64,000 nt of DNA from a virus (Duplodnaviria; Caudoviricetes), in IMG/VR virus record IMGVR_UViG_3300021400_000134; one strand, 5' to 3'. A program made the position numbers and the translations under genes. The notes beneath the pieces were generated by a model. It made no database searches. It saw only the letters and a program-made list of their open reading frames with translations, and was not told the origin of the DNA. The first letter of the stretch is position 1; each line of letters opens with the position of its first letter. Below are positions 1 through 64,000 of this stretch, piece by piece.

Positions 1-1
1 A

Positions 2-2077
2 GAGGGAGAAAAACCTTCTTATTATACAGTTAGCTTTACTCCAGAAACAAAAACTCCTTTTGTTCCTGGGTTATATTACACTAAAACTGGTAATGAATAT
101 ACTATAGCTAATACTTTTGACTCTAGTAAGACATATTATAGATATATTGATAGATATGTTTCAGCAGATTCATCAGGTATTTATGATGTTGGTGCTAAAT
201 GGAATGAAGATATAGTACCGGTACCTAGTACTGTAACGGTATCTGGTAAGACATTTGAATGAGAATTCCAAGAGATTCCAGATTTTGCAAAAGATGTTAA
301 TACATTACATGGTTTGATTTTAAAAGTTAATGAAGTATTATTATCTGACGATAAAGTTACTAGAGATAATAACACAGTTCAAGGATGTATTAATCTAATC
401 AATGATATTCTTGACAAATTCGATCAATTAAAGCCAGCAGAAATTGTAATGGTTGATACTTATGGTAGAATCCATAGTGGCGACTGAAGTAGTGAACAGA
501 AATTCGGATACAGTAATATTGGTAAACCAAGTGCGGATCTTGCTGTGCCGACCGGAGATCCAGTTGCCGCAGATAATGAGCGCTGACTAAAATTAACCAC
601 ATCTTCTGGAATTAGTAACAATGGTTATAAGCCTCATATCAAATTGGAACATACTTTTAACAAAGTTGAAGATACTACTACTGTTGCAGATAAAAATAAT
701 ACAAATGGAGATGGCTTAAATAAAGGCAATAATGATGAATTAAAGTTATATACTCCAATAGTTGATAATACAGGTCATATTGTTGGAAATAATATAGAAA
801 CAGTCACATTGCCTTATAATTTTAAAACTGTTAATGCAGATACAGGTAGTATAATTGCTGAAAATACTTTAGATAATTTTGGTATAAAAACTGCTGATAA
901 TTGATTAAGTACATCTGTTAATAATAAAAATGTTTTAATTGCTCATGATAATCCGCAGGCTGTAGAAGCTAGAACGATTGAAAATCAAAAATTGCATTTT
1001 GGAAATAGTTTTACTGTTGAAGATTGAAGTTTTGATGCTAAAGGACATAAATCTCGTGTTGATACTCATACAGTAACAATTCCTAATTTAACTATTAGTG
1101 GAAATGGAAATCTTATTGCCAATGCAGCCACTAATGCAGAGGGTGATTTAACATTAACAAAGAATAATGTTGGAGCACTTGCTTTAACTGGATATAGTGC
1201 GATTTCAAATGAGGTTACTCCACAAGCTCCAACCGCTGAAACAACTGTGAATAATGCAATTGCCAATATAATGAGATATCTTGGTAATGGTAGCTTAAGT
1301 GCAGAAGTAGAAGATGGAAATGAGGTTGTTACCGGAATTAATCTTGCTAATGGTGCGATTACTTTAGAAAGTACGCAACTTGGAACTGCAGCTTGACAAG
1401 ATTCAACTGCATTTGATGCAGCTGGTACTGCTGCTCAGGCTAAGGCCGATGTTCTTGGAGATGCGGCAACCGCGACAGCATCAGATAATACTCTTGCCGG
1501 ACTAAGAAAATATATTGTACAAGAATTTAATAATGTTACAAATACAGGTAGCTTCTGAGGCGCCCAATTTAAATATGACAATAGTGCATATTCTAGTACA
1601 AATCAACAAGAGATTCAAATGCAAACTCAAAATGATAGAAGAGCTCTTGTACCTTTAAGTAATAGTGATGTAATTACTTATGGTAGTTTTGCTCAGGATA
1701 GTTATACAGTAAATACAAATGGTGGCATAGCAATAACTTATGCTGGACTTTATAGAGTTCAGGGATCCATTGCAGCTTCTTTTGGTAGTGGAGTATATTC
1801 GGTGAAAACTTGGATAATGAAAAGTAATGATAACTATGAAAATCCAGCTGTTATAAGTAGTGCAACAGAATCTTTAGATGAGGATAGTTTATCTGGGGGT
1901 GTTTTCTGCACTGGTTCTAAATTGGTTCAATTACAAGCTGGAGATGTTGTTTATTTAGCTTGTACTATAACTCCTGGACAAGCAGGAGGAGGAGGAGGTT
2001 CTAGTACTATTACTACTGCAACCATTCTCTATGACAACCCAGGAACATATTTCTTACTAGAAAGAATTTCTGCTTAA
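2..2077 (+). CDS. Partial (5'-truncated) tail/fibre-type structural protein with C-terminal C1q/TNF/BclA-C-like domain; read through 7 TGA (Trp)
   Basis: One frame open from nt 2 except TGA at 260, 485, 584, 902, 1025, 1394, 1556. Joins track ORFs 644..904 and 1619..2077 and ends TAA. C-terminal GIAITYAGLYRVQGSI...LVQLQAGDVVYL pattern. Confidence 0.8.
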
Positions 2078-2087
2078 TATATTCTAT

Positions 2088-2118
2088 AAGGAGGAGAGAA
2101 ATCTCCTCCTTTATTTTT
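2088..2118 (+). terminator. Intrinsic terminator
   Basis: AAGGAGGAGA-GAAA-TCTCCTCCTT hairpin followed by TATTTTT. Confidence 0.8.
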
Positions 2119-2120
2119 CA

Positions 2121-2164
2121 GGACAAATATAGTTAAAACTTCTTAAAATATTTTTAAATAGTAT
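2121..2164 (+). promoter_or_regulatory. Putative phage-specific promoter motif GGNCAR-N6-(A/T)(T/C/A)AA-N18-YAWWTA, copy 1
   Basis: GGACAA-ATATAG-TTAA-18nt-TAAATAGT; same spacing at six other gene starts. Confidence 0.6.
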
Positions 2165-2186
2165 GAATAAAGGAGGGATAAAAGAT

Positions 2187-3050
2187 ATGGCGATAAATTA
2201 TGTAAAATTTATGCGTGGTACTCAAGCATTGTATGATAGTCTTGCAACTAAAGATCAAGATACATTATATTTTGTGTATGAATCAGTAGGAGATGACCAC
2301 GGTAAGTTATATCTTGGAAATAAATTAATTTCCGGTTCTTCCTCTAATATAGATGGGAATATTTCTTTATCGGATGTAGAAGATATTGTTTTAGATTCTA
2401 ATTTATCAGATGGTGATGTTCTCATATATGATGAGGCAGAAGGAAAATGAGTAAATTCTACTCTTGCCAATGCTTTATCAGTAGCGGTCATGACTGGGGC
2501 TACCGCCAGTACGGACGGTGCTTCTGGTTTAGTTCCGGTTCCAAGCGCAGGGGATCAGTTAAAATATTTACGTGGAGATGGTACATGGGCAACTGTTGAA
2601 GCTCAATTGCCAGCAGAGCAGTTAAATGATATAAGTGATTTAAAGGCAACTGTAGCAACTCTTGTAGATACTGATACTGGTAAATCTGTTGCTACTATTG
2701 CTGCTGAAAAAGTAGCAGAATTATTGATTCCAGAAGGTGCAAAAGAAAGTTTAGATACTTTACAAGAAATTGCTAACTGGATTCAAGACCATCCAGATGA
2801 CGCAAGTCAAATGAGTTCTGACATTACTGCTTTACAAGGACAAGTTGCTGATTTAGAAGATTTGTTAAATGGTGATGGAACTACAGATGGTTTAACTGCA
2901 AGAGTTTCTACATTAGAAACTACAATGGGAACTTTCACTCCAGTAGAAGGAAAATACTCGAGTGTTGGTTCTGCAATTGATTATTTAAATAATTCCTATA
3001 CGTCAATTGACGAACGTCTACAATGACACGAATTGGCAAATGAGGGATAA
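2187..3050 (+). CDS. Tail/fibre structural protein (287 aa, 2 TGA=Trp)
   Basis: RBS AGGAGG. TGA 2448 (EGK-W-VNS) and 3024 (RLQ-W-HEL) join ORFs 2163..2450 and 2490..3026; ends TAA. Fibre-type motifs GLVPVPSAGDQLKYLRGDGTW and LDTLQEIANWI. Confidence 0.85.
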
Positions 3051-3071
3051 AAAAGAAAGGAGAATTAAAAA

Positions 3072-4829
3072 ATGCCTGCAAGTAATTTAATTCGTTTTAA
3101 ACGAGGTACTTCTGCACAGTTAGCCACAATTAAGAGTGGTAAAACAGGTGTTGATGGTGCTTTTTATTTAACTATTGATGATGCAGATGCATCGAGTAGA
3201 TTGTATGTAGGTCGTGCTAATGGTGATGTTGTGCCGGTTAACCAAGGTATTTATACGGTCACTGCTGTCACTGACTTAACGAGTAGTGTTAATAGTGGTA
3301 AATTACAGCCTGGTGATTTTGCTTATGTCACAGGTACTGCTGCTCAAAATTATACAGATGGTAATATTCTCGCTTATTGGACAGGAGATAAATGGCTCCA
3401 ATTAAATAAGGTTGATGTTACAGATAAATTCTTGAGCTCTTTGGATGTTGCTATTACCACAACAGGTGGAGTTGCTACAGTAAAACTTACTGGCTTAGAT
3501 GAAGGTGGAACAACTCTTAACGGTGCTTTAGAAACAACATTTACAATGCAAGGCGCAAATGGCGTTACTGTTTCTAACACAGATGATGCTATTACTGTTA
3601 CTGGTACATCATATGGATTAAGTTCTGCCGCAATTGCCGCAGAAAGTAATCAGGGTGTTATTTCATTAACAGGAAATGATGGTACTAATAATGCTGCTGC
3701 TGGTTCAGTAACGATTAAATCTGCTGATGGTAATCATGTTCATATTACTGGAACTGCCAATAACATTGAAATTGATACTCCAGTAGTACAAACAGCAACA
3801 CTTTCAAATGAAGCCAACGGTTTTGGTCTTCAAGTAACAGATAGTTTTAGCAATCAAACTACAAAGTCAACAATTGATCCAACTATAAAATATGGTGGAA
3901 CTGGTAGTTCTACAGCGCATTTTATTAGTGGCGAAGCTACATTAAATGTCTATAATAAAGATGAAATTGATGGCTTATTAAAGGGTCTTGATGCTTTAAC
4001 TTATAAAGGTACTGTAGGTGCTAGTGGCTCATATGCTCAAAGTGTAAGTGGAATTACCGCTTCAAGTATGCCAGCTCTTCATATTGGTGATACTTTTAAA
4101 TTAGTTGGTGATCATAGTACTCCATATGGAAATATTCCGATTAACACTGGAACTCCTCAAAGTCCTACTGTATCTACTACAGGAACAGCTCATGGTGGAG
4201 ATTTATTAATTGCCAATGGTGTTGAAACTAATGGTGAAATTACAACTCTTTATTATGATATTATCGAAGTAGAGCAGGGAGAGGATACAACTTATACAAT
4301 CACTGCTAGTGATGTAGATAAGAAGATTACAGTTGCAGATAGTCATGGCGATACTATTGGTGGAATGGCTATTGCCGCAACTGCAAATAATCCTATTGCA
4401 ATTAGTGGAGCATCTGATAGTAATAACATTGAAACAGTTACTATTGGTCATGGAGTTGTAAATCAAGCTTCTGGTTTAACTAACGGTAAGTTAAATGCTA
4501 CAACAGAAACAGCTGTTACAGATGCTAACACTATTACAGCAGTAACAGATGTTACAGTAGATGAATTTGGTCATACAACAGCATTTAAGACAAAAGAATT
4601 TGGTATTGCAAAACTTGCTGCAGTTTCAGAATCATTCTCTACATCTGCTACAGGTAATGTTGCAACAATTACAAATACTCCAACTGCTACAAATTCAGAT
4701 AGTTCACCAATAACCGCAACTGCCGGTTCTTTTGATTTAGCATCTGAAAACTTAACAGTTACTGCTCCTGCAGTAGCAGCTGGCGAAAACCCACAGGTAA
4801 TGGTTAATTTTGTTTGGGAATCATTCTAA
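3072..4829 (+). CDS. Thr/Gly-rich structural (tail fibre-like) protein, 585 aa, no TGA
   Basis: Intact ORF with RBS; N-terminal IRFKRGT module shared with neighbours. Confidence 0.8.
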   Translation: MPASNLIRFKRGTSAQLATIKSGKTGVDGAFYLTIDDADASSRLYVGRANGDVVPVNQGIYTVTAVTDLTSSVNSGKLQPGDFAYVTGTAAQNYTDGNILAYWTGDKWLQLNKVDVTDKFLSSLDVAITTTGGVATVKLTGLDEGGTTLNGALETTFTMQGANGVTVSNTDDAITVTGTSYGLSSAAIAAESNQGVISLTGNDGTNNAAAGSVTIKSADGNHVHITGTANNIEIDTPVVQTATLSNEANGFGLQVTDSFSNQTTKSTIDPTIKYGGTGSSTAHFISGEATLNVYNKDEIDGLLKGLDALTYKGTVGASGSYAQSVSGITASSMPALHIGDTFKLVGDHSTPYGNIPINTGTPQSPTVSTTGTAHGGDLLIANGVETNGEITTLYYDIIEVEQGEDTTYTITASDVDKKITVADSHGDTIGGMAIAATANNPIAISGASDSNNIETVTIGHGVVNQASGLTNGKLNATTETAVTDANTITAVTDVTVDEFGHTTAFKTKEFGIAKLAAVSESFSTSATGNVATITNTPTATNSDSSPITATAGSFDLASENLTVTAPAVAAGENPQVMVNFVWESF

Positions 4830-4837
4830 AAATTAAA

Positions 4838-4881
4838 GGCCAAAACCCAACAATAGAGTTTTTATATTCTTTAAACTTTTT
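4838..4881 (+). promoter_or_regulatory. Putative phage-specific promoter motif, copy 2
   Basis: GGCCAA-AACCCA-ACAA-18nt-TAAACTTT. Confidence 0.45.
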
Positions 4882-4896
4882 GAAGGATAATATATA

Positions 4897-4933
4897 TAGG
4901 AGAGAAGAGAATTATTCTTCTCTCCTATTTTTT
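4897..4933 (+). terminator. Terminator-like hairpin upstream of giant gene
   Basis: TAGGAGAGAAGA...TCTTCTCTCCTA followed by TTTTTT. Confidence 0.7.
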
Positions 4934-4961
4934 ATATTACAAGGAAAGAAAGGAGAATTAT

Positions 4962-7900
4962 ATGGCTAATGATAAAATTAAGTTCTGGCCTGTTCGTGGC
5001 ACTTATGAACAAATTATAAAAGAACCATATTGCGATGGAAAGATTTATTTTGCATATGATACAAATCAAATCTTTTTAGATGTTAATGGTGAAAATAAGT
5101 GTCCGATGGGTAGTAGTAGCAGCAGTTCTGGTATTTTATATGCAGAAGCAGATAGTGATACTTTAGAAAAAGAGATACCGGAAGATGATGCCGATGATAA
5201 ATATTTTATGTCAATTAGTGCTCTTGAAGAAAATAGTCGTGAAAAGAAACTTTTTGTAGATGACTTAATTTTAAATTCTGATGGGAAATTTTTCAGAATA
5301 TTGTCAATAGATAACACTAACCAAAAAATATATTGTCAATTATTAGCTGTTAGCGGTTCTGGTGGAGGCGGAGGTGGAAGCGCCTATTCTAACCGCAGTA
5401 AGATTTACAAAGAAGATCCAGAATCTAATTACTTAATTAATGGTAGAGAATCTTCAATTAGAGTCTATGCTGTTTCTGGTAAAGATCCAGAAGATGGCAC
5501 TCAATTAGACACTAAATTAATTGTACATTGAACTTTGGCAGAAAAAACTCCGACAGGACTTTGAAGTATTTATAGCCAAAATACTTTTACTATTACAGCT
5601 TCGACTCAAGAGGAACCTATTTGAGAAGAATTTGAATTTGGTACAAAAGCGCGTCAGTCAACAACGAACTTACTTACTATGTGAGTAACAGGTAGTGCTA
5701 GTACCGAAAGCCGCAGTTTTGAATATGAGTTTTATACTTCTGAATTAGCGTTAGAAAAGCATCCAAACTTCAATAACGTTAATACATATTCTCCATCAGA
5801 TGTAAATATTTATTGTACTGCTGTTGGTGATTTAGAAAAAATAATTTATTATTATTTTGGAACAGAGGATGGTGAAATTCTTCTAAATCAGGGTGGGACA
5901 GTATTAGCTTCAGGCACATCAGAGCAGATTTATCATGTTCCTGAAGAGCTTGCTACTCATGGTGCTCACACCGTTAGGATTGAGTTATATCAGTATATTA
6001 ATGGAAAAGCTGATTTTACAGCTTCTGCTGCACCTATTCAGATGGAAATTGCTGTAATTGATCCAGATAATAGCCTTCCAGTTATTTGGTTGGGAGATTA
6101 TCAAGATGAATATTATCAATATGATAATGTTAGAATTCCTTTTAGAGTATATGACCCTAAAGCTGTAATTGGTACAAATATTACTCTTTATAAAGATACT
6201 AATAAATTGGGTGAAAGATCAATTACAGATAGCTCAGTCTTTTCTATTTGAGAAATTGTAAATACTGATTTGAATATGCGTAATTATTACAGTATTTCTT
6301 GTGGTCAAGACGAAAATGAAGTTCGTAAAGAAATTTCTTTTAATGTCGTTGAAGATCCAAATAGAAAGAATATGAAAATTGCTACAACTGGTTTAAAATA
6401 CTCTTTTGACGCCAGTGGTCGTAGTAATAGTGAATCAAGTATTAATCGTTCTACTTATGTCTATGGAGAAGGCGATAATGCAATTGCTGCAAAATTTGAA
6501 GGATTTAACTGATATAATAATGGTTGGATTACAGATTCAGAAACAGGAAATACTTGTTTAAGAATTAGTAATGGCGCTGTATTCTCAGTTCCTTTGAAGC
6601 GTACACATTTTGCTACTTCTGATACAAGTAATCAGTCTCATACTTTTGAATTCCAGTTTAAAGTAAGAAATGTTCAAGACTATAGTAGTATTGTTCATAA
6701 TATTACTCGCTATAAAGGAAATACAGAAGAAGAGCATCCTCCAGTTTTTATCTGGGATGATAGTGATAATTATCCAACAAAAGCGTATAGTACTTATAAC
6801 GATCCAAGTTTATATACCGAATGGAGCGGTGGAAAAGTTTTTGATAACTATGACGCATTCTTATCTTGGTATTTACCAGCATATGCAGAACATCATCCAG
6901 AAACAGTTGGAACAATTCCTCCGTCTTATGATAATTTGGAATATAATTATACTGAAAAATTATTAAATACAAATTATGCTGCTGGACGTTATTATGATGA
7001 TCAACATGGTATTTGTATTGGTGCACAAGATGCATTATTTACAAATGGTGTTAATACAGTAAACGTCTCTTATGTAGAAGATAAAATTGTAAATCTTACA
7101 ATCGTTTATTCTCATGGAGATGGCAAACCAAATGGCAGTAATAAATTAATGTCAATTTATTTGAATGGTGTGTTAACAGGTGTTACTCGTTCTGTATTAA
7201 ATGATGCTTGAGATATCGGTAATGATGATAATATCAATCTTGTATTCGATTCTAAGTATTGTGATTTCGATCTATACAAAATTAGAGTCTATAATCAACC
7301 ATTAACATTACCAATGGTATTAGTTAACTATATGGTTGATTTAAAAGATCCAATTGGATATGATTTGACACAATTAGCTGTTGTTAATAATACAATTAAT
7401 GAATCTCAATTAGTTTATAAAAATATGACTGATTATAATGAGGCTCATCCAGATGGATATATTATGCCATATCTTATCATCACAACAAATCCATCAGAAG
7501 ATAATAGACTACCTTGGTCTAAATCTAGAAAATTAGAAGATTATGCTCGTTTTGAATTTGTTAATACAGGCCTTGATAGAGCTTATACTACTGGTGAATT
7601 AAACCAGTTGGCTGAACGCGCCGGACAAACCGTAGAAGAGTATTATAAGCATCATTGTCCATCTTGAATTGGTGATAATATTACAATTCAGATTCAAGGA
7701 ACTTCTTCTGAATTTTATCCAAGACGTAATTATAAAGCAAAAACTAAAGATTCAAGCAAAAATGTAAATATGTATATGAACAGAGGTCCATTTGCTCAAA
7801 AGTATGTTTCAGAAGATGCTGCTGAGAAAGAGCAAACTCATTTAGACTTTTTCTATATGGACAATGACACTGTTGGTACTACAAAATTTACACTAAAGAT

Positions 7901-10900
7901 TGACTACATGGAATCTTCTGGTACTTATAACATGGGTTTTGCAAACCTTGCTAAAAATATTTATACACATCATCCACTTTATGACTATTATACAAAAGGA
8001 GCTTTTTTAACTGCTGATACAGCGTATGAAGAAGCTACTTCTTATTCAGAAGGAAAGACTTATTACTATAAGAATCATAAGGGAAATTGAAAAAATACCA
8101 CAGATGATGAATTAAAGATTGCTACTGCAGAAGAATTCAATATGGGTCCAGTTGCATATGCGCAATCTAAAGGTATTACAAAAGTATTAACTGATACTTC
8201 TGTGCCTGAATATAATAAATGATATGTAGCAACTACTGTTTATAATACAGCAGAAGTTCCAAATTATTTAGATGATTATCGTACTTCAGTACAAGGTTTC
8301 CCTGTTCTGACATTCCATGAAACAACAGATGCTAATGGAAATAGTACAGGTATTAGATTCATTGGTCGTTACAATATGCTATTAGATAAAGGCTCAGATG
8401 AAGCATTTGGATTTAAACCAGCAGAAGAGGTTTATCAAAAATTTGCAACAAACAGCAAAGGAAAACCGTTAAAGGTTAGTAAAGTTGCCGAATGTTGAGA
8501 AGCAGAAAATAACTCTCGTGGTTTCTGTTCATTCCGTGACGCCGCAACTAATAGAACAGATGATAAATTCTTTGACACTGGTACTTTAACTAATGCTGGT
8601 GCACCAATAGTGGCAGACTATTGGGAATACCGTTATCATGATAAAGCAGACTCATTAGATGTTCTTTATGAATTAAAGGATAAAATAGCTGATGAAAAGT
8701 CTATTGCTACAGTCGCTGATGAAATGGGTGTTGATATTCAGGATACAACTGTTGTTCCTTGCCCTGATCCAAAATATACCGGAACCTATACTCAAGGTAT
8801 GGCAAATGCGGGCCAGGCTTTATTAGATACTTATTCTAACTGGGAACGTGCGGTTAGATGGGTTTATAGCACAGACCAGGAAGCAGTTCCTTCCGCAGGT
8901 ACATATCGTGAAGTAGATTTAGGTCTTGAAGCTTATCAGCCAAATATTTACTATATTTTTGATGAAGAAAATAGTAAAATGGTAGAAGACCCAGAAACAG
9001 GCGAAGAAACTTATGTATATGCTTATAAATTAGATAATTCTGAAAATTATAATCCATCACAGGCTTATTATAAGAAGATTAATAATAATTATGAGCCTAT
9101 TAAGCTTTGCGCCGATTCAAGTCTAGTATATCAAACTAATACATATTATATCCTAACTACTCTTGGAGATTATGTATTAGATCCTGATACTGCATTTAAT
9201 CCAGATTATACTTACTATTTCTTAGATGCTGATGAAGCAAACAGTGGAGCTGCTTTATTGCCAGAACCTGTTGTTTATAATGGAAAAACATATACTTATG
9301 ATACAAAAGAATATCGTAATGCCAAATTTACAAATGATTTAACAAAACACTTTAATCTTGAATATCTTGTTACATACTTTATTATGACTGAAGTGTTTGA
9401 GTGTTATGACTCTCGTGGAAAGAATGCGATGTTTGCTTCTTGGGGTCCTCAAGAACAGGGTGGAGATTATATTTGATACCCAATTTTCTACGATATCGAT
9501 ACTCAATTAGGTATTAATAATACTGGTATTCCTTCATTTGAGTATTATGTAGATGCTACTGAAAATGGAACATTCTCTACTAATGATAGCTTGCTATGGA
9601 ATAACTTATATAAGAATTTCCGTGGTCAAATTATTCAGAAATATAGACAGTTAAGAGGAGCAAATTCAACATATCCTTCTTTAAGTCCAGCTCCATTGCA
9701 AACAGTAGATAGAATTGAAAAATGGTATTTAGCTGATCCTAATACAACAAATAGTTTTGCTATGAGAGGTGAAAGACCATTAATCGCGTTAAATCTTGAT
9801 GAATATTATAAATATATTACTATTACAAATCCTTTAATGGGTTATCAAGATAGAAATGGCGGTACTGGTTATGATAATGGTACTTATTTCTATGCATTAC
9901 AAGGTGATAGAAGCTTATCAAGACAGCAGTTCTTAACAAACCGTTTAAATTATATTGATTCTTGGTTGAACCAAGGCAACTATGAACGTGGTGGCACAAA
10001 TATTATTAGAGGTCGTGTTGCTGCAAATAATCCAGAAACTCAATCAGATAAGTGAATTGATATTGGAGGTAACGCTAATAATATTTCAGCGCTTAGTGAG
10101 AGTGCTTATTGGTTAGATGATGAAGAAACGCGTAAGCATCATTTATTTGATGGTGAATATTGGATTAATATGGAACCAGTAAGAAACTCATATGTAACTG
10201 TTGGTACAGACGCCGCAAACTTCCCTTCATTAAAATATACCAATCTTGAAGGGCCTGTTAGATTTATCACTTCTGATTTAGAAAATGGTGTTCGTAAAAG
10301 TGGTAACTATAGAGAGCAGCTTTACTATATCTATGGCTTAGACCAGATGAAGAGTTTAGGCGATATGAGTAGATTATACTGAGCAGAATTTAATATTGAA
10401 GGCTCCGCTGCGAAGATGACTGATTTATTGCTTGGCTATGATGGTGTAGATGAAGATAATGCGCATTATAAGAATGAAAGAATTAATATGTATGGTATCC
10501 ATGCTAGCAATTCAGCAAGTGATAAAGGCGGTATGCCATTATTAAAGAAAATTAATTTATCATATATTAAATTCAATGATGCTTCACCAACTTATGATTT
10601 TACTAGCTGTGAAAAACTTGAAGACTTTAGAGCTATTGGTTCAAATATTACTAATGTTTCATTTGCAGATGGTGTTGCTTTAAATACCTTATACTTGCCA
10701 GATACAATTAAACGTCTTGATTTAACTGAGGCAACAAAATTAAATAATATTGTTACAGATTTCAGAGTTCGTAAAGATTCTATAAATCAAGATGTTTATC
10801 CAGGACTTTATATCCCTGGTTTGACTGATAATAGTGAAAATCCAATTTCTGCAATTGAAGCGATTAATATTATTGGTGATCACATGGGTTATGATAGTTA

Positions 10901-12884
10901 TAAACTATTGCAAAACTATTTTAAAGCTAGACGTCAAGCAGGAATGTCTTCTATTACAATTACGGATGTAAAATGAACTCCTTATGAATTACTAGAAGAA
11001 GGCGCCTCTTATAATAGCGCTGAAAGCGATTCTTATTATGTAGATGACGGTCACTTTGGCTTTAAACCTTTCGTTTATAATAGTTATAATGAATGAAATT
11101 TATTAATTAAAAATGGCGAGTTATATAAATTTAATTCAACATTAGATAGTAGTATAATAAAAACAACTCAATTATTAGACCTTTTAGCAGATGAAGCTAA
11201 TTTTAATAGTGCTTCTTCTAATACTAGCACAGTTCCAACCATTACAGGAACTGTTTATGTAAACAATGATACGGCTATAAATGAAAATGATATTGAAGCA
11301 AATTTAGTAACAAAATACCCAGGAATAAAATTCTTCTTTAAAAAGGTCGATAAAGTTCCAGCCGCAAAATATGTTATTTTAAACGATGATGGAACTTATG
11401 ATGTATTGGCAAGAAAGTCTTTAAGTCAAAATGAAACTTTCTTCCCAAATCCATTGACATTAATTTCTTCAAAAGAATTGGATAAATATGATACTAGATT
11501 AAAATATGATTTCTATGGATGGGGCAGTAAAGCATTGAGTCCGGCTGGAGTAGAAGCATTAAATGATATTGAGTGGTATTTAAGCTCAAAGAATAACTTA
11601 ATTGTTACTACAAATAATCCTGATTCTGCAGCATTAACGCAAGATCAGTGGTATGACAATTGGGCAACTCAATCTGTTCAAGAAGGAGTCTATGACTATA
11701 CATTCTATGCTGTTTATGGTGTTCATAAATATATTATGACATTCTTAAATGGTGATAATAAAACAGTCGCAGGAGAACTTCGTGTTGAAGCAGATGAATT
11801 TGTTCCAATTCCAACATTTATTCCAAGCAAGGATGAATCAGATTTACCATTCGATCAAACTTATAGATTTACTGGTCAATGAGCTCTTGAAAATGGCAGA
11901 GTTTTAGCAGAAAATACAATTAAGTCTAATAGAAATTATACTTTCTATTCAGATTTTAAGCAACAATCTGTATATGATGAACCTACAAACATAGATTATT
12001 TCACATTCTCAAGTCCATTACCATATTCAGAAACAGAAGGAAGCTTAAGTGATGTTATTGCAATGACATTATTAAGCGGCTCTAATGCACTGGATCCTGC
12101 ATATAATGTAAGCGATGGTGTTGTAATTAATATCAAACCAGGCGTACATTTGTCAGGAAAAATTACTTTACCTATTCGCTCACCAGCTGGAAATCCAGTT
12201 ATTGGTGTTGGCAATAGTTTTGCAATTGCCAATAACGCAGGTGTTATTCAAAATGGTGGAAAAGATATTACTCATATTTTCTGGTATCATACAGATACAG
12301 AAAAACCAATGGTAAGATATATTAGTGTTGGCGCATTTGCAAGTACCGTTGCAGCATCTTCTGCTAGTGTTATACCTTCAAAAATAAGATATGTTGAACT
12401 TCCTGAAGGATTAAGAATCATTGGTACAAATGCTTTCTTCTGGACTAGGTCTTTAGATGTTACTTTGATGGAATTACCTTCTACTTTAATTGCAATTAAT
12501 AGTAATGCTTTTAACCAAGCATTTACATCTAATATTACTGGAGGTACATTTACAATTCCAGGAGCTGTTAGTGGTATTGGCGAAAGAGCATTTACAAATA
12601 TGGTTCGAGTAGATACGTTTAGATTTGGAACAATTGATGATCCATCTAAATTAGAGAATATCGGTGGAAGTAGATATGTAGATGGAACTTATACCGGTGC
12701 TGATGTATTTAATGGAAATGGTGCAACTCCAAATAAGCTTGAATTCTATGCCAGTAGTGAAAACCAGGTTGAAAAATGGGTTGAATTCTTAACGGGCTCA
12801 AGACAAGGAGTAGATTCTTATTTCGCAAATATGAGTCAAGCAAATAGATATTTCTACTTTAATGGAAATACCATAAATCAATAA
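4962..12884 (+). CDS. Giant virion-type protein (~2640 aa) with LamG-like, CotH-kinase-like and C-terminal BspA-type LRR regions; many TGA=Trp
   Basis: Twelve track ORFs (4962 to 12063 starts) share one frame, each except the last ending at TGA; final TAA 12882-12884. Motifs IQGTSSEFYPRRNYK, YDSRGKN, W-YPIFYDIDTQLG and LPEGLRIIGTNAF/LPSTLIAINSNAF/IPGAVSGIGERAF. Confidence 0.8.
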
Positions 12885-12898
12885 GAGGAGGATACGTA

Positions 12899-13117
12899 AT
12901 GAAAAAACAAGCATTATATACTTATTTAGGTACTAATGGAACAATTACTTCTCCCGTTCATCTTGAAGATATCTATTATACATTAAAGTATGAAATAGAG
13001 GCTGAAGCTAATAAAATGCTTACTAAAGATGGACAAACATTTTTAAAAAGAACAGTAGTTCCAGCCGATGAATTGGATGAATGGAAAGAAGTATATTCAA
13101 AGGTCAGTTCTAAATAA
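12899..13117 (+). CDS. Small hypothetical protein (72 aa)
   Basis: RBS GAGGAGG, intact ORF directly after giant gene. Confidence 0.75.
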   Translation: MKKQALYTYLGTNGTITSPVHLEDIYYTLKYEIEAEANKMLTKDGQTFLKRTVVPADELDEWKEVYSKVSSK

Positions 13118-13145
13118 TTAAACTTAATGAAAAATTAAGTATAAT
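13102..13145 (+). promoter_or_regulatory. Putative phage-specific promoter motif, copy 3
   Basis: GGTCAG-TTCTAA-ATAA-18nt-TAAGTATAAT. Confidence 0.6.
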
Positions 13146-13149
13146 AGTT

Positions 13150-13184
13150 AAAGGGAGAGGATTTATCTCCTCTCCCTTAATTTT
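13150..13184 (+). terminator. Terminator-like hairpin
   Basis: AAGGGAGAGGA-TTTATC-TCCTCTCCCTT-AATTTT. Confidence 0.6.
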
Positions 13185-13203
13185 AAGATAGGAGGAAAAT
13201 TAG

Positions 13204-15354
13204 ATGATTACTTATATCAATAATGATAATAAACAAGACTATACAGTATTGTTTAATAAAGCCTCTGCTAAACTAGGTCTTGCACCAGTAGAAAAAGAAG
13301 TTGGCCTAGATAGTGATGGGAATCCAATTATCGAATATTATAAGTATGCATTAGCTGCTAATGGTACAAGAGAATTGGTTCCTTGTGTTGCTTTTGACCC
13401 TGCTGAAGGTGCAGATAACAGTAACGCAGATTTTGATGCAGATGGTAATTTTCTTATCTCAAAAGATGGACAAAAAGTTATCTCTAATGGAATCACTAGT
13501 TTAAATGAATATTTCCAACATATTGAAGAACTTTCTGAACTCGCTATTGGCGAGGGCAGAACGGGTTCAGATCCATATTTCTTAAGATTGCCTCTTGACG
13601 AGCCATTCTTTGAAATTAATGCAAATACCCGTGGAATTACAGTTCCAGGAGAATTAAGCCAGGTTGGTGTTGTTGGTGATAAACTTGCGGAAATTCTTTT
13701 CTTTAAAATAGATAGATATTATGATGCAGTTGATTTAGACACTCGTCATATCTATATTGAATGGGAACTTCCTGATGGAACTAGGGGTATTTCTAGAGAC
13801 TTTTTAAGAGATACTCAGTCTGAAAAAGATAAGATTATTTTTGGCTGGTTGATTGATGATGTTCTAACAAAACAAATCGGTACAATTAGATTTGCAGTAA
13901 GATTTGTAGAATGGACAGATAGAGGAGATGAAGCTGCTGTTAACGCTCAATTATTATACAGCTTTAGTTCATTACCAGCAACAATTTCTATTTCAGATAC
14001 TTTACACTACACCCTATTTGAAGATGATGAAGAGTTAAAATATAATACAGATGCAAATGTCACAGCAATCCAGACATTCAGAGGAGCTTTTGAAAACGCA
14101 AATCCAGATTCTGCAGACGAAACAGCTCCTGCATTAGCTGCAATTCCAGTATTTGTACGTAATCTTGATGTTAATGCAACATTAATGTCAGAAGGATTAT
14201 ATACTCGTAATCTAGAAGGTGGAGCAAAGAACCAGCCAGAAGGCTCATTAAAACTTATTGGTGAAGCTTATTCTCCAGACAGTGGAAGTGTTACTTATAT
14301 GTTTGGCTTCAAGGCTCAACAAGAAGATGGAACACAGGGCATGGCTACAAAGCATGACTTTATTGAAGTTACTGATTATAGTGATGAAAATAGAAGTTAC
14401 TTTGTTAAGGCTGATAATGGTATTTATGAATCAGTATCACAAACAGATATTGAAGCATTACCAGAAGGCACAAAGGTTTATGAAAAGATTGCTTATGCTA
14501 TTGCAACTAGACCTGGATATTATAAAGTAAATGCTCGTAATAGAGTATCTGGTAAGAAGACTAACACTGCAGATAGTTATATGCTTTATATTCCTTATGC
14601 AGCAATGCCTGAAGTTACTACACAAATGGCCGATCATTTTGTCATTAGCCAGGTAGATTATGAAGAAACTTTCAATGCAAATGCACAAAGTGGTGCAAAT
14701 GCAACAAGTAATATCGAATATATTCCAACTGCCGCAGCCGCAGCTAAATTAACTTTAGCCCCAGTAGTTAAGGCTAGTGATGGAAGTGCTGCTGGTCAGA
14801 CTGAAAACCTAAGTTATCAGTGGTATAAGAGTGAAGATATCTATGATACAGCAATGGAAAATGCTGTATTAATGGAAGGTGCAACTGAAGCTACTCTTGA
14901 AGTAACTACTCCTGGTTGCTACGCAATGAAAGTAGACAATCATTTTAATAATGACCATACTGAAACAGAGTTATTAGATGCTGGTGTTTGCCGAGTAACT
15001 AGAATGCCAGAAAAACCAACAATTAATTGGAGTGAATGGGAAGCAACAATTATCGCTGGTAGAGTAAATATTCCTGACCTTGAGGTTTCTGTTGGAGACC
15101 ATGACAAAGTTTTATATGCATGGCATAAGATTACAGACAATGCTGAAGATAAAGACCCAGTTGCTGAAGCTGATATGCTTCAAGCTTCTGGCGAATTAGA
15201 ATTCAACGCAGAGGGTAAAGCAATGTTACCATTCAGACCATTAACAAATGGTAGATATTATTTGATTCTTGAAAATCAATTAAATGGAGCAAGTGTATTC
15301 TCTAATTCAGCTTACGAATATGGTGTAATTTACGTTGAAGCTCAAAACAATTAA
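13204..15354 (+). CDS. Baseplate/tail protein with BppU-N-like region and Ig-like repeats (716 aa, no TGA)
   Basis: Intact ORF; EINANTRGITVP...GDKLAEILFFKIDRYYDAVDL region is paralogous to the next gene. Confidence 0.75.
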   Translation: MITYINNDNKQDYTVLFNKASAKLGLAPVEKEVGLDSDGNPIIEYYKYALAANGTRELVPCVAFDPAEGADNSNADFDADGNFLISKDGQKVISNGITSLNEYFQHIEELSELAIGEGRTGSDPYFLRLPLDEPFFEINANTRGITVPGELSQVGVVGDKLAEILFFKIDRYYDAVDLDTRHIYIEWELPDGTRGISRDFLRDTQSEKDKIIFGWLIDDVLTKQIGTIRFAVRFVEWTDRGDEAAVNAQLLYSFSSLPATISISDTLHYTLFEDDEELKYNTDANVTAIQTFRGAFENANPDSADETAPALAAIPVFVRNLDVNATLMSEGLYTRNLEGGAKNQPEGSLKLIGEAYSPDSGSVTYMFGFKAQQEDGTQGMATKHDFIEVTDYSDENRSYFVKADNGIYESVSQTDIEALPEGTKVYEKIAYAIATRPGYYKVNARNRVSGKKTNTADSYMLYIPYAAMPEVTTQMADHFVISQVDYEETFNANAQSGANATSNIEYIPTAAAAAKLTLAPVVKASDGSAAGQTENLSYQWYKSEDIYDTAMENAVLMEGATEATLEVTTPGCYAMKVDNHFNNDHTETELLDAGVCRVTRMPEKPTINWSEWEATIIAGRVNIPDLEVSVGDHDKVLYAWHKITDNAEDKDPVAEADMLQASGELEFNAEGKAMLPFRPLTNGRYYLILENQLNGASVFSNSAYEYGVIYVEAQNN

Positions 15355-15375
15355 TTCAAAAGGAGGTAAAAGCTA

Positions 15376-16167
15376 ATGATCACAACTCCTGAAGAATATG
15401 TAAAATATCTATGGGGGATTGAAACGCAAGAGCCTCTTTATGGTAGCCAAGTAACAGCGGATGAACCAGACCAAGCAATTCTAGATTATCTGGAATTGCT
15501 TGGTATTAATCCAGCAGAATTGCAATTAGACGAGGAAGGATGTGTGCTAAATCCAACTACTGGTGAAGTAGTAATGCATACAGTTAATCCTTATAATAAT
15601 AAGCCAATTCTATCTGTTATTTTGCCATCTGATGAAAAGACTTTTGATGTTGATTTAGACTCTAGAGAGATTTCAGTTCCAACATTTTTAAGTGTTTCTA
15701 AAGACCATAGGGCTGAAACGATTTACTTCCTTGTGGATAGATATTATGACTATAAAGATTTATCTCAAACTTCTTGTATTATTGAATTTATTAATGCGGA
15801 AGGTGAAGGTGGATATTATGTAGTTCCATTTTATGACATTAGTTCATATCCAAGATATTTTGATGAAGATAATGTCGAACATGAAGCAAAAATGCTTATA
15901 CCTTGGTGCATTGAAGGCAATGCTACTAAGGGTTCTGGCCCAGTTCAATTTGCAATTAGATTTTATCAATTAGATGATGCAAATAAAAATTTCATTTATA
16001 ATTTAAGAACAAGAGTCGCAACAGCGCAAGTTCTTGAAGGAATGGATGAAAGTGTTTTGGATGCACATCTTGATACTGATTTGATGGCTAATTTATTGCT
16101 ACAAATTAATAATAAATTAGAAACCACCGAAGCAACAATTTATTGAACTGATTTACCAAAATATTAA
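15376..16167 (+). CDS. BppU-N-like baseplate protein (263 aa, 1 TGA=Trp near C-terminus)
   Basis: DVDLDSREISVP...KDHRAETIYFLVDRYYDYKDL. TGA 16144 followed by TDLPKY-TAA, then a terminator. Confidence 0.75.
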
Positions 16168-16173
16168 AATTAA

Positions 16174-16209
16174 AAGGGTATCCTAATTTAGGATACCCTT
16201 ATTTTTTTT
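16174..16209 (+). terminator. Intrinsic terminator
   Basis: AAGGGTATCCTAA-T-TTAGGATACCCTT then ATTTTTTTT. Confidence 0.85.
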
Positions 16210-16253
16210 GGCCAAATGTATATAAGACATTTTCTATAAAACTCAAATATTTT
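16210..16253 (+). promoter_or_regulatory. Putative phage-specific promoter motif, copy 4
   Basis: GGCCAA-ATGTAT-ATAA-18nt-CAAATATTT. Confidence 0.6.
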
Positions 16254-16321
16254 AGAAAGAAAATAAGATTTTCTTTAATAGAGAAAATTTAATAGAATAA
16301 AAGGAGAAAGGAGCGTAATAA

Positions 16322-19246
16322 ATGTCTGATACATTGGTAAAATTTAAAACCGGAACTGTTGAAGACCTAGCCTCAAAAAAGGTTATTGATGGAGTAGAAT
16401 ATCCTTCTATTCCATTGGAATCAGGTTCAGTATATTTTGCAGTTGATACGGAAAATTCTAATGGTAAAATTGTATATGACTATCCGCTTGTGCGAACAGG
16501 TTTAAGTAATTGAAACAGTACCACTTCATATGCAAAAGACGCAGAAGTAATTTATAATGGAAAATATTACAAATCCTTTGTTGCTAATAATATTGGACAC
16601 GTTCCTTATGGAGCAGCGAATAGTTATAATTACTGAAGAGAAATTGTAACTCGAGTAGTAATGGGAAGTAGCTATGGATTGAAACTTGAAAATGGAAATT
16701 TAATACTGGTAAGAGATGGTCAAAATACTTCGGTATCATTACCAGATAATAATACTTGGCAAGCAAATACCAATTCTCAAGAAGGCTATGTTGCTTCTGG
16801 CTCTGGACAAGCTAACAAGGTTTGAAAAACAGATGGCAGTGGAAATCCTGCATGAAGAGATGATGATAACAACACATATTCAACTGCGACTAATACAAAT
16901 TTAGGTTTGGTGAAACCTTGATATAGTCATACTAAAGCCAGTACTGGGCCTACTACAGGCTCAAATGCAACCGCAGTAAATGTAAATGCTTTATCTTCTA
17001 CTGTAGGAAAGTATTATGCAATAGAGAGTGATAGCAATGGTAGATTATTTGTTAATGTGCCATGAGCCAATGATAATACATGGCAAGCCAATACAAATGC
17101 CCAGGCGGGTTACGTTACTTCTGGAGCTAGTCAAGTTAATAAAGTATGAAAAACCGATGCAAATGGAAACCCGGCTTGACGCGATGATGCAAATACTACA
17201 TATTCAACAGCAACATCTTCTGTCCTTGGATTGACAAAATTAGGTTCAGATACGGTTCAGTCTGTTGATGCAAACGCAGTTTCATCTGAAACAGGAAAAA
17301 CATATGCAATTCAATTAAATGGTTCTAGCCAAATGGTTGTTAATGTGCCTTGACAAAATGATAATACTTGAAATAAAGCAACTACGGCACAAGATGGCTA
17401 TATTTCTAAACTATCTGGAAATGCAACTCAGTATTTAAATGGTAAAGGCCAATGGTCAACGCCACCTAATGATAATACAACCTATGGGTTATCTATTTCC
17501 GGTCATACGGTTTCTCTCGTTGCAGGAGGTACAACTACGTCTGTTACAGTTCCAGATAATAATGACAACACTTGACAGGCTAATACGGCAACTCAAGAAG
17601 GTTATGTATCAGCGCCTCCAACAGGAGATGATGGAAAAAACAAAGTTTGAAAAACAGATTCTTCTGGAGTTCCTGGATGGAGAAATGATAGTAATAATAC
17701 TTATAGTCTTGCTAAATACAATAATTTAGGTCTTGTAAAACCTGCTTATAGTTCTACTGGTGCTGCTACATTAACAACAGCAGCCGCACAGAATTCTTCT
17801 ACTCCAACAATTGCAGCAAAAACAACCGATGCGGGAAGATATTATGGGGTAGAAGCAGATAAAAATGGAATTTTATTTGTTAACGTTCCATGAACAGATA
17901 ATAATACATGACAGGCCGCAACCACAGGTCAAGTAGGTTATATTCCAAAATTATCAGGTACCGCAACACAATATTTAAATGGCGCTGGTCAATGAACAAC
18001 TCCCCCAAATGATAATACTACTTATGGATTGTCAATAAGTGGACATACAGTTTCTATTGTTGCTGGAGGAACAAATACTTCGGTAACAGTACCAGATAAT
18101 AACGATAATACATGACAGCTTAATACAAAAAATCAAGAAGGATATGTAGCCTCTCCAAACGGTGGAACAAATAAAATATGAATGACAAATTCAACAGATG
18201 GAACACCAGCATGGACTGCAATTGGGGATGTACTAAAAGTTGGCGATGCAATGGTTTTTAAAGGCGTTATTGCAGGTACTGCCACATCACCGGGTGCATT
18301 TACAAAAGCCGCAAATTGCGGTGATACATATAGAGTTTCTACTGCTGGATATGTTAATGGACAAAAAGTTGAAGCAGGAGATTTGTTTATTTGTACTGCT
18401 GACGGCACAGTTGCTGCAACTTCTTCAAATTATTCAACGGTACAAAATACATGAACAATTGCACAAACAAATTTAGACGGTGCAGTTATTGGTCCTGCTA
18501 GTGCGTCTACAGGTAATTTCGTTCAATTTGATGGCACAAGTGGAAAATTAATTAGTGATAGTGGATATTCATCAAGTAGTTTTTCGTTAGTAGGACACAA
18601 TCATGACGGTGCTTATGTCAACGTTACTGGCGATACAATGACTGGTGTATTAAAGGCATATGCTAATCAATACACGGATGATTATACTACATGTGGTATA
18701 AATATGCAAAATTCTGATATTGTGGGATTAAACAGTATTTATACTGCCGATAGCGCAGACGGGGCAGGAGAAGGCATTCATTTTTATAGAGATTCAACCC
18801 ATGTTGATACTTTATGAATGAATGGTGGAGATATTCTATTTGTTCCCAATAGAGCTTTAGGGACAAATACGTCTAAGGCGAATTCTCAAAAAGTTGGTAG
18901 ATTTACAGCTAATCCAACTTCTGGACAAGTTGTAATTACAGATGGAACTACTGGTGGGATGAAATCTAGTGGTTATACCATTGCTAAAAGTGTTCCAAGT
19001 GATGCCAAATTTACTGATACAGACACTAAGCAAAATATTACATTAAAAACAACAACAAAAGGATATATAACGGCTGTTGAAACAACTCCTACTGGCACAG
19101 CAGCCGCCCAGCCGGGTATTGCCGATACTGGAGTTTATTTAACAACAACAGCTGGTCAAATAAATGCAAAAACATATAAAGTAGATGAAGCAGTAACGCT
19201 TCAATACAATTCAACAACAAAGTCATTAGACTTTATATTCGCATAA
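16322..19246 (+). CDS. Repetitive tail fibre protein (974 aa) with a CBM5/12-like motif; heavily TGA-recoded
   Basis: ORFs 16322, 18182 and 18818 share one frame. Repeats DNNTWQANT..QEGYV...NKVWKTD..GNPAWRDD have W encoded by TGA or TGG at equivalent positions; ends TAA. Confidence 0.85.
17340..18150 (+). repeat. Internal duplication (~90 aa, two copies ~540 nt apart) in the fibre gene
   Basis: KLSG.ATQYLNG.GQW.TPPNDNTTYGLSISGHTVS.VAGGT.TSVTVPDNNDNTW occurs twice; GQW is TGG at 17453 and TGA at 17993. Confidence 0.85.
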
Positions 19247-19263
19247 TATAGAGGAGAGTTAAC

Positions 19264-19293
19264 TTGACTCTCCTTTTACTTTTATGTTATAAT
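19264..19293 (+). promoter_or_regulatory. SigmaA-type promoter overlapping a terminator hairpin
   Basis: TTGACT-18nt-TATAAT with extended TG; -35 lies in hairpin AGGAGAGTTAA-C-TTGACTCTCCT-TTT. Confidence 0.6.
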
Positions 19294-19313
19294 AAGAGAG
19301 AAAGGAGACTACT

Positions 19314-21683
19314 ATGGCGTTAAGAGTTTGGCTACCGCTCAATGGTAGTCTTGAAAATAAAGGGGTTAGTGATTATGAAATTAGAAGTGCTAATATCACT
19401 ATAGCAGATGATGGGAAAATAGGAAAATGCTATAGCTTTAATGGAAGTAATTCTTATATTAATATCACTAATTTTGAAATAGGAAATAATTGGTCATATG
19501 GATGTTGAATTAATACTCCAAATTCTGATTCTAGAGGTTGAGAAATTGTTATGATATTAAATAATTCTGGGTCAGATGCAGATTCTCAATTTGCTTTTTG
19601 AGTTCATCAAAAAGAGAATCGTTTTGAAAGTTTGGCAAATACTCAATATGTATCTACCATTCCCTATACCAATTATTATAATAATTGACATCATTTTTTT
19701 GCAACTTTTAATGGCGCTTTATTAACAACTTATATTGATGGAAATGTAGTTAATACAAAAACTATTACAGCAACGCAATATAATGCCGTGAACTTAACAA
19801 TTGGTGCACGAAGTACAAATGCAACAGGAACAGCTTTTGCAAATTGATTTCAAGGAAAATTAAATGATATTCGTGTTTATGACCATTGTCTTTCCGCAAA
19901 GGAAGTAAAAGAAATTTCACAAGGTTTAGTTTTGCATTATAAATTAGATAATCCTTCTATTACAAATTATTTTGAAACAGGAAATCTTATTCCAAATTAT
20001 AGGGAAATGAATTTAGGTTCGGCCAATGTTTCTACAGGAACTTGGCGTTTAGCTGGGACAAGTAATATGACTAGAGCAAGAATTCAAATTACAGATTCTC
20101 CAATTGGAACATGTTATTGTTTTCAAAACTCTGGTATACAAACAGCTAATGATGGTTCATGTTATGGAATAGATAGTACAACTTATTTTGAACCAAATAC
20201 TGAATATAGAATTTCAATGTTTGCAAGAATAACATCTGGAACAGAAGGATATGCAGGTTATAATATTTATAATATTTCTTCAGAACTAGGTGGTTCTCAT
20301 ACGAAAATTGATAAAAATTATAGAGTAACTTCTTTAAATTCAGATGGTTCTTGAACTTATTGTTGATATCATTTTAAAACAAATTCAACGGCTACTAGAA
20401 ATATTTATATTGGTATTACCACTGGAGAGACTTCTGTAACTACACAAATGTGTTTAATTAGAATTGATAAATGAAATGATGGAATGGATACTACTAAAAT
20501 TGTTGATTCTTCTGGTTATGGGAATGATGGAAGTGTAATTGGAAATACTTTAATTCAAAGAAATTTCTCTAGATATAATACATCTATTTATATGAACAAT
20601 ACAGGTACAACAAATCATATTGAATATAATGCTTTAAATATTAGTGGCGCATTTACAATTAGTTTTTGAGTAAAGGCAGCATTGTCAAAAAATCAAGTAA
20701 TTTTTATTGATAATGGACATGGTTATGAATTTGGTATTTTAAATAATTTATTTTATACATCAACAACGACAAATAAGGGATGAGCAACGTCAAAATTTTT
20801 AACAAATAATTGAAATCATATTGTTATAAGATCCTCTGATGGAACGACAGCAGAATTATTTATTAACGGAATTCAAGAAACTTCAAGAACGGGTGCGAAT
20901 AATAATTATTTACATAATAAAACCAATCCTTGATTATTAAATAGAGGTAATAATAGTAGCTATGCAGCTGATGCTAGTTTATCTGATTTCCGTATTTATG
21001 CAACTGCCCTTTCTGCAGAAGATATATTAGATTTATATCATACTCCAGCAAATATAGATAATTTACAAAATATGCATACTTTTGAATTTCGAGAAAATAG
21101 TGAAAAAACTTCAATATATCAAAATGGTATTACATCTACAACAAATGAAATACATGAATCAAATGCAGAATTATTAAATACCATGAGTATTGGAGGTTAT
21201 ACTCCAGCAAAAAATATAGCAAATTCTTGCACTAATTTTGGATATGCAAATTTTGATAATTATGCTTCTTTGGGCAAAGATTTAGCAGTGCATATAGAAT
21301 GTGATGTTGAATGGACCGCATTTACAGCAGATACCGGAGGAACTTTTAGAGGAGTTTGGTTTCAAGGAGCAAATTATGAAATTGCTTCAAGTTCTTTTAA
21401 ATGAGCTGGTACGAATTATATATGTAGTGCTTTAAATTCAGCCTTTTCATTACAAACCATATCTACAATAACAACAGCTGGAAAACACCATTATAATATT
21501 ACGACAACAATTCCTGCTAGTTGATTTGCAACATATAGTAGATCTAATTTAGGTTGAAGATGTGATTATTCTGATGGAACAGGTCATATTGATATAAAAA
21601 ATTTAAAAATAACTCCATTGCAATACTACAATGCTAAAATTGGTGAAGATTTTATTTCAGCAAATAATTTTATAGAAAAATAA
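19314..21683 (+). CDS. LamG/concanavalin-A-like lectin domain tail protein (789 aa), many TGA=Trp
   Basis: ORFs 19314, 19932, 20484 and 21072 in one frame; LamG motifs GKCYSFNG, FQGKLNDIRVYDHCLS, LSDFRIYATALS; ends TAA 21681-21683. Confidence 0.85.
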
Positions 21684-21695
21684 GGAGGTGCCAGG

Positions 21696-22319
21696 ATGGC
21701 GCAATTAAATACATATACGGTATATTGTCATACCAATTTAATAAATGGAAAAAAATATGTTGGTATAACAAAAAATGTGCCAGAAATCCGTTGAGGATAT
21801 AATGGCATCAACTATAAAGGTTGTACTTTATTTTGAAAAGCGATAGAGAAATATGGTTGAAATAATTTTTCACATGATATTTTAGAAACTGGCTTATCAG
21901 AAAAAGAAGCTATAGAAAAAGAACGATATTATATAAAATTATGAGACACAATGAAAACTAATGGATATAATTTGACTTCTGGCGGAGAAATTAATAAAGA
22001 AATTGACGAAGAATATAGACAGCGTTTAAGAGATTCTCATTTAGGTATAAAGTATTCTGAAACTACAAGAAAGAACATGTCTAAAGCAAAAATGGGTCAT
22101 CCTGGTTATAATTGTAAACCTGTTTGAATGTGTGATAAAATAACACATGAAAAAATTAAATATTTTAAAAATTCTATTGAAGCAGAAAAATTTTTAAATA
22201 AAGGCAACACGCGTGCTCATATTGGGCACGTATGCCAAGGAAAAAGACCTTCCGCTTATGGATATTACTGAATGTTTGCGGATAAGGCAGAAGGAGGTGT
22301 TGACCTATCGCACAATTAA
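21696..22319 (+). mobile_element. Free-standing GIY-YIG homing endonuclease with NUMOD3/NUMOD1-like C-terminus (207 aa); all 6 Trp are TGA; missing from ORF track
   Basis: YTVYCHTNLINGKKYVGIT...KAIEKYG-W-NNF...EKERYYI...GYNLTSGG, then SETTRKNMSKAKMG and IGHVCQGKRPSAYGYY-W. Confidence 0.88.
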
Positions 22320-23107
22320 AAGATAGCTTAATTACTGGTGATTTGCGAGTCACTGGTACGATATATGGAGACGCCAATTTGAGTTCACTTAATGCGAGCG
22401 GAACTGGATTGGGGTCTAATGGACAAGTTTTAAAATCAACAGGAACTGGATTGGCTTGATTGACATTGGGAAGCTTGGCTTCTAAAAGTACAATTTCTAA
22501 TCATTCTGTCACAATACCAACAGGAGAGACTAGTAGAACAGCGGATGTTGCAGTAAATACAACAACGGTTAACTCAATTACTGGTGTTGGTACATTGCCA
22601 AGTTTAACTGTTACGGCAACTGATGTAGTAACAGGCGGTACTACTACTGCTATTCCAAATATTTCAAAGAAAACTGTTGTAACGGGTGTTACTAAAAAGA
22701 CAGTTGTAACTGGAGGATCTACAACAGCAGTTCCTAACATTTCAAAGAAAACTGTTGTAACATCAGCAACTGCAGCAAAAGCTACCTATAGTTCTGGAGT
22801 ATTGACAATTTCCGATGGAAGTGTGACGACCGGTGATTCAGTAACAGTAGGAACTGCAATTAATGCTTATACAAGTTTAACAACTGGAGATAGTGTTACT
22901 GTAACAACTGGTGATTCAGTAACAGTTGGTACAGCTATTAATGCTTATACTGCTTTAACTACTTCAAGCATCGGTTCCGCTAGTAATTGAAGTGCTGGTA
23001 CATTACCAACTAAAGGTTCTAATACAACTGTTGCTACTGGAATTAAAACACAGCCTACATTTACAGTTACAACGCAAACAACAACATTAACACATACAAT
23101 AAGTTAA
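22307..23107 (+). CDS. Thr-rich tail fibre-like protein (266 aa), apparent non-canonical ATC start
   Basis: AAGGAGGTG 7 nt upstream of ATC-GCA-CAA-TTA-AAA-GAT (xAQLKDSLITGDLRVTG). Same frame as ORF 22460..22990; TGA read-through to TAA 23105. Confidence 0.7.
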
Positions 23108-23119
23108 GGAGGTAATTAA

Positions 23120-24577
23120 ATGGCAAATGGTTTAATAGGAAAAATAACTGCCGGAGGTGGTACACATTTAATTGCCTCGACAGCTTACTTTACGTGTGCA
23201 ACGGCTAAGGCTACTGCGGCAAAAGTGGCAGCTGCTGCAGATACAAATTTAGATAATATAACTTTAATGACAGGCTTAACTATTTATGTAAAATTTACAA
23301 ATCATAATGAAGTAGCAAATCCAACATTGGCTTTATATAAATCAGATGGTACGACTAATTTAGTTGCTGCTAAACCTATTATGAGATATGGAACAACAAC
23401 AGCTTATCAAAGTGCTGCTGGTTCTTGGCGCGATGGGGCAGTAGTAGCTTTTACTTATGATGGAACTAATTGAGTTGAGCACTCGAGTATTGATGATAAT
23501 AGTAATGATACAGGATATTATGTTAGACATATCTATACAAATATTAAAGCTGGTTCTGTTGGTATTTTCCCTTATACAATAATTATGCAAAGAAATGACG
23601 GACGTTGAGATTCTATTGTAACAAGTAGTTCTACTGGTACGTCAAAAGCGTGTAATACAAATGGATTCGTATTAGGTCAAGTCATGCTAATGTATGCGAA
23701 TAAAACTTATGCCGCAGATGCTAATGTTGATACATATAATGTATGACAAATGCATAGCGGACTAGTTGATCATAGATATAGTTTTAATACCGCTAATAAT
23801 GCAACAAGTGGTACTGCCGCTAGAAAACCTATATATTTAGTTGGGACTGTTACTAATGGATTATTCTATTTAGATACAACTAAATGATGAGCTACTGCTT
23901 TACCGACAAGTGCTGATGGGAAAGTCTATATTTATATAGGAGAATCTTATGATTATTATAGACTTACGTTTACTGGGTATCATCCAATATATCATTATAC
24001 AAATGGAGCTTTAAGACTATACGGGGGAGACGCCTCAACGGTTAATGGACAAGTATTAGGTACATTAGCAACTAAATCCAGCATTGCTAATCATTCATAT
24101 ACGCCAGCTGGAAGTGTCTCCGTTTCTACTAATGCGACAACCAATAAAACAGCTACGGTTAGCCCAGCGTCTTCTGGAACGGCTACATATACACCAGCTG
24201 GAACAATTGCTGTAAATACTGCAGGTTCTACTGTTGCTGCAGATGATATTACCGCATGAACAACTAATACGCCAACAGCGGTTACTAAAAAAACTGTTGT
24301 AACTGGTACGAGCGCAACTACAATTAGCGTATCTTCTGAAGTTTTAACAATACCTGCTTCCGTTATAACGTCTGCAACTACTGGTGATAGCGTTAGTGTA
24401 ACAGCAGGTACAGCTGCATCATTATCATACACTGCACGTACAGTTAAATCTGGAGATGCCAGTTATAAATTTACTGGTACTGGTGTGCGTTTGGTTACTG
24501 GTAATATTGCGGTTCCTAATACATATACCGCATCATTTACCGGCACAGCAGCAACATTGACTCATACAGTTTCATAA
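23120..24577 (+). CDS. Tail fibre-like protein (485 aa), TGA=Trp including tandem TGA-TGA
   Basis: RBS AGGAGG; open apart from TGA (e.g. YDGTN-W-V, TTK-W-W-AT at 23885); ends TAA; C-terminus resembles preceding gene (..TLTHT.S). Confidence 0.85.
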
Positions 24578-24587
24578 AATTTTTTTC

Positions 24588-24616
24588 TTGACACATCAAG
24601 AAAAATTTCGTATAAT
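24588..24616 (+). promoter_or_regulatory. Consensus sigmaA promoter
   Basis: TTGACA-17nt-TATAAT. Confidence 0.8.
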
Positions 24617-24620
24617 ACAT

Positions 24621-24789
24621 ATAGGTTAAGATGGTAAGTCGATACCAGAATGAAAAGTTTAAAAAATGGATTGGGAATATTTAGCTGGAAAATCCTTATC
24701 ATCTTAATCTATTTTAAAAAATCGCCTCTTATTCCAAAAAATAGGAGGGAGGGGGTAAGTTTTAAATCTCTTACCTCCCATATTTTTTT
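24621..24789 (+). ncRNA. Candidate structured small RNA (or attenuated leader)
   Basis: Starts just after a perfect promoter. 18-bp stem 24621-24638/24695-24712 with two G-U pairs, a second hairpin, then a terminator-like hairpin plus T-run; no RBS-led ORF. Confidence 0.55.
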
Positions 24790-24804
24790 ATAGGAGGATA
24801 CAAC

Positions 24805-25758
24805 ATGGCGGATATAAAACAGATAAAGGTAGGCACTACTACCTATGATATAAAAGATGGTACCGCTAGAGAAGCATTATCTGAAAAAGTGTCTAAAGCT
24901 GGTGACACCATGACAGGAAACTTATGAATAAGTAATGGTTTAACCAAAGGAACAAACCCAAGTTCTGATACCACTCGCTATGTATCTTTTGTTGATGGTG
25001 AAGGAATCGCTGTAGATAATAGAACAGGTGCGATTATTAACCAGATAAAAACAGATGGAACATCTTTTACTGGAATTTATGCCTATGATTTTACTGCTGA
25101 TTCTACTCAAGCCCAAGTTTTAAGAACATTTAAACCGCAAGGCGGTAATGGATATTCAAATGTTAGTAGCGCTGATGTTTCTAATGCGGTTTTAAGAAAT
25201 ATTGGTTATGGTACAGGCTCTCCTAGTGGTGGCAGTGATGGAGATGTTTATATTCAATATAATACAACTTCCACACATCCATTTTTAGATTTAGTTTATC
25301 CAGTGGGTGCAATTTATTTATCTACTGTTAATACAAATCCTGGGACTTTGTTTGGAGGAACTTGAAGTCAAATTAAAGACAGGTTTTTGCTTGCGGCAGG
25401 TGATACTTATGCTGCTGGAGGTACTGGTGGTGCTGCAACAGTAACGTTAAGTAAAGCTAATATGCCGGCTCATACTCACAGTAGAGGCACCATGGAAATC
25501 AAAGGTAGTTTTCGTATTAATGATGATGGCAATAATGCTGGTCTTGATGCTGCTAGTTCTGGAAGCGGAGCCATTAGCGCGGTAAGCGGAACAGGAACAG
25601 GTTCAGATGTAGATGGAACTGGATGAGCAGTAACGAAAGGTTTTGATTTTCAAGCTTCTAAGAATTGAAGCGGGGCAACATCTTCAGAAGGCTCTGGTAC
25701 TGCGCATGAAAATATGCCACCATATCTTACTGTTTATGTTTGGCAAAGGACTGCATAA
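24805..25758 (+). CDS. Tail/baseplate protein with Gp10-C-like domain (317 aa)
   Basis: MADIKQIKVG start; YPVGAIYLST...LFGGT-W-SQIKDRFLLAAG...NMPPYLTVYVWQRTA; TGA read-through. Confidence 0.85.
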
Positions 25759-25771
25759 GGAGTAATATAAT

Positions 25772-26842
25772 ATGGCTGTTTATGTAGGAAGTAGTTGAGT
25801 AGAATTAGATAGATGGTCTGATGCTACTGGTTATGGTAATAATGCTGAATGAAGACTAATGGCATATTCCAGACAAGGCGATGCAACAAGCAATAGTTCA
25901 ACAGTTTATTTTAAATGACAGGTAAGTTGTTCTACCGGCTCTGTTTATAATTATGATGCTCATTATTCGAGTGTTTCTGGTACTGGCCCAATGGGGGACG
26001 GTCATAATGCAACACAAACCTGAGCTTTTGGAAGTGTACCTGATACGAGTTGGCATGAAGTTACTGGCGATTCTTCTGATATGTATTGGTCAGGATTGAA
26101 ACATAGGGCAGATGGAACTTGTTCTCTTACTCTAAATGCTTCTGGTACAAGGTGGAATAATTCTAGTTTTAGTACAAATATTAGTATTACTTTACCGACA
26201 ATTAGTAGAACCTATACTGTTTCATACAATGCTAATGGAGGAACAGGCGCCCCAAATAGTCAAACAAAAACGCAAAATGTTACTTTAACATTATCAAGTA
26301 CAAAACCGACGAGAACCGGTTATACTTTTTCTAAATGAAATACCAAAGCAGACGGTTCTGGCACTAACTATAATCCAGGAGCATCTTACACTACTAATGC
26401 TGCACTTACGCTATACGCGCAATGAACAATTAATACCTATACAATTACTATTAACCCTAATGGCGGTTCATTTACTTCAAGCAAAAATAGCACAGCGCAA
26501 TCAACGGCTCAATCTTATACAGTAAATTATGGCAGTAGTATTACAAATATTACTGCAAGTCGTTCTGGTTATATGCCAGCTGGATGATTTACTGAGTCTT
26601 CTGGTGGAACAAAAGTTATAAACAATGGTGGAAGTTTAAATTCAATTTCTTCATCTCGTACTATATATGCACAATGGACAAAAGAAGACCCCCCACCAGA
26701 CCCAATTTATGATGTTTATACAAAAATTGGCGGAACATGGGTGCCAGGAGTGATTTGAATTAAAGTTAACGATGTTTGGTATAGAGGCTTAGAAACAACT
26801 CTAAAAGTTAGTGGTTCTTGAAGAAAAATGAAAGCGCAATAG
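25772..26842 (+). CDS. InlB B-repeat-containing tail protein (356 aa)
   Basis: YTVSYNANGGTGAP...LSSTKPTRTGYTFSK-W-NTKADGSG...TLYAQ-W; ends TAG. Confidence 0.85.
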
Positions 26843-26858
26843 AGAAAGGTGGTAGAAT

Positions 26859-27515
26859 ATGGCAGCGGTTAAACAAATTAAAATTGGAAACACAAATTAT
26901 GATTTAAAAGCTCTCAATGCTGCTAATCAAAACCAAAGTGGTGCAGTAGTAAGAGATATACAATATGGCACTGCAGCTCCAACAGGCGGTTCTGCGGGAC
27001 AGATGTATTTACAATATGTTAATACAGATACTGAAAATTTATATTTATACGCAGAAGATACCGCTGCAGATACTACAGGAGTGGCTGATAAATATTACAG
27101 TAAAAGTGAAGTTGATGCTATGATTGCTAATCTTACTAATAAAACAACCTGACATAACTATGCTTGAGGAGGCAATACATCTTCAGGTCAAACTGTAACT
27201 ATTACATGTTCTGGTCCTGGCTTTATTATAATTTCAGCTTTTATTAGAGCTAATAATAGTACAGATAACTATGGTCTTTTAGCTACCTCTATATCTAAAT
27301 CAGATAATAATGGTTCTTCTTGGAACGAAATTTCTAGAGAAGAACATAGAAAACATGGATCAGGTTATTCTATAGCTCCTGCTGCTTTTGCTTCAACAGG
27401 AACTTCTACTTCAAGTGCTACAAGATTTAAAATTGAATTTAATAGGTCTTATGAGGGAACTCATTATTGAAGAATAGAGGTTCTTTCTGTTGGATGTACT
27501 GTAACTAAATTATAA
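26859..27515 (+). CDS. Tail adhesin-like protein, conserved N-module plus variable C-domain (218 aa)
   Basis: MAAVKQIKIGNTNYDLK start; TGA read-through to TAA 27513. Confidence 0.8.
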
Positions 27516-27529
27516 GAGGATAATCGATT

Positions 27530-27946
27530 ATGGCACAAAACAAGTATATTAAGCAAAATGGTGAAGTAATATACCCTATTACGAAAACTGAAAATGTATT
27601 AAATAAAGCTGGATTGGATTGTTTTGGTTGATGTAATGGCATAATGTGATGTTACGCAACTAGAAGTTCTACCAGTACGGTAGATTGAACTTTAAATGCA
27701 AATTTTGGTTCTAATGGAATAAAGATTAATACTTTAAAGATGGATGGAACTGTGCAAAGGGTTACTTTTACGTCATCTTTAGCTTCAACAAACTATGGGG
27801 TTTGAGTTTCAGCAGAAGTTGGTGGAACAGCCAGCGAAATTCTTGGCGTATATGGTAGAACTACAAGTGGTTTTGCCATCGATTGTGCGAATTATAATGG
27901 AGCTGCAACTCAACCAGTCCAAATAAGTATTTTAATTATATATTAA
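27530..27946 (+). CDS. Small tail protein (138 aa), 4 TGA; absent from ORF track
   Basis: RBS GAGGA; MAQNKYIKQNGEVIYPI..., C-terminal VTFTSSLASTNYGV-W-VS...RTTSGF fibre-tip-like pattern. Confidence 0.75.
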
Positions 27947-27966
27947 TTAAAGAAAGGTGATAGAAT

Positions 27967-28056
27967 ATGGCGGCTGTAAAACAGATAAAAATAGGTAATA
28001 TTAATTATAATATGCTGCTATATTTAACAGTTTACATGTGAAGAAGAACGGCATAA
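27967..28056 (+). pseudogene. 29-codon internally deleted remnant (or minigene) of the tail cassette
   Basis: MAAVKQIKIGNINY fused directly to NMLLYLTVYM-W-RRTA, the two termini of the neighbouring gene families; RBS retained. Confidence 0.7.
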
Positions 28057-28072
28057 CTAAAGGAGGTAAGAC

Positions 28073-29077
28073 ATGGCTACACTTGGAACTTCATGAACTA
28101 ATATAGGAAGTCAAAGTTTCTCTGTTGGCGGTTATGGTCATACCGCCTACATATATGCAAAATTAAACCATCAATCTGGATTAACCTCTTATATTGATTT
28201 AGAATTAAGAATTAATTATAGTGTTTGATTACAATCTTATGATACAGACTTTTATTTAACCGGTTATGGATGATTAGGCTATGCCTATAGAGAATGAATG
28301 AGTGCTGGAACATATACGATTATGTCTTCTAGCATAACGGTAGGACATGACTCAAATGGAAATGCATCCTTTGCAGCTCAAGGTGGTTATGAATACAAAG
28401 GAATGGGTGTCAGCGCAACCACATTCTGAAGTAGTACCTATAGTCTGCCTAAAATTACTGTAAATTATACAGTAACTTATAATGCGAACGGTGGTTCTGG
28501 CCAACCTGGAAACCAGACCAAAGTTCATGGAACAAATTTGACATTATCTTCAACTAAACCTAGTTGAAGTGGACATACATTTAAACATTGAAATACTGCG
28601 GCGAATGGTTCTGGTACATCTTATAATCCAGGAGGAACATATTCTACAAATGCGAATGTTACATTATATGCACAATGAGATAATGAAACATATACAATTA
28701 CATACAATGCAAATGGAGGAGATGGCGCGCCAGATACTTCAACTAAAGTTTATGGTAGTCCAATGAGATTATCTACAATAACCCCAACGAGAGCAGGGTA
28801 TACGTTTTTTAGATGAAATACTGCTTCTGATGGAACTGGACAAGATTTTAGTCCAGGTGGATTATTTGGAATAGATGCCACTACAACATTATATGCTATT
28901 TGAATACCGAATGGTACTGCGCCGACTGGTTTGTTTGATTGCTACACTGCAATCAAAGGAGCTGGACAATATACTCCTTGCTTTATATGGATTAAAGTAG
29001 GAAGTACGTGATATTTTGTTAAAAAAACTGCGGTAAATGTCGGCGGGACATGGAAAACTGTAAGTAACAAAGGATAG
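28073..29077 (+). CDS. InlB B-repeat-containing tail protein, paralogue of 25772 (334 aa)
   Basis: YTVTYNANGGSGQP...LSSTKPS-W-SGHTFKH-W-NTAANGSG; ends TAG. Confidence 0.85.
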
Positions 29078-29086
29078 GAGGAGAAT

Positions 29087-29743
29087 ATGGCAGCTGTAAA
29101 ACAGATTAAGATAGGTAATACAAACTACGATTTAAAAGCATTGAATGCGGCTAATCAAAATCAATCAAATGCTGTTGTAAGAGATGTCCAGTATGGAACA
29201 GCTACTCCTACTGGCGGAAGTGCTGGTCAAATATATTTACAATATACTAATACAGATACCACCAATCCCTATGTTTATGCTGAGGATACTCCTGGAACTG
29301 AAGTTAATGTCAGTGATAAATATTACAGTAAAACTGAGGTTGATAATAAATTTGCTTGAAAAAAATTTGGTTCACATAGTGGAGCAGATAATTGAGATAT
29401 AACTTCTTGTTGAAACCAATGTCAAGAATTATATATTGTTGTTAGTAAATACTTTAGAGGTTCTAACACTTCAGCGAATGAAGTCATAGAATTACAATGT
29501 CACGTATTAAAACAGCAGGTTGAAGAAGATTGGACTAGTTCATACAATACTGGAAAAATTGTATTTATTCCAGCTGGAAATAGATATAATAATAATCAAG
29601 GAAATAGCAGTATTTGAAATGCCCTTTTTAGATTACATAATGGTAATGGTAATGTTTATCTTCAGTTAAACGAATTATTTTGTGTATCACTCGCTTCAAC
29701 AAATCAGAATGGCTCAGGGTATTATATATTATATTGAAGGTAA
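29087..29743 (+). CDS. Tail adhesin-like protein, paralogue of 26859 (218 aa)
   Basis: First ~90 aa nearly identical to 26859, C-domain unrelated; ends TAA 29741. Confidence 0.8.
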
Positions 29744-29748
29744 TTATT

Positions 29749-30225
29749 ATGGCACAAATACAATATTTAAAAAAGAATGGGGAATTAATATATCCTCATA
29801 TTTCAGTTGACCAAATATACCCAGTGGGGAGTATTTATATGAGCATAAATAACGCGAATCCTGAAGACCTTTTTGGTGGAACATGGGAACAGATCCAGGG
29901 AAGATTTTTACTTGCAGCTGGTGGTGGTTATAATGCCGGTGCAACTGGAGGAGAAGCTAATCATACGTTAACCTCTAACGAAATGCCAAGTCATTATCAC
30001 TCTTTTCAATGGTCTGCTTCTAATTCTGAATATGATGCTGGAGTTAGTGGTAGTACAAATCCTTGAAATTTTGGTAATTTAACAGATGAAGGACATTCTG
30101 TTATGGTACACTGAACATATAATGGTAGTGAAAGGCAGGGTAATACCAGCAGCACCGGCGGAGGCGCAGCACATAACAATATGCCACCATATTTAGTAGT
30201 ATATGTTTGAAAAAGAACAGCTTAA
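29749..30225 (+). CDS. Gp10-C-like tail/baseplate protein (158 aa)
   Basis: MAQIQYLKKNGELIYP + YPVGSIYMS...LFGGTWEQIQGRFLLAAG...NMPPYLVVYV-W-KRTA. Confidence 0.85.
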
Positions 30226-30331
30226 TTAATAAGATCGAGGAAATACTAGATGAGCTTTTGTCTTTAAAATTGCTGATGGATCAGTGGATGCACATATTGA
30301 TTAAAATAAAATATAATAGTAGATTTAATTT

Positions 30332-30375
30332 GGACAGGTTTATATAATTTTGCCTGCCCATTTTTTATTTATAAT
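30332..30375 (+). promoter_or_regulatory. Putative phage-specific promoter motif, copy 5
   Basis: GGACAG-GTTTAT-ATAA-18nt-TATTTATAAT. Confidence 0.6.
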
Positions 30376-30434
30376 GTACCGAGGGAAGGTACTCAATAGA
30401 AAAGTTTTACTAATAATGGAAAGGAAGTAAAGTT

Positions 30435-30815
30435 ATGATGAATTATTCAGGATACCCTGCTCCAACGTATCCAACTTATGGAGCAATGGGTCAACAACAA
30501 CTTTATACCCAGAGACAAGAAGTGGTTAGGGTCAATGGGCGAAATGGTGCAAATGCTTATCAAATGGCGCCAAATAGTAGTATACTACTTTTAGATGAGA
30601 CTGCACCAATTATTTGGTTAAAAACAACAGACGGAGCATCATATCCAACAGTAACTGGATATACGATTACTCCAATTGAAACTCAAGCAACAACTACGGC
30701 GAGTGTAGATTATTCAGCTTTAGAAGAAAGAATATCAAAATTAGAAGAGGCATTCAATGCAAGGAAATCCGATGCTTCAGATTCTAAACCAATCAAGACC
30801 ATTAATAAACAATAA
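30435..30815 (+). CDS. Hypothetical protein
   Basis: Intact ORF with RBS; VNGRNGANAYQMAPNSSILLLDE motif. Confidence 0.75.
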   Translation: MMNYSGYPAPTYPTYGAMGQQQLYTQRQEVVRVNGRNGANAYQMAPNSSILLLDETAPIIWLKTTDGASYPTVTGYTITPIETQATTTASVDYSALEERISKLEEAFNARKSDASDSKPIKTINKQ

Positions 30816-30996
30816 TATGGTCTCAATGATAAAAAACTCGCCTAATCCTCAAGTTTTGCTAAATAATTTATTGGCGCAAAATCCTAAAGTATCTGGATTA
30901 ATAAATCAATATGGCGGTGATGCAAGAACCGCTTTTTATGCGCTTGCGCAACAAAAGGGGGTAGACCCTAATTCAATATTAGACATGTTAAAATAA
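30757..30996 (+). CDS. Small Gln/Asn-rich hypothetical protein
   Basis: GAGG RBS; overlaps previous gene. Confidence 0.7.
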   Translation: MQGNPMLQILNQSRPLINNNMVSMIKNSPNPQVLLNNLLAQNPKVSGLINQYGGDARTAFYALAQQKGVDPNSILDMLK

Positions 30997-31050
30997 GTCA
31001 ACCTAATTAGTAAGACTTAACTATTGAATTACTAATTAGGAGGATTTAAA

Positions 31051-31716
31051 ATGGAAAATGGAAGTTTATCAGCTAGTGATGTTGCTTTACTCAGTGATCG
31101 CAATGGTTATGGTGACATGTGGGGCGGCAATTCCATGATGTGGATTTTTGCTTTATTGATTCTTGCTGGTGGCGGCTTTAATGGTTGGGGTAACAACGGC
31201 TTCGCTAACGCAATCGGTTATGAAAACTTGGCAACACAATCACAAGTAGATCGTGGTTTTGATACCCAGAATATGATGGCAAATCAAAGAGAAACTCTTG
31301 CTGCTGTCAATGCTGGAACCGCACAAGCAGTAGCCGCAACTAATCAGACATTCCATGACACAGTTAATGCTTTAAGTGATAAATATAGTGAACTTGCTAG
31401 AGATATCAGTGGCTTAGCTGTTGGTCAGGCTAATTTGTTAGCAAAAGAAAATGAATGTTGCTGCCAGACACTTCGCGCAATTGATGGTGTAAATTATGCG
31501 AATGCTTTAAATACAGCTGCAATTAATGAAAACACAACTGCGCAGACTCAGAAAATCCTAGATGCTATTACTGGTAATCGTATGGCTGACATGCAAAATC
31601 AAATTAACCAATTACAGCTTCAGCAAGCTGTTGCTGGTGTAGTTCGCTACCCAAGTGCTAGCACTTATTACGCAGGAACAAATCCGTTCTGCGCTTGCGG
31701 TGGAGCAACACTTTAA
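31051..31716 (+). CDS. Hypothetical protein with Gly-rich hydrophobic N-terminus, coiled coil and CCC motif
   Basis: Intact ORF with AGGAGG; WIFALLILAGGGFNGWG, ECCCQT. Confidence 0.8.
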   Translation: MENGSLSASDVALLSDRNGYGDMWGGNSMMWIFALLILAGGGFNGWGNNGFANAIGYENLATQSQVDRGFDTQNMMANQRETLAAVNAGTAQAVAATNQTFHDTVNALSDKYSELARDISGLAVGQANLLAKENECCCQTLRAIDGVNYANALNTAAINENTTAQTQKILDAITGNRMADMQNQINQLQLQQAVAGVVRYPSASTYYAGTNPFCACGGATL

Positions 31717-31726
31717 TATGTAAATG

Positions 31727-31754
31727 AAGGGCGACTATTTAAGTTGCCCTTTTT
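31727..31754 (+). terminator. Intrinsic terminator
   Basis: AAGGGCGACT...AGTTGCCCTT-TTT. Confidence 0.65.
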
Positions 31755-31794
31755 ATTTTTAATCAAAAGGGAAAAGTTTAGGAGGAATGATTAA

Positions 31795-32205
31795 ATGTTA
31801 GAAGTATATTCTAAAAATGTAACAGTTGCGGAAAATGGAATAATTCCACTAACTACCGTAGCTTTAGTTAAAGGAACAAGCACTCAATTATTAGGCACAT
31901 CTACAATTCAGTTTAACAAATGCGGAATTTATGAAGTTACAGTATCTGGTAGTGTAACTGGAAGTGCGGCCGGAGAGATTGTAATCCAGCTTGAGAAAAA
32001 TGGTGTTGTCCAGCCTCAAGCCGTATCATTAGCAACTGCCGCAGATGCAACTTCAATAATTCCATTTAGTTTTACAACTTTAATTCAAGTTCCAGATAGT
32101 AATAACATCAATTGCCCTTGTTCAACAACAACAACCATTTATTTAAGAAATGCGGGAATTGAAGATACATATAATACAATTACTGTAACCGCAGTCCGCA
32201 TTTAA
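31795..32205 (+). CDS. BclA-C/TNF-like fold hypothetical protein
   Basis: TIQFNKCGIYEVTVSG...IQLEKNG pattern. Confidence 0.6.
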   Translation: MLEVYSKNVTVAENGIIPLTTVALVKGTSTQLLGTSTIQFNKCGIYEVTVSGSVTGSAAGEIVIQLEKNGVVQPQAVSLATAADATSIIPFSFTTLIQVPDSNNINCPCSTTTTIYLRNAGIEDTYNTITVTAVRI

Positions 32206-32219
32206 TAAAGAGGTGCAAT

Positions 32220-32780
32220 ATGACACTTGAAGAGATTTATTCTGAATTAAGTGCCCATATGATAAAGGGTCTAATGGTTCATGACCAAATGGCTAAATAT
32301 TACTGTTTTTTAAGTCTAAAAGGCTATGCAAAATGTCATACCTATCATTATCTTTGTGAAAATAAAGATTATATGGAATTAAATCATTATTATCACAAAC
32401 ATCATAATAGACTAATAAAAGAAAAGCCTATATCAGACCCAAAATTGATTCCAAATGCATGATATGCATATCAAAGGGTAGATGTTGATGCAACAACCAA
32501 GAGGAATGCTGTTAAAACCGGCATGGAGAAATGAATAGAATGAGAAACAGAAACTTTAACATTATATTCTAAGATGTATAAAGAATTATTTGCTCTTGGA
32601 GAAATTGCGGATGCTGAATATGTTGCTTGTTTAATAAAAGAGGTAGATGAAGAATTAGCGCAAGCAAATTCTTTATATATAAAAAAGAAAACCTGTGATT
32701 TCGATATTAGCGCAATCATGGGCGATCAAGAAGAAAAGTTTAAAGAATACTATGAAAAAATAGAAGAAATTTGGAGGTAA
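32220..32780 (+). CDS. Ferritin-like protein (186 aa, 3 TGA=Trp)
   Basis: ORFs 32220 and 32574 in one frame, joined by TGA at 32460, 32532, 32541 (MEK-W-IE-W-ETET); His/Glu-rich helical pattern. Confidence 0.7.
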
Positions 32781-32784
32781 AACT

Positions 32785-34716
32785 ATGGCTTTAAAAGGGA
32801 TTGATATCAGCAATTGGCAAAACGGAATTAACTTATCTACTGTCAAGGCTGATTTCGTAATCATCAAATCTTCTGAAGGTATTGGATGGACAGACCCAGC
32901 TTTTAAACAATTATTCGCTGCTGCGAAAAAAACAAGTAAAAAATTGGGGGTTTATCATTTCGCGCGACCAACCGCTGATAACGATCCAATTAAAGAAGCT
33001 GAGAGTTTTGTTAACATTATTAAGCCAGAAGGTGTTATTGGTAAAGCTTTACTTGTTCTTGACTGGGAGGCTGAAAATCAGCATAACACAGCTTGGGCAA
33101 AATCTTGGTTAGATAAAGTATATGCGCTAACTGGTGTAAAACCTATGATTTACATGAGTGAAAGTGTGGTTAATGCTTATAACTGGGATGCAGTTGCTAA
33201 CGCTGGATATGAGCTCTGAGTCGCCAAGTATTGAGACAACGCACCTGATTATAATTATGATATGTCTAATGCTGGCAATAAGCCATCAATTAGTCATTGG
33301 AAAAATTATAAAATGTGGCAATGGACTTCTACTGGAAGATTAGATGGTTATGATGGCAATTTAGATTGCAACGAGTTCTATGGAACAGCTGCGGATTGGG
33401 ATAAATTAGTAAATGCCGCAGGAAAGAAAGAAGAACCAAAAAAGGAAGAAACAACTGAAACAACAACAATTGAAATTCCAGGATATTCAACAAATGTAGT
33501 CATGAGTCCAACAGATTGGTTCAATATGACTTATGGTCATAGCTATGATATTGATGGCTACTATGGTGCCCAGTGCTGGGATTACTTTGCATATTTCGTA
33601 CAATATACTGGCATTGGTGTAAGCACATACTGTGCATTAACTCACTATGTTGGTGACTTATGGACATTAAAAGACCAGTATGGTTATTCAGAACATTTTG
33701 AATATATTACAAATCCTAATGCATTACAAAATGGTGACTGGTTAATCTGGCCTCAGGGCTCTTCTAACCCATTATCACATGTCGCAATGTATTGGAATGG
33801 CCAGATTTTAGGCCAGAACCAGGGTGGAGCAAGAATTGTTACTTTGGCTAACGCATATTTCGACATTGCTGGTGCATTAAGATGGAAAGGTTGGAATGGC
33901 GGAGGCGGTTCTCCAGCAGAGAAAATCAATCTTAAGAATTACACTGATGCGGAATTAGCTCGCATGGTTATTGCTGGCAGATTCGGAAATGGCGATACAA
34001 GAAAGAAACTTCTTGGAACTCGTTATGATGGCGTTCAGGATATGGTTAACCGCATCTTAAATGGTGAAGCAGTAGATCTAAAAGACAATGAAACAGTCGC
34101 ACGCGAAGTCATCCAGGGCCTATGGGGCAATGGAGACGACCGTTATAACAGATTAACTGCTGCTGGATATAACTATGATGCAGTTCAGAATCTTGTAAAT
34201 CAAATCTTAAATGGCGGCGGAGGTTCTTCAAAGAAATCTATTGATGAAATTGCTCAAGAAGTTCTTGCCGGCATCTGAGGTAATGGTGATGACCGTTATA
34301 ACGCATTAACAAATGCTGGTTATGACTACAACGCAGTTCAGGCTCGTGTAAATGAATTATTAGGATATGGCACAGCCAAAGATTCTAATGAAACAGTCGC
34401 TGACCAAGTAATCGCAGGATTATGAGGAAATGGCGATGACCGCTACAATAGATTGACTGCTGCTGGATATGATTACAACACAATCCAGGCAATTGTTAAT
34501 CAGAAACTTGGATATGGCGGTGGTGCAAGCATTGGTGTTGGTTCTAATATTCGCATTGGCTACAACGCTACTGACTTAAACAGCGGAACATTCTATGCTC
34601 CATTTGTTTATCAGAATGTATACCAGGTATTTGAAATCAGCGGCCGCAGAGTAGTATTTGGCACTAATGGAACAGTAATTGGTGCTACCGATATTGGTAA
34701 TGTATCATTAGCATAA
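32785..34716 (+). CDS. Endolysin: GH25 muramidase + CHAP-like domain + Cpl-7 (CW_7) repeats (643 aa, 4 TGA=Trp)
   Basis: GIDISNWQ, LVLDWE, MWQWTS (GH25); DGYYGAQCWD...SHVA...GQN (CHAP); A.EVI.GLWGNGDDR repeats; TGA at 33217, 33232, 34276, 34423. Confidence 0.92.
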
Positions 34717-34729
34717 GGAGGGTTTTAGC

Positions 34730-35059
34730 ATGGACAGTTTTTTCTCACTAATCGCTATTGCAACACTGATTGAAGCCCTTATTTCTTATGGTAAAACTAT
34801 TGTCAATAAAGGCACAATCCAATGGCAAATTATTTTAGCGTTTATTATTGGAATTGTCTTTTGCTACGACACTGGTTTAAACTTCTTTGCAATGTTGGGC
34901 TTAAGCGAACAGTGGCCTATTATTGGGACATTAGCGACTGCTGTTACATTGTCTCGTGGTTCAAATTATATGTTTGAGTTTTATAATCAACTAACCACTT
35001 GGCGCAAACAAGCAACAGAACAAGCAAATAATAATAACAACGGGGTTAGTTCTATTTAG
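34730..35059 (+). CDS. Holin-like membrane protein
   Basis: Follows the lysin; ~3 hydrophobic segments; LSRGSNY motif. Confidence 0.75.
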   Translation: MDSFFSLIAIATLIEALISYGKTIVNKGTIQWQIILAFIIGIVFCYDTGLNFFAMLGLSEQWPIIGTLATAVTLSRGSNYMFEFYNQLTTWRKQATEQANNNNNGVSSI

Positions 35060-35076
35060 AACTAACCTCTTTTTTT
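35043..35076 (+). terminator. Intrinsic terminator ending the lysis operon
   Basis: GGTTAGTTCTA-TT-TAGAACTAACC then CTTTTTTT. Confidence 0.8.
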
Positions 35077-35078
35077 GT

Positions 35079-35107
35079 TTGACTTTTCTGGAAAAATTTT
35101 ATATAAT
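35079..35107 (+). promoter_or_regulatory. SigmaA-type promoter upstream of the Hsp20/tRNA unit
   Basis: TTGACT-17nt-TATAAT. Confidence 0.75.
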
Positions 35108-35131
35108 AATCATTGTAAGGAGAAAAGACGA

Positions 35132-35308
35132 ATGAAGCTATATTTAAAAGATTATGAACAGTTAAAAACGGTAGAGAACTTCTTGTTCAGATTTATATAT
35201 TCAAAGTCTTTTACCTTACAAATTTTTATAGAAGATACTAATGACCAATTTAATTATGAAACAATTCATAACGATTTAGCTGGTGGATTAGTTCTTGTAA
35301 CTTTTTAG
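35132..35308 (+). CDS. Small hypothetical protein (58 aa)
   Basis: RBS AAGGAG; start MKLYLK lies downstream of the promoter. Confidence 0.6.
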   Translation: MKLYLKDYEQLKTVENFLFRFIYSKSFTLQIFIEDTNDQFNYETIHNDLAGGLVLVTF

Positions 35309-35322
35309 GAGGTATTTTTATT

Positions 35323-35694
35323 ATGATGTTTGATTATGATTCTTTTTTCAATTGGGATAAACCCGCTTACACTTTTAGTCGTTCAGTACATGATATGCAT
35401 CCCTATTCTATTAAAACATTGGATGACAGGGTAGTATTGGTTCATAATATTGTCGGTGTTAAAGAAGACGATATTAAGGTTGATATTGTTAATAAAGATG
35501 GTAGAGACCAGCTTGTTATCGAGGGTGTAACTCATAACGATTTGCTGAACTATGATTACAAAATTAATTCAAGATTCGATATTAAAGCAGATATGTTTAA
35601 GAATGTAACTTATTCTGTTGAAGATGGTTTGCTATATATCAATCTATTTAAGAAAGAACCAGAAGCAACTAAATTAATAGTTACGAAAGCCTAG
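35323..35694 (+). CDS. Hsp20/alpha-crystallin-like small heat-shock protein
   Basis: IVGVKEDDIKVDI...LVIEG...YSVEDGLLYINL. Confidence 0.75.
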   Translation: MMFDYDSFFNWDKPAYTFSRSVHDMHPYSIKTLDDRVVLVHNIVGVKEDDIKVDIVNKDGRDQLVIEGVTHNDLLNYDYKINSRFDIKADMFKNVTYSVEDGLLYINLFKKEPEATKLIVTKA

Positions 35695-35728
35695 AGAATT
35701 TTTTAAAGAAGTTCTCTACTCTATTTAT

Positions 35729-36006
35729 AGGGGTATGGTGTAATTGGGAACACTACGGTCTTCAACCGGGAGATGTTAATCCTTAAATTGGTGCGTTGCG
35801 GTAGGGATGCCGCAAATGAAGGTGATGATATCGGTGAACCCTAAACGAAAGCATGGGAATACCGAGGGAACGAAAGGCCCGTAGAGACTAGATAATCACC
35901 CGGCTAGAACAGTCGAAGATATAGTCCAGACTACAAACAGAAATGGTGGCGAAAGTCATAGTAGTACGCAACACCGTCTATTCAGGTTCGAACCCTGATA
36001 CCCCTG
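35729..36006 (+). tRNA. trnW: tRNA-Trp(UCA), UGA-decoding; exons 35729-35762 and 35969-36006
   Basis: Acceptor AGGGGTA/TACCCCT, discriminator G, D-stem GTGT/ACAC, spliced anticodon arm ACGGT-CTTCAAC-ACCGT, 4-nt variable loop, T-arm TCAGG-TTCGAAC-CCTGA; no encoded CCA. Confidence 0.92.
35763..35968 (+). ncRNA. Group I self-splicing intron (206 nt, ORF-less, IC3-like) inserted after U34 of the anticodon
   Basis: 5' exon ends in U, intron ends in G. P1 GTCTT/GAGAT with U-G at splice site, P3 GGTGAT/ATCACC, P4 TCGGT/ACCGA, P7 GACTA/TAGTC, conserved GTAGAGACTA and AAGATATAGTCC elements, GNRA-capped hairpins. Confidence 0.9.
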
Positions 36007-36031
36007 CTTAAGCAAAATAAGGAGTGTACAA

Positions 36032-36424
36032 ATGTTTAATCTAGAAGATATGTCAATAGATGAATTAGCAAATTTGCAAAATCAATGTTCTAGTATTTTA
36101 AGTCAAAAAATAAAAGAAGAAAAAGATAATGAATTACATAGTATTAAAGAAAAATATGAAGGTAAGTATATTATTTTACATGGCACCCTTTATCATATAA
36201 AAGAAATTAATAACCGTTATAATTATGATTGCTCAAAAGCAGAATGTTCACATTCTCATTGGAGAGGTACTGATACGTATCTTATAAAAATTGGCGAAGG
36301 TGCCGATTTGTTAAAGATTGATACAGAAGGTAATTATCCAATAGAACAAGGTGTCCTTACAACTGCGGAAGAAGCAGAAGATTTTTTAAACGAAATGTTT
36401 AAAGAAATTAAGGAAAAATTCTAG
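36032..36424 (+). CDS. Hypothetical protein
   Basis: RBS AAGGAG, intact ORF. Confidence 0.7.
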   Translation: MFNLEDMSIDELANLQNQCSSILSQKIKEEKDNELHSIKEKYEGKYIILHGTLYHIKEINNRYNYDCSKAECSHSHWRGTDTYLIKIGEGADLLKIDTEGNYPIEQGVLTTAEEAEDFLNEMFKEIKEKF

Positions 36425-36432
36425 GAGGGATT

Positions 36433-36846
36433 ATGACAGCACAAATGTTACAAGAAATTTTCTTTACTGTGTTAATTCCATTAGTTGGTATCTTGTGTAC
36501 TTATGGAATTGCATTTTTAAGAAAAAAGACACATGAGATTCAGGTACAGGTAAATAGTGAACTATTCACTAAATATTCAGAAATGCTAATTGGATTAGTT
36601 GAAACTTGTGTTATTGCTACAAATCAAACTTATGTTGATGAATTAAAAGCACAGGGCAGATTTGGTCCAGAAGAGCATGATATTGCATATCATAAAACAT
36701 TCGATGCGGTAAAGGCATTAATGACAGAAGAAATGCAAAAAGTTCTTGGAGAAGTTTATAAAGATATTGATTTCTATATCTCACAGCTTATTCAGGAACA
36801 GGTTAATACGGCTAAACTTGTAAAGGTCGCAAGTCAAAATGGGTAA
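36433..36846 (+). CDS. Holin-like protein (LL-H type)
   Basis: Single N-terminal TM segment, VETCVIATNQTYVDELK, basic stretch after TM. Confidence 0.6.
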   Translation: MTAQMLQEIFFTVLIPLVGILCTYGIAFLRKKTHEIQVQVNSELFTKYSEMLIGLVETCVIATNQTYVDELKAQGRFGPEEHDIAYHKTFDAVKALMTEEMQKVLGEVYKDIDFYISQLIQEQVNTAKLVKVASQNG

Positions 36847-36864
36847 AAAAAATAAGGAGAATGA

Positions 36865-37467
36865 TTAATTTTCATTCTCCTTATTTTTTTTGTTTTCATG
36901 TGCTCGCATATCTTTTGAGGTAACATGTAGTTCGAAATCTTCGAAATCATCTTCAAGGTCATTATTAATAGGCAAAGCTAATGTTTTATTATAATATAAA
37001 TCACCTTGGCTATTACCACCTAATGCATTATAAATTTTGTGTAGTTCTGAAAGTTGATCAAACTGATTCTGTGTCATAGAACCTTGGCTTAAATACTTTT
37101 TGCAAGCGTTAATGAGCTGATATCTGTAGAACAAAAGATTTTGTTCTCTTAGAAGTAAGAAATCTTTTTCAACATTTCCCAAATGCTCAACCGCCTCTCA
37201 ATATTTCTTTTGCCAATAGTCGAAAGTAGATTTAGCCTCTAATTGAAATTCATTCATAGAAACAGTAATTTCTTTTCTAAAGGCATCACTGGATTCTTTG
37301 ATAATACTTTCCATGGTATCTCTCAATTTCTGTTCGTCGTAGCTCTTAGCCTTTTCAGTAGTTTGCTCACCTTTCTTTACAAGGGAATCTCATAAATATT
37401 TGATAAGAAAACCACCAACAGCGACCAGTATATAACTCAATAGTGCATCCGCGCTTATTGTCATCAT
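36865..37467 (-). CDS. Membrane-anchored, possibly lysis-related protein (200 aa, 2 TGA=Trp)
   Basis: RBS AGGAGG; MMTISADALLSYILVAVGGFLIKYL-W; TGA at 37390-37392 and 37198-37200; C-terminal IYNALGGNS motif. Confidence 0.7.
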
Positions 37468-37489
37468 AATTCATCCCCCTCCTGTTGTC

Positions 37490-37533
37490 TTATAAATTAA
37501 AAAAGGTATTAGATACCTTTTTTTAATTTGACC
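37490..37533 (-). promoter_or_regulatory. Putative phage-specific promoter motif, copy 6 (coincides with an inverted repeat)
   Basis: GGTCAA-ATTAAA-AAAA-18nt-TAATTTATA on - strand. Confidence 0.5.
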
Positions 37534-38032
37534 AATCAAAGCCTTCTTCTTTTACAATTGCGGAACTACCCTTGCCGCACACATGAGTCCCGATGCATAT
37601 AGCATCGCATTCATCTTGTGTCGCTTTAACATTATATGTATTGATAACAAATTGTTGAGCATTTCGCTTTTGGTCGGGTCGGCTACGACCCCTAATTTTT
37701 AATGTTGATTTCCAAGTTGAAGAAGGCACTATGACAAAATTTTTATTAAGCTCTACAGCAGTCTCAAGAACTACACCAAATACATTTGCTAATATTTTAA
37801 AGGTTTTCACATTGTTTCCAACTGAAGATTGCAGTTGTATATCTTCAAAGGCAATTGTATCTATTTCTCACTCTTGGACTTTTGCGATAATAAAGTTTCT
37901 AATTTCTACTAATCTTTCGCCAACTTCTTCTTGATTAGTAGTTAAATGACCTCATTGTTTTAATTCCCCGTTTATAAAGACCGCTCATCCTGATACGCGA
38001 CTGGCCTGGTCTAATGCCAATATATTACTCAT
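37523..38032 (-). CDS. RuvC-like Holliday junction resolvase (169 aa, 3 TGA=Trp)
   Basis: ILALDQASRVSG-W-AV, IAFED, PSSTWK, DECDAICIG; TGA at 37985, 37952, 37868. Confidence 0.85.
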
Positions 38033-38333
38033 CTATTAAACCTAATAGACCTTCGTCATACAAGAACTCTTCAAAATCATCCCAGAGTTCTAACCTATCT
38101 TTAAACCCATCAGGGCAACAATAATTATCAAGGTATTCGGCGATTGTTCCAAAATTACCATCATCACCTAAACGATATTTCATCATTATATTGGTTAGTG
38201 CGTTTTGCGCATAAATATAACCCTGGTCTTGTTCTGTTAGAATACCATGACCCCAGTCTTTAGTTTTCAGACGTTGAACCAAAGCCGCCTGTGCGGGCGT
38301 TAGTTGCTGCGTCTCCTTCGACTTTTTCATATT
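38025..38333 (-). CDS. Hypothetical protein (start uncertain, overlaps dUTPase)
   Basis: ORF fills the gap between dut and the resolvase. Confidence 0.5.
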   Translation of the reverse strand, partial: NMKKSKETQQLTPAQAALVQRLKTKDWGHGILTEQDQGYIYAQNALTNIMMKYRLGDDGNFGTIAEYLDNYCCPDGFKDRLELWDDFEEFLYDEGLLGLIDE

Positions 38334-38805
38334 TCTTAATAATGCCCTGGCCAATTTTATCGCCAGCCTCAATTACAATGTCTACTGGTGAGAGATTAAT
38401 AACTTGGAAGAAAATCTCACCTTCATTATCAGGATTGTTGTAATAATCCCCATCAATAATACCAACACCATTAGCAAGAATAATCCAATCATTTAATGGC
38501 GTTGAACTACGAACAGAAATCTCAAGATAACAACCTTCATCCAACTGACATTTAATGCCTGTTGGAATTAGAGTAGGCTGTAGTTTAGTTGTTTTTACAA
38601 TATTCTTAAGTTCACTAAGCGGATAGGGAATTTTTGGGGCTACATAATCAGAAAGGGCCTCCATAATATTTTTATATGCGGGGACTACAATGGTCTTAGC
38701 TGCGGCGAAATCATATCCAGCACTATGTGCTGTAGCACGAACTGGAAGATTTACCGCACACTTATCACCATCAATATAAGAACTTACTACTTCAAACTTG
38801 CTCAT
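38260..38805 (-). CDS. dut: Trimeric dUTPase
   Basis: SAGYDF, VRSS, GIIDGDY, GQGI, RTGGFGST motifs. Confidence 0.93.
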   Translation of the reverse strand: MSKFEVVSSYIDGDKCAVNLPVRATAHSAGYDFAAAKTIVVPAYKNIMEALSDYVAPKIPYPLSELKNIVKTTKLQPTLIPTGIKCQLDEGCYLEISVRSSTPLNDWIILANGVGIIDGDYYNNPDNEGEIFFQVINLSPVDIVIEAGDKIGQGIIKKYEKVEGDAATNARTGGFGSTSEN

Positions 38806-38815
38806 TTAATTCTCC

Positions 38816-39070
38816 TTAAATATCATAATCTACATCATATTCAACTTTAATATGCTGACTTGGTTCTTTAATATTGTTAAAGTTCTTTGTAAGGATAACC
38901 TTGAAATAAGAATCAACAATTTCACCCTTACTTGTTCTTTCTTTGTATTCAGAACTATATTTGCCAAGTTCAAACATTGAGGAGCTCTTGGCTTCTTCAA
39001 TCAATTTTTTGGCTTCATCATCTGTGTCAACGCGATATGTTTCTACTGTGCTTACTAAAAACTTACTCAT
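38816..39070 (-). CDS. Hypothetical protein
   Basis: GAGG RBS, coupled ORF. Confidence 0.7.
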   Translation of the reverse strand: MSKFLVSTVETYRVDTDDEAKKLIEEAKSSSMFELGKYSSEYKERTSKGEIVDSYFKVILTKNFNNIKEPSQHIKVEYDVDYDI

Positions 39071-39327
39071 TAAATATTTACCTCAATCTTTCTATTATAT
39101 CTTGCTACACTTTCTTTTTCAATTCTGTTTTTTAGTGGAAGCGTATATTGTCTAAGACCACCTAATTTTACCTGGCCTACATTATATTTATCACAGCAGG
39201 TTGTAATAAAATGGTCTAAATTGTCATAAGTTGATTTACCTAAAATTTGATTTGTACCATCATCTTTCATTAGATAAACTGTCTGTTCATAGTCAAAAAT
39301 ATTTACACCACAAGTAATTATTGACAT
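39070..39327 (-). CDS. Hypothetical protein
   Basis: GGAGGAG RBS, coupled ORF. Confidence 0.7.
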   Translation of the reverse strand: MSIITCGVNIFDYEQTVYLMKDDGTNQILGKSTYDNLDHFITTCCDKYNVGQVKLGGLRQYTLPLKNRIEKESVARYNRKIEVNI

Positions 39328-39827
39328 TTTATCACTCCTCCATCATAATTAAATAAATAATAAACATAAGAATTATTGTCTTCTGTAATCCAGAATTCAA
39401 TACCGCCATCTACTTTTGAAATATCTTGAATTTCGCCTTGACTTTCTAAGCATTCAATTACTTCATCTTCAATAGCGGGGTATTCAAAATCCGTCCCAGT
39501 AGCATGACCTATGCTAAACAAAGTATAATATTTACGTTCATTACTTAATAACATAAAATAATGGGCATGCGGAAAATCATCAACATAATCACTAATTGTT
39601 TGTTTAGCGGCTTCGATAGCGTCGGTCGGCATGGCTGGAACCGCAGCCATCGCACTTTGATTAAGTTCATATAGAGAAACATTTACTCCTGTTGGATTTT
39701 TATAAACATTCCAATTTTCACCATCCCACTTATACAAGGTTCTTGTTTCTTCAACCAGGGCTAATTCATCTATTTTATTATTCGTCTTTAACTTCATTAA
39801 AGTCTTTAAGTCTTTTATTTTTAGCAT
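39318..39827 (-). CDS. Hypothetical protein
   Basis: Intact ORF behind a sigmaA promoter. Confidence 0.75.
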   Translation of the reverse strand: MLKIKDLKTLMKLKTNNKIDELALVEETRTLYKWDGENWNVYKNPTGVNVSLYELNQSAMAAVPAMPTDAIEAAKQTISDYVDDFPHAHYFMLLSNERKYYTLFSIGHATGTDFEYPAIEDEVIECLESQGEIQDISKVDGGIEFWITEDNNSYVYYLFNYDGGVIKCQ

Positions 39828-39844
39828 AATTACCTCATATAATT

Positions 39845-39873
39845 ATTATATCATAAAAATAAAAAAATTGCAA
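39845..39873 (-). promoter_or_regulatory. SigmaA-type extended -10 promoter
   Basis: TTGCAA-17nt-TATAAT with TG. Confidence 0.65.
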
Positions 39874-39881
39874 GGAATATA

Positions 39882-40028
39882 TTATAATATTCCTTGCAAA
39901 AAATTTGTAATCCAATAGAGCATTACAATGAACCAATAAACTGCCAAGACTTCATTTTCTTCTCCGTGCTGATAAACACAAAGGCACAAAGAGAAAATTG
40001 CTAAAATAATTTTAAGAATATCTACCAT
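39882..40028 (-). CDS. Small two-TM membrane protein (48 aa)
   Basis: MVDILKIILAIFSLCLCVYQHGEENEVLAVYWFIVMLYWITNFLQGIL; no clear RBS. Confidence 0.45.
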   Translation of the reverse strand: MVDILKIILAIFSLCLCVYQHGEENEVLAVYWFIVMLYWITNFLQGIL

Positions 40029-40049
40029 AATTTTTATTATACCAAAAAA

Positions 40050-40289
40050 TTAATTTATTGTAAAGACAATATCGCTATCAATATGTGCATTGCGATATTT
40101 TCAAACAATCTCATATGACTCAGCATATGGGCCTTCAATTCAAACTACTCTTAAATCCCTTTCGTTGTATAACCAAAAAAGAGTATTGGGAACATCTTTT
40201 AAATATACCCAATACTCTTCTCCATCATTATCACGTCTGATTAACTGTTTTTCACGAAAGGGGTCTATGGAGCATGTTCATATGTCCAT
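40050..40289 (-). CDS. Hypothetical protein (79 aa, 3 TGA=Trp); absent from ORF track
   Basis: RBS GGGAGG; MDI-W-TCSIDPFREK...RVV-W-IEGP...EIV-W-KYR; fills the gap after nrdG. Confidence 0.65.
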
Positions 40290-40303
40290 AATTAATCCTC
40301 CCC

Positions 40304-40789
40304 TTAGAAATCTTTTCCTCTATATAGAATGCGCTGATTGCGGCTTCCGCGCAATGGAAGCGTTATATCTCGCTGCTCTGCGATATAAGGGCCGTCAATA
40401 AGAACATCAATCAATTCCAATGTTCCTTCAACAACAAACTTATATGCACTGTTTTCTAAATTTTCTAAAACATATCCAGTCCAAACAAATGTTTTTATTT
40501 GAGGGAAAGTTTCTTTTACATGTTCTAATATTTTTCTTGTTAAAAAGATATTTTCTATACAAAGTGGTTCACCACCTAAAATTGAAAAATTTCTTTGTAT
40601 GCCGTTTGCGGCAATTGCACTATCAATCTGTTCTAAATAGTCTTTTGGAAGTTCTTGACCTCCATCAAAATCCCAGGTCTCTGGATTATGACAACCGGGG
40701 CATCTATGCGGACAACCCTGGGTCCAAAATGAAACGCAGACGCCATTTCCATCAGTGAAATCATTCTTAATTAAACCAGCATAGCGCAT
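40304..40789 (-). CDS. nrdG: Anaerobic ribonucleotide reductase activase
   Basis: GCPHRCPGCHNPETWDF, GGEP, RGSRNQR. Confidence 0.95.
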   Translation of the reverse strand: MRYAGLIKNDFTDGNGVCVSFWTQGCPHRCPGCHNPETWDFDGGQELPKDYLEQIDSAIAANGIQRNFSILGGEPLCIENIFLTRKILEHVKETFPQIKTFVWTGYVLENLENSAYKFVVEGTLELIDVLIDGPYIAEQRDITLPLRGSRNQRILYRGKDF

Positions 40790-40791
40790 TA

Positions 40792-41466
40792 TTAATAGTA
40801 CCTCCAAAAAAATCCATGAGTTGATTTTAATTTTCCTTTACAGACTTTAATAATTGTAGAACTATCTGCTCCCGTTTCCCTACTCGCTTCTGCCGCACTT
40901 TTAAAGATATTAATAACTAACCCTGTTGTTTTATCTATTTGGGCTATTTTAATACCTCCTCCTTGATTGGAATCATAAGGCAGAATAGGAGTTGAATCAT
41001 CATGATATTTAATTTGATATCCTTGAAAAGATTTTCTATAACCTTGAAGTACTTGATAGGCCTGCTCTCTTGTAGCGTGCAAATCTTCAGCCATTTCGGT
41101 TACACTAGGATAGCTCTTTACAAAATTACCACTAAAATCAAAACAATCAACTTGACGACCTAAGTATTCACGTCTTCCGCCACCAGTGCTGGCATTATAT
41201 CCTTTTTTATAAGATTCAAGCTTGTTAATCCAATATATTTCTCGTTCATTAAGAAGTTCTTTAGGGCATTCTTCTATTACGGTATACTCAAAATTATCTA
41301 TCCCATATTTAGCCATCGCTAAATGTATTGGCATTTTAAAATCTTTGCTTTCTGGGTGCATAGCTGAAAACTTATGTCCACGAAATCTAGCCTTTATGTC
41401 TTTGCTTTGTCCTATATAAATTTTATTATTTTTAAGATTTTTTATTTGATAAATACCGCATATCAT
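40792..41466 (-). mobile_element. GIY-YIG homing endonuclease with NUMOD1 repeats between nrdD and nrdG (TGG only)
   Basis: CGIYQIKNLKNNKIYIGQS...EREIYWI...GYN; FKSAAEASRETG...VCKGKLKSTHGFFW. Confidence 0.9.
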
Positions 41467-41470
41467 AAAA

Positions 41471-43753
41471 TTAACGCCTCCAATTATTAAGTTCTTTAGA
41501 GTGTTTATATCTCATTTCGGTTTCTTGGATTTTACCCTTATTAAAAGCGGTTTTATAATTTCCTGTTAAATAACCAGTAACCCTTCTTAATCTTTGAATG
41601 TTATGACCCCCACACATAGGACAGGTATCATTTAATTCATCAGTATATCCGCAATCAAGACAGGTATCTACTGGAATATTCAAGGCAAAATAAGGTATAT
41701 CTTTATCCATAGCATAGTTCACGATTTGTTCTAAAGCATCAAGGTTATTTTTAACACTTGACTCTAATTCAACATATGTAATGCAACCCGCATTTGAATA
41801 TCCGGTTAATTGAGACTCAATATCAATTTTCTCGAACGGGTCCATCTGTTTCCAGACTGGAACGTGAATACTATTTGTGAAATATTCGTTTTCAGAAACA
41901 TCTCGAATTACGCCATATTTTTTCTTAAATGCTTTCATGGCAGTATGACATAGATTTTCCGCAGGTGTGTAGTAAACACCAAAGTTTAAGTGTTCTTCTT
42001 GCTTGAACTGAGCGCAGCGGTCTTTGTATAACTGTTCAATGCGTTTTGCCAATTCCATACCTTTTGGTTCTGTGTGATCACAACCAATAAGGATTTGGAG
42101 AGTTTCTGCCATACCAAGTTGACCAATTACAAGAGTTCCATGCTTTAATGCACTTCTAACGCCTTCTTCTGGCTTATATCCAAGCATTGTACCATTCTCA
42201 TACATAAACTGGGCAGATGCAGGAGACTGAGAGCACATCCATTCATAACGCTCTAAAAGCATGTCTCTTGCTTCATGAAGTTTAGTATCTAATAAATCCA
42301 TGAACTCTTCAACAACATCATATTCAGATTCTTCACTGTTGGAAAGTTTAGCGAATGTTTCAACCTTTTCTTTTGCTTCCATTGCTAAGAAAGGAAGTAG
42401 AATTGTAACTGGTGCTAAATTACCACGACCATCTTTTGTTTGCGGATTTGTGCCAGGTTCAGCATTGATATCACTACCATTATAAGTGCGGCATCCCATC
42501 GTGCTAACATATGTATTTGGGTCATTGCGGTCATATCCCGCATTTGTGCTCCAATCTACATTAACATAGTTTGGATATAATCTTTGTGCGGTTGATTTTA
42601 ATGCTAACTTAAACAAATCATAGTTAGGGTCACCAGGAGCACGATTAACACCTTTCATGCACTGGAAAATTCCACAGGGGAAAATAGATGTTTTATGCAA
42701 TTTACCAAGGCCTTCAATAGAAACATTTAAAATTTCTTCTGTAATCATTCTTCCTTCTGGAAGTGTACATGTACCATAATTAATTGAGGTAAAAGGCAAC
42801 TGGTTTCCAGAACGAGATTGAAGAGTATTCAAGTTATGATACATGCCTTCAACCGCTTGATGAATTTCTTTTTTAGTCATTTCTAACGCATAATTATATA
42901 CTTTTTCACCATACATTTTTGCCGAAATACTATCAATTGGAAAATTTGCTTTTTTATCTAATTCAAAAGATTTAAATTTTTCAGAATCAAAATTTTCTAT
43001 ATATTTAAGGCCATCCTCAAGGTGTTTCCAAAAGGACTTTCTTACATATGGTACCATAGTCCAGTCAATATGACTTGCGCTAACACCACCAAACTGCTGT
43101 AAAGATTGAAGCTGGAAAATTACTGCAACAAGCTGGAATGCTGTATTTACTGAATTGGCCGGACGCACATCTGTCTGACGAGTATTAAATCCAGTAGCAA
43201 GTAATTTGTCAAAAGGGATTGTTAGACAGTTATGCATACCAACAGCATATGAGTCTAAATCATGAATATAGATATAGTGATTAAGATGATTGTTGCGAGA
43301 CATTTCTGACATACAATAATCAAGTGCGAACTTTTTAGTTAATGCTCTATTGGCTTCACCCATGCGGCCACCAAAGGAATGTTCGTCTACATTGGCGTTT
43401 TGATTTTGAACGTCACTGGCATCAAGTTTACGAGCAACCTCTTTCATAAATTGTGTGTTATGTTCTCTTACCCTTGTGCGCTCATAGCGATACTGAATGT
43501 AGGCTCTAGCAACATCTTTGCGGCGACAGCTCATTAGACCCTGCTCTACCAAATCTTGGATTTCCTCAACGGTAAGTTCATGGTCGCTTTTACTTGCCTG
43601 TGAATTAACATAAGTGGCGATATTATCTGCTTTGGCTTTTGCATATTCATCAATTTTGCCATCGACGTCTTCAAAAGCAGCTAAAACCGCATTCTCAATT
43701 TTTGTTCTGTCAAATTCAACAACAGAACCATCTCGTTTGATGATTAATAACAT
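41471..43753 (-). CDS. nrdD: Class III anaerobic ribonucleoside-triphosphate reductase with ATP cone
   Basis: IIKRDG ATP cone, MGCR, TPAE, CxxC..CxxC, RRVTGYL. Confidence 0.97.
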   Translation of the reverse strand: MLLIIKRDGSVVEFDRTKIENAVLAAFEDVDGKIDEYAKAKADNIATYVNSQASKSDHELTVEEIQDLVEQGLMSCRRKDVARAYIQYRYERTRVREHNTQFMKEVARKLDASDVQNQNANVDEHSFGGRMGEANRALTKKFALDYCMSEMSRNNHLNHYIYIHDLDSYAVGMHNCLTIPFDKLLATGFNTRQTDVRPANSVNTAFQLVAVIFQLQSLQQFGGVSASHIDWTMVPYVRKSFWKHLEDGLKYIENFDSEKFKSFELDKKANFPIDSISAKMYGEKVYNYALEMTKKEIHQAVEGMYHNLNTLQSRSGNQLPFTSINYGTCTLPEGRMITEEILNVSIEGLGKLHKTSIFPCGIFQCMKGVNRAPGDPNYDLFKLALKSTAQRLYPNYVNVDWSTNAGYDRNDPNTYVSTMGCRTYNGSDINAEPGTNPQTKDGRGNLAPVTILLPFLAMEAKEKVETFAKLSNSEESEYDVVEEFMDLLDTKLHEARDMLLERYEWMCSQSPASAQFMYENGTMLGYKPEEGVRSALKHGTLVIGQLGMAETLQILIGCDHTEPKGMELAKRIEQLYKDRCAQFKQEEHLNFGVYYTPAENLCHTAMKAFKKKYGVIRDVSENEYFTNSIHVPVWKQMDPFEKIDIESQLTGYSNAGCITYVELESSVKNNLDALEQIVNYAMDKDIPYFALNIPVDTCLDCGYTDELNDTCPMCGGHNIQRLRRVTGYLTGNYKTAFNKGKIQETEMRYKHSKELNNWRR

Positions 43754-43803
43754 TTTTGTTTCCTCCTAAGTATTTATATATGTTAAGGAGTCACAATGAC
43801 TCA

Positions 43804-43847
43804 ATTATATATAAGTTTTATAATGTGGTTTTTATTTACTTTTGGCC
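43804..43847 (-). promoter_or_regulatory. Putative phage-specific promoter motif, copy 7 (upstream of nrdD)
   Basis: GGCCAA-AAGTAA-ATAA-18nt-TATATATAAT on - strand. Confidence 0.6.
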
Positions 43848-44413
43848 TCTTCTATAATTTTAGCCAAATCTTCATAGATAAATTCGTCATCATCATATGA
43901 GTCAGTAGAATTATTTATAACGGAATAAAATGGAACCTGTTCACTGATTTTTTCAATTCTGTCTTCATTAAAGTCCTTTTCATCTGTTTTATATCTTCTG
44001 AAAATTTCTTCAATATCACTAGCATCTCTCTCTAATTGGCGAATTAGCCTAAGCGCATCATCTGTTTTTAGATAAATAATAGTTAAGTCAAGCTGCTTAT
44101 TTTTAATTAACTGTTCAATACCTCTTAGGTTAAAAACTCCAATATTAACTTTCTTAGGGTCTAAGTCACTATATCTTGTACCATATCGCCAGCCCCTAAA
44201 TACACACTGCTCAATAAAATGATTGCTTAGAAACTGACTATCTGAAAGAAAATGGTAATTAATATTGGGTCGTTCATTCCAGCGAGCTGGGCGAGTCGTA
44301 CATGAGACAATCTCATGCAACGACTCGTCGTTATCGCATATTTTTCTTAACCAAAAGTCTTTTCCAGAACCAGCTTTTCCAATTAACGCAATTATCTTAA
44401 TCTTCTTCATCAT
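43832..44413 (-). CDS. Guanylate/nucleotide kinase-like protein
   Basis: GKAGSGKD, SCTTRPAR, YHF, YGT. Confidence 0.85.
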   Translation of the reverse strand: MMKKIKIIALIGKAGSGKDFWLRKICDNDESLHEIVSCTTRPARWNERPNINYHFLSDSQFLSNHFIEQCVFRGWRYGTRYSDLDPKKVNIGVFNLRGIEQLIKNKQLDLTIIYLKTDDALRLIRQLERDASDIEEIFRRYKTDEKDFNEDRIEKISEQVPFYSVINNSTDSYDDDEFIYEDLAKIIEEAKSK

Positions 44414-47400
44414 ATTCTCCCTGTGCTCTTGTTGACTGTAATTTAATTTCAGTTCCATCTTCACTGATTTCTGAAATTCTATATAACTGATGGGCCATAC
44501 CTGTATCAGCATATTTCTTAGGAATAAAAGTATCTTCCATTCTAATGCCCTGAACTACAAGCATATTACCTCTACTGAACCAGCTCTTTTCGATAACATG
44601 CTTAACACCATCTGTGCCCATCGCAGAAATTTGTTTGTCAAATAAGGCGAAGTATTCTTTTCTAAACTTTACATCTACAACGCCAGTAGTAGTTAATAAA
44701 GTAACTGTTGAGCGGATTTTATCTTTTGCAATACAAGTTCCGCAAATTGTATATAACTGAAATTTCTTAATAGTGTGACCATTTTTTGTAGTCCATATCT
44801 TTGTAACAATTGGGGTTGTTGGCAAATCATTAAAGTTTGAATAACCATACTTTCTTGTATCCAATTTTGCCAATTCATGCTCATGATAATAGAAACAAAG
44901 CACTTCCATCTCCCAAGCAGATAATGTACCCGCCGCATATTTATCCCAATCTGCTTTAAAAATGGTATCATTAAGTTTTTGTAAAATTTGAGTTTTGTTT
45001 TCAGAAATCCAATTTCTAAATACGTTCATCCATTTCTGATAAACCTTATCCCAAGTATTTGCTGGCAAGACACTGCCATCAATTAGATTATCATATTCCA
45101 TTTCAAGCAAGAAATTCATTGCTCTTGTATCTAATCTATAATATTTTTTAGTTGGATCAATACAAACCTTTTTTAAGTATCTATTAAACTCAAAGACACG
45201 TCTTGCGGCAACCTGCTCAGCGGTTTCTTCTGGTAATAAACCATGTTTAATTAAACCTGGCATATTTTGCAGAGTTAAACGCTTTTTCTTATCACAGGTT
45301 TCCCAAATATACCAAGCCATTGTAAACCTTCTATCTTCCATATTATCAAAAGCGCCACCTTTAATCAAACTTATCATAGCCTGTTTATTAGGCTTGACCT
45401 TTTGAAGATAATCTTTTGGTGAACTATATGGACGCATTTCGATGGTTTTTGCGATAACATCATCTCCAACATTCAACATACTCTTTAAGCCAAACAGAAT
45501 CTGATTATTTTCAATGTCTGGCTCAAAACCAAGAGCAGACTTATTGATATCAACAAGACTTACTTTAATGCCCTCGCTCATAATATCTCCAAGAGCTTTT
45601 GCCATCTTAACATAATCTGTTGAACCACCAGCAGTAGTTCCGCTGTTAACAGTTAAGCAAGCTGTATTCCAATAAATTGGATTAAATCTTGTGCCGATAT
45701 AAGCGGTTTGATAACCAATAAACGAATAAGCCAATGCATGAATAATTGAGAATGAATAACCCATCTGCGGACCAACGCCATACTGCCAGACATAACGTCC
45801 AAGTGCCGGAGATTTAGCTCTTGTAAGAACCTGTTCTCTTAACGCAGGGATTTTATTCATCTGCTTCTTACCAACAATCTTTCTTGCGGCATTGGCTTCA
45901 CCAAGGCCAAATCCGCAAATGTTTTCATCCATAAGCATTCTCATTAACTGTTCCTGGCTTGGAGGAACGCCATAAGAAGATAAGAAGTAAGGCTCTAATG
46001 TTTTTTGCTCTTCTGGAGTTAATCCAGCCTTTCGCATTTCCTCATACCATAGACTAATGTTCTTTTTAAAACGAACATACTTATCCATGGGTGTTTCCGC
46101 ACCTCGTTCCGCAGTCATAAGTCTCATAAGACCATTGGCATCAGCCAACTCAAGAATAGTTTTTGGCTGAATCTTTTTTGCGGCCTGCGCTCCAACCATT
46201 GAATCAAACTGGAAGATATTAATAACAGTTCCATTTTCAATGGCATCCCAAGCAGGTTTATAATCCAATGGTAATACTTCAGGATGGAAATATTTATCAT
46301 AAACTTCTTTTAAAGTTAGATTTGGTTCAATTTCGCCATTTTTCTGTAATAAGTTAATTGTTTCAACTAACTTATCTTGAACATCAGTAACTAAGAAGTC
46401 AAATTTAGTCATTCCAAGACTTTCGCACATATGGAGGTCAAACTGTGTAATAACATCGCCTCCTGGCGTCTTCATAAAAGCACCAAATTCATATGGGTCT
46501 TCGTCAAAAAAGATAACACCAGAAGCATGAGAACCTCTTTGTTTAACTAAGCCCTGAATACCCAACATAATGTCAACTAAACCAGGATAATTATTTATTT
46601 CATTAATAAAAGGTAATACTGGCTGACGTTCTTTTTCTACATTACCATATATTACATCTTCAAGAGGCCATACAAAACCTCTTTCAGATGGGATAAGAGA
46701 AGAAAGATACTGTGCTTGGTCTGAATCAATGCCACTAGGATATTCTTCTGAACGATACCCTCTACAAGCTGTTAAAATTGCGCTCTTAGTTGATTCTGTA
46801 CCATAGGTTGCAATTAATGTACATCCAAGATTTTTACGAGACAAATCATCTACATTAGCATTAAAATTTTGACCTCGTTCTTCTTTAATCTTTTCAATAA
46901 TCATTGGGCGCTTTGATGGACATAAATCCAAATCAATATCACCAAGTTCAATGCGCTCTTTATTTAAATAACGGAAGAAAGGTAAGTTCCATTTTATAGG
47001 GTCAAGCTGAGTAACACCTAATAGATAATGATTAAGTCCTGAACAAGAAGAACCACGGCCCGCACCTACCATGCTCCCGCAATCCCAAAACATATTAATA
47101 TAATGCTGCAATGTTACAGGATAACAGAACATATTGGTTTCAAGCTTTTCACTAATGGTTTTCTTTACATCGGCTTCTTCTTCTAATCGAGCAAGATATG
47201 TGTCATTATCTTTACCCAATTCTTTTAATTTCTTTAAACATTCATCAACCCAATATCTTTCATAAATATCTTTCGACATTCTCATATTTTTAATAATTGG
47301 GAACTTATTTAAAGAGTTATCTTCATATGGGGGCGAAGCCTCTACTTTTACTCTTGGAATTTGCTGTTTATGCTGAATTGTAAAATTCTCAATTTTATTA

Positions 47401-48284
47401 TAAATCTCCATTGAGTTTTCTGCTAATAAATCATACTTTTCAGCATAACCACATTCACATGGAGCTAAATGTTTTTTAATATCTTCTTCTGTTTGTAAAT
47501 ATGCGTACTCATAAAATGATGCGACTTCTCTTTCACCATTTTTTGAATTAAGATATGCTTCATGAACATATCTATCTTCTTTTTTAAGATAATGAGCGTC
47601 AGTTCCTATTACAATTTTTTTATCATATGCTCGCGCGATAGATACCATTCTACGATTAACTGCAATTTGTTCTGGAGACATTCCTGGTGCAATTTCACAA
47701 TAAAAGTCATCACCAAACAATCTATGCATAAAAGTCATAAAGGCATGAATTTTACCTTTTACTTCATTAATGTTTGCGGCGTTAGCCTGTTCTGCTTTAA
47801 CAAGCTCTAAAATCGTTGAAGATAATTCTCCCCCGATACAAGCACTTGTCGCAATTAAATGACCTTTACCATACTTATTAATTATATTTTCCAATTCAGA
47901 ATAAAGGGTTGGAACTCTCTCCATACCTCTATCCATATAACTCTGCATCCAGGAGACAGATGATAATTCTCTCAACATGCGCCAACCAATTTTATCTTTG
48001 CAGATTAAAATAAAGTGATAATACTTCTGATTTCTATCTCTTGTTCCAGTAAGATAAATTTCATTTCCTATCGCTACCTTAAAATCTGGATTAACTTTTT
48101 GAATTTCTTGTGCATATAAATTAATTTCAGGTGCTGCCGCAATCGTTTCATGGTCTGTAATTGCGATGCCCGCTAAACCAATTTCTATTGCCCTATTTAT
48201 CAAATCTTTTGGTTTATTAATACAATCTAATAATCTAAAATTACTATACATTGTATGTGAATGGACTTCAAAGCGTTTTATCAT
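44397..48284 (-). CDS. dnaE: Family C DNA polymerase (Pol III alpha-like)
   Basis: PHP HSHT/TDH, GRGS, DIDLD, HASG, KFDFL, YSFSIIHA; no in-frame TGA. Confidence 0.95.
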   Translation of the reverse strand: MIKRFEVHSHTMYSNFRLLDCINKPKDLINRAIEIGLAGIAITDHETIAAAPEINLYAQEIQKVNPDFKVAIGNEIYLTGTRDRNQKYYHFILICKDKIGWRMLRELSSVSWMQSYMDRGMERVPTLYSELENIINKYGKGHLIATSACIGGELSSTILELVKAEQANAANINEVKGKIHAFMTFMHRLFGDDFYCEIAPGMSPEQIAVNRRMVSIARAYDKKIVIGTDAHYLKKEDRYVHEAYLNSKNGEREVASFYEYAYLQTEEDIKKHLAPCECGYAEKYDLLAENSMEIYNKIENFTIQHKQQIPRVKVEASPPYEDNSLNKFPIIKNMRMSKDIYERYWVDECLKKLKELGKDNDTYLARLEEEADVKKTISEKLETNMFCYPVTLQHYINMFWDCGSMVGAGRGSSCSGLNHYLLGVTQLDPIKWNLPFFRYLNKERIELGDIDLDLCPSKRPMIIEKIKEERGQNFNANVDDLSRKNLGCTLIATYGTESTKSAILTACRGYRSEEYPSGIDSDQAQYLSSLIPSERGFVWPLEDVIYGNVEKERQPVLPFINEINNYPGLVDIMLGIQGLVKQRGSHASGVIFFDEDPYEFGAFMKTPGGDVITQFDLHMCESLGMTKFDFLVTDVQDKLVETINLLQKNGEIEPNLTLKEVYDKYFHPEVLPLDYKPAWDAIENGTVINIFQFDSMVGAQAAKKIQPKTILELADANGLMRLMTAERGAETPMDKYVRFKKNISLWYEEMRKAGLTPEEQKTLEPYFLSSYGVPPSQEQLMRMLMDENICGFGLGEANAARKIVGKKQMNKIPALREQVLTRAKSPALGRYVWQYGVGPQMGYSFSIIHALAYSFIGYQTAYIGTRFNPIYWNTACLTVNSGTTAGGSTDYVKMAKALGDIMSEGIKVSLVDINKSALGFEPDIENNQILFGLKSMLNVGDDVIAKTIEMRPYSSPKDYLQKVKPNKQAMISLIKGGAFDNMEDRRFTMAWYIWETCDKKKRLTLQNMPGLIKHGLLPEETAEQVAARRVFEFNRYLKKVCIDPTKKYYRLDTRAMNFLLEMEYDNLIDGSVLPANTWDKVYQKWMNVFRNWISENKTQILQKLNDTIFKADWDKYAAGTLSAWEMEVLCFYYHEHELAKLDTRKYGYSNFNDLPTTPIVTKIWTTKNGHTIKKFQLYTICGTCIAKDKIRSTVTLLTTTGVVDVKFRKEYFALFDKQISAMGTDGVKHVIEKSWFSRGNMLVVQGIRMEDTFIPKKYADTGMAHQLYRISEISEDGTEIKLQSTRAQGEYDEED

Positions 48285-48306
48285 TTTCTCAACACCTCTT
48301 TTATAT

Positions 48307-48335
48307 ATTATAACATAAAAAAGTCTATTTTGCAA
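48307..48335 (-). promoter_or_regulatory. SigmaA-type extended -10 promoter
   Basis: TTGCAA-17nt-TATAAT with TG. Confidence 0.65.
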
Positions 48336-48357
48336 GACTTCTCTATTTTAACTGGCT

Positions 48358-48951
48358 TTATTCTCCTGCCGCCTCAATTTCATCAGGTTCTAAATCTTCT
48401 TGTTCGTAATAAATTACTTCACAAGTACAACCTGGATGATAAGGCGGAAAATCAACTTGATCTTCTAACATAACTTCACCATTTGTTCCAACGCAATCTT
48501 CGCATTCACCCGAAGTAATTTCTACATACGGGGTGGTAATTTTTCTTTTTTGAGATTGTGCTAAAATATTTCGTGTTCCAGTATCAAGAATTAAACTTAA
48601 ATGATAAAGTAAATTCAAATCATCTTGATCATTGTCATATTTTGTAATCCATTTATCAACTCTATCTTCTAGAGTTAAACCATCCTCATGATATAGTAGT
48701 TCAGAAAAATCTAATAATTCTTTATCATTATAACTATTAGGATACATTTTTTTTATTTCTGTTAAACTTGAAGAAAGAATTTCTGTAAAATTAGAATAAA
48801 ATGCATCAGTAATGTCTTTTTTAAGATTTTCACTGTTTTTTATAATCTTAAACAACTCTTCTTTATACTTTTCATTATTTGCGGAAACAACATTATATAA
48901 GTTTTTAGCTGCTTCTCGTCTTTTTGCCTTAATACTTTCTTTTACTTTCAT
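48358..48951 (-). CDS. Protein with Mu gpF/SPP1 gp7-like C-terminal motif
   Basis: CEDC...PPYHPGCTC; TAATG coupling to the helicase. Confidence 0.55.
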   Translation of the reverse strand: MKVKESIKAKRREAAKNLYNVVSANNEKYKEELFKIIKNSENLKKDITDAFYSNFTEILSSSLTEIKKMYPNSYNDKELLDFSELLYHEDGLTLEDRVDKWITKYDNDQDDLNLLYHLSLILDTGTRNILAQSQKRKITTPYVEITSGECEDCVGTNGEVMLEDQVDFPPYHPGCTCEVIYYEQEDLEPDEIEAAGE

Positions 48952-50156
48952 TATTTCCTCACTATCACTAATTTTTCTTTTGCTCTTGTTACTGCTGTAT
49001 ATAACCAACGCTTATGCTCTTCTCCACGAGGGAAATCTTCTTCAAATACAAGCACTTTATTATATTCGCTACCTTGGGCCTTGTGACACGTAATTGCATA
49101 TCCATAGTCGAACTGATGCGGCATTAGCTGTCTTGGTATTCTACGGAAATTCTCTTTTGTCGCAGTTGGTTCCCAGGTTGTGAAAATTTTATAGTCCATA
49201 TTTACTTGGTCAAAAACAGCATCTCCATAAAGGACAGCTTCTGATTCATTATCATAAAAGTCTGGAGTAAAATCTGCATGCATCAATATCGGCATTATCT
49301 TTTGTAGGTTTCTTGGTACATTAACATTTTCTTCATATGTAATATTACTAATGTATCCAGTTAAACCATTAACCAGTACATCTCCCGCAATATTGAAACT
49401 ATTCCAGTCATTATGCAAGCAAATAACTTTATCACCTTCTAATGGCTGCTTTGGATGTTCGCCATATATATAGGTTCTCATTAGGTCATTATAATAATGT
49501 CTTGTAGCATTTTTAGCGACAATAATCTGGTCAGCCCATTTTAACATGCCACTAACGACATCCTCTTTATCAATAATTTGAACTTCTTTGCCTGAAAACT
49601 TTTGTAATGGTTTACCGGCTCTAATATCCATAGAAACCTGGATAATTTCAGACTCCTGGGCCTGACGCATAATTTCATCTAGGAATACGTGCGGATTTTG
49701 CAACACGCCATTATCTTCTGCTAATGGCGGCAACTGGCCCGGGTCACCAAGAGCAATAACATAAATACGATGGCTTAAAAGCAAGTCCCACATTTCTTTT
49801 GGCAACATTGAAACTTCATCTACGATAATTGCTTTATATGGATATTCAAGCGGTCTTCTTGGCATATGAAAAAATGTTCCATCCGCACGAGGATATGACT
49901 GATATAGAAGTCTATGTGCGGTCATTGCATTTTTATTACCCTTTTCTTGTAGCACAAGGGCGGCTTTGCCAGTGTAAGCAATGAAACAAACTTCATTTTG
50001 AGAAAAACCCAGTGCTTGAATTATAAAACGAACCAGCGTACTTTTACCTGAGCCGGCATATCCACTTATGCAAGTATATGGCTTATGCTGCCTATATCGC
50101 TGTACAGCTATCTCCAAGCCTTCTTTTTGTTTATCTGTTAAAATAATATCTTCCAT
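48951..50156 (-). CDS. RecD/Dda-like SF1B helicase
   Basis: GYAGSGKS, VDEVSM, GDPGQL, RQ, YAITCHKAQGSE, YTAVTRA. Confidence 0.93.
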   Translation of the reverse strand: MEDIILTDKQKEGLEIAVQRYRQHKPYTCISGYAGSGKSTLVRFIIQALGFSQNEVCFIAYTGKAALVLQEKGNKNAMTAHRLLYQSYPRADGTFFHMPRRPLEYPYKAIIVDEVSMLPKEMWDLLLSHRIYVIALGDPGQLPPLAEDNGVLQNPHVFLDEIMRQAQESEIIQVSMDIRAGKPLQKFSGKEVQIIDKEDVVSGMLKWADQIIVAKNATRHYYNDLMRTYIYGEHPKQPLEGDKVICLHNDWNSFNIAGDVLVNGLTGYISNITYEENVNVPRNLQKIMPILMHADFTPDFYDNESEAVLYGDAVFDQVNMDYKIFTTWEPTATKENFRRIPRQLMPHQFDYGYAITCHKAQGSEYNKVLVFEEDFPRGEEHKRWLYTAVTRAKEKLVIVRK

Positions 50157-50176
50157 ACTTACACCTCTACTAATAT

Positions 50177-50205
50177 ATTATAACATATTTTATATAAAAA
50201 GACAA
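50177..50205 (-). promoter_or_regulatory. SigmaA-type extended -10 promoter
   Basis: TTGTCT-17nt-TATAAT with TG. Confidence 0.6.
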
Positions 50206-50215
50206 AAAAGAGGAA

Positions 50216-50476
50216 TTAATCCTCTGTTTCTGTACCACAAGTACAAGTAATTTTATTTGTTGTTATTGTCGGCATTTGGCGATGACAAGGAAGACAAGTT
50301 CTTTGACAATCGCCGCAAGGTAGACGATATGGGCATATATATTCATAATATGGGGGATATATTCCCCACCAAGCGCTAATATATGGCTCAGATGTTTTAG
50401 AATCTTCTATACCAGTCCAGTCTCCTGTTCCTGATCCATATCCAAACTTAATATTGGTATTTATCGTTTTACTCAT
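50216..50476 (-). CDS. Small Cys-rich hypothetical protein
   Basis: GGAGG RBS; CPYRLPCGDCQRTCLPC. Confidence 0.6.
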   Translation of the reverse strand: MSKTINTNIKFGYGSGTGDWTGIEDSKTSEPYISAWWGIYPPYYEYICPYRLPCGDCQRTCLPCHRQMPTITTNKITCTCGTETED

Positions 50477-50568
50477 ATTTACCTCCAAAATTTCCCAAAG
50501 GGATTTTTATTCCTGCTGTCGGCGCACACAGCCATCGCCGGCCGGCTCTGTCCTATTCAACTTTCAAT

Positions 50569-52308
50569 TTAGAAATAATACTCTTGTTTACGCACGATAT
50601 TATAATCTGTTATAATCACTTCTGGGCCATTATCCCAGCCGCTATTGCGCATACATCTACCAACAATATCAAGAATATAACAACCTTCGCCAGGGTATAA
50701 ACTATCAAACTCTTCTTGTGAACTCTTGAACTTAACAATTGCAATATTGTCAGGTAGAGTAATTTTCAAAGTTGAACCAAATAAATTGATATTATCTTTT
50801 GTAATTGAAACATTCTTTAAAGCAATCAGAGGTTCATCAACTTCTTGACCCCAAACGTAATCAGCATCTGCTAATTCAAGAATATCTGCGGCGTCTATTT
50901 TATTTGCTAAAAACTCAATATCAACATTATATGTTAAAGAGAAATCATAATCTTTTAATAGTTCATTCGAATAAGCCAAGAAATCTTTTACATTTGAATC
51001 AGGAATGGCTAGACCTAAAGCGTTATCATGGCCTTGCGCTAGTGTAAAATATCCACTATTTTTTGCCAATTGCTGCAATGATTCTACTCCGGCCGCAGGG
51101 TTATTACGTCCAGAACCAGCCCACACCAGTTCTCCAGTTTCTTCATCAAAAGTCTTATTCAGTAGCATTACAGGATGACCGTAAGAAGACATTAACTTAT
51201 TCGCAATTAAGCCTGTGATAGATCTAGTTTCTTCTGTTGGCTCATCAAGTTTTACAAGCAATATCTTATTATCCAAAAGATGCTCTGTTTTAATTTGAAA
51301 ATCAATGTTATCCGCAAGAGTATCTCTCATTTTATTCTGCCTATTTTTTGCGTTATTACAAATGCGGCAAGCCTGTTCGACAACAGTTTCCATTTCACCA
51401 GCCTTATGACCTCTTTTAATTGAAGGAACTAATGAATATGCTTTGTGATTAAGAAATGATTCAAACAAAATTTCTTTTTCTTTTTGTGTGCCAACTCTAG
51501 TGATTGCGTTTACTGCTGGAGCAATATACCAAGCAACCCCAGTTGGAGTGAGCTTACCTTTTAATGAGTATTCATTCTTTGCAACCATTGCTTTAATAAA
51601 TGGATTTTCTATATTAGCCAACCCTTTATCAATAAGTCGTCTTGTTTCATAATCTTTCAAAGGCATAACATCGGCAATAATACCCAACGCCGCAATATCC
51701 AAGAGTTCATCGGCAGTTGTTTTCTTATTTAATTCATCTATATAAGAGCAAAATTTATAAACCATGCCAACGCCACTTAATGATTTAGTTGGATAATTTT
51801 CATCAAGTTGGTTGTTTATTACTATGGCAAAAGGGCTATAACCAGAAGTATTATGGTGGTCAATAACAATAAGGGCAATATTGTTTTTATTAAGTTCTTC
51901 ATGCTTATCATATTCTTCACTCCCCGCGTCTGGACATATTACTAATTGCGGTTTTCTTTCCATGATTTGGTCCATTAACAGACCATGACCCTTGTCTTGG
52001 TGCATTCCCCAAGACAGGTGATTTACTGAAAAACCGGGAAAATTTTTATATAACCAATTAATTAAAAATGCTGAACTTGTATAGCCATCGCAATCGCTAT
52101 CTATATTTACAAAAATATCATGTTCCGCAAATATATGTTGTACTAAACAAGCTGCGGCTTCTTTCATATTCGTAATCGTTTCAGGCGGAATAATATCTTC
52201 ATCTGTAGTATGTAAATAATGATATGGGTCCTCAATTCCCCTATTCTTTAAAACTCTATATAAGGCAGACCCAGCCCTATTTTCTTCATTTATTAATTTA
52301 TATTGCAT
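50569..52308 (-). CDS. recJ: RecJ-like ssDNA exonuclease (DHH family)
   Basis: DSDCDG, DHH, LSGVG, ADVM, GSGR, GH. Confidence 0.92.
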   Translation of the reverse strand: MQYKLINEENRAGSALYRVLKNRGIEDPYHYLHTTDEDIIPPETITNMKEAAACLVQHIFAEHDIFVNIDSDCDGYTSSAFLINWLYKNFPGFSVNHLSWGMHQDKGHGLLMDQIMERKPQLVICPDAGSEEYDKHEELNKNNIALIVIDHHNTSGYSPFAIVINNQLDENYPTKSLSGVGMVYKFCSYIDELNKKTTADELLDIAALGIIADVMPLKDYETRRLIDKGLANIENPFIKAMVAKNEYSLKGKLTPTGVAWYIAPAVNAITRVGTQKEKEILFESFLNHKAYSLVPSIKRGHKAGEMETVVEQACRICNNAKNRQNKMRDTLADNIDFQIKTEHLLDNKILLVKLDEPTEETRSITGLIANKLMSSYGHPVMLLNKTFDEETGELVWAGSGRNNPAAGVESLQQLAKNSGYFTLAQGHDNALGLAIPDSNVKDFLAYSNELLKDYDFSLTYNVDIEFLANKIDAADILELADADYVWGQEVDEPLIALKNVSITKDNINLFGSTLKITLPDNIAIVKFKSSQEEFDSLYPGEGCYILDIVGRCMRNSGWDNGPEVIITDYNIVRKQEYYF

Positions 52309-52309
52309 C

Positions 52310-53413
52310 CTATAGCATAATCCTCTCTTTATATAACTGTAAAAACTTTTCTAATCCATCATCAATGGGAGAATCTTTATATCCTGTTTTCATATTTTTA
52401 TCAAATATGAAACTTATCTTTATATAATTTCCATATTTATTATATAATTTTATCAAGTTCTTTTTTAATTTTTTAAATTCATCATCGCCAATTTGCTGAA
52501 ACTGGCGGTCAAGGGCAACAATAACTTCTTGAACCCCCAAGTCCATTAGAAGGTTCATTTGATAACCCGATATATTACTGCCGCAACAGGCAACAGATAT
52601 ATCATTTTCATGCCCGAAATAAGATTGATATTTTAAACAAGATTTTTCACCTTCAAAAATAATTGCTCTATTGGATAAGGCTATATTTTTTTTAGCATTA
52701 TTTAAGTTATATAAAGACATTCCAAGAGGATGATTGTACATTTTTTTATTGATTATAATAGGACGATATTTACCATACATTTCGCCATCTTCTTTGCTAA
52801 GTGTGCGGCCCCTCAACCCGATAAAGCGATTATCTTTATCGAAATGAGGAATTGATATTTGATTTCCACCTGGATAGTAACCTATCTTATTAAAATCTAT
52901 TACTTCTTGACTAATACCTTCATTTAACCAAGGCAGAATTTTTACATCGTAGTTAAGTACTTTTAGAATATCCTTATTGTAAGCTTCTAGTTTTACATTA
53001 TATTGTTTAATTTCAATCTGTTGTATTCTATCATATTTGCTAAACACAGACCAGTCTTCTAATTGGTCGCTATCATCGTCCATAACGAACGAACCAGCGA
53101 TACCAAATCTGAAAGCAATTAATCTAATAGCATCATTTAAATTAATTCTTTGATTTTTTTGAATATCATATACTTTAATGGCAAGTTCAAATATGTCAAA
53201 TGAATCATCGCCAGCAGTATATGATTTAAAAAGTCCACTGTTTTCATAGTAGTAGAGTTTGCGGCTGCCCTCTCCTGGCGGATTATGGTCAATAGTTTCT
53301 GCCAAGATACCGAAACTGGCATATTGGGGGTCACCACCCCACTCTAACAAAAGGTCGAATATGTCATTAGTCGTTAAGGCCTCTCTTATTTCTTGCTTGT
53401 CGTAATTTATCAT
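52310..53413 (-). CDS. DNA primase (TOPRIM)
   Basis: IGLRGR, IFEGEKS, ALD; adjacent to helicase. Confidence 0.85.
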   Translation of the reverse strand: MINYDKQEIREALTTNDIFDLLLEWGGDPQYASFGILAETIDHNPPGEGSRKLYYYENSGLFKSYTAGDDSFDIFELAIKVYDIQKNQRINLNDAIRLIAFRFGIAGSFVMDDDSDQLEDWSVFSKYDRIQQIEIKQYNVKLEAYNKDILKVLNYDVKILPWLNEGISQEVIDFNKIGYYPGGNQISIPHFDKDNRFIGLRGRTLSKEDGEMYGKYRPIIINKKMYNHPLGMSLYNLNNAKKNIALSNRAIIFEGEKSCLKYQSYFGHENDISVACCGSNISGYQMNLLMDLGVQEVIVALDRQFQQIGDDEFKKLKKNLIKLYNKYGNYIKISFIFDKNMKTGYKDSPIDDGLEKFLQLYKERIML

Positions 53414-53427
53414 GACTAATTCTCCGT

Positions 53428-54960
53428 TTATTCGGTATCAAATGCTCCACGTTCTACCTTAATTTGATAATCATCCATCTCAATTAACTGATAACGCCAG
53501 TCTGTTGCGAATATTGGATTAACTCTACATGTTCCTAAATCTGCTTTACACCATAAGTAGATGCCTTTATATTGACCTCTACGGTTTTTGTAAATAGACA
53601 ATTTTAGATTTGGTTTTTCATATACATTCTGTCTCAAGATAGCCTCTAACGAGTCAGTATCTTTTTGAGTTACTGGTAGAAGAATACTACCATAGTCAAT
53701 TTTATCCGCAATTGCTTTGGCGCCACGCAGCAAGTTTTGGTCAGGAGTTTCAGACTCTTGGTAATCAGCATTTAGCTGTGTAGCAGACTCAATAAAGATA
53801 CCATATTTATTACAAATATCTTTCAACCTAATTGATAACATGAATAGTACGTTATCTTCTCTTAATCTTACCCCGCCAGAGCGACGAGTAACTTCTTCCA
53901 AAATTTTCATTGAGGTATGAATATAATCATGGAAAACATATTTTATATTATGTTCTCTAATACCTTTTTTAATTCTATCTTCAACATCTTGAAGAGAAAA
54001 GTCAGGAAGTTCTTCTACATAAATAGGAGAGTTCTTTAAGATTTCTGCGGCCTTACGGACACGCTCAACTTCATCGCCTTCATACTGATTGCTAATGATG
54101 TGTTCTTCATTTACAGAAGATAAGAAAGCAAGCATCATTGTTTGAATTTCTTCTAGTTCCTGTTCAGTAGAAATATACAAGCAAGGTTCCGCAATTCCAT
54201 TTCCAATCCAACCTAGCATATCATCATAAATCATATCTGTGCCGATATAGCAACAGTCCGCAATCATGGAACGAGATTTACCGACGCCAGTGGGTGCTGA
54301 ACGAAGATAAAACTTTTTAAGTCTTGCGCCACGAGTAACCCTATTAATGAACTTACCATATAATGGTGAACCTACTTCTGGATATGTCATTAATCTATCA
54401 ATTAAGGCATCAATACCTTCACCGGCCTGGTGTGTATCTCCAAAAGTATCACTAACACATTCAAGGCGAATTGAGTCAACAATTGCATCTACTTTATCCG
54501 CAATATCTGTTAAACTCATATTATCCAGCTGTTCTTCTTGCAACTGTAGTTTTTTGGTATCAATTTCATCAGGATTGTAAATAAAATTAACATCAATGCC
54601 ATATGAGTCATAGGCTCTTAATAGAGTCATTTTCTTCATTCTACTATAGTAGAAATCAAAGGCTGACGGGATGGCTTTCTCTGCTGCACTTTTTAGCCAT
54701 TCTTCACCTTTGTTTACTGTAAAAATGGCTTCACTTTTTGGTTTTGTGGATAAGAAATCGCAAATACTCTCTATCGAAATAGAGGTAGCTCCAAGTTCAT
54801 AAACTTTATAAATAGCACCAAAGACTACTCTATGAAAATCTGATACAAAATCTTCTTCTGTAATTACATATTTATCTGTCTCTTCAAGTAATTGTGGTTT
54901 TATAAACACACTTCCAATAACCTGAACGATTGCAACTGTATCTAAATACTTACTCGCCAT
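53428..54960 (-). CDS. dnaB: Replicative DnaB-like helicase
   Basis: APTGVGKS, DYI, QLN, KNRRG. Confidence 0.88.
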   Translation of the reverse strand: MASKYLDTVAIVQVIGSVFIKPQLLEETDKYVITEEDFVSDFHRVVFGAIYKVYELGATSISIESICDFLSTKPKSEAIFTVNKGEEWLKSAAEKAIPSAFDFYYSRMKKMTLLRAYDSYGIDVNFIYNPDEIDTKKLQLQEEQLDNMSLTDIADKVDAIVDSIRLECVSDTFGDTHQAGEGIDALIDRLMTYPEVGSPLYGKFINRVTRGARLKKFYLRSAPTGVGKSRSMIADCCYIGTDMIYDDMLGWIGNGIAEPCLYISTEQELEEIQTMMLAFLSSVNEEHIISNQYEGDEVERVRKAAEILKNSPIYVEELPDFSLQDVEDRIKKGIREHNIKYVFHDYIHTSMKILEEVTRRSGGVRLREDNVLFMLSIRLKDICNKYGIFIESATQLNADYQESETPDQNLLRGAKAIADKIDYGSILLPVTQKDTDSLEAILRQNVYEKPNLKLSIYKNRRGQYKGIYLWCKADLGTCRVNPIFATDWRYQLIEMDDYQIKVERGAFDTE

Positions 54961-55480
54961 CAATACTCTCCTCGTCTAAAAATGTAAATCCAAGTTTGCG
55001 GCGACGCTCCTCGCGTTGCGGCTCTGGAATTGTTATTTCAATTACTTTTGTCTCGGGTATTTCTAAAATTTTAGCCTCGTTTTGCTGATTTGCTAACCAT
55101 ATTGAATACCAATATTTATAGGCTTTATCATACATATATGGGACAATACCAATAGAACCATTACCCTTCTCTATTGGTTCTTTCTTTATTTCATATACAT
55201 ATTTCATTGTGCGCTCTATCCCTGAGAAAGAAAAATTATTTTTCTCATGGTAAGATTTCGCTAGTCTTAAAGTTTGGTTATAATTAAATAATTTACCATA
55301 TAATTTCGCGCAATACTCCATTAAATGGTCTAAATCTTTTTCATCTTGGGATTTTGCGGCCTCTCGCTTTTCATAACAGTCTTTATGAGCATACCAGTTG
55401 CTTTTTCTAAAAAATTCAACTGTATTGGTATCAAATGACTTGCCGCAAATTCTACATTTTACTATATGTGGTTTTACCAT
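54950..55480 (-). CDS. Zn-finger hypothetical protein next to helicase
   Basis: CRIC...HKDC. Confidence 0.7.
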   Translation of the reverse strand: MVKPHIVKCRICGKSFDTNTVEFFRKSNWYAHKDCYEKREAAKSQDEKDLDHLMEYCAKLYGKLFNYNQTLRLAKSYHEKNNFSFSGIERTMKYVYEIKKEPIEKGNGSIGIVPYMYDKAYKYWYSIWLANQQNEAKILEIPETKVIEITIPEPQREERRRKLGFTFLDEESIDGE

Positions 55481-55500
55481 GCAGAATACTCCTTTATATT

Positions 55501-55529
55501 ATTATATCATAATTAAAGAAAAAAGTCAA
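55501..55529 (-). promoter_or_regulatory. SigmaA-type extended -10 promoter
   Basis: TTGACT-17nt-TATAAT with TG. Confidence 0.75.
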
Positions 55530-55534
55530 GCCTT

Positions 55535-55786
55535 TTACGCTTGACCTTCTCTTTTAAAAGTTAAACAACTATATAAATCATCTGCTGTCAATGACAAGAA
55601 ATCGTCAATTGATAATGAAGCATATTTATCATTGGCTACTAATGCCGCAACAGGATAATCATAATCATTTTCTTGAAATTCTACCAATACTGGCAAATCC
55701 CCATATAGTTCTTTATATTCGGTTAACTGTTCTATTACTTCAGAAAGTTTTAAAGATTTTTCTTTTAGAGCATCTGTATAATTCAT
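55535..55786 (-). CDS. Hypothetical protein
   Basis: TAATG-coupled ORF. Confidence 0.6.
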   Translation of the reverse strand: MNYTDALKEKSLKLSEVIEQLTEYKELYGDLPVLVEFQENDYDYPVAALVANDKYASLSIDDFLSLTADDLYSCLTFKREGQA

Positions 55787-56757
55787 TACTTAACAAGAGT
55801 GTCCTTAATTTCGCCAACAATTAAGTCAATGAATTCAGCCTGGTCTCTAGTTGTTTCAGAAACCTTCTTACCCTTACCAAGATACTTATCTACAATCTCA
55901 GTAATCTTAGGGCCATTACTTGGGTTCTTTCTCATTAAGTCTCCAGTAATTTTCTGGAATTCATTCATAAGTGCATCGTAATCGTAAGTTGGAGCAATTA
56001 CATCTGCAACTCGTTCCTCTGTAACAAACTTATTGTTGGTTTCAGCGGCTTCTCTATCAATCGCCTTATTAAGAGCATTAACCAAATCTTGATAACTAAA
56101 TGGAATTTCTGGTTCAATATATTTAAATCTACAACCAGTATCTACGCTGCCGTCAAGAGAACGAAGAATTAATTTTCTTTCTCCATTTACAATATCCGCA
56201 CATGCGAAGATATCAGCCATTCCCTTAACAATTTCATTAACACTTCTCTGTGCTGTTGGAACCATCTGATTATATTCAGTTCCATCTTTACGCTTGAAGG
56301 TTTTATCAGCAGAGTGCGAAATAAAGCAAACTGCATATCCAAGCTGAGTAATTGTTCGGAAAGAATCTTCAAACTCCTTCTTATATTTACTCCAACCATT
56401 GGTGCTCCAACCGCCATCGCCAATGTTTTCAATTCCTAACTGATTACAAATATACTTTTCGCAAAGCGCAGCCGCAATATCTACTGTATCAATGATTACA
56501 GATTTATAAACTGCCTGAACTTCTGGTTTCTTAAGTTCCCGAAGAACTTGTTTGAATTCACCCCAAGTTGTAATATCTTGTGCGATTACTCCAGGAAGAG
56601 CATTATAACCTCTTTCAAAAGCAAGAATTAGTGCTCCTGGAAACTGGCTTCCAAAGGTAGTTTTACCTACCTTTGGAACACCGTAGATATATGTAATATA
56701 TCCAGATAAATCACGCGATACTTTATGAGGTTCAAGATTTAATAGATTTATCGCCAT
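55786..56757 (-). CDS. Sak4-like/AAA_24 ATPase (recombination)
   Basis: YGVPKVGKTT, IIDT, ISH. Confidence 0.85.
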   Translation of the reverse strand: MAINLLNLEPHKVSRDLSGYITYIYGVPKVGKTTFGSQFPGALILAFERGYNALPGVIAQDITTWGEFKQVLRELKKPEVQAVYKSVIIDTVDIAAALCEKYICNQLGIENIGDGGWSTNGWSKYKKEFEDSFRTITQLGYAVCFISHSADKTFKRKDGTEYNQMVPTAQRSVNEIVKGMADIFACADIVNGERKLILRSLDGSVDTGCRFKYIEPEIPFSYQDLVNALNKAIDREAAETNNKFVTEERVADVIAPTYDYDALMNEFQKITGDLMRKNPSNGPKITEIVDKYLGKGKKVSETTRDQAEFIDLIVGEIKDTLVK

Positions 56758-56770
56758 GATTTACCTCCAA

Positions 56771-57748
56771 TTAGAAATTATAATCTTCGTTTTTAGGTGC
56801 GGCAGGAGTTGCCTTTGCGGCCTTGGCATTACCGATTGCGTTGCCCTGAGAAGCCTTATATTCATCTCTACGCTGTTTTAATTCAGCCAGAGTATTTTCA
56901 CGAGCCTGAGCCGCAGCCTTCAAATCTTCAAATGTAATTGTTTCTTCAAGTCCAAATTCATATGGTTCAGATGCTGCCCAAGTAACAACATAGTCTCTAT
57001 TGGAACTCTGAACTTCTCTTACAGAATCATCTCCAAACGCAGATTCTTCTCTAATATATCTTGTAATCTGTTCTGATACAATCTGACCTCTAACCTTTGT
57101 AAAGACAGGTGTCTTAGGTGAGGCATCAAGGCTAAGGAAGTAATCAATTGCTTTTGGATTGATTGCGGAGAACTCAACAGGCATCATATCTTTTCTGAAA
57201 TTGAAAATTCTACCATCAATGATTGCCTTTGCAGGAGTAATTACATTACCACTGTCATCCTCTACCGCATCCTTTTCTCTAACGCCAACAATTACAATAT
57301 CAGTTTCAAATGTGCTTCTCTGATTTTCATTTTCACTGATTGACTGCGCTACGTGGACAAATCCACCCTCATTTCTCTTAACAGAAACAAGTTCTTCTGC
57401 ACCACTTCTGTCTGAATAGAATTCATTCAAACCAATAGCAGAGTCAATTCTTAACTTTGCGGCATTATCACCAACTTCTGGGTCTGTATAGCAACCAATC
57501 TTACCATCAATAATGTTCTTCAATGTGGTAAAAGTTGCATTTTCTTTACCGCTTGCAGTTACTGCTGTTACATATGTAAAGTGAACTGGAACGATATTTG
57601 TCTTCTTGTCGTTTGTTGCTACATCAATTGTACCTGAAATAAATTCTGTTCCAGGCTTCTTTGAGTTTGGTCCAGATACCTTAAGTTCAAGATTGTGCTG
57701 ATACAAAATACCTTCAATTCTTGTTGAATTTATTAGTTTTGCTTTCAT
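56771..57748 (-). CDS. Probable ssDNA-binding protein
   Basis: Beta-rich, flexible tail ending NEDYNF, adjacent to Sak4-like gene. Confidence 0.6.
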   Translation of the reverse strand: MKAKLINSTRIEGILYQHNLELKVSGPNSKKPGTEFISGTIDVATNDKKTNIVPVHFTYVTAVTASGKENATFTTLKNIIDGKIGCYTDPEVGDNAAKLRIDSAIGLNEFYSDRSGAEELVSVKRNEGGFVHVAQSISENENQRSTFETDIVIVGVREKDAVEDDSGNVITPAKAIIDGRIFNFRKDMMPVEFSAINPKAIDYFLSLDASPKTPVFTKVRGQIVSEQITRYIREESAFGDDSVREVQSSNRDYVVTWAASEPYEFGLEETITFEDLKAAAQARENTLAELKQRRDEYKASQGNAIGNAKAAKATPAAPKNEDYNF

Positions 57749-57762
57749 CTTTCTTTTTCTCC

Positions 57763-58113
57763 TTAATCAATTTTATAATTCTTACCTTTTTCGCTTAATG
57801 TATATATAACAGGGTCTTTACCAATTTTTTCAGCAAATCCATCATTTACAAGTTTTCTTAAAGTGCCCGATACGGCTCTTGAAGAAATACCGAGACCTTC
57901 AGCAATATCTTTGGATTTTGCCATTTTAACATTGTTATCTTGCATATACTTTAAAACGACTTTTCCATTATCTGTAATTTCTGGCTTAGAAGTATCTTCA
58001 CCAGTTCTTAAGATTTCAAGGTATGCTTTTACATCTTCTGTCATAATACTTTTTGCATAATCTTCATTATGTGAAATTAAATTATCAATAAAACTTAAAA
58101 ACTCATCCTTCAT
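57763..58113 (-). CDS. Winged-helix DNA-binding protein
   Basis: SKDIAEGLGISSRAVSGTLRKLVNDGF. Confidence 0.8.
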   Translation of the reverse strand: MKDEFLSFIDNLISHNEDYAKSIMTEDVKAYLEILRTGEDTSKPEITDNGKVVLKYMQDNNVKMAKSKDIAEGLGISSRAVSGTLRKLVNDGFAEKIGKDPVIYTLSEKGKNYKID

Positions 58114-58163
58114 TTATTTAATTACCTTTCAATCATTGTAATTATATTATATCAAATTTTTTA

Positions 58164-58976
58164 TTAAAAGGCAACTTCATGGTCGAAAATGAGTTGTTCG
58201 GCATATGGTAAAGTATGCGCCCACTCAATAAATGCATTCCATTCAACCAGTTTATGCCCTGCACGTTGATGGCAAATAGTACGAATAACCTCGTAATTTA
58301 GAGTGACTGTTCTAGTTTGAAGCCATCCATTAGGCAACCACCGCACAAGTTCTTTCCAATAACGCTTATCTTTTGTTTGGTTATACAACTGACGCAACTG
58401 TTCTAAATCACTTAAAAAACTATCAACTCTTACACTAATAATTTCTGGATCAATAAGTTGAAGATTATCTTCATAATCATCAGTTTCAAAGCAATCAAGA
58501 GTAATTGGTGTTGATGCTAATTTATGCATAGTTGATGTACTATTGGCAGCAGTGCCAACTTTATAGGTATCAAATTCTTTATACCAATATAGAGGTGCAG
58601 TAATGTCTACACATACCTGGATTTGGCGTAAAAATTTGCGGTGTTCCGGCCCAGCTTTGCAAAGCCGCATAGCTAAACTCATATCATTTGGACCAATAAA
58701 CGCATATTCATAAATGCCATCTCCATCAGTTTGTAATATTCCATTATCTCTTAACCATGCGGAATAGATATCTTCAAGGTCAGTAAACTCAGGACTATCA
58801 ATATCTAATCCTGGGTATCTGGATTCAACCCAATTAAATGCAATATCATATTCTTCTAAGTCGTCACAATTGGCTATACCAAATAAACTATCTGCTTTTT
58901 TCCAGCTTGCTAACGGGTTCCGCATACCTCTAAAAGCACCGCTAAAATTGCTTACATTAGTATTTTCAAATTTCAT
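58164..58976 (-). CDS. ThyX-like fold protein
   Basis: HRKFLRQ, DITAP, STSTMH, LP...RTVTLNY...QRAGHKLVEW. Confidence 0.55.
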   Translation of the reverse strand: MKFENTNVSNFSGAFRGMRNPLASWKKADSLFGIANCDDLEEYDIAFNWVESRYPGLDIDSPEFTDLEDIYSAWLRDNGILQTDGDGIYEYAFIGPNDMSLAMRLCKAGPEHRKFLRQIQVCVDITAPLYWYKEFDTYKVGTAANSTSTMHKLASTPITLDCFETDDYEDNLQLIDPEIISVRVDSFLSDLEQLRQLYNQTKDKRYWKELVRWLPNGWLQTRTVTLNYEVIRTICHQRAGHKLVEWNAFIEWAHTLPYAEQLIFDHEVAF

Positions 58977-59167
58977 TATGAGTCTCTCCTAAATTCCAAT
59001 AGGCCAAGGGTTAATAGTTGCTTTAACTGCTCCCCATGGATATTAGTTTTATCACAGAAATATCCGAGGATTTCAGTATCTTCATGAGAAATCTTATGAA
59101 GATCGCAACTATTAAGTCCTTCATTAGGGTCTGGAATAAAATCGTCCCAGTTAAACATTCCCACCAA
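58976..59167 (-). CDS. Hypothetical protein
   Basis: Coupled small ORF. Confidence 0.55.
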   Translation of the reverse strand: MVGMFNWDDFIPDPNEGLNSCDLHKISHEDTEILGYFCDKTNIHGEQLKQLLTLGLLEFRRDS

Positions 59168-59417
59168 AACCCTTACAATGACAACCTATTATGTCTAAAA
59201 ATTCATCAATATCATCAATGTAAGCATTTTCTTTATTATATTCTGCGGTTTGTAAGAAATCTAAATAAGAAATAATATTAATATCATACCCGTAAGCACG
59301 AGCCTTTACTAACATTGCTTCTGGATTTCTACAAACTAATGTGGCGCTTTCTTGCTGGCATAAAGCCATTAATTTTTTTGTTTTTCCGGAACCCGGTTCT
59401 CCAATAATTTTTACCAT
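59151..59417 (-). CDS. Small P-loop protein
   Basis: GEPGSGKT and YIDD in 88 aa. Confidence 0.7.
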   Translation of the reverse strand: MVKIIGEPGSGKTKKLMALCQQESATLVCRNPEAMLVKARAYGYDINIISYLDFLQTAEYNKENAYIDDIDEFLDIIGCHCKGFGGNV

Positions 59418-60409
59418 TAATTTCTATTCCCCTGGAGTGTATTATAACCCCAATCTGTACTGCTATAAAAATCAATTCAATATCTTTCACGTTCGTTTAA
59501 TGCTTCTCTCTCGCATTCTTCCAGTATTTCATACATAAATGCTTCTGGACCAGAAGTCTTCATTTCTGTATAAAATCTATTATTTGAGGAAGCAATACCG
59601 AGACCTGCTTTTATATGATCTCTTAAACGGTTTCGTAAATCTACTGATTGGCCTATATAGCACTGCCCTGAATTTATATTTGTAATTTTATAAATGCCAC
59701 AATGAGTTTGTCCAGTAGGAGTTAATCTACCTAATAAATCCATTGTAGGTCTCTTGTAGTAAAGTTCCCAAATAATTTTATTTATTGGTTCAGGGTCTTT
59801 ATTTAATTTCTTTGCTACATCTTTTAACATTGAAATATCTTCAATATCTTCTTCTGAAACCTTTATTTTATAGTAATCTTTTGACTGTTCATCAAGCATA
59901 CGTCTTTTATCTGCGGCGATTGCGGAATCTGCTTTTTCTTTTAGAATTGCAAGTTCGTTGGTGACAGTTTCTAATTCCAACTTTTTTTCGTTAATCGTAT
60001 CAGTAAAATACTTGGTGCTTTCTTCAAGAGTTTTTAGATATTCATCCTTATGTTCTTTCTCTGCTTTTTGATAGTGATACATTGCTATTTCCGCAGATTG
60101 AGACATTTTCTCTTGCATTAAATCATAAGATTTCTTGTAGATTTCTTCTGTTGCGGCTGTTGCCTGTTTGCTTATTGTGTCAATATCAGCATATAATGAG
60201 CTCTTGTGGCGCTCTAATGCGGCGGTTTCAGTTTCCGCAGAAGCAACTTCCGCATTTAGTTTGGCTATTTCATCTTGTAAACTTGAATTTTCAATTTTTA
60301 ATCTATTGTTCTTTTGGACTATTTCTTCATCAACTTTATGTTTTGGATATAAATAAATGATAATTCCAATTAATAGTCCAATTATAGCCGCACAAACTCA
60401 AATCATCAT
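59417..60409 (-). CDS. Membrane anchor + coiled coil + C-terminal GIY-YIG nuclease (330 aa, 2 TGA=Trp)
   Basis: RBS AAGGAG; MMI-W-VCAAIIGLLIGIIIY; CGIYKITN...YIGQS...ERERY-W-IDFY...WGYN; TAATG coupling at 59417. Confidence 0.8.
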
Positions 60410-60480
60410 TTTCTCCTTAAAAAAGAAGGGGTAGATATTAGTTATTACCTACCCCAGTATACTTACTGAATTAACCCAAA

Positions 60481-60747
60481 TTACTCAGCATCTGCATCTG
60501 GGTCAAATGCCATACCTTCATCGGTAAGACTTAGAAGCTTAATAGCCTTGTGAGAACCATCATCAAGTTCTACTTCAGCAGGAGTACGAACTCCAAGACC
60601 CTTACGCTGAATAGCGGATGTGAAGATACCATCTACACTTCTCTTTTCGAGACCAAGTGCAGCAGCAACGTCAGCAGCTGTTAAATCTTCACCATTGTGT
60701 TCCTTAAGATAAACTAATACTTTCTTTGAATTTTCCTTCATTGCCAT
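60481..60747 (-). CDS. Winged-helix DNA-binding protein
   Basis: LTAADVAAALGLEKRSV. Confidence 0.75.
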   Translation of the reverse strand: MAMKENSKKVLVYLKEHNGEDLTAADVAAALGLEKRSVDGIFTSAIQRKGLGVRTPAEVELDDGSHKAIKLLSLTDEGMAFDPDADAE

Positions 60748-60784
60748 AATATTTTTTCTCCTTATTTTTTATTTTTATGTAAAA

Positions 60785-60813
60785 ATTATATCACAAATTT
60801 TTATTTAAGTCAA
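60785..60813 (-). promoter_or_regulatory. SigmaA-type extended -10 promoter
   Basis: TTGACT-17nt-TATAAT with TG. Confidence 0.75.
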
Positions 60814-61008
60814 TTATCTTTTCAAAATTTTTTGAACCATATCATCTATTTCTACCATATCTTCCAATCCTAAATTATACTTGACGGTTAGATGCATGAT
60901 TTCATCTTTGGCTGATTCTACAGCTTGCCTATCACTATTGTTCCGAATAATCTGCTCTGCTACTGCGATTTTTTGAGCGATTTTCTTTCTTAATGACTTA
61001 CTTGCCAT
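60814..61008 (-). CDS. Hypothetical protein
   Basis: AAGGA RBS, intact ORF. Confidence 0.65.
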   Translation of the reverse strand: MASKSLRKKIAQKIAVAEQIIRNNSDRQAVESAKDEIMHLTVKYNLGLEDMVEIDDMVQKILKR

Positions 61009-61051
61009 ATTCGTTCCTTAATTTTTACAATGATATTATACATAAAATTTT

Positions 61052-63007
61052 TTATTCTTGCAAGAATTTTTCAATAAATTCCTGTTCGGTAATAATCGGC
61101 ACGCCCAGCTTTTTCGCAGTAAGGTTTTTAGATGAGGTGCTTGTGTTGTCGTTGTTGATTAAATAGTTTGTTTTTGCGGAAACGGCACTTGAAACTCTAC
61201 CGCCTCTAGATTCAATTTCAGATTGAAGTGCTGCTCTGTTTTTATACTGCTTTAATGAACCGGTAATTACAACTACAATATCTTTTAAATTATCTAAATT
61301 GTCTTCTTCTTTTGTGGACGTAGGCCACTTTTCTAATGCCGCACCAGCCAAGATAGCTTCACCATAATCAAAGTTTAGGATTGAGCCTACTCGTTCTGGG
61401 CCAAAACCATCAATGGTATAAAAGTCAAAGCCAGACCCCTCTTCAGTTGCATGTATAAAAGATGGAAAATCTTTGAAATGTTTAGCCAATTCTTTTGCCT
61501 GACTCAAACCAATTAATGGTATTCCAATAGCAGAAATATATCTTTCTAATGGAATATCTGAAGTTCTGATATTTTCAATCGCTTCAAGAATATTGTCTAC
61601 AGATTTAATCCCAAAACCAGATTTTGAAACCCACTCATCTCTATGATATTTTAACTCAAAAATATCGTGGAATTCTTTTACCCAATCCCAATCAATTAAT
61701 TTCCCAAGAGTTGCTTTAGAGAGACCTTTAATATCTAAGCCTTTCTTGCCACAAAAATGGTCTAAATGATTGACTAATTTGCCTTCACAGTTTGGATTAG
61801 AACAAACTAAATTTTCAACGCCATCACTGGATGTAATGATTGCGGTCGGTGCTCCACAGATAGGACAAATCTCGGGTATTTCGATCGGTTCATCGAGATC
61901 CGCAGGTTCAGCACTTAATATCTGTGGTATTATCATATTTGCTTTATAGACCTTAACTTTTAAGCCTTGTTTTAATACCTTTAAAGTGCTTTTCATTACA
62001 CTTAAATTATGAAGTGATGCACGTTCAATAACAGAACCATCTAATTCAATAGGTTCAAATACTGCTACTGGTGTTAAAATACCGGTTCTTCCCATAGTCC
62101 AATCTATATATTTTAATGTAGATTCAACCACTTCTATTTCTGGTTTCCAAGCAATTCCATTTTTGAAATGATGAGAAGTTTGCCCCAAAGAGTTTCCATA
62201 TTCAGTATCATTAAATTTCCAAACAACACCATCACAAGGATATTCGTCTTTGAAAGATATAATTATATTATTCGTTGATTTAATTTCATCCATTGGTATA
62301 TCTGTAATAAAATAAACTATTTCAAATCCGTAGGATTGAATTTCAGCTAACTTTTCACTTAATAGTTTATAATTACTACCAACAATAACATCCCAAGCAA
62401 TAAAAGATAATTTTCTATCTTTTACTAATTGAGTATCTAATACATTAAGAGCACCTGCTGCTGCGTTTCTTGGATTTTTGAACTCATTATTTTTATTTAT
62501 TTCTTCAAAATCTGGTATTTTAATTATAGCTTCACCATCAACAATAAGCTCTTTTTGATATGGAATTTCCATTGGAACATTCTGAAATTGTTTAATATGC
62601 TCAGTAATGTCAGTACCTTCAACTCCATTACCGCGGGTGTTTGCGGAAATCAATTTACCATTATTATATTTGATGCGTACTGATAAACCATCTAGTTTTA
62701 ACATCGCTATCATTTTGTGATTATTCGCAAAATCCGCAACCTCCTCGTCGGAGTGGCACTTGTCTAGACTAAGCATTGGTTTCGGTGTAATAGGAACTCT
62801 TTTTAAAGAGGATAAAACCGGTGCTCCAATTTTTTGTGTCGGACTAATGGAAAGGATAAAATCATTTTCTTTTTCAAAATTGGAAATCTGCTGAAACCAG
62901 TAGTCATATTCTTGATCCGACATAATTGGATTTTCTGAATTATAATATGCATCGGAGGCTTCATTTAATCTATGAACGAGTTGAGAGTATTCTTCTTTTA
63001 ATAACAT
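61052..63007 (-). CDS. ligA: NAD-dependent DNA ligase
   Basis: KLDG, TRGNG, NPRNAAAG, DGVV, GRTG, Zn finger, BRCT. Confidence 0.96.
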   Translation of the reverse strand: MLLKEEYSQLVHRLNEASDAYYNSENPIMSDQEYDYWFQQISNFEKENDFILSISPTQKIGAPVLSSLKRVPITPKPMLSLDKCHSDEEVADFANNHKMIAMLKLDGLSVRIKYNNGKLISANTRGNGVEGTDITEHIKQFQNVPMEIPYQKELIVDGEAIIKIPDFEEINKNNEFKNPRNAAAGALNVLDTQLVKDRKLSFIAWDVIVGSNYKLLSEKLAEIQSYGFEIVYFITDIPMDEIKSTNNIIISFKDEYPCDGVVWKFNDTEYGNSLGQTSHHFKNGIAWKPEIEVVESTLKYIDWTMGRTGILTPVAVFEPIELDGSVIERASLHNLSVMKSTLKVLKQGLKVKVYKANMIIPQILSAEPADLDEPIEIPEICPICGAPTAIITSSDGVENLVCSNPNCEGKLVNHLDHFCGKKGLDIKGLSKATLGKLIDWDWVKEFHDIFELKYHRDEWVSKSGFGIKSVDNILEAIENIRTSDIPLERYISAIGIPLIGLSQAKELAKHFKDFPSFIHATEEGSGFDFYTIDGFGPERVGSILNFDYGEAILAGAALEKWPTSTKEEDNLDNLKDIVVVITGSLKQYKNRAALQSEIESRGGRVSSAVSAKTNYLINNDNTSTSSKNLTAKKLGVPIITEQEFIEKFLQE

Positions 63008-63071
63008 ACGAGTCCTTTCTTACACATTTATATTATATCATAATTTTTATAAAAAGAAAAGGTATAATTTC

Positions 63072-63998
63072 TTATACCTTTGAAACAGATTGTAATCTAT
63101 CTTTTAATACTATATTGCCAGCTGCGGTTCTGCCTAAAATTGGGATTTCTTTTGCGGAAATACAAATGGATTTAGAAACCCCAATAGCCAAGACTGAATC
63201 TTCGTCACTTAGTAATGCCGCAGATGCTACATCATCAGATGACTTGTAGCAAGTAATTCCCTTACCACCTCGCTTCTGGAGGACTAAATCACTTGCCGCA
63301 ATTCTCTTACCAAAACCGCCAGTAGAGAAAATACCGAGCGAGTCATTACTATCTCTTACTACAAGGGTAGAAACAACTTCATCTCCATCATTTAAGTTAA
63401 TACCCTTAACGCCAGAAGTTGCTCTTGATGTTGGCGAAATCTCGGTTGAATTAAATTTAATGCACATACCCTTTTTGGTAATTAAGATAATGGGTTCGTC
63501 TTTAACAAGTGATACATTAGCAAGATTATCGCCTTCTCTTAATGTAATTGCGCCAATACCAGTTTTCTTCCTTGTCTTAGTATATTCTTCAAGAGAGGTT
63601 TTCTTTACTAATCCATTTTTGGTTGTAAATAACACATATTTAGCATCAGTATCTCTATAAATTGAATAGATTACTGTTGGATTTTCATTTGGCTGCATCT
63701 GAATTAAATTCTTAATAGATACACCCTTTGTGGCGTTGGTGCCTTCTGGAATTGAATCAACGATTAAGCGATACATATTACCCTTGTCAGAGAATATCAT
63801 TAGTGAATCAATTGTGTTCGTTCGAATTACCGCATTCACAATATCATCTGCGGTTTTAACCCCCTTGCCACCTCTACGCTGGGTGCGGAATGAGGAAGTT
63901 GGTATTCTCTTAATTAAACCTGAATCTGTCATTACAACAACCACTTTTTCAGGTTCAACATATTGGATTTCTTTATCTTCTTTTTTAACTTCAATTTG
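63072..63998 (-). CDS. gyrA: Type II topoisomerase subunit A, C-terminal beta-pinwheel (partial, runs off window)
   Basis: GyrA-box QRRGGKG and repeated blades. Confidence 0.9.
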   Translation of the reverse strand, partial: QIEVKKEDKEIQYVEPEKVVVVMTDSGLIKRIPTSSFRTQRRGGKGVKTADDIVNAVIRTNTIDSLMIFSDKGNMYRLIVDSIPEGTNATKGVSIKNLIQMQPNENPTVIYSIYRDTDAKYVLFTTKNGLVKKTSLEEYTKTRKKTGIGAITLREGDNLANVSLVKDEPIILITKKGMCIKFNSTEISPTSRATSGVKGINLNDGDEVVSTLVVRDSNDSLGIFSTGGFGKRIAASDLVLQKRGGKGITCYKSSDDVASAALLSDEDSVLAIGVSKSICISAKEIPILGRTAAGNIVLKDRLQSVSKV

Positions 63999-64000
63999 AG

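Follow-up and report, generated by a model that had tools for sequence, protein, structure and literature searches.

Stop-codon recoding in gut phages and the phage analysed here

Recoding of TGA has been described in the 'Agate' phages, which come from human and animal guts, a cattle sample among them (Borges et al., bioRxiv 10.1101/2021.08.26.457843; published in Nat Microbiol in 2022). Their genomes measure 154 ± 27 kb, and TGA is read as Trp in their structural and lysis genes but is kept out of the adjoining replication machinery. That study also described an intron endonuclease that sits within an early gene and is recoded; it detected suppressors in just 35% of its code-4 genomes and suspected non-canonical tRNAs. 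In crAss-like and Lak phages, code 15 turns TAG into Gln (Yutin et al. 2021, PMC7886860; Peters et al. 2022, PMC9523058); Peters et al. validated this reassignment by proteomics and reported no TGA-to-Trp peptides. Kienbeck et al. (2024, PMC10879173) found theta (HDV-like) ribozymes adjoining suppressor tRNAs in recoded gut phages and proposed that the ribozyme affects the code switch; introns are not mentioned there.

The window studied here, a 64,000-nt stretch of DNA, very probably represents about one third of the genome of an SPbeta-like tailed phage, which would measure roughly 130-180 kb and comes from a metagenome of rumen or gut. A DNA search of the GenBank phage collection gave no match. 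Its replication module is shared with Bacillus phage SPbeta and with VRE9 and EF1, two Enterococcus phages of ~140 kb, with a DnaE (YorL-like) 38-40% identical to theirs, together with YorF-, YorH-, DnaB- and RecJ-like proteins; those three phages are taken to use the standard code, unlike the present one. Like the Agate phages, it is depleted of TGA stops, carries a putative TGA suppressor tRNA, has close standard-code relatives and contains a recoded endonuclease in the early region, although the Agate clade rests on a large-terminase phylogeny and the terminase lies outside the window, the likeness here being one of pattern. It differs from them in that the suppressor is split by a group I intron and is missed by standard tRNA finders. 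With the code 15 phages it has in common early genes that fit the host code, recoded late structural genes and a phage suppressor tRNA, whereas those phages recode another stop to another amino acid, infect Bacteroidota, belong to unrelated lineages and have proteomic proof. As in the theta ribozyme system, a ribozyme would be physically tied to maturation of the suppressor tRNA, but theta ribozymes trim the 3' trailer, whereas the predicted group I intron lies within the anticodon.

Distribution and meaning of TGA across the window

We confirmed that the tail and lysis genes use TGA for Trp and that the core replication genes are free of it (Table 1). The 25 ORFs of the late block contained 117 TGA and 89 TGG codons (~57% of Trp codons as TGA), compared with 0 TGA and 83 TGG in 24 ORFs of the early block, two recoded accessory genes being left out; the difference was highly significant by Fisher's exact test, both with all 26 early ORFs (p = 8e-19) and with the GIY-YIG gene left out (p = 3e-20). 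Reading with code 4 instead of code 11 raised the coding density of the late block from 0.587 to 0.945 and lengthened its average ORF from 164 to 425 aa, while the density of the early block rose from 0.906 to 0.929. The codon counts and the density comparison, both proposed as checks by the initial annotation, agreed with its reading. The late block extends upstream of the window, where the DNA (L001) has long TGA-rich ORFs, and it also includes TGA-free genes (3072-4829, 13204-15354, 30435-32205 and the holin-like gene). Across the window, roughly half of all genes were recoded, and the frames were interrupted by TGA only, never by TAA or TAG. As the annotation had noted for the gene ends it checked, none of the ~54 ORFs ended in TGA, whereas in G5, a relative that uses the standard code, 42 of the 208 stop codons (20%) are TGA, at which rate the chance of no TGA stop in 54 ORFs would be 0.8^54, or ~6e-6. 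TGA-free ORFs end in TAA or TAG because such an ORF is identical under code 11 and code 4.

Table 1. Features of the 64,000-nt window.
Feature	Position	Strand	Remarks
Late tail, tail-fibre and lysis block	1-35059	+	family matches: tail, tail-fibre and virion proteins, endolysin
Repeat protein, 974 aa	16322-19246	+	19 TGA, 5 TGG; holds GQW repeat pair
GIY-YIG gene	21696-22319	+	masked site aligned with I-TevI
Tail-fibre cassette	24805-30225	+	tail-fibre PHROGs; three ...NMPPYLxVYxW(Q/R/K)RTA C-termini
Endolysin, GH25 muramidase and Cpl-7 repeats	32785-34716	+	endolysin PHROGs; 4 TGA, 19 TGG
Holin-like protein	34730-35059	+	two membrane helices (hydropathy); 0 TGA, 3 TGG
Terminator-like hairpin closing lysis operon	35042-35069	+	consensus match only
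Promoter-like TTGACT-17-TATAAT opening tRNA unit	35079-35107	+	consensus match only
Hsp20-like ORF	35323-35694	+	TGA-free; in tRNA unit; weak HSP20 match, E = 0.0026
Putative suppressor tRNA, exon 1	35729-35762	+	ends at U34 of UCA anticodon
Predicted group I intron, 206 nt	35763-35968	+	anticodon loop; follows U, ends in G
Putative suppressor tRNA, exon 2	35969-36006	+	no encoded CCA end
ORF	36032-36424	+	TGA-free; in tRNA unit; absent from G1 and G2
ORF, one membrane helix	36433-36846	+	TGA-free; ends tRNA unit
Bidirectional terminator-like hairpin	36845-36891		after tRNA unit
Membrane protein	36865-37539	-	recoded, 3 TGA
RuvC-like Holliday-junction resolvase	37523-38032	-	recoded, 3 TGA
Replication and nucleotide-metabolism block	38260-64000	-	core genes without TGA as sense or stop
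79-aa ORF	40050-40289	-	recoded, 3 TGA; just downstream of nrdG
NrdD	41471-43753	-	6 TGG, 0 TGA
DnaE	44397-48335	-	19 TGG, 0 TGA
DHH/RecJ-like protein	50569-52308	-	6 TGG, 0 TGA
Primase	52310-53413	-	3 TGG, 0 TGA
DnaB	53428-54963	-	4 TGG, 0 TGA
330-aa protein	59417-60409	-	recoded, 2 TGA; membrane helix, coiled coil, GIY-YIG nuclease domain
LigA	61052-63007	-	9 TGG, 0 TGA

The early block also encodes a dUTPase, NrdG, an SF1 helicase, YorH-, YorF- and AAA_24-like proteins and the end of GyrA. DnaE, NrdD, LigA, the RecJ-like protein, DnaB and primase, named by the annotation as rich in Trp and free of in-frame TGA, kept their identities and had the counts in Table 1. The same TGA void was preserved in the early genes of sister phages G1 and G2, and 4 of 21 early-gene orthologues in G5 stop at TGA where their counterparts here stop at TAA or TAG. 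Replication genes without TGA are therefore read alike on unmodified host ribosomes and after a code switch, and the earlier description of two genetic codes in one genome proved loose: there is one late code, with TGA as Trp, and a set of genes whose reading the switch leaves unchanged. TGA is lacking in the core replication genes but not in the early block as a whole, as the 79-aa and 330-aa genes are recoded. The 79-aa protein is conserved in nine relatives (27-52% identity), which have W, F, L or Y opposite its TGA sites. In the 330-aa protein, whose nuclease domain is truncated under code 11, the second TGA aligned with a W of the G5 orthologue, and a by-eye comparison with I-TevI suggests that it corresponds to the ...Y-W-I... 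position of the GIY-YIG fold. A second GIY-YIG gene (40792-41466) has no TGA.

Homology supports the reading of TGA as Trp in the late genes, with alignments run on proteins in which TGA had been masked as X to avoid bias. Paralogous repeats exchange TGG and TGA at equivalent positions, and all eight codons located by the annotation were found in the motifs it gave: the GQW repeat pair, with TGG at 17453 and TGA at 17993 in an identical 21-residue context; the terminal W(Q/R/K)RTA, with TGG at 25741 and TGA at 28039 and 30208; and the Cpl-7 motif G(L/I)WGNG, with TGG at 34123 and TGA at 34276 and 34423. Both masked Cpl-7 sites aligned with W of PDB 5i8l, one of two masked GH25 sites with a conserved W of 4kru (one GH25 site aligned with G), and one masked site of the GIY-YIG gene at 21696-22319 with W of the I-TevI RW motif. 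Against G5, 11 of 27 masked sites faced W and none faced G, and the corresponding W fractions in the sisters were 37/64 (G1), 42/77 (G2) and 25/61 (G3), giving 41-58% over the four phages, with Gly outside the eight most frequent residues in the alignments of G1-G3. Near-terminal TGAs at 3024 and 16144 aligned with W of G5 and not with the G5 stop, and masked sites of the resolvase aligned with W, H and F in G5. In Longibaculum muris, a cultured bacterium with the standard code, TGG lies opposite phage TGA in the WKRT and WGNG motifs, and its tail-fibre homologue has TGG (W) in NMPPYLVVYMWKRT opposite a masked TGA.

An interrupted tRNA gene with a UCA anticodon

A tRNA-Trp-like gene with the anticodon UCA (35729-36006, + strand) is the phage's predicted opal suppressor. 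ARAGORN and Rfam at default settings reported no tRNA in the 64-kb window, and the UCA tRNA was detected only after removal of the intron; standard tRNA finders miss the gene because the intron splits it. The predicted spliced product is a canonical 72-nt cloverleaf with A1-U72, G5-C68 and G73. The interrupting sequence matched the Rfam Intron_gpI model over its full length, with the core motifs present, at 18.4 bits (E = 0.017; gathering score 50 bits). The intron is common to six sister alleles, the splice site after U34 and the terminal G were present in 7/7 alleles, the consensus fold of five sister alleles and the present one showed compensatory changes in 30 of 70 pairs, and intron-free alleles carry an identical CTTCAAC loop. 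By these features the interruption qualifies as a group I intron, with splicing predicted, and the cyanobacterial tRNA-Leu UAA group I intron likewise sits in the anticodon loop of a bacterial-type tRNA. The Hsp20-like orthologues in G1 and G2 are TGA-free too, and no RF1, RF2 or TrpRS genes were found in five sister records.

Decoding by a putative phage suppressor and the likely host

We propose that TGA-free replication genes would be translated on unmodified host ribosomes, while the suppressor tRNA would be expressed from a TGA-free unit of its own, which is preceded by a consensus match to a host-type promoter. The group I intron would be excised from the anticodon loop before the tRNA works, and the mature tRNA, probably charged by the host TrpRS, would compete with release factor 2 and insert Trp at UGA.

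The same decoding could go with a further step, in which the block pattern is a selected timer that delays translation of lysis, tail and nuclease genes until enough suppressor has built up, as in the model of Borges et al.; this is a serious possibility, though we consider it somewhat less probable than a passive pattern left by the need for early genes to function while no suppressor is yet present. The recoded block contains consensus matches to host-type promoters (at 19264 and 24588, pattern only, the latter a 12/12 match), the endolysin is recoded, and so are nuclease genes embedded in early operons, as with the recoded intron endonuclease of that study. On the other hand, the holin-like gene lacks TGA (each of the G1 and G2 orthologues has two), TGA makes up only 4 of the 23 Trp codons of the endolysin, and the second GIY-YIG gene is TGA-free; moreover, the data fit selection for delay and relaxed constraint after gain of a suppressor equally well.

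It is very improbable that a code-4, Mollicutes-like host shares TGA as Trp and that codon bias or recent import accounts for the lack of TGA in the phage's replication genes. Code-4 bacteria occur among low-GC relatives of Erysipelotrichales, and the phage itself has a GC content of 32-37%; nevertheless, the contrast of 0 TGA to 83 TGG in the early genes with 117 to 89 in the late genes is not drift, the early void is kept in G1 and G2, sister phage G5 uses TGA as a stop, and a code-4 host would make the phage's own UCA tRNA redundant. The phage also encodes a GH25/Cpl-7 peptidoglycan lysin, whereas known code-4 Mollicutes have no cell wall. Where phage and host share a code, ~90% of genes are recoded (Borges et al., 10.1101/2021.08.26.457843), compared with about half here.

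Still less credible are the readings in which TGA stands for a different amino acid (the Gly of code 25, selenocysteine or Cys) or the interrupted frames are decaying pseudogenes. ARAGORN would call the tRNA 'SeC', a tag it gives to any UCA tRNA, but the predicted molecule is a type I cloverleaf with Trp identity features and not the 8/5 long-arm Sec form. Code 25, with TGA as Gly, is used by Absconditabacteria and Gracilibacteria, and SR1-type code-25 bacteria inhabit the rumen; together with the GH25 site that faces G this could point to Gly, against which stand the W at 41-58% of masked sites and the absence of Gly from all 27 sites compared with G5. A code 25 phage of a CPR host was rejected on this count and on the recoding of about half of the genes, not ~90%. 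Decay is opposed by the restriction of interruptions to TGA and by the density of 0.945 that sense reading restores. A chimeric assembly of a code-4 and a standard-code phage, which the metagenomic source, the opposite strands of the modules and the flip of GC skew near 37 kb might suggest, is the least probable of all, as G1 and G2 are collinear with the window across the junction between modules (34.7-38 kb), GC is even along the window, and recoding extends to minus-strand genes, both at 36865-38032 and within the early block. The layout is no assembly artefact, since modules and junction recur in independent assemblies, the whole architecture in at least four (130-178 kb).

The host is best read as using the standard code, as suggested by the phage's own UCA tRNA, its TGA-free early genes, its peptidoglycan lysin and its Bacillota relatives, and it is most likely a Gram-positive member of the Bacillota, perhaps near Erysipelotrichaceae. 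The nearest cultured relatives of the phage infect Enterococcus and Bacillus, and its lysin and tail-fibre tips resemble a locus of L. muris and an Erysipelotrichaceae MAG. A DNA search of 81 Erysipelotrichaceae genomes gave homologous genes, with no spacer-like match among the three candidates scored per genome.

Collectively, a phage-encoded suppressor in all likelihood recodes TGA to Trp in the late genes of the phage, within what is most likely a standard-code host. TGA would have been purged as a stop because the suppressor would read through it, and full-length tail, tail-fibre, endolysin, resolvase and some accessory nuclease proteins would be made only after suppression. The TGA recoding pattern is already published for gut phages, in which the split between recoded structural and lysis genes and spared replication genes, called established in the initial annotation, is that of the Agate phages, and the present phage is a further case.

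Distribution of TGA codons across the two gene blocks

The window, with a GC content of 32-37%, carries two divergent gene blocks that meet at ~37 kb: a late block on the plus strand (1-35059) and an early block on the minus strand (38260-64000), the latter encoding DnaE, NrdD, NrdG, an SF1 helicase, a RecJ-like DHH protein, primase, DnaB, YorF-, YorH- and AAA_24-like proteins, an NAD-dependent ligase, dUTPase and gyrase. Its relatives are numerous in IMG/VR, exact matches to its proteins occur on two metagenome scaffolds (129.6 and 169.3 kb) from one biosample, and among cultured phages it is closest to Enterococcus VRE9 and EF1 and Bacillus SPbeta (DnaE identity 38-40%); a DNA search of the GenBank phage collection with the window gave no match. 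For comparison we used three TGA-recoded sister phages, G1 (177.8 kb), G2 (176.4 kb) and G3 (161 kb, first 160 kb used), and a more distant standard-code relative, G5 (195.6 kb). On re-reading, all eight codon coordinates quoted in the initial annotation were correct (8/8). Across the 25 ORFs of the late block we counted 117 TGA and 89 TGG codons, and coding density was 58.7% with TGA as stop (code 11) versus 94.5% with TGA as Trp (code 4), with mean ORF lengths of 164 aa and 425 aa, respectively. Under code 11, half of the late block seems non-coding or fragmented, and annotation of the phage with that code breaks approximately half of its genes. Density in the early block was nearly independent of the code (0.906 under code 11, 0.929 under code 4), and 24 of its ORFs contained 83 TGG and no TGA codons. 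The difference in TGA/TGG usage between blocks was significant by Fisher's exact test (p = 8e-19 with 26 early ORFs, 3e-20 without the GIY-YIG gene).

The proposed early/late partition held for the core replication genes DnaE, NrdD, LigA, RecJ, DnaB and primase (0 TGA and 47 TGG across the six), but it is not strict, as two early genes are recoded and several late genes are TGA-free (table). In the recoded early GIY-YIG gene, TGA occurs at codons 4 and 311, the G5 orthologue has W at the second site, and code 11 would truncate the nuclease domain; a further GIY-YIG gene, located between nrdD and nrdG, is TGA-free. Two minus-strand genes beside the block junction carry in-frame TGA as well, one for a membrane protein and the other for a RuvC-like resolvase; neither this resolvase nor the early-block GIY-YIG protein gave a match in PDB searches. 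Orthologues of the TGA-free 716-aa late protein have TGA/TGG counts of 0/9 in G1 and 1/9 in G2, and this protein may be produced ahead of the switch, or its gene may have been recently acquired. The holin-like gene 3' of the lysin has no TGA in the window and two in each sister orthologue. The late block also contains a giant ORF with 17 TGA codons, 38% identical to its 2603-aa G5 orthologue; an Rfam match to the plant snoR117 inside it (36 bits, gathering score 42) is probably due to chance, because it is sub-threshold and lies within a coding region.

Coordinates of features in the window and in related sequences (L-numbers)
Feature	Coordinates	Strand	Description
Recoded early-block gene	59417-60409	-	N-terminal membrane helix, ~200 aa coiled coil, C-terminal GIY-YIG nuclease domain
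Recoded early-block gene	40050-40289	-	conserved 79-aa ORF
TGA-free late-block protein	13204-15354	+	716 aa, function unassigned, 7 TGG, 0 TGA
Giant late-block ORF	4962-12884	+	single 2640-aa ORF; BspA-type leucine-rich repeat near C-terminus
snoR117 match	8986-9065	-	within giant ORF
Suppressor tRNA gene	35729-36006	+	UCA anticodon, split
Insert in suppressor	35763-35968	+	206 nt, group I-type
Element upstream of tRNA gene	35042-35107		terminator-like hairpin and TTGACT-17-TATAAT site
Element downstream of tRNA gene	36845-36891		bidirectional hairpin
ORF directly 3' of tRNA	36032-36424	+	130 aa, TGA-free
Promoter-pattern match	24588-24616	+	perfect TTGACA-17-TATAAT
Promoter-pattern match	19264-19293	+	11/12 match, ahead of 19314-21683
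Intron-free allele	L009:12269-12340		72 nt, loop CTTCAAC as in spliced window tRNA
Intron-free allele	L010:12245-12316		72 nt, loop CTTCAAC as in spliced window tRNA
Intron-free allele	L012:22174-22245		72 nt, loop CTTCAAC as in spliced window tRNA
Long-arm UCA tRNA	L008:21181-21275 = G1 58412-58506		95 nt, long variable arm, CCA encoded
L006 allele	L006:12801-13194		322-nt intron; extra insertion ~120 nt

Amino acid assignment of TGA

To guard against circular reasoning, TGA was masked as X in the homology comparisons. In the Cpl-7 region of the endolysin, both masked sites face W in the solved structure of a Cpl-7 module (5i8l); of two masked sites in its GH25 domain, one faces a conserved W in 4kru and the second faces G; and a masked site of the late-block GIY-YIG gene lies opposite W of the I-TevI RW motif. 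Against G5, masked window sites were opposite W in 11/27 cases (T 4, F 3, G 0), while masked TGA faced W at 37/64 sites in G1, 42/77 in G2 and 25/61 in G3. TGA and TGG swap freely at aligned sites between the window and its sisters, and Longibaculum muris, a cultured standard-code bacterium, has TGG opposite window TGA in NMPPYLVVYxWKRT and WGNG. The assignment of TGA to Trp made in the initial annotation is secure at the level that homology can give. Reading TGA as Gly (code 25) is excluded, with 0/27 masked sites opposite G in G5.

A split suppressor tRNA near the block junction

ARAGORN at default settings and Rfam detected no tRNA in the whole window. A relaxed ARAGORN run flagged the interval of a split tRNA; G1 carries a UCA tRNA at the syntenic position, and alignment of the locus revealed two tRNA halves 206 nt apart in the window. 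Joining 35729-35762 to 35969-36006 yields a canonical 72-nt cloverleaf with the loop CU-UCA-AC, carrying A1-U72, G5-C68 and G73, which are identity features of bacterial tRNA-Trp. The insert splits the anticodon loop and aligns along the full length of the Rfam group I intron model, including the AAGAUAUAGUCC core, but only at 18.4 bits (E = 0.017). The split gene is also present in six sister phages (seven intron-bearing alleles with the window, three intron-free), the cut always following U34 and the final intron base always being G. Folding the window allele to a consensus with five alleles from sister phages recovered the tRNA stems across the intron, with compensatory changes in 30/70 pairs, and the splice junction is fixed by the three intron-free sister alleles, which have the same CTTCAAC loop. 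TGA sites in G1 still face Trp (37/64) despite its different, long-arm UCA tRNA. In G2 (L114-L122), ARAGORN found 28 tRNAs and no tRNA-Trp(CCA), which is present in G1 and G3, and the sole Trp-type tRNA found there is the intron-split UCA gene. Five sister records were searched for TrpRS and for release factors of the RF-1 family, and neither was found.

The tRNA gene is flanked by hairpins, that on the upstream side accompanied by a candidate promoter (table), and no TGA occurs in its adjoining ORFs, whether in the window, in G1 or in G2. The ORF directly 3' of the tRNA is missing at that spot in G1 and G2, and is therefore a small insertion in the tRNA unit. Two further promoter-pattern matches lie in the late block, the perfect one in the gap ahead of the recoded tail-fibre cassette; if both were real host-type promoters, late mRNAs could arise early and be held back only by TGA. 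The split suppressor is the most interesting element of the window. We regard it as unlikely that its predicted self-splicing gates the host-to-late code switch, such that ribozyme activity (e.g. guanosine or Mg2+ dependence) would set the time from which the tail, lysin and nuclease genes can be translated; if this were true, sisters with an intron-bearing, intron-free or long-arm tRNA at the same locus would differ in switch timing.

Host, loss of TGA stops and relation to earlier work

The host can be expected to stop at TGA, because a phage-borne suppressor and TGA-free early genes make sense only in that case. The GH25/Cpl-7 lysin, the likeness to L. muris (lysin and fibre tips, 67-70% identity) and Erysipelotrichaceae (lysin C-terminal module, 47% identity to one from a MAG), and the Bacillota-infecting relatives point indirectly to a walled, standard-code Bacillota host. 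The locus in L. muris DSM 29487 (L134/L156/L157; NZ_SMCQ01000001.1, ~361.7-366.6 kb), a cultured member of the Erysipelotrichaceae, encodes Cpl-7 lysin repeats and the tip of a tail fibre that resemble those of the window (43-70% identity by segment); it may be a prophage and offers a lead to host range. When 81 genomes from the Longibaculum family were searched at the DNA level, with a tool that scores too few candidates and is ill-suited to 30-nt spacers, homologous genes only (67-89% identity) and no spacer-like match were returned.

In line with the gene ends read in the initial annotation, which were all TAA or TAG, 0 of ~54 window ORFs terminated in TGA. G5, in which we looked for a suppressor tRNA and found none, has coding densities of 0.867 (code 11) and 0.887 (code 4) and uses TGA stops in 42/208 ORFs, including 4/21 orthologues of window early genes. 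The recoded lineage has therefore been purged of TGA stops, the path proposed by Borges et al. (bioRxiv 10.1101/2021.08.26.457843), and the standard-code sister G5 makes this purging visible. The idea that near-terminal TGAs are fossil read-through stops was rejected, since both sites face W of G5 and not its stop. At the base 3' of TGA, T was mildly depleted (0.13-0.21 versus ~0.22; p = 0.19 in the window, 0.002-0.04 in sisters) and C was not enriched; C after TGA is the leakiest termination context in E. coli.

That stop recoding in structural and lysis genes is established, as the initial annotation stated, is borne out by Borges et al., who described TGA-recoded Agate phages (127-180 kb, one from cattle) in which TGA is depleted as a stop and an early gene carries a recoded intron endonuclease; close relatives of these phages use the standard code. 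In their data, just 35% of code-4 genomes yielded a suppressor, and they suspected tRNAs of a non-canonical kind; the window's intron provides a concrete reason for such misses, and suppressor tRNAs are possibly under-counted in surveys because an intron can hide them. Peters et al. (PMC9523058) validated TAG to Gln recoding proteomically and reported no TGA to Trp peptides, Kienbeck et al. (PMC10879173) linked HDV-like ribozymes to suppressor tRNA trailers with no mention of introns, and a 2026 survey noted in general terms that tRNAs of recoded jumbo phages can contain introns. Our literature search turned up no publication describing a group I intron within a phage suppressor anticodon, a blank that is not proof of novelty. 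Collectively, the observation is correct, its interpretation is supported and the phenomenon has been published before, so that the window is a well-resolved further case. The known reasons why phages recode are unchanged by these findings, and the window, from an SPbeta-like phage of Gram-positive hosts, represents a clean example of the published early-neutral/late-recoded layout.

Follow-up and report, generated by a model that had tools for sequence, protein, structure and literature searches.

How does a phage that writes tryptophan as UGA in its late genes make the tRNA that reads this codon, and is the ribozyme interrupting the candidate gene a switch between genetic codes or a tolerated passenger? 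The locus lies in a 64,000-nucleotide stretch of Caudoviricetes DNA (IMG/VR record IMGVR_UViG_3300021400_000134), analysed here as a whole and referred to as the window. The first-pass annotation had recognised in it a UGA-decoding tRNA-Trp gene whose anticodon is split by a group I ribozyme, and had proposed that self-splicing acts as a timer or metabolic sensor that flips the cell from code 11 to code 4. It had also expected tRNA finders to overlook the gene, and they do: ARAGORN with default settings calls no tRNA in the unspliced window, and an Rfam search of the same 64 kb at gathering thresholds returns no RNA family.

The use of two codes within the window is evident from its open reading frames. 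ORF coverage rises from 0.74 under code 11 to 0.93 under code 4, and the gain from TGA readthrough is confined almost wholly to the late-gene stretch between 16 and 40 kb. The 27 ORFs on the late strand contain 120 in-frame TGA and 93 TGG codons, as against 8 TGA and 92 TGG in the 29 ORFs on the early strand, which include a DnaE-type polymerase, NrdD, RecJ and NAD ligase; 26 of these 29 have no TGA at all. The endolysin illustrates what the codon stands for: its residue W145 is encoded by TGA and aligns with a conserved Trp of the solved GH25 lysozymes 4kru and 4jz5, and of its CW_7 repeats one has TGG and two have TGA for the Trp. The late genes read TGA as Trp and therefore need a UGA decoder, as had been suggested from the tail, endolysin, resolvase and endonuclease genes. 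All eight early-strand TGA codons are found in three genes (36865-37539, 37523-38032 and 59417-60409, minus strand), one of which encodes a RuvC-like resolvase.

It is conceivable that the host itself uses code 4 and that the phage tRNA merely supplements a normal tRNA-Trp(UCA). Both the low G+C content of the window (34%) and the fact that none of its genes ends in TGA would agree with such a host. The uneven distribution of TGA makes this highly unlikely, since a code-4 host would not impose the observed partition, in which most early-strand genes avoid TGA while using TGG freely; the Gram-positive cell-wall modules of the endolysin also speak against it. The host is probably a low-G+C, Gram-positive bacterium.

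The candidate decoder is encoded on the plus strand as a 5' half ending in GGUCUU, an insert of 206 nt, and a 3' half that begins with CAACACCG. In-silico splicing predicts the ligated junction GGUCUU/CAACACCG, and the joined segments 35729-35762 and 35969-36006 form a cloverleaf of 72 nt, which ARAGORN accepts as a tRNA of 73 nt with anticodon UCA. The earlier proposal that a complete cloverleaf appears once 35763-35968 is removed is thereby confirmed to the exact coordinate, with the insert placed between U34 and C35 of the anticodon loop (Table 1). The spliced tRNA has an acceptor stem of 7 bp that begins with A1-U72, G2-C71 and G3-C70, and its discriminator is G73, all as claimed before; CCA is not encoded. 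The same four elements constitute the Trp identity set in the E. coli and B. subtilis TrpRS literature. Similarity searches do not assign the tRNA on their own: the annotated phage tRNAs closest to the tRNA of an intronless relative (see below) are Trp and "Arg", so identity by similarity is ambiguous, and a search of E. coli tRNAs with the same query gave no match. All four tRNA stems covary when 16 intron-split pre-tRNAs taken from viral contigs are aligned. At the level of sequence, the tRNA(UCA) is supported as genuine, with acceptor features like those of tRNA-Trp.

With introns allowed, ARAGORN itself offers another junction, which would yield tRNA-Cys(GCA). Cleavage after U33 with G as the first base of exon 2 and cleavage after U34 with C as that base are indistinguishable from the cloverleaf alone, and the choice depends on the ends of the intron. 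Under the Cys(GCA) junction the last intron base would be variable (C here, A in relatives), whereas the terminal G and the U-G wobble that go with the UCA junction are invariant across the relatives. In addition, the tRNA carries discriminator G73 rather than the U73 of bacterial tRNA-Cys, and the genome requires a UGA decoder. The Cys junction was ruled out by the terminal-G rule, and its likelihood is close to nil.

Table 1. Coordinates of the split tRNA(UCA) gene, the helices of its intron and the neighbouring features in the window.
Feature	Position	Strand	Remarks
Endolysin (GH25, amidase/CHAP-like, CW_7 repeats)	32785-34716	+	4 in-frame TGA
Terminator-like hairpin followed by T run	35042-35069	+	12-pair stem; ends the lysis/late block that precedes the tRNA operon
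Sigma-70-type promoter-like site	35079-35107	+	TTGACT-17-TATAAT, 11/12; matching site in 11/12 syntenic relatives
123-aa ORF directly upstream of tRNA	35323-35694	+	TGA-free; synteny marker
tRNA exon 1	35729-35762	+	Acceptor 5' strand, D arm, anticodon stem 5' strand, C32 U33 U34
P1, CUU/CAA (35760-35765) with guide UUGGUG (35788-35793)	35760-35793	+	U35762-G35791 is the wobble at the 5' splice site
Group I intron	35763-35968	+	206 nt, no ORF; ends with G35968, the terminal (omega) G
Extra hairpin within P1 loop	35768-35784	+	Contains GAGAU; covaries
P2 hairpin	35796-35815	+	5/6 pairs compensatory
P3	35821-35826 with 35895-35900	+	6/6 pairs compensatory; encloses P4, P5 and P6
P4	35831-35835 with 35861-35865	+	Invariant
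P5	35839-35841 with 35855-35857	+	
P6	35866-35868 with 35878-35880	+	
P7	35884 and 35886-35889 with 35923-35927	+	Bulged A35885; crosses P3, encloses P8
P8	35901-35905 with 35911-35915	+	4/5 pairs compensatory
P9	35930-35934 with 35961-35965	+	
P9a, inner hairpin of P9	35946-35950 with 35955-35959	+	GAAA loop; 5/5 pairs compensatory
tRNA exon 2	35969-36006	+	C35 A36, remaining anticodon arm, 4-nt variable loop, T arm, acceptor 3' strand, G36006 discriminator

To what class does the insert belong? The general Rfam group I model RF00028 matches it end to end (35753-35949), though only when the 286-nt segment is searched, and at 18.4 bits (E 0.013) against a gathering score of 50; taken alone, this match is weak and no more than suggestive. 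The Rfam group I seed includes no bacterial introns, and a cutoff of 18-20 bits has been applied to tRNA introns (Williams 2020, bioRxiv 10.1101/2020.01.27.920355). We read the sub-gathering score as reflecting the limits of the model; it does not, in our view, disqualify the insert as a group I intron. Folding the intron by energy alone recovers P2-P6, P8 and P9a, but the z-score of -1.2 is uninformative by itself.

Because the Rfam match is weak, the strong evidence is the comparative alignment. We tested the helix assignment on the 16 pre-tRNAs mentioned above and found that 93-95% of cells in P1-P9 and the tRNA stems can pair, compared to 27-45% in slid controls (93.2% against 34-45% for the 16), and that 50 of the 77 pairs change on both sides. 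P7 is nearly invariant, with a single pair going from C-G to G-C or G-U in four relatives. The terminal G directly precedes exon 2 in all twenty aligned cores. A covariance model built from these 20 cores (R1) matches the window exactly once, at 35818-35968, with 170 bits and an E-value of 4e-35. The insert is, on this comparative evidence, confirmed as a group I intron belonging to the IC3-like, anticodon-loop class of tRNA introns. Comparison of 16-20 relatives bears out most of the core described in the first-pass annotation, namely P3, P4, P7, the U-G pair and the terminal G; the exception is its P1.

That P1 had been drawn as GUCUU pairing with GAGAU. We rejected this pairing, since it is not conserved in contigs L024, L028 and L029, where the segment containing GAGAU corresponds to a covarying hairpin inside the P1 loop (GAU/AUC in the window, UGAA/UUCA in L024, CUGAAG/CUUCGG in L028 and CGC/GCG in L029). 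The conserved guide is instead the UUGGUG listed in Table 1. Its G35791 forms the U(-1)-G pair with U34 and its G35793 pairs with C32, each in 16 of 16 aligned pre-tRNAs, and its UUG pairs with CAA, the first three bases of the intron. A change in the first base of the intron is matched in the guide: the pair is C-G in introns of tRNA(UCA) and A-U in those of tRNA-Leu. In the clade of the window, P1 has a U-U mismatch beside the wobble pair and is weak on the exon side. Exon 2 also starts with CAA, and the same UUG can pair with it to form P10; the CAAC repeat found at both junctions is explained by P1 and P10 sharing one guide. A further hairpin between CGG of exon 1 and CCG of the intron was considered and discarded for want of comparative support, as it is kept neither in L024 nor in L028.

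Is the split gene the only source of a UGA decoder? ARAGORN finds no intronless tRNA(UCA) elsewhere in the 64-kb window. We extended the search to four near-complete viral genomes of 116-176 kb that carry an intron-split tRNA(UCA), two of which (G002 and G003) are syntenic with the window. Each has 12-30 ordinary tRNAs, none of them UCA, and the Rfam tRNA model misses the split tRNA(UCA) gene in all four. A second, intronless tRNA(UCA), named at the outset as a finding that would count against the idea, is thus present neither in the window nor in these four genomes. In three of them model R1 detects exactly one such intron, that in tRNA(UCA), among 22-30 tRNAs; in the fourth it adds one intron in tRNA-Leu(UAA) and one weak match. 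This near-confinement of the intron to the suppressor in the four genomes is non-random and is not explained by a passenger reading alone.

The gene could also be dead, that is, a relic whose intron no longer splices while UGA is read by another tRNA or a host factor. Such a decoder could lie outside the window, which is part of a genome, and the weak P1 and low Rfam score of the intron would suit a decayed ribozyme. However, the core helices, U(-1), the terminal G and the four tRNA stems are all kept by compensatory change in diverged relatives, a pattern that implies purifying selection, and no other UCA tRNA exists in the four near-complete genomes with a split gene. We regard a dead gene as very unlikely.

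The position of the tRNA gene suggests how it might be expressed. Downstream of the terminator-like hairpin lies a promoter-like site that is likely, from its sequence and place, to mark the start of a small TGA-free operon ending with the tRNA; in the relatives the matching sites occur in the same relative place and mostly have an extended -10. Host RNA polymerase could read this operon. The 123-aa ORF directly upstream of the tRNA has no Pfam match at E 0.001, and for this reason an Hsp20-like identity considered for it was dropped. An inverted repeat, TAGAGAA...TTCTCTAC (35694-35719), overlaps the stop codon of this ORF and ends 9 nt before the 5' end of the tRNA. Every syntenic relative keeps the arms, whether or not its tRNA is interrupted, and the reverse complement GTAGAGAAC occurs at 35171-35179 in the operon leader, 540 nt upstream; elsewhere in the window the motif does not occur beyond chance. 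The repeat may be a processing or binding site.

Whether the intron is needed for the code change can be judged from relatives of the window. Using the 123-aa ORF as a synteny marker, we collected 18 related loci (83-100% identity) and inspected the slot downstream of the marker gene. In this survey of intron conservation, of the kind proposed with the original claim, 14 of the 18 loci have an intron-split tRNA(UCA), and the remaining four have an uninterrupted one (three near-identical genes of 72 nt and one of 95 nt with a long extra arm). All 18 show the gain in code-4 ORF coverage expected for TGA recoding. One intronless phage, with a record of 138 kb, gives no match to the R1 intron model and contains TGA-rich ORFs, for example one of 169 aa, equal in length to the RuvC-like gene of the window. 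In a tree built from the flanking gene, alleles without the intron occupy two well-separated places, which requires at least two changes of intron state, by loss or gain. Replacement of the whole tRNA gene is an alternative route to the same pattern, as the tRNA bodies also differ.

Variation within the slot itself is considerable. Some 30-40 nt past the marker in loci L059-L076, the tRNA(UCA) bodies differ strongly while the flanking gene is 83-89% identical; at least five unrelated-looking sets of acceptor, D and T arms are present, and in L069 the variable arm is long. Such variation suggests that entire tRNA cassettes have been replaced in the slot more than once. A scan for the intronless allele with the exact anticodon-arm pattern returned only chance matches or unrelated long-arm tRNAs.

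An exact scan of IMG/VR with exon 1 recovered three contigs, one of them near-identical and the other two sharing the tRNA and intron but with about 116 nt inserted into the P6 loop of the intron. A structured P6-loop insertion of about 116-120 nt without an ORF is seen at L002:3334-3728, L003:2524-2918 and L020 (near 262-317), and is common to two otherwise different tRNA(UCA) introns. A broader scan with the core motif (GTAGAGACTAGA ... AGATATAGTCC) identified 40 viral contigs. In about 20 of them the intron interrupts a split tRNA(UCA), and all of these gain ORF coverage under code 4. Others have it in tRNA-Leu(UAA) or tRNA-Ile(UAU), always between U34 and N35, and a few in protein genes. 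Six contigs with the L015-type tRNA-Leu(UAA) intron show no code-4 coverage gain. The tRNA-Ile(UAU) genes split between U34 and A35 by this intron family are at L026:1940-2223 and L036:523-809. Core motifs outside tRNA genes, apparently in protein-coding sequence, occur in the very AT-rich contigs L031, L039, L043 and L051 and in L025, L030, L042 and L044; L051 has a large gain of ORF coverage under code 4. In other recoded contigs, several split tRNA(UCA) genes (L046:11894-12183, L027:5477-6142, L034:5826-6489, L045 and L041/L049) would keep a long extra arm once spliced; its length of about 20-25 nt is not usual among tRNAs of the Trp type. On these sequences, the family is best read as one that colonises the site between U34 and N35 of phage tRNA genes (UCA, Leu-UAA and Ile-UAU).

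Searches beyond these contigs were negative. The pattern of the exon-1 end plus guide gave 104 matches in bacterial and archaeal genomes, with no R1 intron among the 80 matches listed, so that at this stringency neither a cellular copy nor a hint of the host emerged, and a nucleotide search of public phage records with the tRNA region and 12 kb around it found no match.

Sister introns also point to mobility. Those of L027, L034 and L040, all on recoded contigs, encode ORFs of 149-161 aa that match the PD-(D/E)XK endonuclease family PF11645 and its solved member 2ost, which we take to be I-Ssp6803I, the PD-(D/E)XK homing endonuclease of the Synechocystis tRNA-fMet group I intron. The 206-nt intron of the window contains no homing endonuclease ORF. 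The endonuclease ORF of L034 (5994-6443, minus strand) has TGA for Trp at codon 23, where L027 has TGG, so its translation would depend on the tRNA that its own intron interrupts.

These comparisons bear directly on the proposed splicing-gated switch, in which the ribozyme step has been selected to delay the UGA decoder for the TGA-rich late genes or to make it conditional on guanosine, Mg2+ or folding. Several observations are in its favour: the suppressor alone bears the intron among the 22-30 tRNAs of three near-complete genomes, the intron is kept in most syntenic relatives, a conserved host-type operon promoter would make a post-transcriptional delay useful, and the conserved U-U mismatch in P1 might slow the first step. 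Against this stand the same-slot intronless alleles in recoded sister phages, the repeated change of intron state, the occurrence of the same intron family on non-recoded contigs, in their ordinary Leu and Ile tRNAs, and the homing endonucleases of sister introns. Moreover, the tRNA group I introns of Anabaena and Azoarcus are known to splice fast and constitutively. In view of the four intronless yet TGA-recoded relatives, the changes of intron state and the endonuclease genes, the timer or metabolic sensor is not supported; we consider a selected gate unlikely. A wider form of the same idea, that the intron is kept on suppressors for a useful ribozyme step which either delays or conditions the onset of UGA decoding after infection (for instance by its need for guanosine or Mg2+, or by slow folding with the weakened P1) or silences the suppressor outside the productive cycle, is equally doubtful. 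If it were true, restriction of the intron to the suppressor would reflect selection and not only target-site preference.

Intronless recoded sisters, at least two changes of state and sister endonucleases together make the pattern of a mobile, dispensable intron. Judging from the sequences compared, the intron appears dispensable for the code change, though it may have a modulating effect. The explanation that we consider probable, with good though not full confidence, is that the locus encodes the opal-suppressor tRNA of a large TGA=Trp phage, interrupted between U34 and C35 by an ORF-less group I intron whose splicing would be obligatory and which would be a tolerated mobile element and not a timer.

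Under this explanation, the precursor would be transcribed, probably from the promoter-like site of Table 1, together with the small TGA-free ORFs. By homology and conserved anatomy, the intron would then fold, its guide UUGG would pair with CUU/CAA as P1, and guanosine would attack after U34; the same guide would subsequently hold the CAA of exon 2 as P10 while G35968 is displaced and the exons are ligated. The product would be trimmed, and CCA would be added by a host enzyme. Charging would most likely be by host TrpRS, given A1-U72, G2-C71, G3-C70 and G73 and the alignment of TGA with Trp, and the charged tRNA would read UGA in competition with RF2. Since the UGA decoder would be made only after removal of the intron, splicing would be obligatory for the code change in this phage, and the change of genetic code in these phages would pass through a ribozyme reaction.

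Among known systems, the closest parallel is the cyanobacterial and plastid tRNA-Leu(UAA) intron (IC3), which resembles the intron of the window in its site between U34 and N35, its rule of U(-1) and terminal G and its small ORF-less architecture. The parallel with insertion after U34 had been pointed out before and is reinforced by direct alignment: tRNA-Leu(UAA) introns of viral contigs align with the intron of the window at 61% mean column identity and share P3-P9. Here, however, the interrupted gene is a phage stop-codon suppressor tRNA(UCA) and not a cellular Leu tRNA, and the guide UUGGUG, the U-U beside the wobble and the extra P1-loop hairpin are distinctive. The Synechocystis tRNA-fMet intron belongs to the same anticodon-loop family, some members of which carry a PD-(D/E)XK endonuclease; the copy in the window lacks an ORF, and the insertion position and the tRNA differ. 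Anticodon-loop group I introns are long established in bacterial and plastid tRNAs. A survey of bacterial genomes raised the number of site classes of tRNA group I introns from 4 to 21 and named the Leu case Leu.3Ug (CUU/a...g/AAAA) (Williams 2020, bioRxiv 10.1101/2020.01.27.920355). According to a 2014 review, every phage group I intron known by that time lay in a protein gene (PMC3984707). The "enigmatic" tRNA introns of Lak megaphages (Devoto et al., bioRxiv 10.1101/356790) likewise lie within tRNA genes of alternative-code phages, but they interrupt the tRNAs for Phe, Gly, Thr and Tyr, were predicted with eukaryote settings and received no group I classification, whereas the present intron is a group I intron supported by covariation and resides in the suppressor itself.

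Recoded phages such as the crAss-like, Lak and Agate phages, among others, are reported to have uninterrupted suppressors, with 60-65% of genomes seemingly without one (bioRxiv 10.1101/2021.08.26.457843; PMC7886860). Suppressor tRNAs have been found in only about 35-40% of recoded phage genomes, and undetectable tRNAs have been suspected (bioRxiv 10.1101/2021.08.26.457843; PMC7886860; PMC12386605). The phage described here has much in common with them, being a large phage with TGA=Trp in structural and lysis genes, standard-code replication genes and its own tRNA(UCA), and its layout and size class resemble those of the TGA-recoded "Agate" phages; it differs from the published cases in that the suppressor gene is hidden by a ribozyme intron. 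A full-text literature search, with subscription journals largely outside its reach, turned up no account of a phage suppressor tRNA interrupted by a group I intron. Intron-split suppressors may partly explain the apparent lack of a suppressor tRNA in recoded phages, and intron-aware tRNA searches could recover part of those "missing", to the benefit of code calling and gene prediction in phages from gut and rumen. The family found here shows that group I introns colonise phage tRNA genes as well, including copies whose homing endonuclease would need the suppressor, and a Leu.3Ug-type intron in the suppressor tRNA on which the alternative code of a phage depends is a new arrangement of a known kind of intron.
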